A stretch of DNA of 32,000 nucleotides, from positions 1,920,001 to 1,952,000 of the forward strand of contig NZ_CP042905.2 of the NCBI RefSeq assembly GCF_008000775.2. Reading direction: 5' to 3'. The notes under the pieces were generated by a model that had not been told where the DNA came from, ran no database searches, and saw only the letters and a list, made by a program, of their open reading frames with translations. Of this stretch, positions 1 through 32,000 are shown piece after piece. The number at the start of each line of letters is the position of its first letter. The stretch's first letter is position 1. This DNA is from Promethearchaeum syntrophicum (lineage in GTDB: Archaea; Asgardarchaeota; Lokiarchaeia; Sigyniarchaeales; Promethearchaeaceae). The translations under genes and the position numbers were made by a program.

Positions 1-422
1 TGGATTCTCTTCCCTTTAGAAACTCTTCTTTTGATGGAATTTTCTCAATAGCCTCACTGCATCATCTAAGAAGTTTAAAAGAACGTCATAATACGATAAT
101 GGAGATAAATAGGATTGGGAGAAGAAATGCCCTTGTTTCTATAACAGTTTGGCGGTTTTATCAAAAAAAATTTCTAAAACAGTTTTTGGAACAATTAAAC
201 AACTCCTTTGATATAAAGGATAATTCTGAGATAGGAGATGTAATTGTTCCATGGATTGTGTCCCAAAAAGGAGGAGAAAAGAAAATTGAACGTTTTTACC
301 ATCTCTTTAGAGTTGTAGAATTCAGACGATTGATGTCTAAATTTGAGAAAATACATAAATCCACAATGGGAAAAGGAAAAAAAAAAGATAATTTTATTTT
401 TATAGGTAGAATAGCTAAATAA
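1..422 (+). CDS. C-terminal part (5' end outside window) of a class I SAM-dependent methyltransferase, Trm9/ALKBH8-like tRNA methyltransferase
   Basis: The frame is open from nt 3: DSLPFRNSSFDGIFSIASLHHL is the typical post-motif II/III region of Methyltransf_11 enzymes. Downstream ...SITVW...DVIVPWIV...ERFYHLFRVVEFRRLM resembles the Trm9 signature (VPW ... RYYHLF..GEL) as I remember it. Confidence 0.55.
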   Translation, partial: DSLPFRNSSFDGIFSIASLHHLRSLKERHNTIMEINRIGRRNALVSITVWRFYQKKFLKQFLEQLNNSFDIKDNSEIGDVIVPWIVSQKGGEKKIERFYHLFRVVEFRRLMSKFEKIHKSTMGKGKKKDNFIFIGRIAK

Positions 423-428
423 TTAACT

Positions 429-941
429 CTAATTTGCGTGACATTGGATGGAGTTAATAAAATTCAATATTGCTTCTTTATAATAATCAAATGCATTTGC
501 TAAACAATTTGCATGAATATGGAACAACCTTTGAGTTAGTTCACAAAAGAAGGTTGCATGAATAACTTTTGATACAAAATATCGTCTTCTATTCATCTGC
601 TGCCTGTTTCCGTACCAGATTGTCATTTCATGGGATAAATGCCATAGACTTTTCTCTATCTTAGATGTTGTGACATTAATCAAAGCATAATTTTGAATAG
701 ACTCGTTAACTATCTTCCCAAGGTGAAAATGACTGGCTTCTAACTTTTTCCATTCAATTGTAATATCTGAATCAGCTCCCCACACATCATCTGAAATTTG
801 AACGGATTTAAATTCGATTCTACCCTCGTCAAGATTTCCCTCCTTTTTAATAAATTTTTTATCACTTGAATAGATATTTGAAATTTTATTAATTACAATC
901 TGGTTTTCTATATTTAGATATTTCCAATTCTTTTGGAGCAT
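429..941 (-). CDS. hypothetical protein (170 aa), no recognisable family
   Basis: Long ORF tightly packed between neighbours. No motif recognised. Confidence 0.45.
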   Translation of the reverse strand: MLQKNWKYLNIENQIVINKISNIYSSDKKFIKKEGNLDEGRIEFKSVQISDDVWGADSDITIEWKKLEASHFHLGKIVNESIQNYALINVTTSKIEKSLWHLSHEMTIWYGNRQQMNRRRYFVSKVIHATFFCELTQRLFHIHANCLANAFDYYKEAILNFINSIQCHAN

Positions 942-1037
942 AATTTATTCTTTACGTCCGTAAATAAAAACATTTTACGCTTCTGATTAAAATTCAGAAA
1001 TGAAAAATTTTTTTTTAAATGGAGTTTTCAAGATGAC

Positions 1038-1517
1038 ATGAACCGAATTATTCGCTTTAGTTTAAAGGAAGTCAAAAAATCGGGTTTAAATATTAAATTG
1101 CTCAAATTCAATAATGTAAAAGTTGATGTGAGAAGAAAAACCGAAAAACCAGCAAATATTGAACTCCTTAAAAAAATGAAGTTAGATCCTTTACCTATAG
1201 GTGGTCAAAAGAAGCCTAAAAAAGTAAAATCAACTAAATCTGCTAAAATTGAAACAGAAGTAAAGGAAATAAAAGAAAAAACAGATGACAAACCCGTTAG
1301 TAAAGAAATAGCTAAATCAGTTCCAAAAAAATCAAAAATATCTAATTTAGAAGATTTAGAAGGAATGGAGCCAAAATATTTGAAAAAATTAACTGATTTA
1401 GGAATTGATTCTCCTTCGAAGATTATGGATGAAGATTTTAAGGAACTTGCTAAATTAATTAGATCAACTCAAAAATTAATTAAAAGTTGGCGAGCTCAAA
1501 TTACTGGGGAAGAATAA
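1038..1517 (+). CDS. lysine-rich protein with C-terminal helix-hairpin-helix-like segment
   Basis: Low-complexity K/E-rich middle. The C-terminal LEDLEGMEPKYLKKLTDLGIDSPSKIMDEDFKELAKLI looks like an HhH/DUF4332-type motif. Confidence 0.45.
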   Translation: MNRIIRFSLKEVKKSGLNIKLLKFNNVKVDVRRKTEKPANIELLKKMKLDPLPIGGQKKPKKVKSTKSAKIETEVKEIKEKTDDKPVSKEIAKSVPKKSKISNLEDLEGMEPKYLKKLTDLGIDSPSKIMDEDFKELAKLIRSTQKLIKSWRAQITGEE

Positions 1518-1519
1518 GC

Positions 1520-2185
1520 TTAATTGGCAATTTCTGCCAATGGAGATTTTATAATATCTATTTTTTTCAGTTTTTTTAGAATTTCAGCTACTTTTTCATG
1601 TGGGATATTTGTTTTTTCTGAAATCTGAAGAGGAGATAATGATCCTCTGCAAATATTAGCAATTGATAAGTCTTCTTCGGAAATTATTTCCATCTTAAGT
1701 AATTTTTCCAAAGTTGAGTCACTCACAATTAATTTTGGTCGATTTTCTGCGATTCTTCCGTCTCGAGTTAGCATTTCGATTTCAATAATAAATGAATTAA
1801 AAATTTCTTTTTTATTCGTTTGTAAGAATTTATCTATATCCATACTATGTTTTTGCCAAAATCTCCTACCCAATGTATCTAAAACCGATAATATTTTTTC
1901 CTTAATATCATCAACATCAGATAAGCAGCATAATAAGATTTTTGCTGGATGGTAATAGTGAATTATTATACTAAATTTATCGATCATTAAAATGCGGGAA
2001 AAATTAGATAGGGCTCTATTTTCTTGTATATTAGAACGTATATCATCCATAATATCGTTGATTACTTGAAAAAAATCACCAAATTCTTTAGATTGAGGAT
2101 AGTCTCGATATTCTATAATGGATAATCCCGTTTCACCATCAATAATATAGATCGCATGCAACATCATAAAACTATTACCAACCAA
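1520..2185 (-). CDS. longin/roadblock-like (SNARE-like superfamily) N-terminal domain fused to a C-terminal winged-HTH
   Basis: The N-terminus LHAIYIIDGETGLSIIEY...ILLCCLSDVDDIKEKILSVLDTLGRRF follows the beta-beta-alpha-beta-beta-beta-alpha pattern of AP-sigma/longin/roadblock domains. The C-terminus LSIANICRGSLSPLQISEKTNIPHEKVAEILKKLKKIDIIK is wHTH-like. The true start may be one of the internal Met residues at codons 7-8. Confidence 0.5.
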   Translation of the reverse strand: MVGNSFMMLHAIYIIDGETGLSIIEYRDYPQSKEFGDFFQVINDIMDDIRSNIQENRALSNFSRILMIDKFSIIIHYYHPAKILLCCLSDVDDIKEKILSVLDTLGRRFWQKHSMDIDKFLQTNKKEIFNSFIIEIEMLTRDGRIAENRPKLIVSDSTLEKLLKMEIISEEDLSIANICRGSLSPLQISEKTNIPHEKVAEILKKLKKIDIIKSPLAEIAN

Positions 2186-2265
2186 CTTATTTATAATTGG
2201 TTGTCAGAATTATTTTTAAATTTTAATCACAAAATATATCAAACCTAAAAAGATATTATTTTTGA

Positions 2266-3552
2266 ATGAGCCAAATATTTAATAAAAAAACTAAAGCAAT
2301 CATCCTAGTCATTTTAAGCATATATTCTCCCCTTTTAATCAGTATTACAATTGAGAGTGCGAATTCTGCTAATGGCGATATTTTTTTTAATGATAATAGT
2401 TCTATCACCTATGAGCTTACTTATACTATTGAATATCAATCCTTTAGATCAGCTTCAACATTTTTTAAAGCTTGGGTCCCAAGGATAGAAAATTGGTCTA
2501 CAGATCAAACTAGTAAATTAATATCTCAAATAAATCCTGAAAATGTAATAGATCAAACTTTTGATGAATATGACATATACAATAATTCTTATGACTATTA
2601 TTACAAAGAAATGGAAGGACTAAATGGAGATCAGTCATTTTATTTGCAGTACAAATATGAGATAACCTCTTCTGGATTTAAATATGAGATTCCCGATAAT
2701 ATAACACTCGATAATTATGATACAAGCTCAAATCTTTACCAATATTATACTTCATATCAACCTTATACTGAAATAAATGATACTAATATTATGAATACCG
2801 CATTAAATGTAACAGATGGGAAATCTTCCTTAAATGAAATGATAGAAGCGATTTATTTATATGTGGTTGAAAATCTTCTCTATGAAGTGTTACCTGATGC
2901 TATTGGAGCTGCTGAAGCTCTCTCGACCAAAGTGGGGGATTGTTCAGAATATTCTTCTCTCATGGTTGCTTTATTAAGAACAGTTGGCATTCCTGCCAGA
3001 AAAGTCCTAGGAATCGCACTCACTGACGAGGATCCTGAAGAACAAATACCGAAATATGATGTAAAAGTTGGGGATGTTTGGTCTTATTCATCAGATTTAA
3101 ATAATGTTCCAGGTCATGCTTGGGTACAATATTATATCCCGGAAATTGGATGGGTTTCTGCTGATCCAACATGGGGAAATGGAGTATATAAAAATAATCC
3201 AGAATATGTTTTAGAATACCTAAATCAAATGGATTATATTCATTTAATAACTTCGGTCGGAGATTATTACGGAGTGGGGATAGAACCTCCATTAGATCTT
3301 ATTGATTCAGATGAGGAAGGAATTGCCGAAATTCCATTCGTCTATGCAATAGGGAATGCTGGATCGTCTTATTCCGAGATATCATTAACTTATGATTTTA
3401 AAGTTATTGATGTAAATTTATCAGGGGTTTCCACAATAGGAATTCCTAATATGTTTATCTTTATAGGTATCGGTGGTGGAATCTTTCTATTATTTGCCTT
3501 AATCGGAATTGCAGGTATTAGGAAAAGAAATAAAAAGGGAAATTATAGATAA
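2266..3552 (+). CDS. membrane-anchored transglutaminase-like cysteine protease domain protein
   Basis: N-terminal hydrophobic signal/anchor (AIILVILSIYSPLLISI). Transglutaminase core Cys motif GDCSEYSSLMVALLRTVGIPARKV, then GHAWVQYY...WVSADPTWG (His/Asp). C-terminal TM helix plus basic tail. Confidence 0.8.
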   Translation: MSQIFNKKTKAIILVILSIYSPLLISITIESANSANGDIFFNDNSSITYELTYTIEYQSFRSASTFFKAWVPRIENWSTDQTSKLISQINPENVIDQTFDEYDIYNNSYDYYYKEMEGLNGDQSFYLQYKYEITSSGFKYEIPDNITLDNYDTSSNLYQYYTSYQPYTEINDTNIMNTALNVTDGKSSLNEMIEAIYLYVVENLLYEVLPDAIGAAEALSTKVGDCSEYSSLMVALLRTVGIPARKVLGIALTDEDPEEQIPKYDVKVGDVWSYSSDLNNVPGHAWVQYYIPEIGWVSADPTWGNGVYKNNPEYVLEYLNQMDYIHLITSVGDYYGVGIEPPLDLIDSDEEGIAEIPFVYAIGNAGSSYSEISLTYDFKVIDVNLSGVSTIGIPNMFIFIGIGGGIFLLFALIGIAGIRKRNKKGNYR

Positions 3553-4958
3553 GTCTGAATTAGAAGTTTGATTCGTTCTTTAAATTTAGGAAAATGTCTT
3601 TCAAATTTTTTTCTTATATTTTCTTCATTATTTGTTAAAGTAAGGAGATATAGAGAATTATCATCCAAGTTAAAATGATTAAATAGAACCATGCTATTTT
3701 CCATCTGCCAAAGAGCTTGATTTTTTGTGATTAACTTAAAATCTGTGAATGTTCTGAATAAATTTTGAAAATGCGGCGCAGAAATCTCTGAAACAAGTTC
3801 AATATCTTTATCAATTGCATAATCACTTAAAATTAAAGAACTTTCATTAAGTAGAAGCATAGCTTGCGCATTTAATTTCGAAGCAAACCATTGTAATTGA
3901 GCAGCAAAAATTTCTTTATTCGGACTAAGTGCATTAATTCCTTCGGAAAATGATTTATTGAGTGAATAAGCCTCGAAAATGGAAGTGTTGAAGAAATGAA
4001 TTGTAAATCCTGTAGAGAATTCAGTGAATTTTTTCTTTAATTTTTCTAGTTTTGCTTTTAGTTCCGGAGTGTCTGAGATATCAGGATCCATTTTATGGAA
4101 ATTAATTATTATTGGTGGATATTGATTGAAGGCTCTCAATATTCCTATAAGCTTACCGAAATATTCAAAAGATTCTTCAAATCTATTATCATCGCGAATA
4201 TCAATGAAGTAAAATAATAAATTGGTATCATAAAGGTACAGATCTGCATTTTTAATATAAGATCTGCGGTATTTTTCTTGCCCTCCAAGATCCCAATCCA
4301 TTATTTGATGTCCTAATACGTTAATTTCTGATCTTTCTATCCCTTTTGTAGGTCTGATTTCAGTAAGTTCACTAAATTTTTCGTGCAATGCTCGTAAATA
4401 TGAAGTTTTTCCTGAATTTCCCAATCCCACAAAAAGAACTTTTAATTTTCTCGATAATTCAATGGGAGTATTAACTTCTGAAATATAATTCTCCACCTTT
4501 TGAGCTAAAGAATTAATTAAATCTCCAATTTCCTCATGGGAAACACCCTCATAAGCTAGCAATTTTGCTGTTTCGGCAAGCATAATTGATAGTTGTTTTG
4601 TATTTTCATAAAGGAAATATGAACGTTTATCTTCAACTAATAAGGAAATAGTAGCTGCTTTCGCTTTTCCTCTGGCAGATTCATCTTTGATTAAAAAGAA
4701 ATAGGTTAAACCAGTGAGTTCCAAATCAGGAAATGGTAAAATTCCAAAATATTTTACTGAATCGAAGAAATTTCCACCCTGGTAGATTTGTTCACCCATC
4801 AAAAGACTTATAGATTTCATCGCGATAATCATCCGATTGTCTTCAGATATAATATCTGGAACACATATCTTTGGAACTGGGCCTTCTTTTTCAAAAACAG
4901 ATAAAATTATGGTGGATGATGTTTCATTCTTGCTGGAAAAGTCTTTTGTTTCTACCAT
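3543..4958 (-). CDS. three-domain protein: FLCN/DENN-type longin-like domain + Arf/Rag-like small GTPase + C-terminal roadblock-like domain (paralog 1)
   Basis: G1 GLGNSGKT (nt 4404-4427). G3 WDLGGQEKYR. G4 HKMD (nt 4086-4097, verified on the DNA). G5 region FNTSIFEAYSLNKSFSEGINALSPN parallels RagA [22 protein letters not shown]. The C-terminal LLLNESSLILSDY... block is roadblock-like. The N-terminal ~165 aa aligns to the FLCN longin blocks (see findings). Confidence 0.75.
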   Translation of the reverse strand: MVETKDFSSKNETSSTIILSVFEKEGPVPKICVPDIISEDNRMIIAMKSISLLMGEQIYQGGNFFDSVKYFGILPFPDLELTGLTYFFLIKDESARGKAKAATISLLVEDKRSYFLYENTKQLSIMLAETAKLLAYEGVSHEEIGDLINSLAQKVENYISEVNTPIELSRKLKVLFVGLGNSGKTSYLRALHEKFSELTEIRPTKGIERSEINVLGHQIMDWDLGGQEKYRRSYIKNADLYLYDTNLLFYFIDIRDDNRFEESFEYFGKLIGILRAFNQYPPIIINFHKMDPDISDTPELKAKLEKLKKKFTEFSTGFTIHFFNTSIFEAYSLNKSFSEGINALSPNKEIFAAQLQWFASKLNAQAMLLLNESSLILSDYAIDKDIELVSEISAPHFQNLFRTFTDFKLITKNQALWQMENSMVLFNHFNLDDNSLYLLTLTNNEENIRKKFERHFPKFKERIKLLIQTYL

Positions 4959-5053
4959 CTAATTTGAGCCTCAAATTTCTTTACTTTCAAAAAATAAAAA
5001 CTAATTTAATTTAATTTATTATTTGCTAATTATAAACATATTAGGTAATTCTT

Positions 5054-5920
5054 TTGGATGATACAAAAAATACAAAAAATCTTCTCGAGAAGTTAAAAAA
5101 AGAATTAGTACTTTTATACGAATATAGTGAAAAACCTTCGAGATTTCCGATAGAATATCACTCAGGTATGGAAGTTTTAGAAGATATTAATCTCTCTAAA
5201 TCATATAATGAGAAAACAACAAAAAGAAAAGAGTACTGGTCAAAAAAAGATCATAAAATTGAAAATCAAAAAAGGGAAATGTATAAGAATTTTCAAAAGT
5301 TTCAACCCCATAATATAATCAGAAATAAAGATAAAACATACACTTATTCTCCACATGAAAGGACTTATTCATCGCTTTTCCAATGTATCAAAGATCTTAC
5401 TGAAAAATTCTCAATTGAAGATTTACTTACTGGATTCACCTGGCAAGAATTTGAACAATTTATAACCTCTGCTTTGGATCATTATGGTTATCACGCTTTT
5501 AGAACATTTAGATACACTGTAAATAAGAAACGTCATGAAGTCGATGTCATTGCCCGTGAACGTAATGATATATTGTTTATTGATGCTAAAAGGTGGAACT
5601 CTAAAACTGCAAATGAATCTGCCCTAATCAAAGCAGCTCAAGAACAATATCTAAGAGCGCAGAAGCTTGTATTAAATCCAAAAATTGCAGGCCAATTACT
5701 CCAAAAATTACATATACCAATAAATCAAAAATTTAAAAGCTGTAATATCTACTCAATTATCTTAGTTTCGAGTAATTTGAAGGAAATTATTACTGCTGAT
5801 GGGATACCTATTTTGGATTTTGCCCGATTTAATGCTTTTCTTAATAATTTTCACTCTACAAAAAGTAATTTAAAAAGTGTTAAGTTGTCCAAAGTAATAT
5901 TTCAAAAAAAACTACTATGA
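5054..5920 (+). CDS. PD-(D/E)xK superfamily nuclease-like protein (NERD/Mrr-like core)
   Basis: ...HEVDVIARERNDILFIDAKRW fits the E/D-x-D...(D/E)-x-K core of NERD/Mrr-type restriction-endonuclease folds. The ORF begins with TTG at 5054. Confidence 0.5.
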   Translation: MDDTKNTKNLLEKLKKELVLLYEYSEKPSRFPIEYHSGMEVLEDINLSKSYNEKTTKRKEYWSKKDHKIENQKREMYKNFQKFQPHNIIRNKDKTYTYSPHERTYSSLFQCIKDLTEKFSIEDLLTGFTWQEFEQFITSALDHYGYHAFRTFRYTVNKKRHEVDVIARERNDILFIDAKRWNSKTANESALIKAAQEQYLRAQKLVLNPKIAGQLLQKLHIPINQKFKSCNIYSIILVSSNLKEIITADGIPILDFARFNAFLNNFHSTKSNLKSVKLSKVIFQKKLL

Positions 5921-5927
5921 ATTATTT

Positions 5928-6953
5928 TTAAATAATTCCTTGTAGTAAAGTTATAAAAGAATCGATTTTTTCACGCAAGAGGTGTTCTCCTCTCTTAGGA
6001 GTCATAATAATTAGAAAAAGGGGTTCAGAAGCTCGTTTAATGCGGAATTGATCAGTGAAAAATCGTTTGTTTCCTCGTTCTATAATCATTGATTGTTCCC
6101 CTTGAACGTCATCTTCTAAGGAATCGTTCAGAGTAAGAAAATACGGAGTAGATTTCGTTAATATTTGCTTTGATTCTTCATTCTCGAAAAATTGTCCTAT
6201 TACCAGAGAATTAGAGTCCAAAACTAAGATTGCATTGCAATTTGAATCCAAAGATTCTGCAAATTCTTGGATTGTCTTATCTAATAACTCAGATTGCGGG
6301 AAAATTTTTAACAATAGATCTGAAAATGATGAAATAATTGACCATAAATCGTAAATTGTCGTGTTTGAATAGGAGACATTGAACTCTTCCTCAATAATAT
6401 TACGAATTTCATCTTTCAACTGTGAAATTAATCCTTCTAGATGGATTCCCTCGTTTTTCGCATAAGTTGGGTCAAATTTATGGAAAAATATGTATATTAG
6501 CGGTGAAATTTCTAATTTTCTGAATTCTTTAATTACATCCGAAAAGTATGAAATCGATTCTTCCATCCGTCCTCGATCTTGAATATCAATTACATAAATG
6601 CAGACATTAGATCTATCGAAATACTTCGTCGGCTCTTTTAAATAAGCGATACGGTATTTTTCTTGCCCCCCTAAATCCCATTCAGAAATATCATTTCCTA
6701 AAAATTCGAAAATTTTGCGTTGCGCTTGTCTAGTCGGTTTTAACATGGCAATCTGTGAAATTTCTTTTTGAAGAACCTTAATAATGCTTGTTTTTCCCGA
6801 GTTATCAAGTCCTGTGAAAAGGATCTTCTCGGAAATTTCCCGAGATTTGGTTTTTTTAATGATGAGAGTTTTTTCAAGATCATATTTTATATTCTTTTTT
6901 TTCCCATGAATATCGTGAGAATCTTGCTCAGATTGGATTTTATGTTCAAGCAT
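5928..6953 (-). CDS. Arf/Rag-like small GTPase + C-terminal roadblock-like domain (paralog 2, no longin domain)
   Basis: G1 GLDNSGKT. G3 WDLGGQEKYR. G4 HKFD (nt 6471-6482, verified). G5 NTTIYDLWSIISSFSDLLLKIFPQ. C-terminal AILVLDSNSLVIGQFF... is roadblock-like. Confidence 0.75.
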   Translation of the reverse strand: MLEHKIQSEQDSHDIHGKKKNIKYDLEKTLIIKKTKSREISEKILFTGLDNSGKTSIIKVLQKEISQIAMLKPTRQAQRKIFEFLGNDISEWDLGGQEKYRIAYLKEPTKYFDRSNVCIYVIDIQDRGRMEESISYFSDVIKEFRKLEISPLIYIFFHKFDPTYAKNEGIHLEGLISQLKDEIRNIIEEEFNVSYSNTTIYDLWSIISSFSDLLLKIFPQSELLDKTIQEFAESLDSNCNAILVLDSNSLVIGQFFENEESKQILTKSTPYFLTLNDSLEDDVQGEQSMIIERGNKRFFTDQFRIKRASEPLFLIIMTPKRGEHLLREKIDSFITLLQGII

Positions 6954-7257
6954 TGTATGTATTTTCCCCCACTCAATAAAGTAGTAGTATTATACCCCTA
7001 AAAAGTATTTGTAATTCCTTGTTTACCGATTGATAAATTTCTTAGAATATTTTTAATAATTTCGTTTTGAGAAATATTATTTAATCTGATAATTTACAGA
7101 AATTTTTTTTGATATATAAATGGAAAAAAAAGACGGCTATATAAAATAATGGGATCAATTTGAGAGGATTAATATTTGGATTGGAGTTTTTTAACCCCAC
7201 GAATTTTATGAGAGATGTTCTTCGATTATTGATAGCAATTTAAAGAGGGTATTGGGA

Positions 7258-8091
7258 TTATTTGAGAATTTTAAGTCCATTTGGTAAATCGAATGAAATT
7301 TTTTGGGAGATTTGCAGGAGGGCGGGATCTGTATACGGCAGAGAGTTTTCGAGGATTTTTTGGATGGTGGGGGTGGCTTCATGGATGAGGCGTTCAATGA
7401 GGGCGGGAGGCATGGCGGATGGGTTTGAGATATAATCGTGGGCGAGTTTTTCGACGGGAGTTTTAAAGTATTCGTAGAGGGGAGGGAGGTTTTCGTGAAT
7501 GAAAGCCTTTTGAAGTCGTTCATGATAGATTTGAACTTCTTTAATTTCGTTTGGTTTGGATTCATTTGGGTTGGATTCGAGTGTGCTGAATTTGAGCGGG
7601 TCAGATTCGAGTGTGCTGAATTTGAGTGAGTCAGATTCGAGTGTGTTGAATTTCGATGGTTCGATGGAATCTGAGTTGATGCAGTTTTTAAATAGTTTCA
7701 TACCGTGGGGAGCGAAATCAAAAAGTGTGGAGCTGTCTGTGTAATAAGGAAGTAAGTAGTGAAGAAATGGGAGTGATAAACCCGAGAGTGAGCGAATTTT
7801 TGTAGGAGTATTGAAAATAATTAATGTTTCTGATATTTTGTAATCTTCATTGAACTCATCGAAAATCTTTTTAAAATCCGTGTTTTCGGGGAAAGAGGGG
7901 AATCCTTCGAAGGAGTGGATTAGGCAGTTTTCAAATGTAAATCCAAAGAAACTGTTAGGAAAGGATGACTCTTTAACAAAGGAAAAATCTTTTATGATGT
8001 AATCCTCAACAAATAGGTGGTTATGCTGAATCTTCCCGGGTAAATCGAATGGACCGGCGATTTTAAATTGAACATAATCATCAGATCCCAT
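7258..8091 (-). CDS. hypothetical protein with internal 10-aa tandem repeats; GC-rich relative to surroundings
   Basis: I place the start at the ATG at 8089-8091 (MGSDDYVQFK...). The upstream extension of the track ORF to 8223 is low-complexity F/L-rich sequence that runs through the inverted-repeat arm. No family recognised. Confidence 0.5.
   Translation of the reverse strand: MGSDDYVQFKIAGPFDLPGKIQHNHLFVEDYIIKDFSFVKESSFPNSFFGFTFENCLIHSFEGFPSFPENTDFKKIFDEFNEDYKISETLIIFNTPTKIRSLSGLSLPFLHYLLPYYTDSSTLFDFAPHGMKLFKNCINSDSIEPSKFNTLESDSLKFSTLESDPLKFSTLESNPNESKPNEIKEVQIYHERLQKAFIHENLPPLYEYFKTPVEKLAHDYISNPSAMPPALIERLIHEATPTIQKILENSLPYTDPALLQISQKISFDLPNGLKILK
7574..7663. repeat. 3 x 30-bp in-frame tandem repeat inside CDS 7258-8091
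   Basis: gattcgagtgtgctgaatttgagcgggtca / gattcgagtgtgctgaatttgagtgagtca / gattcgagtgtgttgaatttcgatggttcg. These encode the repeated ..KF(N/S)TLES(D/N).. peptide on the minus strand. Confidence 0.9.
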
Positions 8092-8118
8092 AAATATATT
8101 ATAATAACATAAATATTT

Positions 8119-8196
8119 AATTGTTGTGGGAAGCGGAAATAAAAGCAAAAAAAGCGGAAATAGTTTGAAAAAAGCAGAAAAAAACACAAAAAAATT
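8119..8196. repeat. left arm of a long imperfect inverted repeat (pairs with 8994-9067)
   Basis: aattgttgtgggaagcggaaataaaagcaaaaaaagcggaaatagtttgaaaaaagcagaaa... compared with the reverse complement of the right arm, aattgtggggagcggaaataaaccaaaacaaaatggaaataaaagcaaaaaagcagaaa.... Identity is about 75% over ~75 nt by hand alignment, with anchored blocks agcggaaataaa and aaaaaagcagaaa in the same order. Confidence 0.7.
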
Positions 8197-8460
8197 AATA
8201 CTAAAAAATAAAATTGCTTCCAAAAAAAGATATTACCCAGCTTAAAAAGATAAATCTGTAACTCGTCTTTTTCTATCTTAAGAGGGTTCAAAATATAAGT
8301 GATTTCTAACTTTTCATCAGAAATGTTTTAAATTCATCTGCGAAGCTTCGATTTTGCCAATTTTCATGGACTTCCATTAAAAATCTCCGATATAAATAGC
8401 GAGAAAAAAAACAAATAAAAATTTTTTTTACCCCCCCCATATCACCCATACAAAAAAGAG

Positions 8461-8856
8461 AGTTGCAAATTTATCTTTGTTTTGGCTCTTTTTTTGGACC
8501 TTTTTTAAGTATAGTCTTAGATTTATCTTTGTTTCTGGACCTTTTTTAGGCAAAGTTGCAATTTTATCTTTGCTTCTGGACCTTTTACCAGGCTTTTTTT
8601 AGACTAAGTTGCAAATTTATCTTTTTTTGGGAGCATTTTGAAGCAAAGTTGCAGAATTATCTTTGCTAAAACATCATTAATGTCAAAAATATTGATTTGT
8701 CCATCTTTGTTTAAATGGTGAAATTTGAATTTTAGAGAAAAAAGAGAGTTGCAAATTTATCTTTTGGAATTAAAAATAATCGAAGTTTTTATACCCCTTT
8801 TCCGTAGTATAACCTTTTTTTTTTAGAGAAAAAAAAGAATTATAAATTTATCTTTT
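8461..8856. repeat. array of at least 7 same-orientation copies of a 19-nt motif (consensus AGTTGCAAATTTATCTTTG) in non-coding DNA
   Basis: Copies at 8461, 8513, 8554, 8607, 8647, 8747 and 8838 (spacing 52, 41, 53, 40, 100, 91 nt). The sequences between copies are also related (ctggacctttt). The shorter core TATCTTTG recurs at 8701-8709 and 8945-8953. Confidence 0.85.
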
Positions 8857-8993
8857 GGTAAAAAATCACCACGTAGATTTGAAAGTTTCATTTTTTTACT
8901 GATCCATTTCATTTGAGATTCAATATTTTTTGCATTTATTTCCGTTATCTTTGTTATGAGCCCTTGTTATTAATTCTGGGAAAGAAAAATCAC

Positions 8994-9067
8994 AATTTTT
9001 TGAATTTATTTCTGCTTTTTTGCTTTTATTTCCATTTTGTTTTGGTTTATTTCCGCTCCCCACAATT
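8994..9067. repeat. right arm of the long imperfect inverted repeat (pairs with 8119-8196)
   Basis: Contains three TTTATTTCC/TTTATTTCT units (two TTTATTTCC plus one TTTATTTCT variant), the reverse complement of GGAAATAAA. It ends ...tttatttccgctccccacaatt. Confidence 0.7.
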
Positions 9068-9132
9068 GTATGGGTAAATTTTATGGTGAAAGAATATAAA
9101 AATGGGAGAAAAAAAGAAGACGTAGGTATAAC

Positions 9133-9927
9133 CTATCGGTGAAACGAGACCATCCATGGGTATGGGCTTGGTAGTGGGTACGAAATTTGCACAAAATCCG
9201 GTTTTAGTGCAAAGAACTGGTCGTAAATCTTTCTATTGAAATTGTAGCTTTCCAATAAGCTTTCCTGCACGAACGTCCAATAGTTATTTTGAAGGCGGTC
9301 CCCCCAGTTATAATTCACAAAAGGGTACTGAGTAGCCAGATTATATGTGGATTTTTTTTTCTGATAAAACCAAGTAAAATGATAGTTCGGAACATCGTTG
9401 ATGTAATTTCCGGTCCAATGGATTCCGAATGATCCTTGAATCATTGAAGCATACATTTGATTTGGCTTATTTGTCATACCCCATACTTCCCAATTTTTCC
9501 CATCTATAGGATGTTCATTAAACAGACTCTTCACGAAGTTTTCAAGCGAGAAATCGAAAATCGGGTCGTTGTATGCGTTGTGAAGCCCAATCATGAACCA
9601 TTTAAACTCGGTCTCGGTCATAAGTGGGAAGTCTTTACCGATATGTTGACAATTCCGAAGTATTTGCATTTTTTCGGTAGGAGAATTACAAATATAAATC
9701 ATCGGCATCTTGTCAGCAAGCAGTTGCCCAGCATCCCAATCCTTTGTCTCGATATAACCTCTCTCGTATCCTCCGATCCGTTCAATCGCAACCAGATCGG
9801 TAATTTTTCCTGCTCTATTTTTTAAAGAGAGAAGAAAATCGTAGAAGATGGGTTTATTTTGCGTGCGAAGCATCTGATCAGCGATCCTTAAAGACGTTGT
9901 CATCTTATGCGTTTCACTAAATGTCAC
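9133..9927 (-). CDS. hypothetical protein (264 aa), Trp/Tyr/Asn-rich, no recognisable family; GC-elevated
   Basis: Long uninterrupted ORF with non-repetitive composition. No motif recognised. Confidence 0.5.
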   Translation of the reverse strand: MTFSETHKMTTSLRIADQMLRTQNKPIFYDFLLSLKNRAGKITDLVAIERIGGYERGYIETKDWDAGQLLADKMPMIYICNSPTEKMQILRNCQHIGKDFPLMTETEFKWFMIGLHNAYNDPIFDFSLENFVKSLFNEHPIDGKNWEVWGMTNKPNQMYASMIQGSFGIHWTGNYINDVPNYHFTWFYQKKKSTYNLATQYPFVNYNWGDRLQNNYWTFVQESLLESYNFNRKIYDQFFALKPDFVQISYPLPSPYPWMVSFHR

Positions 9928-9978
9928 TTGAACGGTTTCATCCCCGTGAACAAAGAGAAGATAATCCCAATAACCAAG

Positions 9979-11454
9979 ATGTCTTCCTCATTCAATTCCC
10001 CCATTTGGAATCAGACGTGGGATGGTTCTGCTTACGAGACTGGAACTTCGATCTGGAAGAATGAAAGTTATCTATATACAGCGGGATACACCAATAGTTT
10101 TGGAGCTGGATCTAGTGATCTCTTATTAATTAAATGGAATACTGATGGAAGCCAAATCTGGAATCGGACTTGGGGAGGCGAAGGAATAGAAGTTGGTGTA
10201 ACTGTCTGGGGAGATGAAAATTTTCTATATACAACAGGATACACCGACAGTTTTGGAGCGGGTAATTTTGATCTCTTTCTTATCAAATGGACCACTGAAG
10301 GAAATCAAATCTGGAATAGAACTTGGGGTGGTATGGACGACGATTTTGTTCGATCATTGTGGGGTGATGAAACATATTTATATACAACAGGATTGACAAA
10401 AAGTTTCAGCCCTGCAATATGTGATCTAGTCCTTATCAAATGGACCACTGAAGGAAATCAAATCTGGAATAGAACTTGGGGTGGTATGGATAGTGACATT
10501 GGTAATACTATCTGGGGGGATGAAAGTTTTCTATATACGACAGGATATACTAAAAGTTGTGGAAAAGGGGAAGGCGATCTTTTAATAGTTAAATGGGACA
10601 CCGATGGAACCCAAATCTGGAATCGGACTTGGGGTGGTACTCGTTTAGATTATGTTAATTCCGCATGGGGAAGTGGTTCGTATTTATATTTAACTGGTTA
10701 TACTGGAAGTTATAGTACTAATGATTATGACCTATTTCTAACAAAATGGGACATCGATGGAAATTTAATTTGGGAACAAATATTGAAAGGTTTTAATTAC
10801 GATAGAGGTAAATCTATTTGGAGTGATGGACTAAATTTATATGTACTTGGGACATTAAATACTTTGGGACCAAATATACGGGATTTCTTATTAATTAAAT
10901 GGGATACCGATGGTAACCAAATTTGGAACCAAACTTGGGGATACCCTGAAGATGATTTCGGCTATTCTATTTCGGGAGATGAAATATATTTATATCTGGT
11001 GGGGCATACTAAAAGTTCTTTTGTGAATGAGGGTGCTCTCTTTTTATCTAAAATTCATAAAACTGTTCTTCAAAAACCAATTTTCCAACACATTTCTCCA
11101 AATCCAGATCCCGATGGCAATATAACCTTGAATTGGAATAATGTTGCTGATGCTACATCTTACAGTCTTTATCGAAATACAAATCAAATTCCCAAAATAT
11201 CTGGTTTAGCACCGATTTCGGTATCTGCGACTACATCTTACTCAGACAATAATTTAACGAATAATACGTATTATTATGTAGTAGTTGCTAAAGATGAATA
11301 TCGAAAATCAGATATATCGAATTGTGAATTGGTGGAAGTGCAAATAGTCCCTCCGATTCCTAAAGAAGGTGGAATTTCTGGTTTTCCGTTTGGTTCTCTA
11401 TTATCTATTTGGAGTATGAGTATTATTTTCCTATTAGTAAAGAGAAGAAAATAG
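9979..11454 (+). CDS. surface protein: seven-blade SBBP-type beta-propeller + FN3/Ig-like domain + C-terminal TM anchor with basic tail
   Basis: Seven ~51-aa repeats of the form W(N/E)(R/Q)TWGG..D.G..IWGD..YLYTTGYT.SFG.G..DL.LIKW.T.GNQI. Then NITLNWNNVADATSYSLYR...YYYVVVAKDE (FN3-like). C-terminus SGFPFGSLLSIWSMSIIFLLVKRRK. I prefer the ATG at 9979 over the track start at 9907, which would overlap the divergent gene. Confidence 0.8.
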   Translation: MSSSFNSPIWNQTWDGSAYETGTSIWKNESYLYTAGYTNSFGAGSSDLLLIKWNTDGSQIWNRTWGGEGIEVGVTVWGDENFLYTTGYTDSFGAGNFDLFLIKWTTEGNQIWNRTWGGMDDDFVRSLWGDETYLYTTGLTKSFSPAICDLVLIKWTTEGNQIWNRTWGGMDSDIGNTIWGDESFLYTTGYTKSCGKGEGDLLIVKWDTDGTQIWNRTWGGTRLDYVNSAWGSGSYLYLTGYTGSYSTNDYDLFLTKWDIDGNLIWEQILKGFNYDRGKSIWSDGLNLYVLGTLNTLGPNIRDFLLIKWDTDGNQIWNQTWGYPEDDFGYSISGDEIYLYLVGHTKSSFVNEGALFLSKIHKTVLQKPIFQHISPNPDPDGNITLNWNNVADATSYSLYRNTNQIPKISGLAPISVSATTSYSDNNLTNNTYYYVVVAKDEYRKSDISNCELVEVQIVPPIPKEGGISGFPFGSLLSIWSMSIIFLLVKRRK

Positions 11455-11471
11455 TCCTTGTAGTTTTTATC

Positions 11472-11482
11472 TTTTTTTTTTT
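11472..11482 (+). terminator. oligo-T tract (T11), candidate archaeal intrinsic terminator
   Basis: T11 run 18 nt downstream of the stop at 11454. Confidence 0.35.
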
Positions 11483-11771
11483 ATCGTATCTTTCAGAAAG
11501 TCTATAGTAATCATCAAATCTTTCTAATTTCATCAGAAATATTTAATGAATTAATTGGTAAAGACATGGTTTATGATAACAAACTTTTCCATACAATCTC
11601 CCTCCCTCCAGTTATTTCAATGATACTTTATCACAAATTTTTTGATAAATCGTTATTAAATTCTTCATCTCTTATTTTTTCTGTTTAGAATATAGGGAGA
11701 GACTATAAGAACTAAAGTTAAAATTAATTTTCTTAGATTATTTTGAAATTATAATTGAGTTTGATTAAAAG

Positions 11772-12311
11772 ATGGGATTAGAATGTAGCAAATGTGGATT
11801 AAAAATGGAGACCAAACCTCTAGATTGTGGGTATAGTATGACTATGAACAATGAAACCAACCAATGGGAATGTAATATGGGAAAATGTGGAGTAATTTCG
11901 TTTGAAAATTTTCTCTGTGAAAATTGTTGTGTCAACAGTAGTATAATGGAAATTTTTAATGGATTTGAGCGCTTAGCGAAAGAAAACCTTGAATTTCGTG
12001 AAGAATTAGAAGAGTTAAAAACGACTTTTGTTCAAATTAGTTTATCAAATCCCGATTTTACGTATTGGGTGGAATTTGGGAACTGTAAATTTAAAGTTGG
12101 ATGGGGAGAAATAAGTAATGCAACAATTAAAATTAGGTGCTCTCAAGACGTTTGGAGCAAAATTCTTTCTGGGAAAGCAGTAAGTTTTATCGAATTTTTC
12201 AAAAGAAATCTTAAAATTGAGGGAGATCTTCAATATGGGGTTTTATACCTTGATTTACTTGAATTAGCTTCGGAAATTAGCCAAGATAAAGGAGTGTTAA
12301 ATAATGAATAA
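11772..12311 (+). CDS. Cys-rich zinc-ribbon N-terminus fused to SCP2 sterol-carrier/lipid-binding domain
   Basis: N-terminus CSKCG...C...CNMGKCG...CENCC. C-terminus NATIKIRCSQDVWSKILSGKAVSFIEFFKRNLKIEGDLQYGVLYLDL parallels the SCP2 block ..TI.M...DF..L..GK.....AFF.GKLKI.G.....A.KL..L. Confidence 0.7.
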   Translation: MGLECSKCGLKMETKPLDCGYSMTMNNETNQWECNMGKCGVISFENFLCENCCVNSSIMEIFNGFERLAKENLEFREELEELKTTFVQISLSNPDFTYWVEFGNCKFKVGWGEISNATIKIRCSQDVWSKILSGKAVSFIEFFKRNLKIEGDLQYGVLYLDLLELASEISQDKGVLNNE

Positions 12312-13056
12312 AACTGTCGTGTGGGGCCATAGGGGTGCGGGTTTTAGGGGAATCGAAAATACAATGCCATCATTTAAGAAAGCAGTTGATATGGGTGTTG
12401 ATGGTATTAAAACCGAAGCGCAACATTCAAAAGATGGGAAAATATTTTTGAGTTCTCAGGAAAGTTTAAAAAGAAATGGCGAATATGTAGCCTTTAAGGA
12501 TATGGATAGTAAAGAGATTAACAACTTAAGAACAGATAATAATAAAGAAGTTCTATCTCTCACTGAACTATTCAACGAATTTAAAGGTAAAAATATCCGT
12601 TATAATTTCGATATCAAAGAGCCTGAGATTGGTATAAAAATTATTGAAATTGCACGTCAGTTTAATTTAGTTGATAAAATCGAGTTAGCGAAAACAGCGA
12701 CGGATTCTTCTCCGCTGCCAAAAATCTTTGGTAAAATTAGAGAATTCGATCAGGATGTTACCTTAATAAATAGTTTATTTCTAAAGAATGCAACTAATGA
12801 GAAAAACCATCTCGAATTAGAGAGCATGCGAGAATTAAATATCCAAGGGATTAATGTGAAATATAATTATGCAAATTTTGAATTATTTAAATTGGTTAAA
12901 GACAACGGATTTAAATTCTATGTGTGGGGGGTCCTCTTTAATAGATCAATGCAAAAACTTTTAAAGATGAATTACAATGGTCAATCAGTAGATTCTATGA
13001 TGTCAAATTTTCCTGATCGATTAGTCCGATTAAGAAATAAATTTCAAACAAGCTAA
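12304..13056 (+). CDS. glycerophosphodiester phosphodiesterase (GDPD) family protein
   Basis: VVWGHRGAGFRGIENTMPSFKKAVDMGVDGIKTEAQHSKDGKIFL matches the GDPD N-terminal HRG...ENT...A...G.D.iE.D...skDg signature. It overlaps the upstream gene by 8 nt (ATGAATAA). Confidence 0.75.
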   Translation: MNKTVVWGHRGAGFRGIENTMPSFKKAVDMGVDGIKTEAQHSKDGKIFLSSQESLKRNGEYVAFKDMDSKEINNLRTDNNKEVLSLTELFNEFKGKNIRYNFDIKEPEIGIKIIEIARQFNLVDKIELAKTATDSSPLPKIFGKIREFDQDVTLINSLFLKNATNEKNHLELESMRELNIQGINVKYNYANFELFKLVKDNGFKFYVWGVLFNRSMQKLLKMNYNGQSVDSMMSNFPDRLVRLRNKFQTS

Positions 13057-13159
13057 GAATTTTTTAACTAGCAAATTTTTTTATCCTACTTTTACACCCA
13101 TAAAGATTATTGTAATTTTTTCCTTGATTTTGAGTAATTCTTCAAAATTCATTATTAAA

Positions 13160-13681
13160 TTAAGGTTTTATGAGGTTATTTAAAATATTTATTGCTTCTT
13201 CGGGTGTTTGAGCGTTAATTATTTCATCTTTTCTTTTATTATCGATTTTGCTATCTGCTAATTTTGCCGACCATCCACCAGTTGTGCTTAGTGAGACAAT
13301 TTTTTTGCCCATTTTCCAAGCAAAAGCAATTTCGCTTAATGTTCCACTCTCACCAGCGATTGTAATAATTGCATCTGCAGTGGATACTAAAATTAAATTG
13401 CGTGCTTCCCCCATCCCAGTCGGAATGATGAGATCAACATAACTATTGGCAGATTTTTTATCTAAACTAGGAAGGAACCCAATCGTAAAACCTTGCTCGG
13501 ATTTTGCCCCTTTACAGACTGCCTCCATTACACCAAATCGACCTCCACAAACTAAAGCAAAATTTTCCTTTGCAATTAATCTTCCCAATTTTTCGGCAGT
13601 TTTGTAGATTTCGTCATCTAATTCTCCAGAGCCAGAGCCTATTACTCCTATTAGACCATTAAATTCAGAAAACTGTTTCAA
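13160..13681 (-). CDS. LOG-family / TIGR00725-type Rossmann-fold protein
   Basis: IGVIGSGSG..., VCGGRFGVMEA and AGESGTLSEIAFA correspond to the GGGxxGxM and PGGxGTxxE motifs of the LOG family. Apparent TTG start overlaps the upstream stop (TTGA). Confidence 0.7.
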   Translation of the reverse strand: MKQFSEFNGLIGVIGSGSGELDDEIYKTAEKLGRLIAKENFALVCGGRFGVMEAVCKGAKSEQGFTIGFLPSLDKKSANSYVDLIIPTGMGEARNLILVSTADAIITIAGESGTLSEIAFAWKMGKKIVSLSTTGGWSAKLADSKIDNKRKDEIINAQTPEEAINILNNLIKP

Positions 13682-14664
13682 AAATATTCCTCCAAAAGAA
13701 TTTCTTCATTTTCTCCATATTTTAAGCGAATTTCATTTTTATCTTGGACTTCTCCAATTTCATAGAATTTCATATTTGCATTATACACTAAGTCAATTAA
13801 TTCATTTTTCGTTTCATTTTTACCAGATATCAAAAATCCAGAGGTTAGAAACAAGAAAATGAATTGTTCAGTAGAAAATTGTAAATTATCTGAAATTATA
13901 TGTGATTCTAAAATATTTAAATCAATTTTTGCTCCTAGTTTCGCATATTGCATCATCTGGAATAAGGTTCCCAGAATCCCCCCATTGGATATATCCTTAC
14001 ATGCTGTAATATATTTCTTGTCAATTGCTGGGGATAAAAATGATCGTTTATGGAAAAATTCCTCACTGCTTTTCATAGTGATTGTGTTCCAATAATTTTT
14101 ATTTGTAGCTGACGTTTTTCCATCAGGATCCCAAACAACTGCTAAAAAATCACCTGAATTTGATCCTCCTGCTGATAAATAATGTTCTACTGTAGTATTT
14201 CCAATGATTGTCGAAGAGATTGCTAAAGATGGAGAATCTGTAGTTGTATGACCGCGAATTAATGGAGTTTTAAAAACTTTTGTTGCGTCTAATACCCCAG
14301 AAAAGATTTTTTTACCAATATTATCATCGCCATATGCAATTGTAATGGTACTTGCTAAAGGAGTTCCACCACAAGCAAAAATATCATCAATTCCAACATA
14401 AATCGCTGAAAAACCAGCACCATATGGGGATTTTTCGATAAATGTTGGGAGAAGTGCATCGGTTGTTAAAAGGATTAAATCTTTAGATGTGGGTGTTAGC
14501 TGAATTGCTGCTGAATCTTCACCATGACTTGCATAAATTTGTGAAGAATTATAGCCATTTGCGCGAATCTTTTCTAATATTGGTATTAATTTTCTCTTTT
14601 CTTGAATATTTCTTGAATTTTCAAATTTATCAACAATTGAATGTAAGTTCATCTCTTTAATCAT
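13678..14664 (-). CDS. AIR synthase-related protein (PurM/ThiL/HypE/SelD superfamily)
   Basis: HGEDSAAIQL...LLTTDAL...GFSAIYVGIDDIFACGGTPLA is the N-terminal ATP-grasp-like PurM-family dimerisation/active-site pattern. The C-terminal domain CKDISNGGILGTL is typical. Confidence 0.7.
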   Translation of the reverse strand: MIKEMNLHSIVDKFENSRNIQEKRKLIPILEKIRANGYNSSQIYASHGEDSAAIQLTPTSKDLILLTTDALLPTFIEKSPYGAGFSAIYVGIDDIFACGGTPLASTITIAYGDDNIGKKIFSGVLDATKVFKTPLIRGHTTTDSPSLAISSTIIGNTTVEHYLSAGGSNSGDFLAVVWDPDGKTSATNKNYWNTITMKSSEEFFHKRSFLSPAIDKKYITACKDISNGGILGTLFQMMQYAKLGAKIDLNILESHIISDNLQFSTEQFIFLFLTSGFLISGKNETKNELIDLVYNANMKFYEIGEVQDKNEIRLKYGENEEILLEEYF

Positions 14665-14753
14665 TAGCTTTCATTTGTTATATGATTTTTTTAATTTTTT
14701 TTTTTTAATTTTTGCCTAAAATTTATCTATGATAACGCAAGATAATTCAATTA

Positions 14754-16280
14754 ATGAAAAAAAATTTACTCTTTCCATTTGACGATTTATTGGTTAAAGG
14801 AGCGATCTTTTCGATCTATGGAAGCATGGGTCCTGAGGCTGTTTTTTTTTATCCATTTCCTAGCGATTCAACATATTCTTTTCCAGAAATGGATAATCAT
14901 GCATCCAGTAAATTTGAACAAAGGAATTACATGCAAATTGCGGTTAAAAGTATTTCTTTGCTTTTAGTTGATTATTCTTTTGAAGATGAAAAGAATCTCC
15001 AACTGAAAGATGTTCATATATTTGGAGTTTTGCCCTATCCCGATTTAAATTGCATTGGTCTCACATATTTTACATATTTCTTCTCCCAAGAAAGAAAAAG
15101 GTTTATTCCTGTTTCTCTTTCATTACTAGTTCATGAAAATAAAAGGAGTTTTATCTATGATTCGATTAATCGGTTGAAAAAACCAACAAAGGATTTTACA
15201 CAATATTTAATCGAATTATGTATTAAAAATAAGATATATTCAGAACTTGAAGGACAAGATTATTGGGAAAATGTATTAACTAAATTTATTGATTTCTTTG
15301 GTGAAATTCAAAAAATACAGAATCAACCAATCAGCCCAATTACTAAAAAGAGAAGGATTAAGATATTATTTACAGGTTTGGAGAATACAGGAAAAACTAG
15401 TTTTATTTTAACAGTCAAACGAAAATTTAGCGGATTACCAACAATTTTACCGAGTACGGAACCAATGAACGAACCTTTAAATTTCTTAGGAACAACGATA
15501 ATGAAATGGGATATTCCGGGTAAAAAAGATTTCAGAAAAGCTATATTAGAAAATTCTGAATTATATTTATTTGAATCTGATGTTATTTACTATTTTATTG
15601 ATGTTATGGCCCCTAGAATAGATGAATCTCTTGAGTTTTTAGCGAAAGTTATGGATAAACTGCATGAATATGAGAGTAAAATTCCGATTGTCTTCATAAT
15701 TACGAAAGTTGATGAAGATGTCGCAGATTCCATTGAAATTAAAGATGCTATCGCTGAAATACGGCAATCACATCTAAAAATTATTGGAGATCATCCATAT
15801 AAATTCTTTAACACTTCCATATTTTCGATTTACTCAGTGTTAAATGCATTTTCATATGGACTTCGCAATCTATCCCCAAACCGGGAAATGATAGAACATC
15901 TTTTATGGGGATTTTTGGCTCGGAATGAATTTGTTACTGGTTTATTAGTCAATGAGAGCGGTTTAGTCCTTGCTGCACAACAAGTTAATGTCAAAGGACC
16001 AGAAGATGTCTTAAACCGTAAACAAATTTTTGAAATTGCCGCTCCACAATTTGCAATACTTGCTAAACAATTCCAAAGTTTTGATGATAAGATTAGTGAT
16101 ACAATAAAATACCAATTTTCGGAAAAAGATATAATCATTTTGAAGCGATTCATTGTTGAAGATTTTGCATTTTTCTATATATTTTATACAAAAAAACCAG
16201 AATCATTGAAAAATTTAGAAAAAAACTTTCCAGAATTTCTTGATCGGATAAGAAATCTTCTCTTGCTATATATTAAATAA
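14754..16280 (+). CDS. three-domain protein: FLCN/DENN-type longin-like domain + divergent Arf/Rag-like GTPase + roadblock-like domain (paralog 3)
   Basis: Collinear with paralog 1 over the full length: AIFSIYGSMGPEAVFFYPFP / MQIAVKSISLLLVD / FGVLPYPDLNCIGLTYF / LSLLVHENKRSFIY. G1 GLENTGKT. G3 WDIPGKKDF (nt 15510-15524, Gln replaced by Lys). G4 TKVD (15702-15713). G5 FNTSIFSIYSVLNAFSYGLRNLSPN. Roadblock-like GLLVNESGLVLAAQQ. Confidence 0.7.
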   Translation: MKKNLLFPFDDLLVKGAIFSIYGSMGPEAVFFYPFPSDSTYSFPEMDNHASSKFEQRNYMQIAVKSISLLLVDYSFEDEKNLQLKDVHIFGVLPYPDLNCIGLTYFTYFFSQERKRFIPVSLSLLVHENKRSFIYDSINRLKKPTKDFTQYLIELCIKNKIYSELEGQDYWENVLTKFIDFFGEIQKIQNQPISPITKKRRIKILFTGLENTGKTSFILTVKRKFSGLPTILPSTEPMNEPLNFLGTTIMKWDIPGKKDFRKAILENSELYLFESDVIYYFIDVMAPRIDESLEFLAKVMDKLHEYESKIPIVFIITKVDEDVADSIEIKDAIAEIRQSHLKIIGDHPYKFFNTSIFSIYSVLNAFSYGLRNLSPNREMIEHLLWGFLARNEFVTGLLVNESGLVLAAQQVNVKGPEDVLNRKQIFEIAAPQFAILAKQFQSFDDKISDTIKYQFSEKDIIILKRFIVEDFAFFYIFYTKKPESLKNLEKNFPEFLDRIRNLLLLYIK

Positions 16281-16292
16281 AAAAAAGAAGTC

Positions 16293-17012
16293 TTAATCAT
16301 AATCAGTTTTATAGGTAGAATCTTCTTGCGTTTTTTCTATTTTTTGTTCTTCTTCATCTTGAGAATTCTCAGAATTCATCGTTTCTGCTACTTTCTTATA
16401 ATCTGATCTCTCTTTGATCATCGCTTTTAATTCATCACCAATCCAGATCAAAGACATTATAAATTCTGGGACATATTTGTGCATGATAAGAACACAAGCA
16501 ACTGCTATAAATGAGCTGGCGGCAGAAATGGGATAATGAACCGAATCCCAATCCGCCCCACGTTGATATAGATATAATTGCAAAACCATTCTGAAAATAT
16601 TCACCACGTAAAATACTAATGAGGTTACCAACATTGCGATGATCTTTCTTTTCCAAATATCTTTACTTGTTTCTTTATTGATCGAATGTGGTACACAAAG
16701 AATAGCCCCAACAAAAATGGCGATTGCATGAACTCCTGTGCATAAAGTTTCAAAATGAATATCACTTCGCGTCCCAGGTAAATGGATTATCCACGGTTGA
16801 GTAAGATCATAATCATTAAAATATACGACATTTTCTGCACCGCTCAAAAGATTTAGAATCCAAATAGTTATTTTTGCAGATATTTCATGAAGCCAAACCC
16901 AATTATGTGAGATCCAAATTCCATAAGCAATTATTGGTGCTCCAATGAATAAAATTGCAATAGAAAGCCATTTAAAATCGTAATTTTTTCCTTCATATTC
17001 AATATTTCCCAT
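16293..17012 (-). CDS. polytopic membrane protein, exosortase/archaeosortase-like
   Basis: Multiple TM helices with candidate Cys/Arg/His signature positions in the order found in exosortase/archaeosortase families: ETLCTGVHAIAIF (C-x-G), VVNIFRMVLQLY (N..R), WDSVHYPIS (His). Acidic C-terminal tail. Confidence 0.45.
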   Translation of the reverse strand: MGNIEYEGKNYDFKWLSIAILFIGAPIIAYGIWISHNWVWLHEISAKITIWILNLLSGAENVVYFNDYDLTQPWIIHLPGTRSDIHFETLCTGVHAIAIFVGAILCVPHSINKETSKDIWKRKIIAMLVTSLVFYVVNIFRMVLQLYLYQRGADWDSVHYPISAASSFIAVACVLIMHKYVPEFIMSLIWIGDELKAMIKERSDYKKVAETMNSENSQDEEEQKIEKTQEDSTYKTDYD

Positions 17013-17144
17013 TGATCAAGAAATATTTTGTTATTTTTTTAATCTTCGTGTTTTCCAATATAATCGAAAAACACAAAATTTTTCATATAATGAATTAAAA
17101 ATACTAATTACAGAAATTAATGAAATTTAATATGTTGAATCTCC

Positions 17145-18731
17145 ATGAAAAAACCCAATGTATTCATTCGAGGAATTTACAGTACAGCTCTTACCAAATT
17201 GTTTATTGATGCAGGATATCCAATAATATTTCCATCAAAAGAAATTCAAACTCGATTTAAAATCCCCTTTCGCCCAATTGATAGTTATAGTAAAGATATT
17301 AGTATCAGGGATCGTCTCGATAAACAAGGCGTAAGTATCATGTTTAAGAAATCAGTATGGAATAAACTAGAAGAAAATAATTTTGAAGATTTTCCGTTAT
17401 GGCAAACGCATAATCCTAATCTTATTGTTTACAATGCTCGATTTCAAAAAAATTCAATATACAGGGGGTTAATAATTAAATCTAATCGTCAAAATAATTT
17501 TTCTTATATCAGATTAGCTCCTGAAGATATCGATAAAGACGGTTTTGAAGAAGAAAGTTCATACAGCACTACGATTGGGAATTATTCTCATTTTATACCT
17601 GATGCAAAAGAAGGGATATTTCAAGTCACCCATGAAGATTCGGGAGTAATTAATCCTTCATTAGGCTCTTTCTTTACAATTCCAGGAGATTTAGTTGTAA
17701 TCGTCCCCTATAATGATAGAGTAATTATCAGTAAAGAAATTATTAATGGAAGGAAAAAGAAATGGTTATTCGATCTCGGAAAAGATATTCAGAGAACAAA
17801 GAAATATGGATTCATTTTTAGAACTGCTGCAGCGCTTGCAAGTGAGAAAGAAATTTTAGAAGAAGTTGATAAATTAGAAGAAGATTTGATTCAAACTCAA
17901 AACACCATCACAAAATATCCTGAAAAAATTGGAGAAATCTTTTCCAACTATCATTCGATAAATGTCATTTTTCCCCGACAGATAAAGAATTCCTTCGATG
18001 ATGTAAGACGACAAATGCTCCCTACCATGGAATCTCATCACATTATTAAAGCTAATCCAAAAATTAACCAATATAAAAGATTTTACAAAACTAAAGATGA
18101 TAAACCTTCTTTTGAGAAAAAAATTCAAGAAAATGAAATTAAATTTACACCTAGCGATCTACTTACATTTACAGAGAATTTAATGTATGGTTTAGATAAA
18201 AGGGCAAATGAAAAAATATGTCGAAATTATTTGAAGCAATATTATAATGATTTTCTAAAACCCCGAAAAATCCTCAATATATTACATCAGAAATTGAATG
18301 GAAAAACAATCAAATTAGCACCAGGAAGTATCCATTCCATTGAATATGAGTCTGGAAGGCCCCACCTTATTGTTCTGAAGCGAAAATTACGAGAAGGTGG
18401 TCTTTATGATGGGCTAAATACTCCGATTGAAATGGGGGATTATGCAATTGGAAAGTATACTATTGGTAATTGGTATTATATGTCAACCTACTATTCTAAG
18501 AAAAATGAGATAAAAGGGCGCTATTATAATATAAATACTCCCATCGAATTATCTCATCAGGGAATTCGCTATATTGATTTGGAGATTGATGTAGTAGAGA
18601 ATATGATTGGAGAAAGGAAAATCATTGATCAAGAATATCTAGATAAAACTTTAAATTTAAACATTATATCACAAGAATTATATGATAAAGCGTTCGGTGT
18701 AGCAGAAAATATATTAGAGGGCAGAATTTAA
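17145..18731 (+). CDS. fau-1: FAU-1-type probable ribonuclease / RNA-binding protein (RNase E/G-like N-terminus, DUF402-like C-terminus)
   Basis: The N-terminus FIRGIYSTALTKLFIDAGYPIIFPS matches my memory of archaeal FAU-1 (RIRGIYATALTKL..d.GF.iv.ps). The C-terminus GRYYNINTPIE...IRYIDLEIDV is the DUF402 pattern. Confidence 0.7.
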   Translation: MKKPNVFIRGIYSTALTKLFIDAGYPIIFPSKEIQTRFKIPFRPIDSYSKDISIRDRLDKQGVSIMFKKSVWNKLEENNFEDFPLWQTHNPNLIVYNARFQKNSIYRGLIIKSNRQNNFSYIRLAPEDIDKDGFEEESSYSTTIGNYSHFIPDAKEGIFQVTHEDSGVINPSLGSFFTIPGDLVVIVPYNDRVIISKEIINGRKKKWLFDLGKDIQRTKKYGFIFRTAAALASEKEILEEVDKLEEDLIQTQNTITKYPEKIGEIFSNYHSINVIFPRQIKNSFDDVRRQMLPTMESHHIIKANPKINQYKRFYKTKDDKPSFEKKIQENEIKFTPSDLLTFTENLMYGLDKRANEKICRNYLKQYYNDFLKPRKILNILHQKLNGKTIKLAPGSIHSIEYESGRPHLIVLKRKLREGGLYDGLNTPIEMGDYAIGKYTIGNWYYMSTYYSKKNEIKGRYYNINTPIELSHQGIRYIDLEIDVVENMIGERKIIDQEYLDKTLNLNIISQELYDKAFGVAENILEGRI

Positions 18732-18735
18732 CACA

Positions 18736-18745
18736 TTTTTTTTTT
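18736..18745 (+). terminator. oligo-T tract (T10), candidate archaeal terminator
   Basis: T10 run starting 5 nt after the stop at 18731. Confidence 0.35.
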
Positions 18746-18812
18746 ATTCTATTATTTATTAAATCGTTATAGTGTTCTTTTTTAATGGGTTGCAACACAA
18801 TAATCTCACTTA

Positions 18813-21068
18813 ATGGTTTTACACACAATAAGCGATAAGTTGAAATTATTAGGTAATAAGAAAAATTCTAGTATTTTTAAACTTGATATGATTCCAGGTA
18901 TAGGGAAGAAAATCCAAGAAAGACTTAAAAAATTCTATATTACAGAAAGTAATGCTTTAAATGCAATAGAAGCGGGGGTTACGGGTATTGTTCCTGGAAT
19001 TTCGTATAAACAAGCGTTAAAATATGCTCAATATTACTTTCAGATTCATGAAAATATTGTAAAAGAAGATATTTTAGTAACCCAAGATATTAGAGATATT
19101 TATAGTAAAATTATTGATCTTATTTCAGAATATACTCATACAAATTATTCAAAACTTAAGCTACAATTATATTTTCCCCTACCATCAAATAAACTTACTC
19201 TTCTTAAGGAAAGACAAGAATACTTTGGGAAATCTATCGAATTTTATAAAAAATATGTTGAAATTCTAGAAGAAAAAGAACTACCATTGTTTCTATCTAA
19301 ATTGGATGATCTAAAACAAACAGAGGACATTCATAAAATCTCCAATCGACTTATAATAACTGATTCTAAACAAGTTGAGAGATACCTGCAAGAAGAAAAT
19401 ATTGACGATTTCGTTAAGATTGAAATTATTGATTTGAATAAAATTAGTAATTGGGATACATTTTTTAAAGAATATTGTGATAATTTTGATGTGGTTATCT
19501 ATTGTGGCAACCATTCCCATGATTTACCTGCCTTTGGGAATTTAATTTCTTTAAATTCCAAAGAATTTTCAACAGAATCACTAATTCCTGAAAAAATTAT
19601 TAGATTTTTTTCCTTAAATAAATCTCTCATTCATTCTATGATTAAAATCATAGTTATTTTAAAGAACCTCAAAGAAGACCATTTAATTTCCAAATTTTTA
19701 GATATGATTGAGATAAAATCTATCAAAGATCTAAAAGAAAAAACAAAAATTCTAGATGATTTTGGAGAGATTATCCCAGGAATAAATGATGAGCTGGATG
19801 AATTCCGCAGAGTTTCTAAGGATTTCACATCTTTAATACATGAAACTGAAAATCAAATAAATGAAAATATTAAAAAAGAGATTAGCGAGAGATCTATAAA
19901 AATTCAAGGAAAACAGATATTAGATTTAATTCGGACTGATGTAACTCTTGAGAACATTCGTAATTATATTCCCGCTGAAGTTGATGATTTAATTAATGAA
20001 AAGGTCCAAAGTGGTTTACTAAATTTAGAAAAACAGTTAAAATTGAAAAAGCTTGACGGAAATATTGCAGCTAACTTAATGCCTGAGTTAATTGAATTTC
20101 CTATTCAATTAAATGAGAAGGAACTTGATTCATTAGAGAAGAAAATAAATTCGAGATATAACACCGCTAAATATTATGAAATGGTTCGTATAGCAAAAGT
20201 TCTAAGTAAAAATCAAGAATATTTATTAAAACTCCATCAAACTCTACTGGAATTTGATTTTTTCTATGCAATCGGGAATTTTGCCTTCGATTATCATTTA
20301 TCGATTCCAGAATTAGATGAAACAAATCATGGTTTCTATGGGAAAGAATTGATTAATTTAAACCTACAGAAAGCGGCATTGTCTGGAGACATAGATTCTA
20401 TTTCGATTACAGATATTTTTAATCCAGTTCCTATTAATTATCAATTAGGTGATATTGTAGGCTCTTCTTCTCACCATTTATCTAAGGGATCTCTGAATTT
20501 ACTAACTGGAAGCAATTCAGGAGGGAAAACAATGTGTATAATTACCTGTAGTGAAAGTATAATCCTTGCTCAAATGGGGTTTCCTTCCTTAGGTCATTTT
20601 AAATTTCATCCATTTGATGAGATCTATTTCTTTAAAAAATCAAATGGCCAATTAAGTGCAGGAGCTTTTGAAACAACACTTCTTCAATTTGTTCAACTCG
20701 CTCAATCATCAAAACTTAAAGTAGTTTTTGCTGATGAATTAGAATCTATTACAGAACCAAATGCCGCTTCAAAAGTCATTTCTGGAATCTTCTCGCTGTT
20801 TTTAACAAATCCAAATAATTATGGTGTTTTTGTTACCCATTTAGTTGATTTGTTACAACGAGAAATAAATTCTGACCAACGTAAGAATATTAGAATTGAT
20901 GGAATTGAAGCTACTGGGTTGGATAAAAACCTTCAATTAATTGTTGATCGAAGCCCCCGATTTAATTATGTTGCAAAATCAACGCCTGAATTAATATTAA
21001 AACGATTAGCTCAGTCAGGCACATCAGATCAAAGGAAATTTTTCAGTTCTCTCTTAGATAAGTTTTAG
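18813..21068 (+). CDS. archaeal MutS2-like ATPase (MutS domain V), N-terminal HhH
   Basis: Walker A LLTGSNSGGKTMCIITCSESIILAQMG. Walker B/MutS block VVFADELESITEPNAASKV. N-terminal IPGIGKKIQERLKKFY is HhH-like. Confidence 0.75.
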   Translation: MVLHTISDKLKLLGNKKNSSIFKLDMIPGIGKKIQERLKKFYITESNALNAIEAGVTGIVPGISYKQALKYAQYYFQIHENIVKEDILVTQDIRDIYSKIIDLISEYTHTNYSKLKLQLYFPLPSNKLTLLKERQEYFGKSIEFYKKYVEILEEKELPLFLSKLDDLKQTEDIHKISNRLIITDSKQVERYLQEENIDDFVKIEIIDLNKISNWDTFFKEYCDNFDVVIYCGNHSHDLPAFGNLISLNSKEFSTESLIPEKIIRFFSLNKSLIHSMIKIIVILKNLKEDHLISKFLDMIEIKSIKDLKEKTKILDDFGEIIPGINDELDEFRRVSKDFTSLIHETENQINENIKKEISERSIKIQGKQILDLIRTDVTLENIRNYIPAEVDDLINEKVQSGLLNLEKQLKLKKLDGNIAANLMPELIEFPIQLNEKELDSLEKKINSRYNTAKYYEMVRIAKVLSKNQEYLLKLHQTLLEFDFFYAIGNFAFDYHLSIPELDETNHGFYGKELINLNLQKAALSGDIDSISITDIFNPVPINYQLGDIVGSSSHHLSKGSLNLLTGSNSGGKTMCIITCSESIILAQMGFPSLGHFKFHPFDEIYFFKKSNGQLSAGAFETTLLQFVQLAQSSKLKVVFADELESITEPNAASKVISGIFSLFLTNPNNYGVFVTHLVDLLQREINSDQRKNIRIDGIEATGLDKNLQLIVDRSPRFNYVAKSTPELILKRLAQSGTSDQRKFFSSLLDKF

Positions 21069-21089
21069 CAAAAAAAGGGGAAAAAAAAA

Positions 21090-22175
21090 CTAAATTTCAA
21101 TTGGTTTTGTAAGTATTGCTAATAAAGTATTGATAGTTGCCAAAATATCGGAAATTTTTATCATGGCAATTGGGCTGTGAATATATCGTGAAGGTACACT
21201 AATACAACCTGAGGGAATTCCTTTATGCATTGTATGCCACAAACCTGCGTTAGTTCCACCAAAAGCAGGTTGTTTATACTGCCATGAATACCCTAATTCT
21301 TCCGCCCGCATTTTAAAGATTTCAAGAAGTTTTTCATGATAAAGTGTTCTTCTGTCGGCTACTGAGAAAGCGGGACCATGTTCTAACTGCGTAATTTGTT
21401 TATTTAAGGGGACCCCCGGGACATCGGCAGCGATTGTATTTTCAAGAGCAATTCCTATATCTGGATTTAACCCATCAGTAGCCGCTGGGACACCTCTACC
21501 TCCAACTTCTTCACAAACCGTGAAACTATAAAGAATGGTGTTTGGAATTGGTTCCATATCATTAATTAATTTTGATACTTGAAGGGCAACATTACATCCT
21601 GTTCGGTCATCAAACGCTCGCCCCCTCATGAAACCTCCTCCAATATCTGGATTATATTCAAATCGGCCATCCAGGACTGCTCGATTTCCAACAATTATTC
21701 CTAGATTTTTTACTTCTTCTTCATCTTTAGCTCCAATATCAATAAATAAATTTGCGTGATCGGGAGAGATATCTCGTAGTTTGGGATCTGTAATATGAGG
21801 AGGATTCATGCCAATAATACCTGATATAGTTTTTCCAGATTTAGTTTGAATTTTAATATCCGACCCAGGATAAAGTCTTTTATCAATACCACCCAGAGGG
21901 ACAAATCGAAGAAAACCATTTTTTTCAATATAACTAATAAGTAGGCCAACCTCATCCATATGTGCATCAATCATAATTCTCAATCCATCAGGATCTGTTC
22001 CTTTTTTAATTCCTAGAACATTTCCCATCTTGTCCATCCATACATTATCAGCATGCTGTTTCAATTCATTAAAAATAAAAGCACTAACATCATTTTCATG
22101 ACCGCTTACTCCAATTAGAGTTGATAATTTTCGTTGTATTTCTACAACATTTTCAAGAAGGTTGCTTTCACTCAT
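21090..22175 (-). CDS. M42 family (TET/FrvX-type) aminopeptidase
   Basis: GVSGHENDV..., MIDAHMDEVGLLI, GFLRFVPLGGID, GIIGMNPPH, FIDIGA..., CEEVGGRGV are all canonical M42 blocks. Confidence 0.9.
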   Translation of the reverse strand: MSESNLLENVVEIQRKLSTLIGVSGHENDVSAFIFNELKQHADNVWMDKMGNVLGIKKGTDPDGLRIMIDAHMDEVGLLISYIEKNGFLRFVPLGGIDKRLYPGSDIKIQTKSGKTISGIIGMNPPHITDPKLRDISPDHANLFIDIGAKDEEEVKNLGIIVGNRAVLDGRFEYNPDIGGGFMRGRAFDDRTGCNVALQVSKLINDMEPIPNTILYSFTVCEEVGGRGVPAATDGLNPDIGIALENTIAADVPGVPLNKQITQLEHGPAFSVADRRTLYHEKLLEIFKMRAEELGYSWQYKQPAFGGTNAGLWHTMHKGIPSGCISVPSRYIHSPIAMIKISDILATINTLLAILTKPIEI

Positions 22176-22242
22176 GATATTTCTTAATTTACCTTAAGTA
22201 ATTAAATTTTTAGGATAAGATTGAATATTTAAGGTAATAATC

Positions 22243-22641
22243 ATGACTAACGCTCCAGATATTGGCAATAAAATAAAAAAAATATATCATTGTCCTATAT
22301 GTAAAAAAACACATGAAATATTTTTTCAATCAGATTTTGCAAATAACCGTTCAAAATACCCCTTCTCTTATGTTTTTCTTCATAAATATGAAAATAGTGA
22401 GAATATTGAAGATAAGGATAAAGAAATTTTGACTACGATTTATGTTGACGCCCAATTAAATATCAGAGGTGTTGAAGCTCTTTTAAATGAAGATGATACG
22501 AATATATTATCAAAAGATATTTCCAAAGAAATAATTGGAAAACTTACTCGTTTCATTCTTGAATTACAAGATGAACACGAAATTTTGATTAAAAAATTTA
22601 ATGACCTTGAAAAGAAATGTGAAGAATTATCAAAACCTTAA
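22243..22641 (+). CDS. hypothetical small protein; N-terminal CPxC motif, C-terminal coiled coil
   Basis: YHCPICKKTHEI... at the N-terminus. ILELQDEHEILIKKFNDLEKKCEEL is a heptad-like tail. Confidence 0.4.
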   Translation: MTNAPDIGNKIKKIYHCPICKKTHEIFFQSDFANNRSKYPFSYVFLHKYENSENIEDKDKEILTTIYVDAQLNIRGVEALLNEDDTNILSKDISKEIIGKLTRFILELQDEHEILIKKFNDLEKKCEELSKP

Positions 22642-22673
22642 ATTTAAAACTATAAAAAAAAATCAAACATTTC

Positions 22674-23231
22674 TTACATATTTTCAGCAAAAGTTTCTGC
22701 AAAAGAAACAATATCATACCAATTTCTGAAATCATTGATGTTATCTAAATCAAATTTTCCAGGAGTTTCTTTTTTCACAATAGATTTTAATATTTTTTTC
22801 TTTATCGTTCCATGTTTCGATTTTTTTGAGAAATCATAAATTCCACCAAAAGCAGCAGTAATAACTGGGTCCAATCCCAATTTTTGTGCAAAGACATCAA
22901 CATAATCTTTACAAGCTTTAATTATACCTTCATTGTTTTGAGCAGTTCCACAACTAACAAACATTCCTAATTTTATATCTTGTTTTACAATATTCTTTTG
23001 GTAATTCTTAATGAAATTTTTCATCTTAGTAGTCCATTCACCAACTTGAATACCAGACCCGAGAATTATACCCGTATACTCTTTTTCAAAGATTTTCTTG
23101 AAGTCTTCAAAATTATTAACGTTTTCAATTAGAACCTCAAAACCCCTTTGGGTTAGGACTTCTGCAATCTTATCGGCTATTCCAGTCGTACCTCCAAATC
23201 GAGTTCCATATAATAACGCAATTTTTTTCAT
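22674..23231 (-). CDS. flavodoxin-domain protein
   Basis: MKKIALLYGTRFGGTTGIADKIAEVL is the flavodoxin FMN-phosphate loop context. I prefer the ATG at 23229-23231; the track start at 23246 adds only 5 aa. Confidence 0.75.
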   Translation of the reverse strand: MKKIALLYGTRFGGTTGIADKIAEVLTQRGFEVLIENVNNFEDFKKIFEKEYTGIILGSGIQVGEWTTKMKNFIKNYQKNIVKQDIKLGMFVSCGTAQNNEGIIKACKDYVDVFAQKLGLDPVITAAFGGIYDFSKKSKHGTIKKKILKSIVKKETPGKFDLDNINDFRNWYDIVSFAETFAENM

Positions 23232-23331
23232 GGTTAAATAAATCATGTATTGTTAATGAATAATTTTCATTTAGATTAGAAGTAAAAAAAAAATCTGGAC
23301 AATCAAACATAGAGATTTTGAAGTAAATAGA

Positions 23332-24591
23332 TTATTCAACTAATACTTTTTCTATTTGTTCTAAAGCCCAATTTATTTCTTCTTTAGTAATTACTAACGG
23401 AGGGGCAAATCTAATTGTAGTTTTGTGAGTGTCTTTTGCTAAAATACCATTCTCTTTAAATTGTTCAACAAATTGTCTGGCATTCCCGTCGAATTCTATT
23501 GCTATTAATAATCCCCGACCCCGAATATCAATTACTGGCAATTTTGTCTTTTTAGCTGCTATTTTTCGTAAGCCATCCTGGAAATATTTTCCTAATTCAG
23601 TTGCTTTTTCAGCTAATTTCTCACCAATCAGAATATCTAATGCTTTTGATGCGATAGCTGAAGCTAGTGAATTTCCTCCAAATGTCGAACCATGTGTACC
23701 TGGTTTGATAACTTCAGGACCGACAACATCCTTTGTAGTAACTATTGCGGATACGGGATAGATTCCACCACCAAGGGCTTTTCCTAAACAAAACATGTCG
23801 GGTTTTACATCTTCATGATCAACGGCAAAAAGTTTTCCAGCTCGGCATAATCCGGATTGAATTTCGTCAGCGATCATTAATATATTATATTTGGTACATA
23901 TTTCTCGAACTTTTTTATAATATCCTTCTTTGGGAATTTTTACACCTGCTTCGCCTTGGATAGGTTCAAAAAGAAATGCAGCAACATTTTCTGGACCGAG
24001 TTTTAAGATATGATCTTCTAATTCTTGGGCATTTCCATATTCTATAATCTCAAATCCTGGAGTATAAGGACCGAAATTACCATAATAATTTCCGCATTGG
24101 GTATCTGTGCTAAACCCAACGATTGTAATAGTTCTTCCATGGAAATTATCTGCACATACAATAATTTTAGCTTGATCCTTTTTAATACCCTTCTTAATAT
24201 ATCCCCAAGCTCGTGCGACTTTTAAGGCTGTTTCGACAGCCTCTGCTCCAGTATTCATTGGAAGTGCCATTATTCCTGAATTTTTTGAATCGTTAATGTG
24301 AGGTCCAACTATACCACATAGTTTTTTTAAATAAGGTCCCATTTGATCATTGCAAAAAGCGCGTGAAGTTACTGCGACTTTTTTCAATTGTTCTTCTGCC
24401 ACTTTTACTATTTCAGGATGACAATGCCCCATATTTTGGCTGGAATAAGCGGATAAGCAATCTAAATATTTTTTTCCTTCCGGGTCCCAGACCCAACAGC
24501 GTTCTGCTCGTGCAATTACGACTTCTAAGGGATGATAATTGTGAGCCCCATATTCATGGTCCATTTCTACGAATTCTTTTGAAGTTGTCAA
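23332..24591 (-). CDS. rocD: ornithine aminotransferase (class III PLP aminotransferase)
   Basis: EYGAHNYHPLEVVIARAERCWVWDPEGKKYLDCLSAYSSQNMGHCHPEIV is near-diagnostic for OAT. IADEIQSGLCRAGK...CLGKALGGG contains the PLP lysine block. Confidence 0.88.
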   Translation of the reverse strand: MTTSKEFVEMDHEYGAHNYHPLEVVIARAERCWVWDPEGKKYLDCLSAYSSQNMGHCHPEIVKVAEEQLKKVAVTSRAFCNDQMGPYLKKLCGIVGPHINDSKNSGIMALPMNTGAEAVETALKVARAWGYIKKGIKKDQAKIIVCADNFHGRTITIVGFSTDTQCGNYYGNFGPYTPGFEIIEYGNAQELEDHILKLGPENVAAFLFEPIQGEAGVKIPKEGYYKKVREICTKYNILMIADEIQSGLCRAGKLFAVDHEDVKPDMFCLGKALGGGIYPVSAIVTTKDVVGPEVIKPGTHGSTFGGNSLASAIASKALDILIGEKLAEKATELGKYFQDGLRKIAAKKTKLPVIDIRGRGLLIAIEFDGNARQFVEQFKENGILAKDTHKTTIRFAPPLVITKEEINWALEQIEKVLVE

Positions 24592-24649
24592 TTTTTACAC
24601 CTTTAATTATATTTTTTTTTTTGTAATTGTATTTTTAAAAAACTGGAAG

Positions 24650-25600
24650 TTATTTCTTTCCTTCCATCCACTTCAATAAATTTGGTTGTGATTCATTAAA
24701 CATTTGAGTTCCACTTTTTCCATTTATTGCTTCGATAATTGTATCAATTGAAGTGATTATTGCACGGTCTCCTCCAGACTCAAGAAAATTTACTGCGGCT
24801 TGAACCTTTGGACCCATACTTCCTGCTGGAAATTGACCTTCTTTGAGATATTGTTTTGCTTCACTCAATGTTAGAGAATCGAGTTGTTTTTCATTAGGAG
24901 TATTGAAATTAATTGCCACTTTTTTTACATCGGTGGCAATTATCAAGATATTGGCATGGATTTGCTCTCCTAATTTTGCGCTAGCTAAATCTTTATCAAT
25001 AACCGCTTCAACTCCTTCTAAACTTTTCCCCTTTTTAAATACGGGAATTCCTCCTCCACCACAAGTTATCAAAATAAAATTTTCTTGAATTAATTTATTT
25101 ATTTCTCGATATTGATAGATTTTAAGTGGTTTGGGGGAAGGAACAACTCTTCTCCATCCTTTAGATGTTTTTACAAACCCTGGCTGAGGATCGGGATAAC
25201 TAGGTCCGATTGGCTTCGTAGGGTTTGTGAATGCAGGATCATTTTCATCAACCCGTACATAACAAAGAATTGAGCAGAATAATTTTTCATCATCTAAACC
25301 TAATTTCATTAATTCTTCATCCAAAGTTGATTCAATCATAAATCCAATTTGACCTTGGGATAATGCTCCAAGGAGTCCAAGAGGCATTTGTGGAACTTCA
25401 TCAGTCGCCATTTGTTGTAAGAGCAGATTACCGACTTGTGGACCATTCCCATGGGTAATAACAACATTATATTCTCTAGATAATTCAGCTATTTGCCCAA
25501 TGGGTTTTCGCAAGTTTTCAAATTGCTCTTTTGCTGTACCTCTTTGCCCTTTTTGAATTAATGCATTTCCACCCAGTGCTACGATTATTCTCTGTCTCAT
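24650..25600 (-). CDS. arcC: carbamate kinase
   Basis: IVALGGNAL, HGNGPQVGNLLLQQ, NPTKPIGP, GWRRVVPSPKP, CGGGGIPV, GVEAVIDKDLAS and FPAGSMGPKV are all carbamate kinase blocks. Confidence 0.93.
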   Translation of the reverse strand: MRQRIIVALGGNALIQKGQRGTAKEQFENLRKPIGQIAELSREYNVVITHGNGPQVGNLLLQQMATDEVPQMPLGLLGALSQGQIGFMIESTLDEELMKLGLDDEKLFCSILCYVRVDENDPAFTNPTKPIGPSYPDPQPGFVKTSKGWRRVVPSPKPLKIYQYREINKLIQENFILITCGGGGIPVFKKGKSLEGVEAVIDKDLASAKLGEQIHANILIIATDVKKVAINFNTPNEKQLDSLTLSEAKQYLKEGQFPAGSMGPKVQAAVNFLESGGDRAIITSIDTIIEAINGKSGTQMFNESQPNLLKWMEGKK

Positions 25601-25635
25601 AATTTAGCCTCTTTAGAATTTTTAATTAATTTGAA

Positions 25636-26592
25636 TTAATCCATAATTCCTAAAAGGAATAGGATGATTGCTTTTTGAACATGAAGTCTATTTTCTGCTT
25701 GATCAAATACAATAGATTGAGGTCCATCAATTACTTCAGCTGATTCTTCATATCCACGTTTAGCTGGTAAACAATTCATAAAGACTGCATCAGTCTTAGC
25801 ATTTCCCATTACTTTAGCATTTACTTGAAATGGCATGAATAATTTGACGCGAGTATCTTCTTCATCTTTTGGAATACCGTAGCTCATCCATGAATCTGCA
25901 TATAGAATATCTGCATCTTTAGCAGCTTCCATTGCATCATGAACAACACGGATTACAGATCCGGTTTTCTTTGAAATTTCTGCAATTTCTTCTAAGACTT
26001 CTGCTTCTGGAGAGTATTTTGGATCGTTTGGACAAGCTACATCCATATTCATTCCAAACATTGCGCACATTCTCATTAAATCATAAGTCACATTATTATA
26101 TGAATCCCCAAAGAAAGACAGTTTAAGATTGTCAAAACTCCCCTTTTTTTCCTTTATGGTTTGAAAATCACACAAAATTTGACATGGGTGAGCAAAATCA
26201 TCAAGCATGTTAATAACTGGAACATCTGAGCTTTTTGCAATATCTTGAATTTCTTTTCGTTTGTACACGCGTGCTGAAATTATATCTGCATAACGTGAAG
26301 CACATTTTGCAGTATCCTCTATGGTTTCTTTTACTCCAATGTTAGATCCTTGAATCGAATAAAAGATTGCATGGCCTCCCAATTGAGTCATTCCGGTCTC
26401 AAATGATACACGAGTCCGTAATGAAGGTTTTGCAAAAAACATTAAGAGTGTTCTATACTTCAATTTGGAAGTATATTTAGAATTGAACTTATCAGCTTTC
26501 ATTTTTATTGAATAATCAATAATATTTTCGCACTCTTCTCTAGTAAAATCAGATACTTTTGTTAAGTTTCGAATTTCCATTTTTTCCATCAA
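25636..26592 (-). CDS. ornithine-carbamoyltransferase-family enzyme with non-canonical substrate motifs
   Basis: Full-length OTC/PTC-like collinearity: FAKPSLRTRVSFE, HPCQILCD, FDQAENRLHVQKA. However STRTR->SLRTR, DxWxSMG->DSWMSYG and HCLPA->NCLPA. Confidence 0.85.
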   Translation of the reverse strand: MMEKMEIRNLTKVSDFTREECENIIDYSIKMKADKFNSKYTSKLKYRTLLMFFAKPSLRTRVSFETGMTQLGGHAIFYSIQGSNIGVKETIEDTAKCASRYADIISARVYKRKEIQDIAKSSDVPVINMLDDFAHPCQILCDFQTIKEKKGSFDNLKLSFFGDSYNNVTYDLMRMCAMFGMNMDVACPNDPKYSPEAEVLEEIAEISKKTGSVIRVVHDAMEAAKDADILYADSWMSYGIPKDEEDTRVKLFMPFQVNAKVMGNAKTDAVFMNCLPAKRGYEESAEVIDGPQSIVFDQAENRLHVQKAIILFLLGIMD

Positions 26593-26653
26593 TCCTTAAT
26601 AGTATATATATTCTGTATAAAAAAAAAAGCAATAAATAATGAATATTTGTTGC

Positions 26654-28012
26654 TTATTTCATTTTAGCAATTAATTCATCAAGCATTGATTCGATTGAAG
26701 GAGTTCCAATTGCCTCAATATCATAGTCAATTCTTACAATTGGTTTATTGCATTTAATTAATTTTCCTAAATCAATTGGACTTCCATCGATTACAACCTC
26801 TGCAGGAACTGCGTTAATTGTATCTTCCATATCTTTGATTTGTTCATCATTATATCCCATAGCAGGAACAATATCGTCTAATTGTGGAAATTCTTCAAAT
26901 ACTTTCTTCATTCCGCCTTTTAAATATGGTTTAGGATCCACGACAATGCCATTATTTTCGCGTGCTGCAATCATTCCCGCACCGTAAGCCATCATACCAT
27001 GTGTTAATGTAGGACCATCTTCAACCACTAAAACTTTTTTGCCATTAATCATTCCTTCTTTTCCTGCTTCAACAGTTACTAAAGAATTGGTTCTGATTAC
27101 TGCTGCATTTGGGTTTAAGATTTTCATATTATCCTCAACTACTTTTACATCCTCTGGTTTTGCGCTGTTTAATTTATTTAATACAAAAGCATGGCACATT
27201 CTAGCATTTACTTCTCCAGGATGAAATTCTACTTCATGACCTGGTCGTAATGGATCTACTACTGTAAACATCAAATCAGGAACATAAAATGAGACTTCGT
27301 TGTTTCCACCGTCAAAAACTATAATATCTGCTTCTTTTTCAGCTTCTTCGATTATTTTTTGGTAATCAACACCAGAATAAATAACGAGGCCTTGTTCAAT
27401 GTAAGGTTCATATTCTTCACGTTCTTCTATAGTACATTTATATTTGTCTAAATCACTATATTCTGCGAATCTCATGCAAGTTTGTTCAATTAAATCACCA
27501 TAAGGCATAGGTTCTCTTATTGCAACTACTTTAAACCCTTTTTTAACTAAATATCTATAAACCGCCCGAGAAACTTGGGATTTTCCACAACCTGTTCGGA
27601 CTGCTGTAATAGCAACAACTGGCTTATTTGATTTTATTTGTGTGTATTTAGGGCTGATAATTCGATAATTCGCACCATAGGAAAGAGCCCTGGATCCTTT
27701 ATGCATTACTTCTTGATGTGGAACATCTGAGTAAGCAAAAACTACTTCATCGATTTCATTATCTTTAATGAATGCTTCCATTCTTGGTTCAATAATCATT
27801 GGAATACCATTTGGATATAATTTACCCGCTAATTCTGGAGGATATTTTCTTTCTTGTTCTTCTAAAGTACCAACATTCTGTTCGCCAGCAATTGTAAAAG
27901 CACAAACTTCATATTCTTCATTGTCACGAAAAACCGTGTTAAAACAATGAAAGTCAAAACCAAGGGCTCCAATTATTACAACTTTTTTTTTTGCCATTTT
28001 TTTCATTCTCAA
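26654..28012 (-). CDS. COG2403-type P-loop protein (family often annotated 'predicted GTPase / cyclic 2,3-diphosphoglycerate synthetase-like')
   Basis: VVIIGALGFDFHCFNTVFRDNEEYEV...VVFAYSDVPHQEVMH...VVAITAVRTGCGKSQVSRAV...IREPMPYGD matches my recollection of this family. Function not assignable from sequence. Confidence 0.55.
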   Translation of the reverse strand: MRMKKMAKKKVVIIGALGFDFHCFNTVFRDNEEYEVCAFTIAGEQNVGTLEEQERKYPPELAGKLYPNGIPMIIEPRMEAFIKDNEIDEVVFAYSDVPHQEVMHKGSRALSYGANYRIISPKYTQIKSNKPVVAITAVRTGCGKSQVSRAVYRYLVKKGFKVVAIREPMPYGDLIEQTCMRFAEYSDLDKYKCTIEEREEYEPYIEQGLVIYSGVDYQKIIEEAEKEADIIVFDGGNNEVSFYVPDLMFTVVDPLRPGHEVEFHPGEVNARMCHAFVLNKLNSAKPEDVKVVEDNMKILNPNAAVIRTNSLVTVEAGKEGMINGKKVLVVEDGPTLTHGMMAYGAGMIAARENNGIVVDPKPYLKGGMKKVFEEFPQLDDIVPAMGYNDEQIKDMEDTINAVPAEVVIDGSPIDLGKLIKCNKPIVRIDYDIEAIGTPSIESMLDELIAKMK

Positions 28013-28471
28013 AATTTTTTTATGTTTAGTTATGATATGTAAATAAAAATGACTCTTCTGGGGTAATTCTTAACGATTTACCCACTTAGAGGAAATCTAT
28101 GGACTTTTCAGCAATCGGTTATAACAATTTTCAAAAAAATTGATAAGACCAGATGATGATTTAAATCCACACTTCTAAACTTTTAACCTATGTTCCTACA
28201 TATCCGCATATATTTAAAATTTCGGGTCAAAATTCAAAAAGTCTAAACATTCCTATAATTATGTTAGAGATTTGCATGTTTCCTATATTTATTTTCGGCT
28301 TTTTTCCGATTATATAGTAAAAAATGTTATTTTATAATTGTTTCTCCGCTATGGAATCCAATTCTCTTTTTAAATTATCATCAATGTGTTTTAATCGGGC
28401 TCGCTCTGCAATTTTTTTTGCTATGTTTTTTGGTTCTTCAAACAAAAATTATTAACTGACTTAATTTCTAT

Positions 28472-29821
28472 TTAATAAATATAATTGTTTGATTTTTTCT
28501 TCAATTTTGCGATAAAAAATCCATTGGTATTGTGGATTGTTGGAAAGAATCTTCCAGCACCAAGAAGAGAAGAATTATTAATTTTATAACAAGGTGAAAT
28601 CCAAGATGGGAGTTTTTCTATTTCAAATTTGTCAAGAATTTTATTTATATGGAGTTCTCCTTCTTCTGGATAGAAACTGCAGGTTGAATATAAAAGAATT
28701 CCACCTGGTTTTAATATATAATAGGCTCTTTCAATCAATTTTTCTTGCAGGAACACATTCTGATTTAAGAATTTTAGATTTTGTCTCCATTTTAATTCTG
28801 GATGAGTTGAAAAAGTACCACTACCTGTGCATGGGGCATCTAGAAGAATTTTATCAAATTGAACTCCATCAATCTCTCTGATTGGTGGGTGTATTCCATC
28901 TCCATGTATAAGATGATAGTTTTCAGATGGTATTTTTTGCATCATTGGTCTTATTTGTTTTAATCGAGTTAAGTTAAAATCTACTGCAACAATATTTGCT
29001 CTATTTTTGGAGATTTGTGCAATGAGTCTAGTTTTCATTCCGGGAGCAGCACATAAATCACAAATTTTTTCATTTTCTTGCGGATTCATTAAATAAACAC
29101 TCGCAATTGATGATTTATCTTGAATAATGAATTTATTTTCTTGATAAAATTTAGAAGCAATTATTTTTGCCTTATGTTTTAATGGTATATGAATGGTCTT
29201 TGGAATATCCTCATCCTTTATGAAATTTAAATGGCGAAATTTATTTTCAAAATCAATTAATTCATCTTCTGATTGCAATCTGATTGTAAAATTTCCTATC
29301 CGGGCTTGAACATCCATTTTTTCTGAATTCGATTGGATTTCATTAAGATTCATGACGGGAAGAAGTTTTTGAATAAAAAATGTAGGAATCGCATCTTGAA
29401 TACTCAACTTCTCGATTTTGGTTTTTCCTTTTAGGGCATATTCCCATTTAAAATTGGATAATCTTTCATAAAACTGCTTGAATAAATGAATTTGATCCTT
29501 TTTTAAAGATAATGGAAATGATTCATTCTTAATTTTATCCCAACTTTTTTTTTCCCAAAAAAAAGCATATACCGCATAAAAAAGCAGATTTTCATGAATT
29601 ATCCTTTGTGTCTTATCAATTTTCATGGAACGAAGTGTTTTATTTAATATAAATTGAATTTTGTTCTTGTACCGAATAATTTCCATTAAATAATGCTTTG
29701 TATATGTGTCATTTTTATATGTAGGTAATAGTATTTGATGATCTAAATATTTCTGGATAATTTCTAGTAAAATTGGAATACCTTGAGATGACTCGCTTTC
29801 AAGTTTTTTTGAGGCATTCAT
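28472..29821 (-). CDS. NOL1/NOP2/Sun-family RNA cytosine-C5 methyltransferase
   Basis: DLCAAPGMKT (SAM motif I), LLDAPCTGSGT (motif IV Cys) and LLYSTCS (motif VI Cys). Confidence 0.9.
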   Translation of the reverse strand: MNASKKLESESSQGIPILLEIIQKYLDHQILLPTYKNDTYTKHYLMEIIRYKNKIQFILNKTLRSMKIDKTQRIIHENLLFYAVYAFFWEKKSWDKIKNESFPLSLKKDQIHLFKQFYERLSNFKWEYALKGKTKIEKLSIQDAIPTFFIQKLLPVMNLNEIQSNSEKMDVQARIGNFTIRLQSEDELIDFENKFRHLNFIKDEDIPKTIHIPLKHKAKIIASKFYQENKFIIQDKSSIASVYLMNPQENEKICDLCAAPGMKTRLIAQISKNRANIVAVDFNLTRLKQIRPMMQKIPSENYHLIHGDGIHPPIREIDGVQFDKILLDAPCTGSGTFSTHPELKWRQNLKFLNQNVFLQEKLIERAYYILKPGGILLYSTCSFYPEEGELHINKILDKFEIEKLPSWISPCYKINNSSLLGAGRFFPTIHNTNGFFIAKLKKKSNNYIY

Positions 29822-29839
29822 TATTATTCCTCAATACTT

Positions 29840-30946
29840 TTATTTAAACTTTAAATCAAAGAGTTGCTTGCATTTATAACACTTTCTTGAACTGGAAGGT
29901 AATTTTTTACCACAATTTGGGCAATTGAAGTGCTTTTGGTTTTTTTCAATTTCAATAATTATTATATTTTTATTTTTATCTTTAAATTTGGAATCGAATT
30001 TCCTTTTAGGAGTTGGGGAGCCTAGTTTTCCATCTCTAATTTGTACGAACGCTACTGTGTAAATTACTGGCACAAGGAAAAAGAGAATACTTTGCGTAAA
30101 AAGAATCGTAAAATTGTATATATATAGCATTCCTAAATTACGAGTAGTGGGATTAATCCAAGTTTCGTAATTATTTTCTGTCAATCCTATTAATTCCATA
30201 AAGGGTACTTGAAATAAATATTGAATTAACATTGGAATAAAAATTGAAATTGTTAGAATTATAATTAATTTTGCAAAAAACCCTTTAACATAAAATAAAC
30301 CTCCTCTAATGGTTTCCATTCCTTCTTTTTCATCAATAATTAAGGAATGAATTGAAAATATTCCAGAATAAATTACCAAGATTCCAGGAATAATAAAGAT
30401 ACTAAAACCTGTTGAAATTAAAACTGAACCAAAGATTATTATAAATGCTGATGTCAATGCCCTTTTTCCAGAATTGAATGGTTTTGAAATCGATTTAATC
30501 CAAGTTGAAGGCGCATCCTCATCTTCATAATACAAAGAATATATTTTACCGATTGATATCATTAATAGGGGAAGAAGAATAAAGAATAACAAACTTCCTT
30601 CCGCTATATTTGTAATTAAGAAAAGTGTCGGGTAATTTCTATATATTGTATTCAATTCATCCGAAAGAACATAATCCGGATCTTCACTTAGCAAATCTAC
30701 TATTTCTTTATACTCGTTGCCCATTTCAAGAATAGTTGATTTTGCTCCAGTCAAAATTAGTAAGTTTAATCCTGCAATTATAAGTGTGAGAAGAAAAATG
30801 AAAATTAGGGTTGGAAATATCGTTTTCTTCAACAATTTTAAGGAATCTAAGAAAATTGTGCCTAAAGAAAGATCAAATTTTTTCTCTGAAAGGGTTAAAT
30901 CTACATCTATTTTATTTTCCGACATCATAATACCAGAATTTTCCAC
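29840..30946 (-). CDS. polytopic membrane protein with cytoplasmic C-terminal zinc ribbon
   Basis: Six or more hydrophobic helices. C-terminus HFNCPNCGKKLPSSSRKCYKCKQLF (CxxC...CxxC). Confidence 0.6.
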   Translation of the reverse strand: MENSGIMMSENKIDVDLTLSEKKFDLSLGTIFLDSLKLLKKTIFPTLIFIFLLTLIIAGLNLLILTGAKSTILEMGNEYKEIVDLLSEDPDYVLSDELNTIYRNYPTLFLITNIAEGSLLFFILLPLLMISIGKIYSLYYEDEDAPSTWIKSISKPFNSGKRALTSAFIIIFGSVLISTGFSIFIIPGILVIYSGIFSIHSLIIDEKEGMETIRGGLFYVKGFFAKLIIILTISIFIPMLIQYLFQVPFMELIGLTENNYETWINPTTRNLGMLYIYNFTILFTQSILFFLVPVIYTVAFVQIRDGKLGSPTPKRKFDSKFKDKNKNIIIIEIEKNQKHFNCPNCGKKLPSSSRKCYKCKQLFDLKFK

Positions 30947-30995
30947 AAATAAAAAAATTTTTTAATAATATAAAAGAAAGATACAAGAGAATGCG

Positions 30996-31790
30996 ATGAA
31001 AGTCGGGTATATCCAGTTAAAAACTCATTTTGGTGAAAAACAAAAAAATTTTAATAAAGTTGCAGATTTGCTGAAAGATGTTGATGATGCAGATATTGTC
31101 GTACTTCCGGAACTTTTTGCTACAGGATATACATTTAAATCTATAGAAGAAGTTCAAAGCTTATCCGAATCTAAAGATGGAGAAACTTCTAAATTTTTAC
31201 AGAAGATGGCAAAAAGAACCAATGCTGTATTTATTGGGGGATTTGTTGAAAAATTTGAAAACAAATTATTTAATTCTGCAATGATGGTTTCAAAAGAAGA
31301 AGTTATTGATATCTATCGGAAGCTCCATTTGTTTAACAAAGAAAAAAAATGGTTTTCACCTGGAAACACGAAATTAACTGTAAACAACATCAAAGGTACT
31401 AAAGTAGGAATGATGATATGCTTTGACTGGACTTTTCCTGAAGTAACTAGGACCCTCTCATTATTAGGTGCTGAAATTATTGCTCATCCCGCTAATTTAG
31501 TATTGCCCTATTGTCAAAATGCGATGAAAACGCGATGTTTTTGCAACAGACTTTATGCAATAACTGCTAACAGAATCGGTGTTGAACAACGTGGTGAAGA
31601 TTCTTTTGAATTCACTGGAAGAAGCCAAATTACATCATATAGCGGTGAAATTCTATCTTCGGCACCCTCTGATGCAGAGTTCGTTGACATTGTAGAAATA
31701 TTTCCAAAAAAAACCCGAAATAAAAATATAAATCAATTTAATAATGTTCATGAAGATAGAAGAGAAAAATTTTATTGGAATAATTTGTAA
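30996..31790 (+). CDS. carbon-nitrogen hydrolase (nitrilase superfamily)
   Basis: Catalytic Glu VVLPELFATGY, Lys YRKLHLF and Cys MMICFDWTFPE. Confidence 0.9.
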   Translation: MKVGYIQLKTHFGEKQKNFNKVADLLKDVDDADIVVLPELFATGYTFKSIEEVQSLSESKDGETSKFLQKMAKRTNAVFIGGFVEKFENKLFNSAMMVSKEEVIDIYRKLHLFNKEKKWFSPGNTKLTVNNIKGTKVGMMICFDWTFPEVTRTLSLLGAEIIAHPANLVLPYCQNAMKTRCFCNRLYAITANRIGVEQRGEDSFEFTGRSQITSYSGEILSSAPSDAEFVDIVEIFPKKTRNKNINQFNNVHEDRREKFYWNNL

Positions 31791-31811
31791 AATTAAGAAG
31801 GTAATACGTTT

Positions 31812-32000
31812 ATGAATACCCAAGATAAAAATGGAATTAAAACTAAAATTAATGAAGACACAAATAATATAACTTTTAAAAGAAATTCTCAGATGTTTGA
31901 ATTAAAAAATACAAATGATTTTCTAACATTTTCATTATTTGATAACGGTATATCATTAAAAGATGGTACAAGCGCTCTTCTAATCCGTGAAGGAAAAAAA
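31812..32000 (+). CDS. 5' part of an ORF running off the window (hypothetical)
   Basis: ATG at 31812, open for 63 codons to the window edge (MNTQDKNGIKTKINED...). No family recognised. Confidence 0.3.
   Translation, partial: MNTQDKNGIKTKINEDTNNITFKRNSQMFELKNTNDFLTFSLFDNGISLKDGTSALLIREGKK

Follow-up and report, generated by a model that had tools for sequence, protein, structure and literature searches.

Rag-family GTPases with fused longin domains in a gene neighbourhood conserved across Lokiarchaeia

The 32,000-nucleotide stretch of DNA analysed here (the window) is from Promethearchaeum syntrophicum MK-D1, and its proteins match MK-D1 entries exactly. It carries, in its MK-D1 version, a gene neighbourhood conserved across Lokiarchaeia, with three ancient paralogues of the Rag/Gtr family, LGR1, LGR2 and GR, each with a C-terminal roadblock domain. 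Family, folds, motifs with their conservation, and synteny were observed. We propose, with a probability of about 0.55, that the neighbourhood encodes a conserved switch module of the Rag type that contains its own longin GAP. The features of the locus are summarized in Table 1. The four ORFs singled out by an earlier sequence-only reading (LwH, LGR1, GR and LGR2) were all confirmed in position and strand by an ORF check. The ends of the TGase and LGR1 genes overlap at 3543–3552, and the AIRS and SLOG genes overlap by 4 bp.

Table 1 Features of the locus in window coordinates, and motifs of the three GTPases.
Feature	Position	Strand	Identifier or evidence
170-aa protein, small conserved flanking gene	429–941	-	Syntenic in 47/52 loci
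159-aa HhH protein, small conserved flanking gene	1038–1517	+	HHH_5 domain in orthologue
LwH, longin + winged helix-turn-helix (wHTH)	1520..2185	-	QEE16477, DSAG12_02307; AF2 fold
Transglutaminase-like membrane protein (TGase), convergent with LGR1	2266..3552	+	Pfam Transglut_core, E 9e-23
LGR1, 471-aa longin-RagGtr GTPase-roadblock	3543..4958	-	QEE16479 / WP_147663355; exact MK-D1 match
LGR1 roadblock domain, C-terminal (aa 346–471)	3546..3923	-	AF2 topology; Foldseek RagA/Gtr1 alignments
LGR1 G domain (aa 171–345)	3924..4448	-	G1 GLGNSGKT, G3 WDLGGQ, G4 FHKMD
LGR1 longin domain, N-terminal, FLCN/SMCR8 type (aa 14–161)	4476..4919	-	AF2 topology; Folliculin and FLCN/SMCR8 profile matches
LGR1 candidate arginine finger R96, D-x-x-A-R-G, b4-b5 loop	4671..4673	-	Invariant, 80/80 orthologues
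LGR1 GP motif G26-P27, start of longin strand b2	4878..4883	-	Invariant, 81/81 orthologues
Mrr/NERD-like nuclease-fold protein, divergent from LGR1	5054..5920	+	Pfam Mrr_cat and NERD
GR, 341-aa RagGtr GTPase-roadblock	5928..6953	-	QEE16481 / WP_147663357; = PDB 8YL2 'LokiRagO'
~6.2 kb between GR and SLOG, outside the conserved cluster	6954..13159	.	MK-D1 only
SLOG/TIGR00725 protein	13160–13681	-	Partner gene of AIRS
AIR-synthase-related protein (AIRS)	13678–14664	-	AIRS-SLOG pair spans 13160..14664
LGR2, 508-aa divergent longin-RagGtr GTPase-roadblock	14754..16280	+	QEE16489 / WP_147663364; Pfam Gtr1_RagA
Archaeosortase H (ArtH), left-hand border gene of the block	16293..17012	-	NCBIfam archaeo_artH, 286 bits vs cut-off 200
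G1 motif			LGR1 GLGNSGKT; GR GLDNSGKT; LGR2 GLENTGKT
G3 motif			LGR1 and GR WDLGGQEKYR; LGR2 WDIPGKKDFR (deviates)
G4 motif			LGR1 FHKMD; GR FHKFD; LGR2 TKVD
Post-G5 segment			LGR1 NTSIF...SPN; GR NTTIY...FPQ; LGR2 NTSIF...SPN

Family assignment of the three GTPases

LGR1, LGR2 and GR are true paralogues with an overall identity of ~30%. BLASTP of the C-terminal domains alone gave E values of 2e-11 (LGR1 and LGR2) and 1e-5 (LGR1 and GR), and the N-terminal domains of LGR1 and LGR2 matched with an E value of 3e-13. The best Pfam family for all three is Gtr1_RagA (E values of 1e-23 for LGR1, 2e-26 for GR and 5e-18 for LGR2), followed by Arf at 22–24 bits less. The AF2 model of LGR1 (pLDDT 78.8) consists of three domains, the last of which has the roadblock topology a-b-b-a-b-b-b-a. 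A Foldseek search with this model returned 8yl2 as well as RagA and Gtr1 (E 1e-17 to 1e-19) and RagC (1e-13), the Rag matches having TM values of 0.7–0.8 and spanning ~300 columns, i.e. the G domain and the C-terminal domain. The Arf/Arl matches (1e-9 to 1e-10) covered ~180 columns. In a published tree all three proteins fall in the RagGtr clade, apart from ArfR and ArfL (Vargova 2024), with LGR2 marked as 'divergent' RagGtr (Vargova), and all three were catalogued as Rag-like (LGR/XGR), LGR1 being entered as 'LGR' (Tran 2024). As a class, the Rag-like identity is already known (Tran 2024, Vargova 2024, PDB 8YL2). GR is 100% identical to 8yl2_A, whose entry is titled as a homo-tetrameric RagA-like small GTPase with GTP; the GTP bound in this crystal fits low intrinsic hydrolysis.

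These results agree with the sequence-only reading in its assignment of a GTPase core followed by a C-terminal domain with a roadblock fold, in the Rag affinity of the G domains, and in the likeness of the post-G5 segment to RagA, because the segments of all three proteins align to RTSIWDE...LIPN of RagA. The three points on which that reading had said it could be refuted, namely the affinity of the G domains, the C-terminal fold and synteny, all came out in its favor. Two of its claims hold in part. HKxD at G4, which it regarded as a Rag hallmark, is present in 48/48 GR orthologues but in only 18/79 LGR1 orthologues (NKxD in the rest) and in none of the LGR2 family. The term 'Arf/Rag hybrid' is justified by the Arf-like G1 and G3 motifs and by a G domain that is closest to Arl2/Arl3 by pairwise PDB sequence score; it describes sequence similarity only, and an evolutionary Arf/Rag chimera was rejected. 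The switch-II Gln is conserved in 80/80 LGR1 orthologues, and its replacement by Lys in LGR2 is confined to the MK-D1 copy.

Longin domains and the GAP signature

The GTPase-roadblock part of LGR1 and LGR2 had been read correctly, but the additional N-terminal domain of ~165–200 aa in both proteins had been overlooked. The domain of LGR1 has the longin topology b-b-a-b-b-b-a-a, and the N-terminal profile of LGR2 matches that of LGR1 with an E value of 1e-43. Pfam Folliculin matched 10 of 11 LGR1 family members, all under threshold (best E 1.6e-4; 18.1 vs 23.3 bits). In hhalign comparisons, the LGR1 longin gave an E value of 1e-3 with each of the FLCN and SMCR8 profiles, and both scores were above those of 200/200 shuffles. 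R96 is aligned with the arginine fingers FLCN R164 and SMCR8 R147, and the GP motif with SMCR8 G68-P69 (the FLCN and SMCR8 sequences were checked against the PDB). Judged from sequence, the similarity to FLCN/SMCR8 is weak and lies at the motif level. The combination of GP and Arg is the signature of GAP longins, and GP is absent from non-GAP longins (PMC12290439). LGR2 orthologues retain GP (23/23), and a conserved Arg at the finger position was not found in them. The literature searched contained no description of this signature in a fused Asgard longin.

LwH (221 aa) folds in its AF2 model (pLDDT 90.2) as a longin followed by a helical wHTH domain, as predicted from its sequence. Foldseek matched it to the longins of Sec22b and VAMP7 (TM 0.7), AP sigma subunits and NPRL2/NPRL3, and its Pfam matches to TrmB/HTH_24 were weak and below threshold. 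Neither a GP motif nor an Arg finger was found in LwH, and profile comparison with FLCN and SMCR8 gave no match. The family is small (57 clusters), and the LwH reading frame probably begins at ATG 2167 or 2164.

Conservation of the gene neighbourhood

The recurrent gene order is ArtH, LGR2, AIRS, SLOG, GR, Mrr/NERD, LGR1, transglutaminase and longin-wHTH. Dozens of Lokiarchaeial genomes, each representing a species, share it at ~40% protein identity (26–50% across the shared proteins), and the literature searched held no description of it. Synteny was counted in species-representative genomes as the loci with a gene near LGR1 among the loci with enough flank. The limited length of the flanks makes these counts minimum values: at least 46/49 for GR, 54/59 for LwH, 37/43 for SLOG, 29/40 for AIRS and 25/38 for LGR2. 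The Mrr/NERD-like gene is the most constant neighbour (at least 59/61), located upstream of LGR1 also in L. ossiferum and Harpocratesius, and the TGase gene adjoins LGR1 in at least 51/61 loci. In most other genomes AIRS and SLOG lie upstream of GR and share its strand. The ~6.2 kb between GR and SLOG in MK-D1 are absent from close relatives (L001, L009 and L010), where this gap is 150–300 bp. Archaeosortase H adjoins LGR2 in many loci, and a Zn-ribbon-roadblock gene is also within the cluster in 58 loci.

The sequence-only reading had taken the concentration of Rag, longin and roadblock genes as a sign that they are not isolated. Proximity within MK-D1 does not bear this out: three small-GTPase genes within 12.7 kb are not unusual for the 74 genes of MK-D1 (P 0.75), and the same clustering has P 0.06 for its 26 roadblock/longin-fused GTPase genes. 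What rises above chance is how the arrangement has been kept in other genomes, strongly so among Lokiarchaeia.

An unlikely but serious alternative is that the GTPases are independent paralogues from old local duplications, which stay close by inherited gene order and form separate homo-oligomers with no joint function. At ~40% identity prokaryotes have usually lost gene order except within functional units, and its retention here in dozens of species argues against this view, as do the membership of five cluster genes in the GTPase/longin/roadblock toolkit and the complementary longin motifs (GP and Arg in LGR1, GP only in LGR2). In its favor, the genes alternate between strands and thus do not form one operon, the nuclease-fold protein, transglutaminase and archaeosortase genes are interspersed, and the clustering in MK-D1 is only marginally non-random. 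Unrelated housekeeping genes also share the conserved block (NrdD in some loci, a methyltransferase and PGM further on), so part of the conservation may be inherited collinearity. In L. ossiferum, Harpocratesius and two MAGs, only Mrr-LGR1-TGase is found at the locus, GR, LGR2 and LwH being lost there. Two further points fit independent paralogues and also count against a GAP module: the deposited GR entry describes a homotetramer and no heterodimer (PDB 8YL2), and AF2 homodimers were predicted for longin-containing GTPases (Tran 2024).

Proposed switch and comparison with known systems

In the switch module that we propose, whose pairing partners, GAP activity, sensed signal and output we infer, each G domain would act as a GTP/GDP switch and the roadblock domains would hold dimers or oligomers together, as they do in RagA-RagC and Gtr1-Gtr2. 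The LGR1 longin, of the FLCN/SMCR8/NPRL2 type, would contribute R96, next to the GP motif, as the arginine finger. With GP but no Arg, the LGR2 longin may play the part of the non-catalytic partner, like C9orf72 in its complex with SMCR8 or FNIP2 in that with FLCN. A GAP site built into the module would arise from the pairing of longins and would turn off a Rag-type G domain, be it their own or the one in GR; LwH may be an adaptor or regulator.

The fused longins might instead be GEF or scaffold platforms or intramolecular lids (cf. MglB, TRAPP, Mon1-Ccz1 and Ragulator), with a structural Arg. This is improbable, as GP and Arg are both invariant in LGR1 at the very positions that define GAP longins, GP does not occur in non-GAP longins, and the unrelated longin of LwH has no such match. 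Nevertheless, the statistical weakness of the FLCN similarity and the missing Arg of LGR2 are in line with it, and characterised longin/roadblock platforms, mostly GEFs or scaffolds and not GAPs (PMC10933270), likewise favor it and count against the GAP module. It is similarly doubtful that LwH is a DNA-binding transcription factor converting the GTPase state into cluster transcription. Its wHTH domain with the TrmB/HTH_24 matches, the confident model and a conserved place in divergent orientation to the transglutaminase gene are suggestive, but the HTH matches are sub-threshold and the structures that it matches best over more than one domain are NPRL2/NPRL3, in which the post-longin domains are protein-protein modules; a transcriptional output of the cluster is speculation. 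That the proteins are Arf-like membrane-traffic GTPases, as the NCBI name 'ADP-ribosylation factor-like protein', the G1 and G3 motifs, the Arl2/Arl3 matches and the second rank of Pfam Arf might imply, is highly improbable given the higher Gtr1_RagA scores, the Rag-specific fused roadblock and full-length structural match, the published RagGtr placement, and a longin in LGR1 and LGR2 where the N-terminal amphipathic helix would be.

LGR1, LGR2 and GR resemble the eukaryotic Rag/Gtr proteins (RagA-D, Gtr1/Gtr2) in the G domain directly followed by a roadblock, the best Pfam family, the ~300-column structural alignment, the post-G5 TSI...PN segment and, in the GR family, HKxD at G4. They differ in the extra longin of LGR1 and LGR2, the Arf-like G1 and G3, G4 motifs that are mostly NKxD in LGR1 and (S/T)KxD in LGR2, and a GR reported as a homotetramer instead of an obligate A/C-type heterodimer; the MK-D1 proteins also have no Ragulator, TOR or lysosome context. 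As in MglA-MglB, a small Ras-like GTPase would be regulated by a roadblock-fold dimer; however, MglA lacks a fused roadblock and has its GAP, MglB, as a separate protein, and LGR1, LGR2 and GR do not score as MglA and belong to a different clade.

WP_147663355, WP_147663357 and WP_147663364 are the same proteins as published Asgard RagGtr/Rag-like GTPases (Klinger 2016 groups; Tran 2024; Vargova 2024/2025; PDB 8YL2 LokiRagO and 8ZLA/9M28 LokiRagM). Those works treated the proteins singly and reported MK-D1 GTPase genes to be generally outside operons with roadblock or longin genes. FLCN-FNIP2, GATOR1 (NPRL2-NPRL3) and C9orf72-SMCR8 act on Rag (or Arf) GTPases in eukaryotes. The LGR1 longin is like them in its GP at b2 and in the Arg of its D-x-x-A-R-G, aligned with FLCN R164 and SMCR8 R147, and LGR2 is like the non-catalytic partner in having GP without Arg. 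This likeness is at the motif level only and the GAP activity of LGR1 is putative; the LGR longin is fused in cis to its putative client GTPase and is followed by no DENN or NPRL C-terminal domain. GP and an arginine finger also occur in stand-alone Asgard longins of the FLCN/SMCR8 type (PMC12290439). Unlike these separate proteins, the LGR1 fusion makes the RagGtr G domain a candidate client, and together with the conserved neighbourhood it provides a testable model for the origin of the eukaryotic Rag nutrient switch.

Rag/Gtr GTPases with fused roadblock domains

Three paralogous GTPases are encoded in the window: LGR1 (longin-RagGtr GTPase-roadblock), GR (RagGtr GTPase-roadblock) and LGR2 (a divergent LGR1-like protein). 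The G+C content of the window is ~30%, and the ORFs and motifs quoted in the sequence-only reading are present in it. LGR1, GR and LGR2 share ~30% identity, and homology is evident from the C-terminal domains alone (E 2e-11 and 1e-5). The motifs of LGR2 deviate (GLENTGKT, WDIPGK and TKVD).

Features of the window and occurrence of the neighbouring genes near LGR1 in other genomes. Counts are loci with the gene near LGR1 / loci with enough flank; LGR1, GR, LGR2 and LwH were identified by exact look-up as proteins of Promethearchaeum syntrophicum MK-D1.
Feature	Position	Strand	Length	Accession or NCBI name	Loci
LwH (longin + winged helix-turn-helix)	1520-2185	-	221 aa (NCBI: 215 aa)	QEE16477, 'hypothetical'	54/59
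TGase (transglutaminase-like)		+			51/61
LGR1	3543-4958	-	471 aa	QEE16479, WP_147663355	
Mrr (Mrr/NERD-like)					59/61
GR	5928-6953	-	341 aa	QEE16481, WP_147663357	46/49
MK-D1 insertion	6954-13159		6.2 kb		
Segment of very high GC skew (0.475)	7001-8000				
515-aa repeat protein	9907-11454		515 aa		
SLOG (TIGR00725 protein)					at least 37/43
AIRS (AIR-synthase-like)					at least 29/40
LGR2	14754-16280	+	508 aa	QEE16489, WP_147663364	at least 25/38
Archaeosortase H	16293-17012				
Amino-acid catabolism genes	21090-27000				

Gtr1_RagA (PF04670) is the top Pfam family for LGR1 (84.3 bits, E 1e-23), GR (93.5 bits, 2e-26) and LGR2 (65.9 bits, 5e-18), all above the cut-off of 22, and the Rag affinity for which a profile search had been proposed is thereby borne out. 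Arf is the second-best family (61.8, 71.5 and 42.4 bits, respectively), 22-24 bits under Gtr1_RagA, while NCBIfam gave the generic small_GTP domain only, under its cut-off. In pairwise sequence comparison, the G domain of GR comes closest to Arl3/Arl2 (E 6e-16, within the G domain only), followed by RagA (2.5e-11) with an alignment reaching into the C-terminal domain; the earlier remark that G1 and G3 look Arf-like was therefore fair. HKxD in G4, proposed earlier as a Rag/Gtr hallmark, differs among the three families. RagA has VHKMD, and the His is present in 48 of 48 members of the GR family; the LGR1 family mostly has Asn (58 orthologues, with His in 18; MK-D1 LGR1 has His), and the LGR2 family has Ser/Thr.

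The AF2 model of LGR1, built on a 69-sequence alignment (pLDDT 78.8), consists of a longin-topology N-terminus, a G domain and, fused directly to the latter, a C-terminus of roadblock topology (α-β-β-α-β-β-β-α, aa 348-468). Its top Foldseek match in the PDB was 8YL2, titled as the homotetrameric RagA-like small GTPase LokiRagO with GTP. GR is 100% identical to 8YL2, so GR itself is the solved structure. RagA, Gtr1 and RagC followed over ~300 columns at a target TM of 0.7-0.8, RagA and Gtr1 reaching E 1e-17 to 1e-19 and RagC ~1e-13; Arf/Arl matches extended over ~180 columns only (1e-9 to 1e-10). The AF2 topology, the ~300-column alignments and the identity of GR with 8YL2 substantiate the fused roadblock domain deduced from the sequence.

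The Arf-like function implied by the database annotation is not supported. Assignment to the Arf family (Arf/Arl/Sar/ArfR) was rejected because Arf is only the second-best Pfam family and all three proteins contain a roadblock domain. LGR1 and LGR2 also begin with a longin domain where an Arf protein would have its N-terminal amphipathic helix. An 'Arf/Rag evolutionary hybrid' was discarded, since the Arf-like G1 and G3 are similarities inside a RagGtr-clade protein.

The proteins and their architecture were already known. In a survey covering the 74 small GTPases of MK-D1, Tran et al. (2024; PMC10933270) designate (Supplementary Fig. 6) WP_147663355 as LGR, WP_147663364 as XGR/LGR and WP_147663357 as XGR. 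Vargova et al. (bioRxiv 10.1101/2024.02.28.582541) classified all three as 'RagGtr' by tree (Table S3), flagged WP_147663364 as 'divergent' and kept RagGtr apart from ArfR and ArfL. LGR1, GR and LGR2 are known Asgard signature proteins, one of them with a solved structure; no paper describing the depositions 8YL2, 8ZLA or 9M28 was found in the literature search. The function of Asgard Rag-like GTPases is stated to be unknown (PMC10933270).

GAP-type signature in the longin domain

The domain layout of the sequence-only reading (GTPase core and roadblock) overlooked the N-terminal longin domain of LGR1 and LGR2, which corresponds to the 'L' in the LGR annotation of Tran et al. (2024; PMC10933270). 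The N-terminal 165-200 residues of the two proteins are homologous (E 3e-13 pairwise, 1e-43 profile-profile) and strongly constrained across orthologues, and DSSP on the AF2 model gives the longin fold β-β-α-β-β-β-α-α at LGR1 aa 16-161. In the LGR1 domain, the GP motif (G26-P27) at the start of strand β2 (aa 26-33) is invariant in 81/81 orthologues. A candidate arginine finger, R96, in the β4-β5 loop (motif D-x-x-A-R-G) is invariant in 80/80. LGR2 orthologues have GP in 23/23 without a conserved Arg; an Arg at the R96-equivalent position occurs in the three Promethearchaeum sequences only. GP at β2 beside an arginine finger is the published signature of the GAP-type longins FLCN, NPRL2 and SMCR8, C9orf72 having GP only, and the combination also occurs in a class of Asgard longins whose client GTPase was posed as an open question (PMC12290439). 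No description of this signature in a fused longin was found in the papers searched.

A search of the LGR N-terminal profile against PDB sequences gave only noise; the link to FLCN required profile-profile comparison and Pfam. Pfam Folliculin (PF11704) was matched under threshold by 10 of 11 LGR N-terminal domains (best E 1.6e-4), LGR1 scoring 18.1 bits against a gathering score of 23.3. With hhalign, LGR1 81-134 was aligned to FLCN 149-204 (E 1e-3), pairing FFLIKDESARG with FFIKDSLARG and hence R96 with R164. LGR1 17-37 was aligned to SMCR8 58-79 (E 1e-3) with GP against G68-P69, and a second collinear segment placed R96 against R147. Both the FLCN and SMCR8 alignments scored above 200/200 shuffled controls, at modest significance (E ~1e-3). 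The human FLCN, SMCR8, C9orf72 and RagA sequences used are 100% identical to PDB chains. We regard it as secure that LGR1, GR and LGR2 are three RagGtr switches with roadblock domains, two of which carry an FLCN/SMCR8-type longin.

In MK-D1 LGR2, the switch-II Gln is replaced by Lys (WDIPGK, aa 252-257), the sole case among 23 orthologues. The other 22 retain Gln, mostly as WDLGGQ, with WDIPGQ in the two other Promethearchaeum MAGs. To judge from this sequence change, MK-D1 LGR2 may be hydrolysis-deficient.

LwH belongs to a small family, for which exhaustive searching with HMMER gave 57 clusters at 50% identity. Its AF2 model (pLDDT 90.2) comprises β-β-α-β-β-β-α-α followed by a helical wHTH with a short hairpin, and Foldseek matched it to the longin domains of Sec22b (TMt 0.70) and VAMP7 (TM 0.7), to AP sigma subunits and to LAMTOR proteins, as well as to NPRL2/NPRL3 of GATOR1 over ~250 columns. 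The model and the longin matches agree with the earlier description of this protein as longin plus wHTH; by Pfam, Longin reached E 0.15 only, and TrmB (E 0.002) and HTH_24 (E 0.003) were both under their cut-offs, with a precomputed match to one or the other in two orthologues. LwH itself was rejected as a GAP-type longin, as it has neither GP nor the loop Arg and its profile does not rise above noise against FLCN, SMCR8 or the LGR longin. The TTG assigned mechanically as start of this 221-aa ORF (2164-2185) is probably wrong; the NCBI start lies 6 codons later, and the first residue of the orthologues lines up with M8 ('MIH/MIY').

Gene neighbourhood across Lokiarchaeia

LGR1 orthologues were looked up, and a scan with one genome for each species then gave 80 loci, with which the proteins of the window were compared by tblastn. 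The recurring order, at ~40% protein identity, is archaeosortase H, LGR2 (-), AIRS (+), SLOG (+), GR (+), a Zn-ribbon-roadblock gene, Mrr (-), NrdD or an ATP-cone remnant in some, LGR1 (+), TGase (-), LwH (+), an HhH protein and a 170-aa protein. For SLOG, AIRS and LGR2 the counts are minimum values, since the 10-kb flank is often too short to reach these genes. The sequence-only reading had proposed synteny as a check on its interpretation as a multi-component switch. Its observation is confirmed, and its interpretation survives the tests of G-domain affinity, roadblock fold and synteny. No description of the neighbourhood was found in the papers searched, including those on RagGtr or Rag-like GTPases and gene neighbourhood.

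No synteny was found at three loci (L007, L061 and L073). In L. ossiferum, Harpocratesius and two MAGs, the locus is reduced to Mrr-LGR1-(small GTPase)-TGase; the Harpocratesius and L. ossiferum loci (L004/L005) are without GR, LGR2, AIRS/SLOG and LwH. The gene between LGR1 and TGase there encodes a 206-218-aa single-domain GTPase (L004 11450-12070, L005 11354-12010) with Arf and Gtr1_RagA matches and G3 'TVAGQ'. The public labels of the loci are mostly Promethearchaeota; a few are Hod-, Hermod-, Thor- or Bathyarchaeota or a bacterium, and these were not counted as wider distribution. The whole cluster of L033 (DATKTW010000091) is filed under 'Nanopelagicaceae bacterium' and the LGR1 of L061 (WJJB01000124) under 'Bathyarchaeota', probably through binning or labelling errors in public MAGs.

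Most Lokiarchaeial clusters, L006 (7300-8310) and 58 loci among L008-L087 included, encode between GR and Mrr a protein in which a Lys-rich linker joins a Zn-ribbon to a roadblock domain, one orthologue being over the Robl_LC7 threshold; the gene is absent from the MK-D1 locus and its close relatives. Between Mrr and LGR1, NrdD (600 aa, anaerobic ribonucleotide reductase with ATP-cone) is found in L026, L068 and L086, and a 140-aa ATP-cone-like ORF alone elsewhere (L006 9194-9619); MK-D1 has neither. A 141-aa ATP-cone gene was considered as a 'nucleotide sensor' conserved with the cluster and was not counted, because some of its 57 matches are the ATP-cone of NrdD at the same place. In MK-D1, the 3' ends of LGR1 (-) and TGase (+) overlap by 10 bp (3543-3552); elsewhere a gap or an additional gene separates the two.

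The insertion between GR and SLOG is missing as a whole from close relatives of MK-D1. It encodes a 321-aa protein with tandem 'FSTLESDxLK' repeats in the high-skew segment, a 264-aa protein, an SCP2 protein with a Cys-rich N-terminus, a GDPD phosphodiesterase and the 515-aa protein, which has repeated 'WNRTWGG' units and a hydrophobic, basic, sorting-signal-like C-terminal tail (GFPFG...KRRK). The archaeosortase H gene (286 bits, cut-off 200) lies 5 kb from the latter, and the two may be an enzyme-substrate pair. The amino-acid catabolism genes (M42 aminopeptidase, flavodoxin, class-III aminotransferase, carbamate-kinase-like AA_kinase and ornithine carbamoyltransferase) lie outside the conserved cluster.

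A possible Rag-longin switch

The evidence for a connection among these genes is their conservation across genomes. Clustering inside MK-D1 alone is weak evidence, and it was rejected as a stand-alone argument (P 0.75 with any three drawn from the 74 small GTPases; P 0.06 for the fused small-GTPase subset). In the mechanism that we infer, dimers or oligomers would form through the roadblock domains, the LGR1 and LGR2 longins would pair in the manner of SMCR8-C9orf72 or FLCN-FNIP2, and R96 would serve as an arginine finger on a RagGtr G domain. GR, crystallised GTP-bound, is a plausible client, and LwH a putative adaptor or regulator. To a further reading we give a probability of roughly one in four: these genes would be a conserved and self-contained lokiarchaeial precursor of the Rag-FLCN/GATOR switch of eukaryotes. 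LGR1 and LGR2 would pair in it through both roadblock and longin domains, and the LGR1 arginine finger with the two GP motifs next to it would make a composite GAP site for a RagGtr G domain, either their own or that of GR. LwH and the neighbouring SLOG and AIRS genes would link the switch to an output or a metabolic signal.

The chief rival is that the genes are independent paralogues held together by inheritance. The genes of the block are on alternating strands and unrelated genes also lie inside it, so part of the conservation may be inherited collinearity. The longin could instead act as a GEF, a scaffold or a lid, and LwH, with its wHTH, could be a predicted transcription factor. If the coupling is not real, the finding shrinks to a known set of Asgard signature proteins.

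Amino-acid sensing in eukaryotes has Rag GTPases and their longin GAPs (FLCN, GATOR1) at its core. Two features make the origin of the Rag switch experimentally approachable, in a cultured organism for which one crystal structure is already there: the linkage of the three paralogues with a longin-wHTH gene across Lokiarchaeia, and the GP and arginine-finger signature on the LGR1 longin. They indicate specific protein pairs and point mutants, and they open the roles and partners of Asgard Rag-like GTPases and GP-longins to direct experiment. If the precursor reading is true, the LGR fusion would be a 'Rosetta stone' naming RagGtr as the client of Asgard GP-motif longins, the question left open in PMC12290439. 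An MglA/MglB system was rejected as the model: it comprises a stand-alone GTPase and a separate MglB roadblock GAP, whereas the roadblock domain is fused in LGR1, GR and LGR2, which the literature places outside the MglA groups.

Follow-up and report, generated by a model that had tools for sequence, protein, structure and literature searches.

An archaeal Rag-family GTPase fused to a longin domain of the folliculin class with a candidate arginine finger

Introduction

Eukaryotic nutrient signalling relies on Rag GTPases, which are turned off by longin-domain GAP complexes (FLCN-FNIP, GATOR1), and the catalytic finger that folliculin (FLCN) directs at RagC/D is its arginine R164. The role of R164 was reportedly shown in 2019 by cryo-EM studies of FLCN-FNIP2-Rag-Ragulator (PDB 6NZD, 6ULG). 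The locus described here raises the question of whether an archaeal Rag-type GTPase may carry a longin of this kind in its own chain. A sequence-only reading of the window, the whole 32,000-nucleotide stretch of DNA that we analyzed, had proposed a FLCN-type longin with an arginine at the finger position, followed by a Rag-like GTPase and a roadblock domain.

Parts of this picture have been published. According to the available text of the sources, reports of longin-GTPase fusions in Lokiarchaeum go back to 2016 (cited in PMC4917890), the longin-GTPase-roadblock layout of WP_147663355.1, the protein studied here, was published in 2024 under the label 'LGR' (Tran et al., PMC10933270), and longins of FLCN/SMCR8 type from Asgard archaea, bearing the GP motif and the arginine finger, followed in 2025 (Traffic, PMC12290439). 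We found no paper linking the LGR layout with FLCN-type longins, in a search that did not extend to the primary publication of 8YL2/8ZLA (LokiRagO/M), and PMC12962969 held nothing on Rag, longin or FLCN. The architecture is therefore already known, and it is the longin as a built-in GTPase-activating module that is a new, testable reading.

Gene and domain layout

The protein is WP_147663355.1 (QEE16479.1) of Promethearchaeum syntrophicum MK-D1, annotated as 'ADP-ribosylation factor-like protein' and matching P0035 of the same species with 100% identity. Translation of window positions 4554..4916 on the minus strand gave residues 15-135 of the 471-aa ORF, and all three protein strings quoted in the sequence-only reading are present in it. 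The gene and its domains are as follows.

3543..4958, minus strand: whole gene, 471-aa longin-Rag GTPase-roadblock protein (ORF call)
4473..4916, minus strand: longin domain, residues 15-162 (AF2, Foldseek, hhalign against the FLCN profile)
3930..4445, minus strand: Rag/Gtr-type G domain, residues 172-343 (Pfam Gtr1_RagA, PDB sequence matches, motifs)
4404-4427, minus strand: P-loop GLGNSGKT, residue 178 (motif scan)
4278-4292, minus strand: switch II DLGGQ, residue 223 (motif scan)
4086-4097, minus strand: G4 HKMD, residue 288 (motif scan)
3555..3917, minus strand: C-terminal roadblock domain, residues 348-468 (AF2 secondary structure, Foldseek superposition)

The G domain matched Pfam Gtr1_RagA (PF04670; E=1e-23, 84.3 bits for a cutoff of 22) over residues 173-377, and its sequence matches in the PDB were LokiRagO, Gtr1 and RagA. 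All the G motifs are as in Rag/Gtr: GxxxxGK[ST], DxxGQ, and HKxD in place of NKxD, a replacement typical of Rag/Gtr. When the full-length model was searched with Foldseek, it superposed with a TM(target) of about 0.8 over about 300 columns on 8yl2 (0.82), RagA (0.77-0.81) and Gtr1 (0.72-0.79), and the superposition, with a TM(target) of 0.77-0.83, spanned both the G domain and the roadblock domain, packed as in RagA/Gtr1. Because the Pfam score, the three motifs and the superposition including the roadblock domain agree, we conclude that the gene product is a small GTPase of the Rag family with a C-terminal roadblock dimerisation domain, the dimerisation itself being predicted; AF2 dimers of the LGR class are reported in the available text of Tran et al. 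2024 (PMC10933270). The single chain of longin, GTPase and roadblock was thus read correctly from the sequence, and the survey of related genomes proposed with that reading found the fusion kept in more than 100 genomes.

Fold of the longin domain

The AF2 model of residues 1-165 (pLDDT 82, pTM 0.78) presented the longin topology beta-beta-alpha-beta-beta-beta-alpha-alpha, with strands at residues 16-23, 26-33, 70-76, 81-91 and 99-109 and helices at 39-53, 110-135 and 141-162. The full-length model reached a pTM of 0.60, with a pLDDT below 50 in the inter-domain linker (residues 163-168), and we counted both values against a GAP role.

The best Foldseek neighbour of the longin model was the Lokiarchaeal longin 8yqg (E=2e-7), followed by Lst4 (E=5e-4), GATOR1 chains (E=5e-4), 8dhb_J (E=1e-3) and chains of the C9orf72-SMCR8 complex; the FLCN chain 6nzd_H gave a TMq of 0.52. 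Chains 6nzd_H and 6ulg_L were checked as FLCN, and the others are named here by complex, not by subunit. In the top 50, the sole eukaryotic neighbours were longins of the FLCN-FNIP/Lst4, GATOR1 and C9orf72-SMCR8 complexes, with no longin of SNARE, TRAPP, SRX or adaptin type among them. Taken together, these results support the assignment of the N-terminal domain, first delimited as a longin of ~135 aa and now extended to ~150 aa, to the FLCN/NPRL2/SMCR8 (GAP) class of longins, GAP activity itself being putative.

Sequence similarity to folliculin

The FLCN strings given in the sequence-only reading proved correct when checked against human FLCN and PDB 6ULG_L. The human copy matched 6ULG_L over 579 residues, with no difference in the N-terminal longin region and one near residue 476, and the Arg of its SLARG string is R164. 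The comparison with Pfam Folliculin that had been suggested as a check came out in part. Folliculin (PF11704) was the sole Pfam match on the N-terminal region (E=0.0025), and the match recurred in 20/21 close homologues and in 16 of the 55 distant ones (best E=1.5e-5), being the only recurrent family among 24,736 Pfam families; a precomputed PF11704 match also exists for one homologue, P0073. In the MK-D1 protein, the match covered only profile positions 49-97 and, at 18.1 bits, fell below the gathering score of 23.3 bits.

For hhalign, we used an FLCN profile of 29 sequences. Compared with this profile, the archaeal domain profile aligned over the beta4-RG-beta5 stretch (P=5.6e-4). After the FLCN-specific insertion (residues 25-112) was taken out, a second run aligned 78 columns (P=5.2e-5, probability 67%, about 23% identity to FLCN), in which GP paired with GP, alpha1 with alpha1, and RG with R164-G165; the three blocks that the sequence-only reading had matched to FLCN all lie inside these columns. 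The score was 29.7, compared with 10.6±2.1 (maximum 18.5) in 300 column shuffles, about 9 SD, an excess that may partly reflect shared fold and not homology since such shuffles also erase secondary-structure periodicity. Against the single human FLCN sequence, hhalign gave only 24-27 columns at a probability below 3%, and a meaningful alignment needed both a family alignment and removal of the insertion. Searched against PDB sequences, the archaeal domain profiles (A2, A5) recovered only 8yqg and no FLCN, NPRL2 or SMCR8 chain. This last result, the subthreshold PF11704 match and the hhalign probability of 30-67% over two alignments were counted against the GAP reading. Overall, judged by these profile comparisons, the similarity of the N-terminal domain to FLCN is above chance. 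The protein is not an FLCN orthologue, because the Pfam match stays below the gathering score and no DENN domain (cDENN/dDENN) was found after the longin, where the Rag G domain and then the roadblock domain stand instead.

The GP motif and Arg96

Two motifs of the longin were placed in register with FLCN.

4878..4883, minus strand: GP motif, G26-P27, beta1-beta2 turn, aligned with FLCN G15-P16 (hhalign)
4668..4673, minus strand: R96-G97, beta4-beta5 loop, candidate arginine finger, aligned with FLCN R164-G165 (hhalign)

Codon 96 (minus strand, 4671-4673) indeed reads AGA, and hhalign paired R96 with R164, the position that had been proposed for it. The proposal had been staked on conservation of this arginine among orthologues, and both GP and ARG were invariant in 79 orthologues from genomes. 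R96-G97 was also invariant in 42-52 full-length homologues, and GP was invariant or nearly so among homologues. In 107 diverse domains, each representing a 50%-identity cluster, the G was kept in 103, the P in 96 and the R in 86, which places them among the most conserved columns; in FLCN, R164-G165 was invariant in 29/29 sequences. The GP motif was defined in PMC12290439 (Traffic 2025), in whose available text GP and Arg are the two motifs separating GAP longins from other longins.

The same longin family was also found fused to a second GTPase class, Ras-like proteins of about 345 aa, with the Arg kept in 29/32. Since the longin is joined to two GTPase classes and keeps its Arg, it fits a domain whose job concerns the adjacent G domain. 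As for the loop itself, an Arg-Gly pair in a tight hairpin could be structural, and the closest solved relative, 8yqg, has GP and no Arg at the finger position; both observations were counted against a GAP role.

Gene neighbourhood and paralogues

Four neighbouring genes were compared across loci.

5928..6953, minus strand: longin-less Rag-roadblock paralogue, 341 aa, identical to PDB 8YL2 'LokiRagO'
14754..16280, plus strand: second longin-Rag-roadblock paralogue, 508 aa (Pfam Gtr1_RagA; longin profile E=4e-29)
5054..5920, plus strand: Mrr_cat/NERD-like protein, 288 aa, divergent neighbour (Pfam match)
2266..3552, plus strand: transglutaminase-like protein with a C-terminal membrane segment, 428 aa, convergent neighbour (Pfam Transglut_core)

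An orthologue of LokiRagO, a homotetramer with GTP in 8YL2, lay upstream of the target orthologue in 51 of the 54 loci with enough flank, and the 508-aa paralogue was syntenic with the target in at least 30 of 46 loci. The Mrr_cat/NERD-like gene was upstream in 69/71 loci (and also in L001-L003), and the transglutaminase-like gene downstream in 64/80. This Lokiarchaeia-wide neighbourhood of the target, a longin-less Rag and an Arg-less longin-Rag paralogue is a new observation. An operon of the target and LokiRagO was ruled out: as the Mrr/NERD gene stands between them on the opposite strand, only a conserved neighbourhood can be claimed. The presence of two more Rag paralogues in it points to a multi-partner system and weakens the idea, put forward from the sequence, of a self-contained module.

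The 471-aa protein belongs to an Arg-bearing lineage, LGR-470, and the 508-aa paralogue to an Arg-less one, LGR-500. The longin of this paralogue, whose N-terminal domain is labelled unknown ('X') in the available text of Tran et al. 2024 (PMC10933270), keeps GP and lacks the RG finger, as do 30/30 of its orthologues as regards RG. In MK-D1, it also has DIPGK in place of DxxGQ. Co-loss of the longin Arg and the catalytic Gln of the fused G domain was rejected as a family rule, since cases without Arg that keep Gln exist, and is particular to the MK-D1 508-aa copy. That Arg loss does not track Gln loss across the family was counted against the GAP reading.

Discussion

Starting from the domain identities, motif positions, conservation, fusion and synteny described above, we infer that the longin is a built-in GAP for the Rag-type G domain via Arg96, acting in cis or in trans on a putative substrate of this family, and we give this reading an even chance. 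The protein would dimerise via the roadblock domain, probably with a contribution from the longin, and Arg96 would enter, as an arginine finger, the nucleotide pocket of a Rag-type G domain with the catalytic Gln (DLGGQ) and no intrinsic arginine. The receiving pocket may lie in the same chain, in the partner chain or in either of the two syntenic Rag paralogues, and the Rag switch would in effect contain its own off-timer. In the available text of Tran et al. 2024 (PMC10933270), the MK-D1 longin-GTPases are described as being without the switch I arginine, so that they 'may require GAPs'. Slow intrinsic hydrolysis in the family is suggested by the LokiRagO crystals, in which GTP remained bound.

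It is possible, if on the unlikely side, that the longin is instead a non-catalytic platform for dimerisation, autoinhibition, effector or membrane docking, or GEF-like sensing of the nucleotide state, on the model of MglB, Ragulator, TRAPP and Mon1-Ccz1, the Arg-Gly then being a structural hairpin or an interface residue. Most longin/roadblock modules are platforms or GEFs (PMC3747258; Tran 2024, PMC10933270; available text), and that most longins are not GAPs was counted against the GAP reading. In the solved relative 8yqg, longins without the Arg form a dimer, and the entire conserved LGR-500 lineage manages without it. However, the structural and sequence affinity is specific to GAP-class longins, not platform longins, and GP and RG, the best-conserved positions, are an exact match to the motifs that distinguish GAP longins (PMC12290439, available text).

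We consider it improbable that convergence or the shared longin fold explains the likeness to folliculin, the domain then belonging to an Asgard-specific longin family with no special FLCN tie. Such a view draws on the subthreshold Pfam match, the absence of FLCN in the profile search of PDB sequences, the alignment failure with a single FLCN sequence and the low identity over the 78 columns, but leaves aside the shuffle result with both functional motifs in register, the recurrence of Folliculin alone among Pfam families, the first rank of GAP-complex longins in Foldseek and the independent report of Asgard FLCN/SMCR8-type longins with the same motifs (PMC12290439, available text). A PAS/GAF-like small-molecule sensor gating the GTPase is very improbable: longins belong to a wider PAS/GAF-like fold group (PMC4917890, available text) and Foldseek gave weak LOV/PAS matches (probability 0.3-0.9, TM 0.25-0.4), but these rank under every longin match with poor TM and rmsd, and no ligand-binding motif was seen.

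The built-in GAP reading can be set beside known systems. With FLCN-FNIP2 (yeast Lst7-Lst4; GAP for RagC/D, Gtr2), the archaeal protein shares the longin fold, the GP turn and Arg-Gly loop in register, and a presumed client that is also a Rag-family GTPase with a roadblock domain. In contrast, the FLCN longin is followed by DENN, has a zinc-binding Cys/His insertion (beta2-alpha1) and lies on a separate polypeptide, whereas the archaeal longin lacks both DENN and insertion, is covalently joined to the GTPase and has no Ragulator, TOR or lysosome context. GATOR1 (NPRL2-NPRL3) and C9orf72-SMCR8 are of the same structural class by Foldseek and pair a finger-bearing with a finger-less longin, which is mirrored, as known from sequence, by the Arg-bearing 470-aa and Arg-less 500-aa lineages; the archaeal chain has no DEPDC5 or WDR41-type partner and includes the G domain. 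The closest solved structure, the Lokiarchaeal Roadblock-Longin 8YQG (profile E=6.5e-20), has GP and forms a dimer, but has ENLKEPEKT without Arg-Gly and a roadblock-longin architecture without a GTPase. The bacterial Ras-like GTPase MglA with its roadblock GAP MglB is likewise a prokaryotic small GTPase under a roadblock/longin-superfamily dimer; there, however, the arginine is intrinsic to MglA with no finger from MglB, and the polypeptides are separate.

The Asgard longins of PMC12290439 agree with ours in motifs and proposed ancestry, and its available text poses the question of whether they partner with Rag/Gtr or ArfR GTPases; the word 'fused' occurs 0 times in the main text, where we found no GTPase fusions. 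The physical fusion to Rag-like GTPases described here, and to Ras-like ones in relatives, suggests the partner. Our protein is among the MK-D1 LGR GTPases of Tran et al. 2024 (PMC10933270), as WP_147663355.1-LGR, with its layout predicted by AF2; in the available text, its longin is not classed as FLCN/GAP-type, and neither Arg96 nor GP is pointed out.

The suggestion of a prokaryotic precursor or analogue of the FLCN-Rag axis holds as far as a GAP-class longin fused to a Rag, and fails as FLCN orthology. A wider version, which we regard as doubtful, is a proto-Rag/FLCN module of the three syntenic paralogues, in which an LGR-470:LGR-500 heterodimer through roadblock and longin domains would reproduce RagA:RagC and FLCN:FNIP in one chain pair and regulate itself and/or LokiRagO; the separate longin GAP complexes acting on eukaryotic Rag heterodimers would then derive from fission of such fusions.

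The value of these results is tempered by the earlier publication of the architecture and of each component idea. As MK-D1 is cultured and its proteins are expressible, a candidate pre-eukaryotic longin GAP can be put directly to the test with R96A. Overall, a GAP-class longin fused to a Rag-family GTPase, and to Ras-like GTPases in relatives, provides a 'Rosetta-stone' argument for a longin-Rag partnership.

A longin domain, a Rag GTPase and a roadblock module in one chain

The window carries two further Rag-like genes besides LGR-470, the longin-GTPase-roadblock protein under study:

3543..4958, minus strand: LGR-470, 471 aa (ORF calling)
5928..6953, minus strand: Rag-320, longin-less Rag-roadblock protein (LokiRagO), 341 aa, residues 2-341 identical to PDB 8YL2
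14754..16280, plus strand: LGR-500, second longin-Rag-roadblock paralogue, 508 aa, N-terminal domain of the LGR-470 longin family (E=4e-29)

LGR-470, encoded in a window of about 30% G+C, is 100% identical to WP_147663355.1 (QEE16479.1, UniProt A0A5B9DB51) of Promethearchaeum syntrophicum MK-D1, annotated in the databases as an 'ADP-ribosylation factor-like protein'. The sequence-only reading had proposed a folliculin (FLCN)-like longin domain, with Arg96 at the position of FLCN R164, fused to a Rag-like GTPase. The three strings that it quoted all lie within the translation of 4554..4916 (minus strand; residues 15-135), and codon 96 was checked in the sequence as AGA (nt 4671-4673, minus strand). 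Pfam Gtr1_RagA matched residues 173-377 (84 bits, cutoff 22), with the G-domain motifs GLGNSGKT (P-loop, 178), DLGGQ (switch II, 223) and HKMD (288). In the full-length AF2 model, obtained with 42 homologues as input (pLDDT 76.6, pTM 0.60), we observed three modules: residues 16-162 (beta-beta-alpha-beta-beta-beta-alpha-alpha), the G domain (172-343) and an alpha/beta roadblock-like module (348-468). Confidence was low at the junction (163-168), and the linker from the last longin helix to G-domain strand beta1, also of low model confidence, spans only about 8-10 residues. Using Foldseek, the G and roadblock part matched LokiRagO (8yl2), RagA and Gtr1 with a TM(target) of 0.77-0.83.

More than 525 database proteins matched LGR-470 over its full length at E<1e-20. 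Among the best 120, at 41-89% identity (the exact match aside), almost all were 460-490 aa long and kept the same architecture; they came from Promethearchaeota/Lokiarchaeia MAGs, a few being labelled Hod-, Hermod-, Odin- or Thorarchaeota.

The N-terminal domain is a longin of the GAP class

The sole Pfam match on the N-terminal part was Folliculin (PF11704), which at 18.1 bits (E=0.0025) stayed under its threshold of 23.3 and aligned residues 84-134 with profile positions 49-97. Modelled alone by AF2, residues 1-165 gave a pLDDT of 82 and a pTM of 0.78. The best PDB match of this model by Foldseek was the Lokiarchaeal longin 8yqg (E=2e-7, TM about 0.7), followed by the K. lactis Lst4 longin and chains of GATOR1, FLCN-FNIP2 and C9orf72-SMCR8, with FLCN itself among the matches (6nzd_H, 6ulg_L). 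Below the longins came only weak PAS/LOV matches, and no SNARE, TRAPP, SRX or adaptin longin was found in the top 50.

We checked the human FLCN sequence against PDB 6ULG_L over 579 residues: the N-terminal longin region was identical, with one mismatch near residue 476, and the arginine of 'SLARG' is R164, as in the sequence-only reading. In a set of 29 animal and fungal FLCN N-termini, R164-G165 was invariant and G15-P16 nearly so. Two archaeal longin alignments were used, A2 (21 close homologues) and A5 (55 diverse domains, from a HMMER search of 1.84 billion representative proteins with 158 matches). PDB sequences searched with either profile did not return FLCN, and hhalign against the single human sequence gave weak alignments (24-27 columns, probability <3%). 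Against the FLCN family alignment, A5 placed beta4-RG-beta5 in register (P=5.6e-4); once the FLCN insertion (residues 25-112) was taken out, the alignment extended to 78 columns (P=5.2e-5, probability 67%) and scored 29.7, compared to 10.6±2.1 (maximum 18.5) for 300 column-shuffled versions of A5. This alignment paired the GP motif (G26-P27) with G15-P16, IAMKSISL with ACVRSLSC (helix alpha1) and ARG with A163-R164-G165, recovering exactly the three FLCN blocks of the sequence-only reading. Folliculin was also the only Pfam family matched repeatedly (20/21 close and 16/55 diverse members, best E=1.5e-5). Taken together, the hhalign alignment, the recurrent Folliculin matches and the Foldseek neighbours lead us to assign the domain to the GAP-class longins, as proposed, with Arg96 at the position that corresponds to FLCN Arg164. 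LGR-470 is not a folliculin orthologue, because its Pfam score is sub-threshold and it carries a GTPase where FLCN and SMCR8 have a DENN domain after the longin.

G26, P27, R96 and G97 were invariant or nearly so among LGR-470 homologues. Among 107 domains from representatives of 50%-identity clusters, these were among the best-conserved columns (G in 103, P in 96, R in 86, the next G in 81). The domain itself was present in several architectures.

Arginine conservation by architecture
Longin-Rag-roadblock, about 470-510 aa: Arg in 7/12
Longin-Ras-like GTPase (e.g. Helarchaeota), about 345 aa: Arg in 29/32
X-longin, about 285 aa: RG in 14/14
Free-standing longin, variable length: Arg in 19/24

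In the second group (P0169, P0185 and about 30 other cluster representatives), the GP/RG longin lies N-terminal to Ras/Rab-like single-domain GTPases; in the 285-aa family it occupies residues 115-230, behind an N-terminal domain X. The structure 8yqg is the longin of a Lokiarchaeal 'Roadblock-Longin' and a member of the same family (profile E=6.5e-20); it has the GP motif without Arg-Gly (ENLKEPEKT) and would therefore be a natural finger-less comparator.

LGR-470 lies in a conserved neighbourhood of Rag paralogues

We scanned species-representative genomes and obtained 80 loci (L004-L083), with ORFs called locally. In the orientation of LGR-470, the gene order was nearly everywhere LGR-500 (-), Rag-320 (+), Mrr/NERD-like (-), LGR-470 (+), transglutaminase-like (-).

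Neighbours of LGR-470 orthologues
Mrr/NERD-like: 69/71 loci with enough flank
Rag-320: 51/54 loci with enough flank
LGR-500: at least 30/46 loci (a lower bound; just beyond 10 kb in MK-D1)
Transglutaminase-like: 64/80 loci

These counts agree with loci L001-L003. The five genes form a conserved neighbourhood in Lokiarchaeia genomes, spanning 2266..16280 in MK-D1; since they alternate in strand, they are not one operon. Both GP and ARG were present in every LGR-470 orthologue, and DxxGQ in nearly all of them (n=79); LGR-500 orthologues kept GP and never had RG (n=30). The MK-D1 LGR-500, whose N-terminal domain is labelled 'X' by Tran et al. 2024, likewise keeps GP, with QERKRF at the position of ESARGK; its DxxGQ and HKxD positions read DIPGK and TKVD, and it may therefore hydrolyse GTP poorly. 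A longin paralogue with the arginine and one lacking it, beside a longin-less Rag, would recall, by analogy, the FLCN/FNIP, NPRL2/NPRL3 and SMCR8/C9orf72 pairs.

Several variations were observed around this arrangement. LGR-500 orthologues elsewhere mostly kept GGQ, with an unusual G4 motif (SKGD), and the switch II Gln was replaced (FLGK or FLGR) in 15/57 Rag-320 orthologues. In a small number of genomes, including those of Lokiarchaeum ossiferum and 'Harpocratesius', a convergent small Arf/Ras-like GTPase gene (206-218 aa) separates the LGR-470 orthologue from the transglutaminase gene (L001, 8354-9010; L002/L003, 8450-9070; also L007, L008, L010, L011 and L013); it is absent from MK-D1, where the two flanking genes overlap by 10 nt. 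Rag-320 and LGR-500 are about 7.8 kb apart in MK-D1 (6953..14754) compared to 2-3 kb in most genomes. Among the additional genes there are those for SCP2, GDPD, SLOG (LDcluster4) and AIR-synthase-related proteins, and three ORFs (321, 264 and 515 aa) had no Pfam match. In the 321-aa ORF (7258..8223, minus strand) a short peptide unit (…SLKFSTLESD / PLKFSTLESN…) is repeated three times in tandem; a 119-aa ORF (7206..7565) overlaps this ORF in another frame. A complete Lokiarchaeal Rag cluster was found on a contig deposited as 'Candidatus Nanopelagicaceae bacterium' (L025, DATKTW010000091.1), most likely mis-binned. At 23332..26592 (minus strand), class-III aminotransferase, amino-acid kinase and ornithine/aspartate carbamoyltransferase genes stand in a row (arginine/ornithine pathway), probably unrelated to the Rag cluster.

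A candidate in-built GAP module

The best reading is that LGR-470 would be a Rag-type switch that carries its own longin GAP module, with Arg96 as the candidate finger. Besides the findings above, two points count in its favour: these GTPases lack an intrinsic switch I arginine, according to the Tran et al. 2024 supplement, and GTP was still bound in the LokiRagO crystal (8YL2, 'homotetrameric RagA-like GTPase LokiRagO with GTP'). The main rival takes the longin as a dimerisation or platform (GEF-like) module with a structural Arg-Gly, consistent with the missing arginine in the closest solved relative, 8yqg, and in the whole LGR-500 lineage. For the GAP reading, and in view of the conserved paralogue cluster, the module would be no less likely to act in trans than in cis, either inside a dimer or on one of the paralogues.

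A fusion of longin domains to 'Arf-like' GTPases of Lokiarchaea has been on record since 2016 (as summarised in PMC4917890), and Liu et al. 2020 described Asgard Rag GTPases with a fused longin as well as FLCN-like and NPRL2-like longins. Tran et al. 2024 give AF2 predictions for all MK-D1 small GTPases, entering this protein as 'WP_147663355.1-LGR', and hold that longin GTPases probably need GAPs. A Traffic 2025 survey defined the GP motif and showed that Asgard longins of the 'FLCN/SMCR8-type' have both GP and an arginine finger; it raised the question of whether these longins partner with Rag/Gtr or ArfR GTPases. In the literature searched, whose scope did not include the primary paper for 8YL2/8ZLA, we found neither a statement that the LGR longin is of the GAP class nor a description of the three-paralogue neighbourhood. 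The components of the finding are already published, and the finding would not surprise specialists. Overall, the sequence-only interpretation finds partial support: it holds for the domain class, the position of the motif and the fusion, with the self-contained cis GAP as a candidate mechanism. The finding links two published observations and adds a conserved gene cluster, and R96A is directly testable in proteins from a cultured Asgard archaeon.

Follow-up and report, generated by a model that had tools for sequence, protein, structure and literature searches.

The 32-kb stretch of the Promethearchaeum syntrophicum MK-D1 chromosome analyzed here (the window, within which all coordinates are given) is AT-rich, with about 31% GC, and encodes several small GTPases of the Gtr1/RagA-Arf type. 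Near 8–9 kbp two genes are transcribed from the minus strand, and the approximately 96-nt spacer that separates the terminator of the first, DSAG12_02313, from the TATA-like box of the next is interrupted by a block of 940 bp extending from 8125 to 9064. The features of this region, ordered by position, are as follows.

7258–8091, minus strand: gene downstream of the insertion, encoding a protein of 277 amino acids with no Pfam family
8092–8119, minus strand: the downstream gene's own promoter and leader, TAAATATTTATGTTATTATAATATATTT followed by the ATG, conserved in a relative
8120–8124: left copy of the target-site duplication, ATTGT, identical to 9065–9069
8125–8194, plus strand: left arm, with the terminus TGTGGG and three units of about 20 bp
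8211–8263, minus strand: left subterminal region with outward-pointing units of the 19-mer type
8264–8460: unique core, free of repeats, with a run of eight C residues and a 47-codon open reading frame without a family match
8461–8925, plus strand: tandem array with a 93-nt period and 52- and 41-nt sub-periods, containing seven 19-mers of the AGTTGCAAATTTATCTTTG type
8926–8953, minus strand: inner right unit (R4), read from the sequence as a hybrid of an arm-type unit and a 19-mer tail
8989–9064, minus strand: right arm, ending in CCCACA, with three units of about 20 bp
9065–9069: right copy of the target-site duplication, ATTGT, where the two related contigs L060 and L061 have a single ACAAT
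9133–9903, minus strand: DSAG12_02313, a hypothetical protein of P. syntrophicum

The two edges of the block form a long inverted repeat. A repeat search pairs 8124–8193 with 8996–9065 over 70 nt without gaps and with 79% complementarity, and local alignment of the two 200-nt edges gives a score of 33, compared with 11.4 ± 1.6 (maximum 19) for 500 dinucleotide-type shuffles, a z of about 13; elsewhere in the window, the best-matching 200-nt piece scores 17 against an edge. The inverted arms described in the initial annotation at about 75% identity are thus real, although the outermost 'ttgt' that it had included in them belongs to a flanking 5-bp duplication. The window contains just two copies of the 20-mer TTGTGGGRAGCGGAAATAAA, one per orientation, against an expectation of zero. 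As judged by reading the sequence, the element begins with TGTGGG at 8125 and finishes with CCCACA at 9064, and its inverted-repeat ends carry the TG...CA dinucleotides of DDE transposons in the retroviral-integrase superfamily, to which the Tn7, Mu, IS21, IS481 and IS3 types belong.

Each arm is composite. On the left, three units with spacings of 21 and 20 bp begin at 8131, 8152 and 8172 and have the cores GCGGAAATAAA, GCGGAAATAG and GCAGAAAAAA, respectively; those on the right start at 9030, 9009 and 8989 in plus-strand numbering, with inward spacings of 21 and 20 bp that mirror the left arm. These spacings are close to two helical turns, and the units are presumed to be transposase-binding sites. 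The GCGGAAATAAA motif itself is found at 8133 on the plus strand and at 8935, 9005 and 9046 on the minus strand, with degenerate copies at 8154, 8174 and 9025. The two ends are asymmetric in their number of units: the left has three, and the right has one more beyond its three. The additional unit, R4, consists of TTGCATTTATTTCCG, which is of the arm type, followed by TTATCTTTG, a 19-mer tail; the unit, whose extent is also given as 8926–8944, lies 70 nt inward of the right-arm units and keeps approximately to the register of the 93-nt array. The counterpart of R4 on the left is a reverse 19-mer at 8245–8263, which is at a nearly equal distance from the element end, with its ATAAAT core 126–131 nt from the left end and the matching R4 core 128–133 nt from the right end. 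The sequence TTGCA(AA)TTTAT is common to the 19-mer and the arm unit.

The interior carries the 19-mer AGTTGCAAATTTATCTTTG, which has six matches in the window at up to three mismatches against 0.04 expected, every one within the block. Plus-strand copies are present at 8461, 8554, 8607, 8647 and 8747, and more degenerate copies at 8513 and 8838 have three and two mismatches, respectively, to the RTTGCNNNTTTATCTTT core. All seven array members (8461, 8513, 8554, 8607, 8647, 8747 and 8838) point toward the right end and occupy the positions noted originally, although 8513 and 8838 are the weaker ones and the reverse copy at 8245–8263 (reading AGTTACAGATTTATCTTTT on the minus strand) had been missed; a partial reverse copy lies at 8211–8232. 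The 19-mers thus face outward throughout, seven of them rightward and one plus a partial copy leftward. When the array is compared with itself, the strongest match is at an offset of 93, where identity reaches 0.43; the mean is 0.31 and the standard deviation 0.03. Most simply, the array would be a tandem amplification of R4, the innermost unit of the right end, and it could provide a long subterminal field of outward-pointing sites that act either as extra protein-binding sites or as TATA-like outward promoters. Outside the block the window contains no other copy of the 19-mer or of the end 20-mer, and the idea that the 19-mer is the general MK-D1 promoter was set aside, since no other gene in the window is preceded by one. 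The run of eight C residues in the unique core spans 8431–8438, one position to the left of where it had been placed.

The block has no coding capacity. No open reading frame within it has a Pfam match at E≤1, in agreement with the earlier view that it holds no credible reading frame, and the same Pfam search of its open reading frames found no coding remnants of a transposase; searches for tRNAs and Rfam families were likewise without matches. The proposal that the block sits in a GC-anomalous island is weak, and the neighboring gene of higher GC content is not evidently foreign because it has a syntenic ortholog in a relative.

Directly abutting the two ends of the element are identical copies of ATTGT, the short target-site duplication of DDE transposons; at the local base composition, five bases at a set position would agree by chance with a probability of about 0.002. 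The duplication flanking each arm had escaped the initial annotation. A direct duplication of 5 bp next to TG...CA termini is what DDE-type transposition leaves behind.

An uninterrupted version of the same locus is available for comparison. In a collection of 5.8 billion proteins the only non-self homolog of DSAG12_02313 is a protein with 69% identity (P0002), encoded on two short contigs from separate sources, L060 (Logan SRR14865926) and L061 (ENA ERZ4220937). The next gene on the same strand starts with MSSDERVYFNLEG in both contigs and with MGSDDYVQFKIAG in MK-D1; its match to the MK-D1 downstream gene is positional, at about 25% identity, and orthology is weak. The spacer between the two genes in the relatives is about 135 nt long, and neither it nor the rest of the two contigs contains arm units or 19-mers. 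We constructed a virtual empty site by removing 8120–9064, which is the element together with one ATTGT, from the MK-D1 sequence. The resulting 96-nt spacer looks normal: T-runs trail the stop codon of the upstream gene, and a TATA-like box stands some 30 nt ahead of the downstream ATG. It aligns with the relatives' spacer (...AAAATTTTCCCAAACAATTAAATACTCATGTT...) in a single 73-nt HSP with 78% identity and E = 1e-12. At the junction, ...AAAATTTACCCATACAAT / TAAATATTTATGTT... in MK-D1 (the stroke marking the insertion point) corresponds to the continuous ...AAAATTTTCCCAAACAATTAAATACTCATGTT... of L060, and ACAAT is present once in the relatives' spacer. Because this uninterrupted spacer aligns across the junction, all 940 bp must have come in together, duplicating 5 bp of target. 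It is formally possible that the empty site arose by precise deletion in the relative instead of by insertion in MK-D1; such a deletion would need to have had its breakpoints precisely at the edges of the inverted repeat. In MK-D1 the right end of the element is 68 nt from the stop codon of DSAG12_02313, which is followed by T-runs, and the left end is just upstream of the TATA-like box of the downstream gene.

We conclude, with a probability of roughly 0.8, that the block is a non-autonomous DNA transposon of 940 bp that moved by a cut-and-paste (or replicative) route, with a DDE mechanism of the Tn7/Mu/IS21 type as the likely basis. The duplication and the empty site in the relative bear out the option of a non-autonomous mobile element that was raised when the block was first described. 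Composite ends with several phased sites characterize, along with TG...CA termini and a 5-bp duplication, the group that includes Tn7, Mu, Tn5053 and IS21, whose DDE transposase attaches to the repeated sites, brings the two ends together and carries out strand transfer with a 5-bp stagger. Because this end design is shared, and because there is a precedent for Tn7-family elements in Asgard archaea, we interpret the block as a non-autonomous representative of this broad type. The precedent comes from Tn7-family elements with tgt ends and 5-bp duplications in Asgard metagenome-assembled genomes (MAGs), one of which has been reconstituted (Thesier et al. 2025, bioRxiv 10.1101/2025.07.27.667033); the TniQ-positive archaeal assemblies in that study are all MAGs, and MK-D1 is not among them.

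Comparison with Tn7 itself reveals several points of likeness. The copy in plasmid R721, which served as a control, has TGTGGG...CCCACA ends, a duplicated GTGCG and several repeated sites at each end. The MK-D1 element shares with the Tn7 family the 5'-TGT...ACA-3' termini (TGTGGG as in Tn7 itself), the duplication of 5 bp, and several sites of about 20–22 bp per end that are of the TnsB type in their arrangement and unequal in number. One end is also located tens of base pairs beyond the stop codon of a gene, as in the family; the 68-nt distance from DSAG12_02313 is a geometry compatible with site-specific insertion of the TniQ/TnsD type, and one insertion is known. There are differences as well. 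Tn7-family elements carry tnsA, tnsB, tnsC and tniQ genes, whereas tnsB, tnsC and tniQ/tnsD are absent from both the element and the window, as is tnsA, so that if it belongs to the family it can only be a non-autonomous derivative. The neighboring 'target' gene is a poorly conserved hypothetical protein, and Tn7 ends have no counterpart of the 93-nt internal tandem array. Sequence homology of the arms to the left and right ends of Tn7 was considered and dropped, the local alignment scores falling within the shuffle distribution, and the resemblance is confined to the terminal TGTGG(G)..CGGA.AATAAA stretch. Because the arms align to Tn7 ends no better than do shuffled sequences, the assignment to a family is architectural and not sequence-based.

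Other known systems provide further parallels. Phage Mu, Tn552, Tn5053/Tn402 and IS21-type elements use a DDE transposase with an AAA+ helper. Their ends are TG...CA, each with several phased repeats to which the transposase binds, and their duplications are of 5 bp (4–8 bp for IS21); Mu has in addition an internal enhancer of further sites. The likeness of the MK-D1 element to these would be one of general design. As a non-coding sequence with terminal inverted repeats and a target-site duplication in an intergenic position, it also resembles MITEs such as those of Sulfolobus and the haloarchaea. However, at 940 bp it is longer than is typical, its 70-nt composite arms greatly exceed the usual MITE repeats, and no second copy was detected in the collections scanned.

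Searches for a partner and for additional copies were mostly negative. The 32-kb window contains no genes for a transposase, an AAA+ helper, TniQ or a recombinase, and a cognate DDE transposase is absent from the element as well as the window. Scanning with the 19/20-nt end sequence yielded two chance matches in GC-rich bacteria from a genome collection in which the MK-D1 genome itself is masked or absent, given that the window was not among the matches, nothing related in a viral collection, and ten matches in a metagenome collection, nine of them plainly due to chance and one ambiguous. The latter, on the sediment contig L057, is a 27-nt match to the right arm (TGTGGGAAGCGGAAATAAATCAAAAC, 93% identity) that is flanked by two outward-pointing TTATCTTTTGG motifs and lies upstream of a PEMT/ICMT-like gene; it may be either a solo relic or a chance occurrence. 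The 19-mer has 43 single and unrelated matches among viral contigs, as fits chance for an AT-rich 17-mer. A protein search with concatenated peptides from all open frames of the arms, aimed at reading frames called over other copies of the element, gave no matches. We found no literature specific to MK-D1 transposases or origins.

Transcription of the region was viewed through three assembled RNA-seq contigs that are 100% identical to the window; they derive from run DRR199588, the MK-D1 gene-expression data set (Imachi et al. 2020, PMC7015854). The assembly spans 1–8247 and 8634–10308, with 8248–8633 missing, and no repeat of at least 31 nt accounts for this gap; that at 10309–10460 (breaks at 10308 and 10461) is due to an exact 59-mer repeat. 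Because the assembly covers 1–8247, the whole left arm is part of the contig of the downstream gene (7258–8091), which extends at least 156 nt upstream of the ATG. On the other side, coverage continues from the right arm for about 430 nt into the array. The contigs traverse both arms without a break in the graph, which speaks weakly against other expressed copies of identical sequence. The unique core (8264–8460) falls inside 8248–8633, and the core of the element seems to be silent; the pattern of coverage fits outward transcription from inside it, which we take as a lead only. The contig ends at 8247 and 8634 were considered as transcription starts of the 19-mers and set aside; their distances to the 19-mers are inconsistent, and we treat the interval as a coverage gap.

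Four other explanations of the block were weighed against an inserted DDE transposon. One holds that it never moved and evolved in place as a regulatory region, either a landing pad for transcription factors or chromatin proteins, as had been suggested, or an array of small-RNA promoters. The 19-mer does hold a BRE/TATA-like GCAAATTTATC that resembles boxes of the TTTTTATTT type preceding other genes in the window, the 41-, 52- and 93-nt spacings are near whole helical turns, and a promoter region on L057, from another sediment, contains comparable motifs. Evolution in place is contradicted, however, by the empty site and the duplication, which show that the block arrived as a unit; in addition, the motif is missing from all other upstream regions in the window, the core stretch 8248–8633 is missing from the RNA-seq assembly, and no Rfam family matches. 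We consider evolution in place to be quite improbable, while noting that a regulatory effect acquired after insertion is possible and compatible with a transposon. A related proposal is that of an inverton, in which a site-specific recombinase flips the segment between the arms and redirects the outward 19-mer promoters. Inverted repeats do bracket TATA-like motifs and RNA-seq contigs do extend outward from both sides, but invertons have short, near-perfect cores instead of 70-nt arms with 79% identity and phased sub-repeats, a 5-bp flanking duplication and an empty site would be unexpected, the outward motifs already face both directions, the assembled RNA-seq contigs are in a single orientation, and there is no recombinase gene in the window. 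Such a switch is extremely unlikely.

Archaeal origins share a general layout of inverted repeats around an AT-rich core, and the possibility that the block is a replication origin, of the chromosome or of a captured plasmid, which the initial annotation placed first, followed from its inverted repeated units and its AT-rich, repeat-laden center; on this view an initiator would be bound by the opposed iteron- or ORB-like arms, between which an A/T-rich region would unwind. The archaeal oriC, with ORB repeats around an unwinding element, is located next to orc1/cdc6, whereas neither Orc1/Cdc6 nor any other initiator is encoded in the 32-kb window, and we reject an origin on this ground. The whole block is moreover missing from the syntenic spacer of the relative, it is bounded by a 5-bp duplication, its termini are TG...CA, and the GC-skew profile of the 32 kb merely tracks gene orientation, all of which leave an origin with hardly any likelihood. 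The insertion and its flanking direct repeats would also fit a mobile element of another enzymatic class, moved by a tyrosine or serine recombinase or of the casposon type. Integration by recombinases gives direct repeats of the att site without long terminal inverted repeats, and casposons make duplications of 14–15 bp, whereas TG...CA termini, a 5-bp duplication and inverted ends with multiple sites fit DDE transposition; we therefore regard another class as very unlikely.

For the DDE transposon, a plausible course of events can be outlined. A DDE transposase of the retroviral-integrase superfamily, of the type of Tn7 TnsB, Mu MuA or IS21 IstA and either encoded elsewhere or lost, would bind the phased GCGGAAATAAA units of about 20 bp in both arms and pair the two ends. 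The 3'-OH would then be exposed at the terminal ...CA, and attack on the target with a 5-bp stagger, followed by gap repair, would duplicate ATTGT. A more far-reaching version of this scheme is that the element represents a still-active and undescribed Tn7/Mu-like family native to the Lokiarchaeia, with the field of 19-mers serving as a portable promoter array that rewires neighboring genes and here supplies the 5' leader of the downstream gene; we regard this as unlikely.

Very little is known of mobile DNA in Asgard archaea, and nearly all of it comes from metagenome bins. The element described here appears to be an orphan among non-autonomous transposons with TG...CA ends and 5-bp duplications, and elements of this kind are already known; the biological principle, that of a non-autonomous DDE-type transposon, is an ordinary one, and it is the long array of outward-pointing subterminal repeats that is unusual. 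It provides a cleanly delimited insertion in the first cultured Asgard archaeon, with its exact ends, duplication and empty site defined, and it removes a false candidate for a replication origin. It also illustrates that an element located between a terminator and a promoter can join the transcript of its neighbor. The repeated end units offer bait for the cognate transposase, and if the family does prove to be active, its defined ends together with that transposase could be developed into a tool for transposition in an Asgard archaeon that grows in culture.

Both arms of the gene-less transposon contain an inward open frame that starts at the GTG of the terminal TGTGGG:

8126-8245, plus strand, open frame of the left arm
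8920-9063, minus strand, open frame of the right arm

The two frames encode similar lysine-rich peptides, MGSGNKSKKSGNS... and MGSGNKPKQNGNK..., with no homologs or Pfam match found for either, and probably arise incidentally from the A-rich repeats.

A 386-nt core of the element (8248-8633) is missing from the MK-D1 RNA-seq assembly, and the parts on either side of it are assembled contiguously with the adjoining genes; no repeat of at least 31 nt accounts for the breaks around the core. The same assembly is interrupted at 10308/10461 because of the repeat in a 515-aa gene to the right, whose repeats include an exact 59-nt duplicate (10279-10337 and 10432-10490):

9907-11454, 515-aa gene without a Pfam family
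10052-10611, 153-nt tandem coding repeats within this gene

The ortholog of the hypothetical-protein gene DSAG12_02313, which lies right of the element, carries an in-frame TAA in both relatives with an empty site, L060 (787-789) and L061. Clear protein homology to MK-D1 extends for about 40 further codons past it (L060 787-909), and the ortholog may be a pseudogene, be subject to stop-codon read-through, or carry a shared sequence variant.

Elsewhere, three paralogous Gtr1/RagA-Arf-type GTPase genes lie inside 13 kb, two of them separated by an Mrr/NERD-like nuclease gene (5054-5920):

3543-4958, GTPase gene
5928-6953, GTPase gene
14754-16280, GTPase gene

A solo TGTGGGAAGCGGAAATAAATCAAAAC, matching the right end of the element, is present on the low-GC sediment contig L057 (Ga0114923_10138870, region 370-540), between two outward-pointing GTTG(C/T)..TTATCTTTTGG motifs and upstream of the gene for a PEMT/ICMT-like membrane methyltransferase. 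This solo copy may be the remnant of a related element or a chance match. The target flank in MK-D1, ACCCATACAAT (minus strand; 9065-9075 versus 8119-8130), looks like the end of the element itself together with the duplication (CCCACA+ACAAT), and ACCCAT lies directly outside TGTGGG in L057 too. The flank and this ACCCAT hint that insertion takes place beside end-like sequences.

Follow-up and report, generated by a model that had tools for sequence, protein, structure and literature searches.

A Rag-like GTPase gene of Promethearchaeum syntrophicum with a freely varying catalytic-glutamine position

The window analyzed here, a 32,000-nucleotide stretch of the Promethearchaeum syntrophicum genome (contig NZ_CP042905.2, positions 1,920,001 to 1,952,000), carries three Rag-like paralogs (P1, P2 and P3) and, beside the third of them, two genes oriented divergently from it. 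The genes, and the parts of P3, are located as follows.

3543..4958, minus strand: paralog 2 (P2), a longin domain with GP motif and ARG arginine-finger motif, a G domain and a roadblock, with DLGGQ and HKMD (motif scan, Pfam, alignment)
5928..6953, minus strand: paralog 1 (P1), a G domain and a roadblock, with DLGGQ and HKFD (motif scan, Pfam; the protein of PDB 8YL2)
13160-13681, minus strand: SLOG/TIGR00725 gene (Pfam LDcluster4; NCBIfam TIGR00725, 150 bits)
13678-14664, minus strand: AIR-synthase-like gene (Pfam AIRS/AIRS_C; methan_mark_2/sll0787-like NCBIfam matches below cut-off)
14754..16280, plus strand: paralog 3 (P3), longin, Rag/Gtr-like G domain and roadblock, 508 aa (translation, Pfam PF04670, AF2, Foldseek)
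14781..15323, plus strand: N-terminal longin domain of P3, about aa 10-190 (domain model pLDDT 87.7)
14829..14834, plus strand: GP motif G26-P27 of the P3 longin, invariant in 55 P3 and P2 group sequences
15081..15104, plus strand: longin loop FSQERKRF, aa 110-117, aligned with the ARG (arginine-finger) site of paralog 2
15375..15398, plus strand: G1/P-loop GLENTGKT, aa 208-215 (motif scan, position mapping)
15510..15524, plus strand: G3/switch II D253-I-P-G-K257, with K257 (AAA, nt 15522-15524) at the catalytic-Gln position
15702..15713, plus strand: G4 TKVD, aa 317-320, [ST]KxD across the P3 orthologs of both families
15813..15821, plus strand: G5-region T354-S-I, a motif common to Rag-like paralogs, within NTSIF (aa 353-357)
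15879..16277, plus strand: C-terminal roadblock domain, aa 376-508 (AF2 secondary structure, structural alignments)

The DLGGQ that the initial annotation had ascribed to paralogs 1 and 2 was found in both, together with HKFD and HKMD respectively. P1 is identical at 340 of 340 residues to 8YL2_A ('LokiRagO'), an entry whose title describes a LokiRagO homotetramer with GTP; in vitro, P1 therefore does not depend on a heterodimer partner. The three paralogs lie 8-11 kb apart, on opposite strands and with unrelated genes between them, and are not one operon; they fall within one block that is conserved in 6/6 loci from both families compared, the window's own (the Promethearchaeum/Lokiarchaeum family) and its sister family. 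The AIR-synthase-like and SLOG genes overlap by 4 bp, are transcribed divergently from P3 and adjoin it in all six of these loci, and this neighborhood is the conserved marker of P3 orthology. Sister-family sequences were assigned as P3 orthologs because of this conserved synteny and because of the starred clade (SH-aLRT 99, 60 rows) of a tree; this tree comes from a rapid LG+G4 search, and its degenerate members sit on long branches. The best matches from family f3 (L081-L083) are HKx[DE]/DL[GA]GQ proteins and not P3 orthologs, and they were left out. Two other reading frames of the window were considered as paralogs and rejected, namely 9907-11454, a repeat-rich surface protein, and 17145-18731, an RNase E/G-DUF402 protein.

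P3 matches Pfam Gtr1_RagA (PF04670) at 65.9 bits (cut-off 22; E = 4.7e-18) over aa 203-414, spanning profile positions 1-218 of 232. An NCBIfam profile search of P3 gave no match, and Pfam searches with the N-terminal domain alone, for 24 orthologs, gave no significant family. The AF2 model of the full-length protein (pLDDT 83, pTM 0.80) finds 8YL2 as its first Foldseek match, followed by RagA/RagC and Gtr1, and it aligns with the G plus roadblock chains of RagA, RagC, Gtr1 and 8YL2 over 300-330 columns at a target-normalized TM of 0.70-0.75. In the model, the roadblock consists of helices at 377-390, 422-443 and 484-507 and of extended segments at 395-410 and 450-479. P3 has the Rag/Gtr layout, in which the G domain precedes a roadblock at the C-terminus (AF2 model, Foldseek alignments), and with a longin at the N-terminus and the roadblock at the C-terminus of one chain, the models of P3 fit the Asgard longin-GTPase-roadblock architecture. 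Full-length P3 orthologs (n=27) have identities of 31-90%, and dN/dS among congeners is 0.064-0.070; on this record, the P3 reading frame is a real gene under purifying selection and not a decaying one.

The switch-II Gln (Ras Q61, RagA Q66, RagC Q120) positions the attacking water. P3 lacks the DxxGQ of Rag/Gtr proteins and has DIPGK in its place, which the initial annotation had reported at nt 15510-15524 and which translation, a six-frame motif scan and position mapping put at the same coordinates. Among 31 own-family orthologs, residue 257 is Gln in 15, Lys in 9, Asn in 2, Ser in 2, and Met, Thr and Ala in one each (entropy 2.0 bits). At least 12 parsimony changes have occurred at this position in the own family (the 31-member DxPG clade) versus 0 in the sister family, and it ranks in the top 16% of G-domain sites of the clade. 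The Gln is kept in 63/63 syntenic sister-family P3 orthologs (61 DLGGQ, 2 DLSGQ), which represent one large, closely related family and are not independent, and it is present in all P1 and P2 orthologs except one. Three reference clades share 31 conserved sites, and the DxPG clade keeps 29 of them; the two that depart are G255, replaced by a fixed Pro, and Q257, which alone among the universally conserved Rag-like sites has become freely variable in the window's own family. In two genera of that family (g5 and g7) the DxxG itself has been lost, with G1, G4 and G5 kept.

The three congeners read DIPGQ, with codon CAA where the window has AAA. As judged from these alignments, the site is relaxed and Lys at 257 is its state in this strain, one C->A change away from the congeners. 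The initial annotation had asked whether Q->K is fixed in orthologs, naming a canonical DxxGQ as the contrary outcome; that motif is what the congeners carry, and all 63 sister-family orthologs have the Gln, so the Lys should no longer be read as a fixed signature. Site 257 is unconstrained in the window's family. Roughly half of the orthologs retain Gln, the three congeners among them; the site may therefore tolerate change without having lost its use, and many species may hydrolyze GTP normally. Another source for the Lys could be a sequencing error or a decaying gene, given that one base separates the Lys codon from the Gln codon of the congeners. However, every genus examined has an open, full-length frame, dN/dS is ~0.065, 29/31 universal sites are conserved, Lys arises independently in 9 orthologs and the assembly consists of one closed contig; we regard this explanation as effectively refuted.

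The nucleotide-binding core of P3 has remained intact. G208, G213, K214 and T/S215 of the P-loop are kept in 31/31 P3 orthologs, K318 and D320 of G4 are invariant in the own family, T354 is invariant with TSIF found in all P3 orthologs, and G1, G4, G5 and D253/G256 are all intact in P3. By alignment, every guanine-nucleotide/Mg2+-binding residue is retained, comprising G1, the switch-I Thr/Ser, D253, G256, [ST]KxD and TSI. Fixed differences do separate the own family from the sister family in the P-loop, at D->E210 and S->T212, and are accompanied by fixed changes G->P255 and L->K251 in the switch-II region. The TKVD of the initial annotation was confirmed at 15702-15713 by motif scan and mapping, but its description as an altered or degenerate G4 does not hold. 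[ST]KxD is a canonical guanine-specificity motif, and it is ancestral to the entire orthogroup, including the sister family that keeps the Gln; this statement is based on alignment, as the regex misfires in 6/63 sister-family sequences (L030, for example, is FKQD by regex and SKGD in the alignments).

A second difference among the paralogs lies in the longin domain. The replacement proposed in the initial annotation is borne out by a three-way alignment, in which IKDESARG of paralog 2 aligns with FSQE-RKRF of P3. The P3 loop varies and lacks a fixed Arg across 31 own-family and 24 sister-family orthologs, the ARG motif occurs in 0/63 sister-family P3 orthologs, and the conserved arginine finger of GAP-type longins (FLCN R164, NPRL2 R78, SMCR8 R147) has no counterpart in the P3 loop. 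P2 orthologs of both families all read D..ARG.AKA, the ARG being invariant only in P2. The GP motif of P3 precedes the second longin strand (model strands 14-23 and 26-33), and this motif is specific to the GAP-type longins FLCN, NPRL2, SMCR8 and C9orf72 (PMC12290439). The P3 longin model has a VIA Z of 17.5 to the Lokiarchaeal longin dimer 8YQG, of 12.3 to C9orf72-SMCR8, 11.9 to Lst4 and 10.8 to FLCN-FNIP2, versus 10.8 to TRAPP and 10.6 to VAMP7, and its top non-Asgard Foldseek matches are all GATOR1, Lst4 or FLCN-FNIP2. The asymmetry between P3 and its paralogs that was initially suspected is thus upheld in evolutionary terms, with P3 the odd one at both the catalytic center and the longin loop, while the Lys that was part of that claim is not fixed.

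We hold with moderate confidence that P3 is a functional Asgard Rag-like GTPase whose catalytic center was probably remodeled at the base of its family, the Gln position having since been free. At the base of the Promethearchaeum/Lokiarchaeum family, the P-loop would have changed D->E and S->T and switch II from DLGG to DIPG; the residue at the catalytic-Gln position would then have become free to vary, with K257 as one recent state. We infer the effects on hydrolysis from what the switch-II Gln is known to do, namely to position the attacking water. P3 would bind GTP/GDP, with hydrolysis no longer tied to a Gln in cis, and would be either a slow or non-hydrolyzing, nucleotide-loaded subunit or one reliant on residues supplied in trans. 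Its longin would be of the GAP-complex type (GP) without the finger, playing a C9orf72-like, non-catalytic part opposite the finger-bearing longin of paralog 2. The Gln-bearing paralog 1 was crystallized with GTP according to the 8YL2 title, so intrinsic hydrolysis may be slow group-wide and the loss of the Gln may matter less.

One alternative, which we consider unlikely but credible, is that P3 is fully active and Gln-independent, with its catalytic residue elsewhere in cis or provided in trans by a GAP or dimer partner, the variability at 257 being inconsequential. Gln-independent precedents include Rap/RapGAP, the HAS-GTPases and GTPases activated by dimerization. In its favor, the site varies even though purifying selection on the protein is strong, the concerted changes D->E210, S->T212, G->P255 and L->K251 could mark a rebuilt active site, and the block also encodes paralog 2 with its conserved finger-bearing longin. 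However, no newly conserved polar residue appears at known gamma-phosphate-reaching positions, the gained-constraint sites listed being mostly conservative exchanges, and two genera have lost DxxG in its entirety, which indicates a decaying switch rather than new catalytic machinery. At the switch-II Gln position, HAS-GTPases have a hydrophobic residue, whereas the states of P3 are mostly polar (Q, K, N, S, T, and single A and M) and none is fixed.

A further possibility, along the lines of the initial annotation, is an obligate Rag-like heterodimer of P3 with either paralog 1 or paralog 2, formed via the roadblocks and, with paralog 2, via the longins too, in which P3 would be the regulatory, nucleotide-locked partner. 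We judge this rather improbable. Both families conserve the block that links P1, P2 and P3, and P2, with both GP and ARG, complements P3, which has GP only and a relaxed Gln. Eukaryotic Rags and longin GAP complexes pair a catalytic with a non-catalytic subunit (PMC12290439), and a roadblock-mediated heterodimer was predicted for another MK-D1 Rag-like pair by Tran et al. (PMC10933270). Against such a heterodimer stand the distance, opposite strands and intervening genes already described, the homotetramer of paralog 1 in the 8YL2 title and the homodimer of a Lokiarchaeal longin domain in the title of 8YQG. The initial analogy with RagA/B and RagC/D does not extend to the loss of the Gln, which both subunits of real Rag pairs keep (human RagA WDCGGQ and RagC WDFPGQ, from PDB chains). 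Sister-family P3 also keeps its Gln despite the same linkage, and linkage and Gln loss are therefore uncoupled.

By analogy with the eukaryotic complexes, a more elaborate model can be proposed, to which we give low credence. P2 and P3 would form a heterodimer through both roadblocks and longins, in which the finger-bearing, SMCR8/FLCN-like longin of P2 and the finger-less, GP-only, C9orf72-like longin of P3 would build a composite GAP pocket acting on the Rag-like G domain of the module, either that of paralog 1 (LokiRagO) or the partner's own. The G domain of P3 in the Promethearchaeum family would meanwhile be turning into a non-hydrolyzing, nucleotide-sensing scaffold. If this were true, the P2-P3 pair would foreshadow, in a prokaryote and at a single locus, the eukaryotic logic of Rag plus FLCN-FNIP, GATOR1 or C9orf72-SMCR8. 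Rag GTPases and longin-domain GAPs (GATOR1, FLCN-FNIP, C9orf72-SMCR8) are the core of eukaryotic lysosomal nutrient signaling, and to our knowledge Asgard archaea are the only prokaryotes with the building blocks of both.

The locus offers a concrete biochemical set in a cultured organism: P1 canonical and crystallized, P2 with its finger kept and P3 without one. Selection no longer maintains the catalytic Gln of P3 in one family but does in its sister family, and the DLGGQ, DIPGQ/DIPGK and DxxG-less orthologs provide natural controls for asking how, and at what point, a switch of the Rag type turns into a partner without catalysis.

Among known systems, the eukaryotic Rag/Gtr proteins (RagA/B, RagC/D, Gtr1, Gtr2) share with P3 a G domain with C-terminal roadblock and a PF04670 match above cut-off, and they are its best structural matches after 8YL2. 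Unlike them, P3 has an extra N-terminal longin; its G4 is TKVD and not the HKxD of paralogs 1 and 2. The DxPG of its G3 resembles the WDFPGQ of RagC. A RagC-like ancestry of this motif was considered and rejected, as the syntenic sister-family orthologs are DLGGQ; the Pro arose inside one archaeal family, and the likeness is therefore convergent and not an ancestral RagC trait.

The closest solved structures to P3 are 8YL2 ('LokiRagO') and 8ZLA/9M28 ('LokiRagM'), and P3 matches the solved LokiRag structures in sequence with E = 4.7e-23 over aa 195-410. 8YL2 differs from P3 in having no longin and in keeping DLGGQ and HKFD. In the literature library searched, no paper on 8YL2/8ZLA/9M28 or on LokiRagO/LokiRagM was found. 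As set out by Tran et al. 2024 (Commun Biol; PMC10933270), MK-D1 has 74 small GTPases, proteins of longin-GTPase-roadblock architecture included, for which roadblock-mediated dimers are predicted; these share both domain order and organism group with P3. On the catalytic Gln and its relaxation within one lineage, on the longin without a finger and on the conserved three-paralog block, the main text of the paper is silent.

The longin of P3 can be compared with the non-catalytic longin subunits of the longin GAP complexes, above all C9orf72, the partner of SMCR8, and also FNIP/Lst4 and NPRL3, which share the longin fold; near P3, a finger-bearing paralog is encoded. C9orf72 combines a GP motif with the lack of an arginine finger (PMC12290439), as does P3. 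Unlike the C9orf72-type subunits, P3 has its longin fused in cis to a GTPase and roadblock, with no DENN module and no WD motif beside the GP.

GTPases and pseudoGTPases without the switch-II Gln include Rap (Thr61), the Rnd proteins and the HAS-GTPases. Like P3, they have an intact nucleotide-binding core and a residue other than Gln at the catalytic position. Their replacement residue is fixed and characteristic, whereas the position in P3 is occupied by seven residue types, of which Gln is still the commonest.

At the level of sequence, P3 (ORF 14754-16280, +) combines an intact nucleotide-binding core with a remodelled catalytic centre, an unconstrained catalytic-Gln position and a GAP-type longin domain that has no arginine finger. 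The 508-aa product is encoded in an AT-rich window (G+C of ~30%) that covers positions 1,920,001-1,952,000 of a genome assembled as a single contig of 4.32 Mb. Its Gtr1/RagA G domain spans aa 203-414 (Pfam, 65.9 bits vs a cut-off of 22), and the domain boundaries below come from an AlphaFold2 model (pLDDT 83, pTM 0.80; input of 55 homologs). Every motif that the initial annotation had listed for P3 and its paralogs P1 and P2 was found in place.

P3 and paralog features:
aa 14-190, P3 longin-type domain (AlphaFold2 model)
aa 202-371, P3 G domain (AlphaFold2 model)
aa 377-507, P3 roadblock domain (AlphaFold2 model)
nt 15375, +, P3 G1, GLENTGKT
nt 15510-15524, +, P3 G3/switch II, D-I-P-G-K
nt 15702-15713, +, P3 G4, TKVD
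aa 353-357, P3 G5 region, NTSIF
5928-6953, -, P1, G domain and roadblock, with DLGGQ and HKxD
3543-4958, -, P2, longin, G domain and roadblock, with DLGGQ and HKxD

The best PDB matches of the P3 model in Foldseek are 8YL2, RagA/RagC and Gtr1, with ~300 columns aligned. P3 is under strong purifying selection: dN/dS among congeners is 0.064-0.070, which rules out decay of the gene, and P2 has higher values (0.11-0.12).

The search sample comprised 151 genomes of the class, with full-length P3 relatives in the window's own family (f1) and in a large sister family (f2). The f2 proteins are true P3 orthologs, because they form one starred clade with those of f1 (SH-aLRT 99, 60-row tree) and because the same gene block is found in 6/6 compared loci of the two families. 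The block consists of a 428-aa gene, P2, a 250-aa gene, P1, an SLOG/TIGR00725 gene and an AIR-synthase-like gene, the last two divergent from P3. Genus g3 yielded no P3 ortholog (best E = 4.7e-34). The catalytic Gln is kept in all 63 f2 P3 orthologs examined (61 WDLGGQ, 2 WDLSGQ) and in all f1 P1 and P2 orthologs bar one.

In the window the catalytic-Gln position, residue 257, is Lys, and the initial annotation raised the possibility of a fixed Q-to-K change. It is not fixed: four of the five nearest P3 relatives (84-90% identity) have Q, and the codon is AAA in the window vs CAA in three congeneric genomes, so that by the annotation's own reasoning the Lys is strain-level. The 27 full-length orthologs taken from the protein database carry Q, K, N, S, A, M or T directly after DIPG. 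We then scored, in the DxPG clade of 31 own-family P3 orthologs, the 31 alignment sites at which each of the three reference clades (the f2 orthologs, P1 and P2) shows conservation. Twenty-nine sites are kept, including G208, G213, K214, T215, D253, G256, K318, D320 and T354; one is a fixed change (G255 to P); and one, Q257, is free, with an entropy of 2.0 bits (Q15, K9, N2, S2, M1, T1, A1). Residue 257 shows 12 parsimony changes in the DxPG clade vs 0 in f2, and is among the top 16% of G-domain sites by this measure. These comparisons show a loss of constraint at the Gln site in f1 only. Fixed differences between f1 and f2 P3 cluster at the phosphate site (D to E210, S to T212, L to K251, G to P255), and DxxG is gone altogether in P3 orthologs of two further f1 genera, g5 (L051) and g7 (L080). 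L051 (G089:C134; 573 aa, its longin region carrying an insertion) reads WDV-NKR in its place, and L080 (G135:C148) reads YGLENE and has the P-loop GFRHTGKS; both retain G1, [ST]KxD, TSIF and the GP motif.

TKVD, which had been regarded as an altered G4, is no exception either, as [ST]KxD is the G4 of every aligned P3 ortholog in both families. This is the classical guanine-specificity motif, [NT]KxD. [ST]KxD marks the P3 orthogroup and is no defect, the His being the peculiarity of P1 and P2; eukaryotic Rags share the HKxD-type His.

Modelled separately (pLDDT 87.7), the P3 N-terminal domain matches best 8YQG, a Lokiarchaeal longin dimer (Z 17.5), followed by the longins of C9orf72-SMCR8 (Z 12.3), Lst4 (11.9), FLCN-FNIP2 (10.8) and GATOR1. 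In the three-way paralog alignment, P3 FSQE-RKRF (aa 110-117) lies opposite P2 IKDESARG. The D..ARG.AKA loop is invariant in P2 orthologs of both families. Since the P3 loop is variable at this position in both, and ARG occurs in 0/63 f2 orthologs, the finger-less state is old and predates the relaxation at Gln. G26-P27 is invariant in P2 and P3; according to PMC12290439, this GP motif distinguishes the GAP-type longins (FLCN, NPRL2, SMCR8 and C9orf72), and the C9orf72 longin has GP without a finger. With GP in both paralogs and ARG in P2 only, the P3 longin would by analogy be of the C9orf72-like, non-catalytic type and that of P2 SMCR8/FLCN-like. A P2-like protein of g3 (L043, G039:C11:29838-30986, with L069/L056), encoded beside P1, keeps the ARG loop although its own switch II is WDYKPK, a hint that the finger works on another G domain, in trans.

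From these features, P3 would bind GTP/GDP, and its hydrolysis would be independent of a Gln in cis. It may then be a nucleotide-loaded subunit that hydrolyses slowly or not at all, or else one reliant on residues in trans. Linkage of P3 with P1 and P2 is conserved. P3 may pair with either of them; three observations speak against its being half of an obligate pair of the Rag kind: f2 has the same linkage, yet its P3 keeps Gln, the three genes are not in one operon, and entry titles describe the P1 crystal as a homotetramer with GTP (8YL2) and a Lokiarchaeal longin crystal as a homodimer (8YQG).

Neighbouring genes in the window:
7258-8223, 9133-9927, 9907-11454, 11772-12311 and 12304-13056, ORFs between P1 and the SLOG gene
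13160-14664, -, AIR-synthase-like and SLOG/TIGR00725 gene pair (4-bp overlap), divergent from P3 and ~90 bp away
16293-17012, -, archaeosortase H (NF041736, 286 bits)
17145-18731, +, RNase E/G and DUF402 protein, FAU-1-like
18813-21068, +, 751-aa protein with a C-terminal P-loop GSNSGGKT, MutS-like in look

The AIR-synthase-like/SLOG pair lies beside P3 in 6/6 loci of two families (L074-L079); we know of no functional link to the GTPase. The best NCBIfam matches of the AIR-synthase-like gene, methan_mark_2 and sll0787-like, are both under cut-off. P1 and the SLOG gene are ~6 kb apart in the window (~6954-13159). Because this stretch is missing from congeners (in L077 the two genes are ~290 bp apart), it is either an insertion specific to this strain or has been lost by the others. 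Within it, 9907-11454 (+) encodes a 515-aa protein with at least 6 repeats of ~45 aa (IWNRTWGG...LYTTGYT) and a C-terminus (Gly/Pro-rich, then a hydrophobic helix, then KRRK) that resembles a sortase-type sorting signal. The archaeosortase H gene is 5 kb away, and the two are a possible enzyme-substrate pair. The RNase E/G-DUF402 and 751-aa proteins seem ordinary; of the two genes, the former is conserved beside P3 in L077.

P1 is identical (340/340) to PDB 8YL2, 'Homo Tetrameric RagA-like small GTPase from Asgard Lokiarchaeota (LokiRagO) in complex with GTP' (release date 2025-09-10). Another Rag-like protein of Lokiarchaeal origin, 'LokiRagM', is the subject of 8ZLA/9M28; our literature search found no publication on these entries. 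Tran et al. 2024 (PMC10933270) had already catalogued the longin-GTPase-roadblock architecture, probably with P3 itself; the main text of their paper makes no mention of the catalytic Gln. New here are a family-level test that singles out the Gln site as the one released from constraint, the finding that switch II is canonical in syntenic f2 orthologs, the additional disappearance of DxxG in two genera, and the correction of the fixed Q-to-K, altered-G4 and RagC-like-ancestry readings. The Rag-type asymmetry once invoked for P3 is not of the kind proposed, because human RagA (WDCGGQ) and RagC (WDFPGQ), checked in PDB chains, both keep Gln. The DxPG of RagC does resemble that of P3; descent from a RagC-like ancestor is rejected, and the likeness is convergent, since DxPG arose inside f1 from a DLGGQ ancestor.
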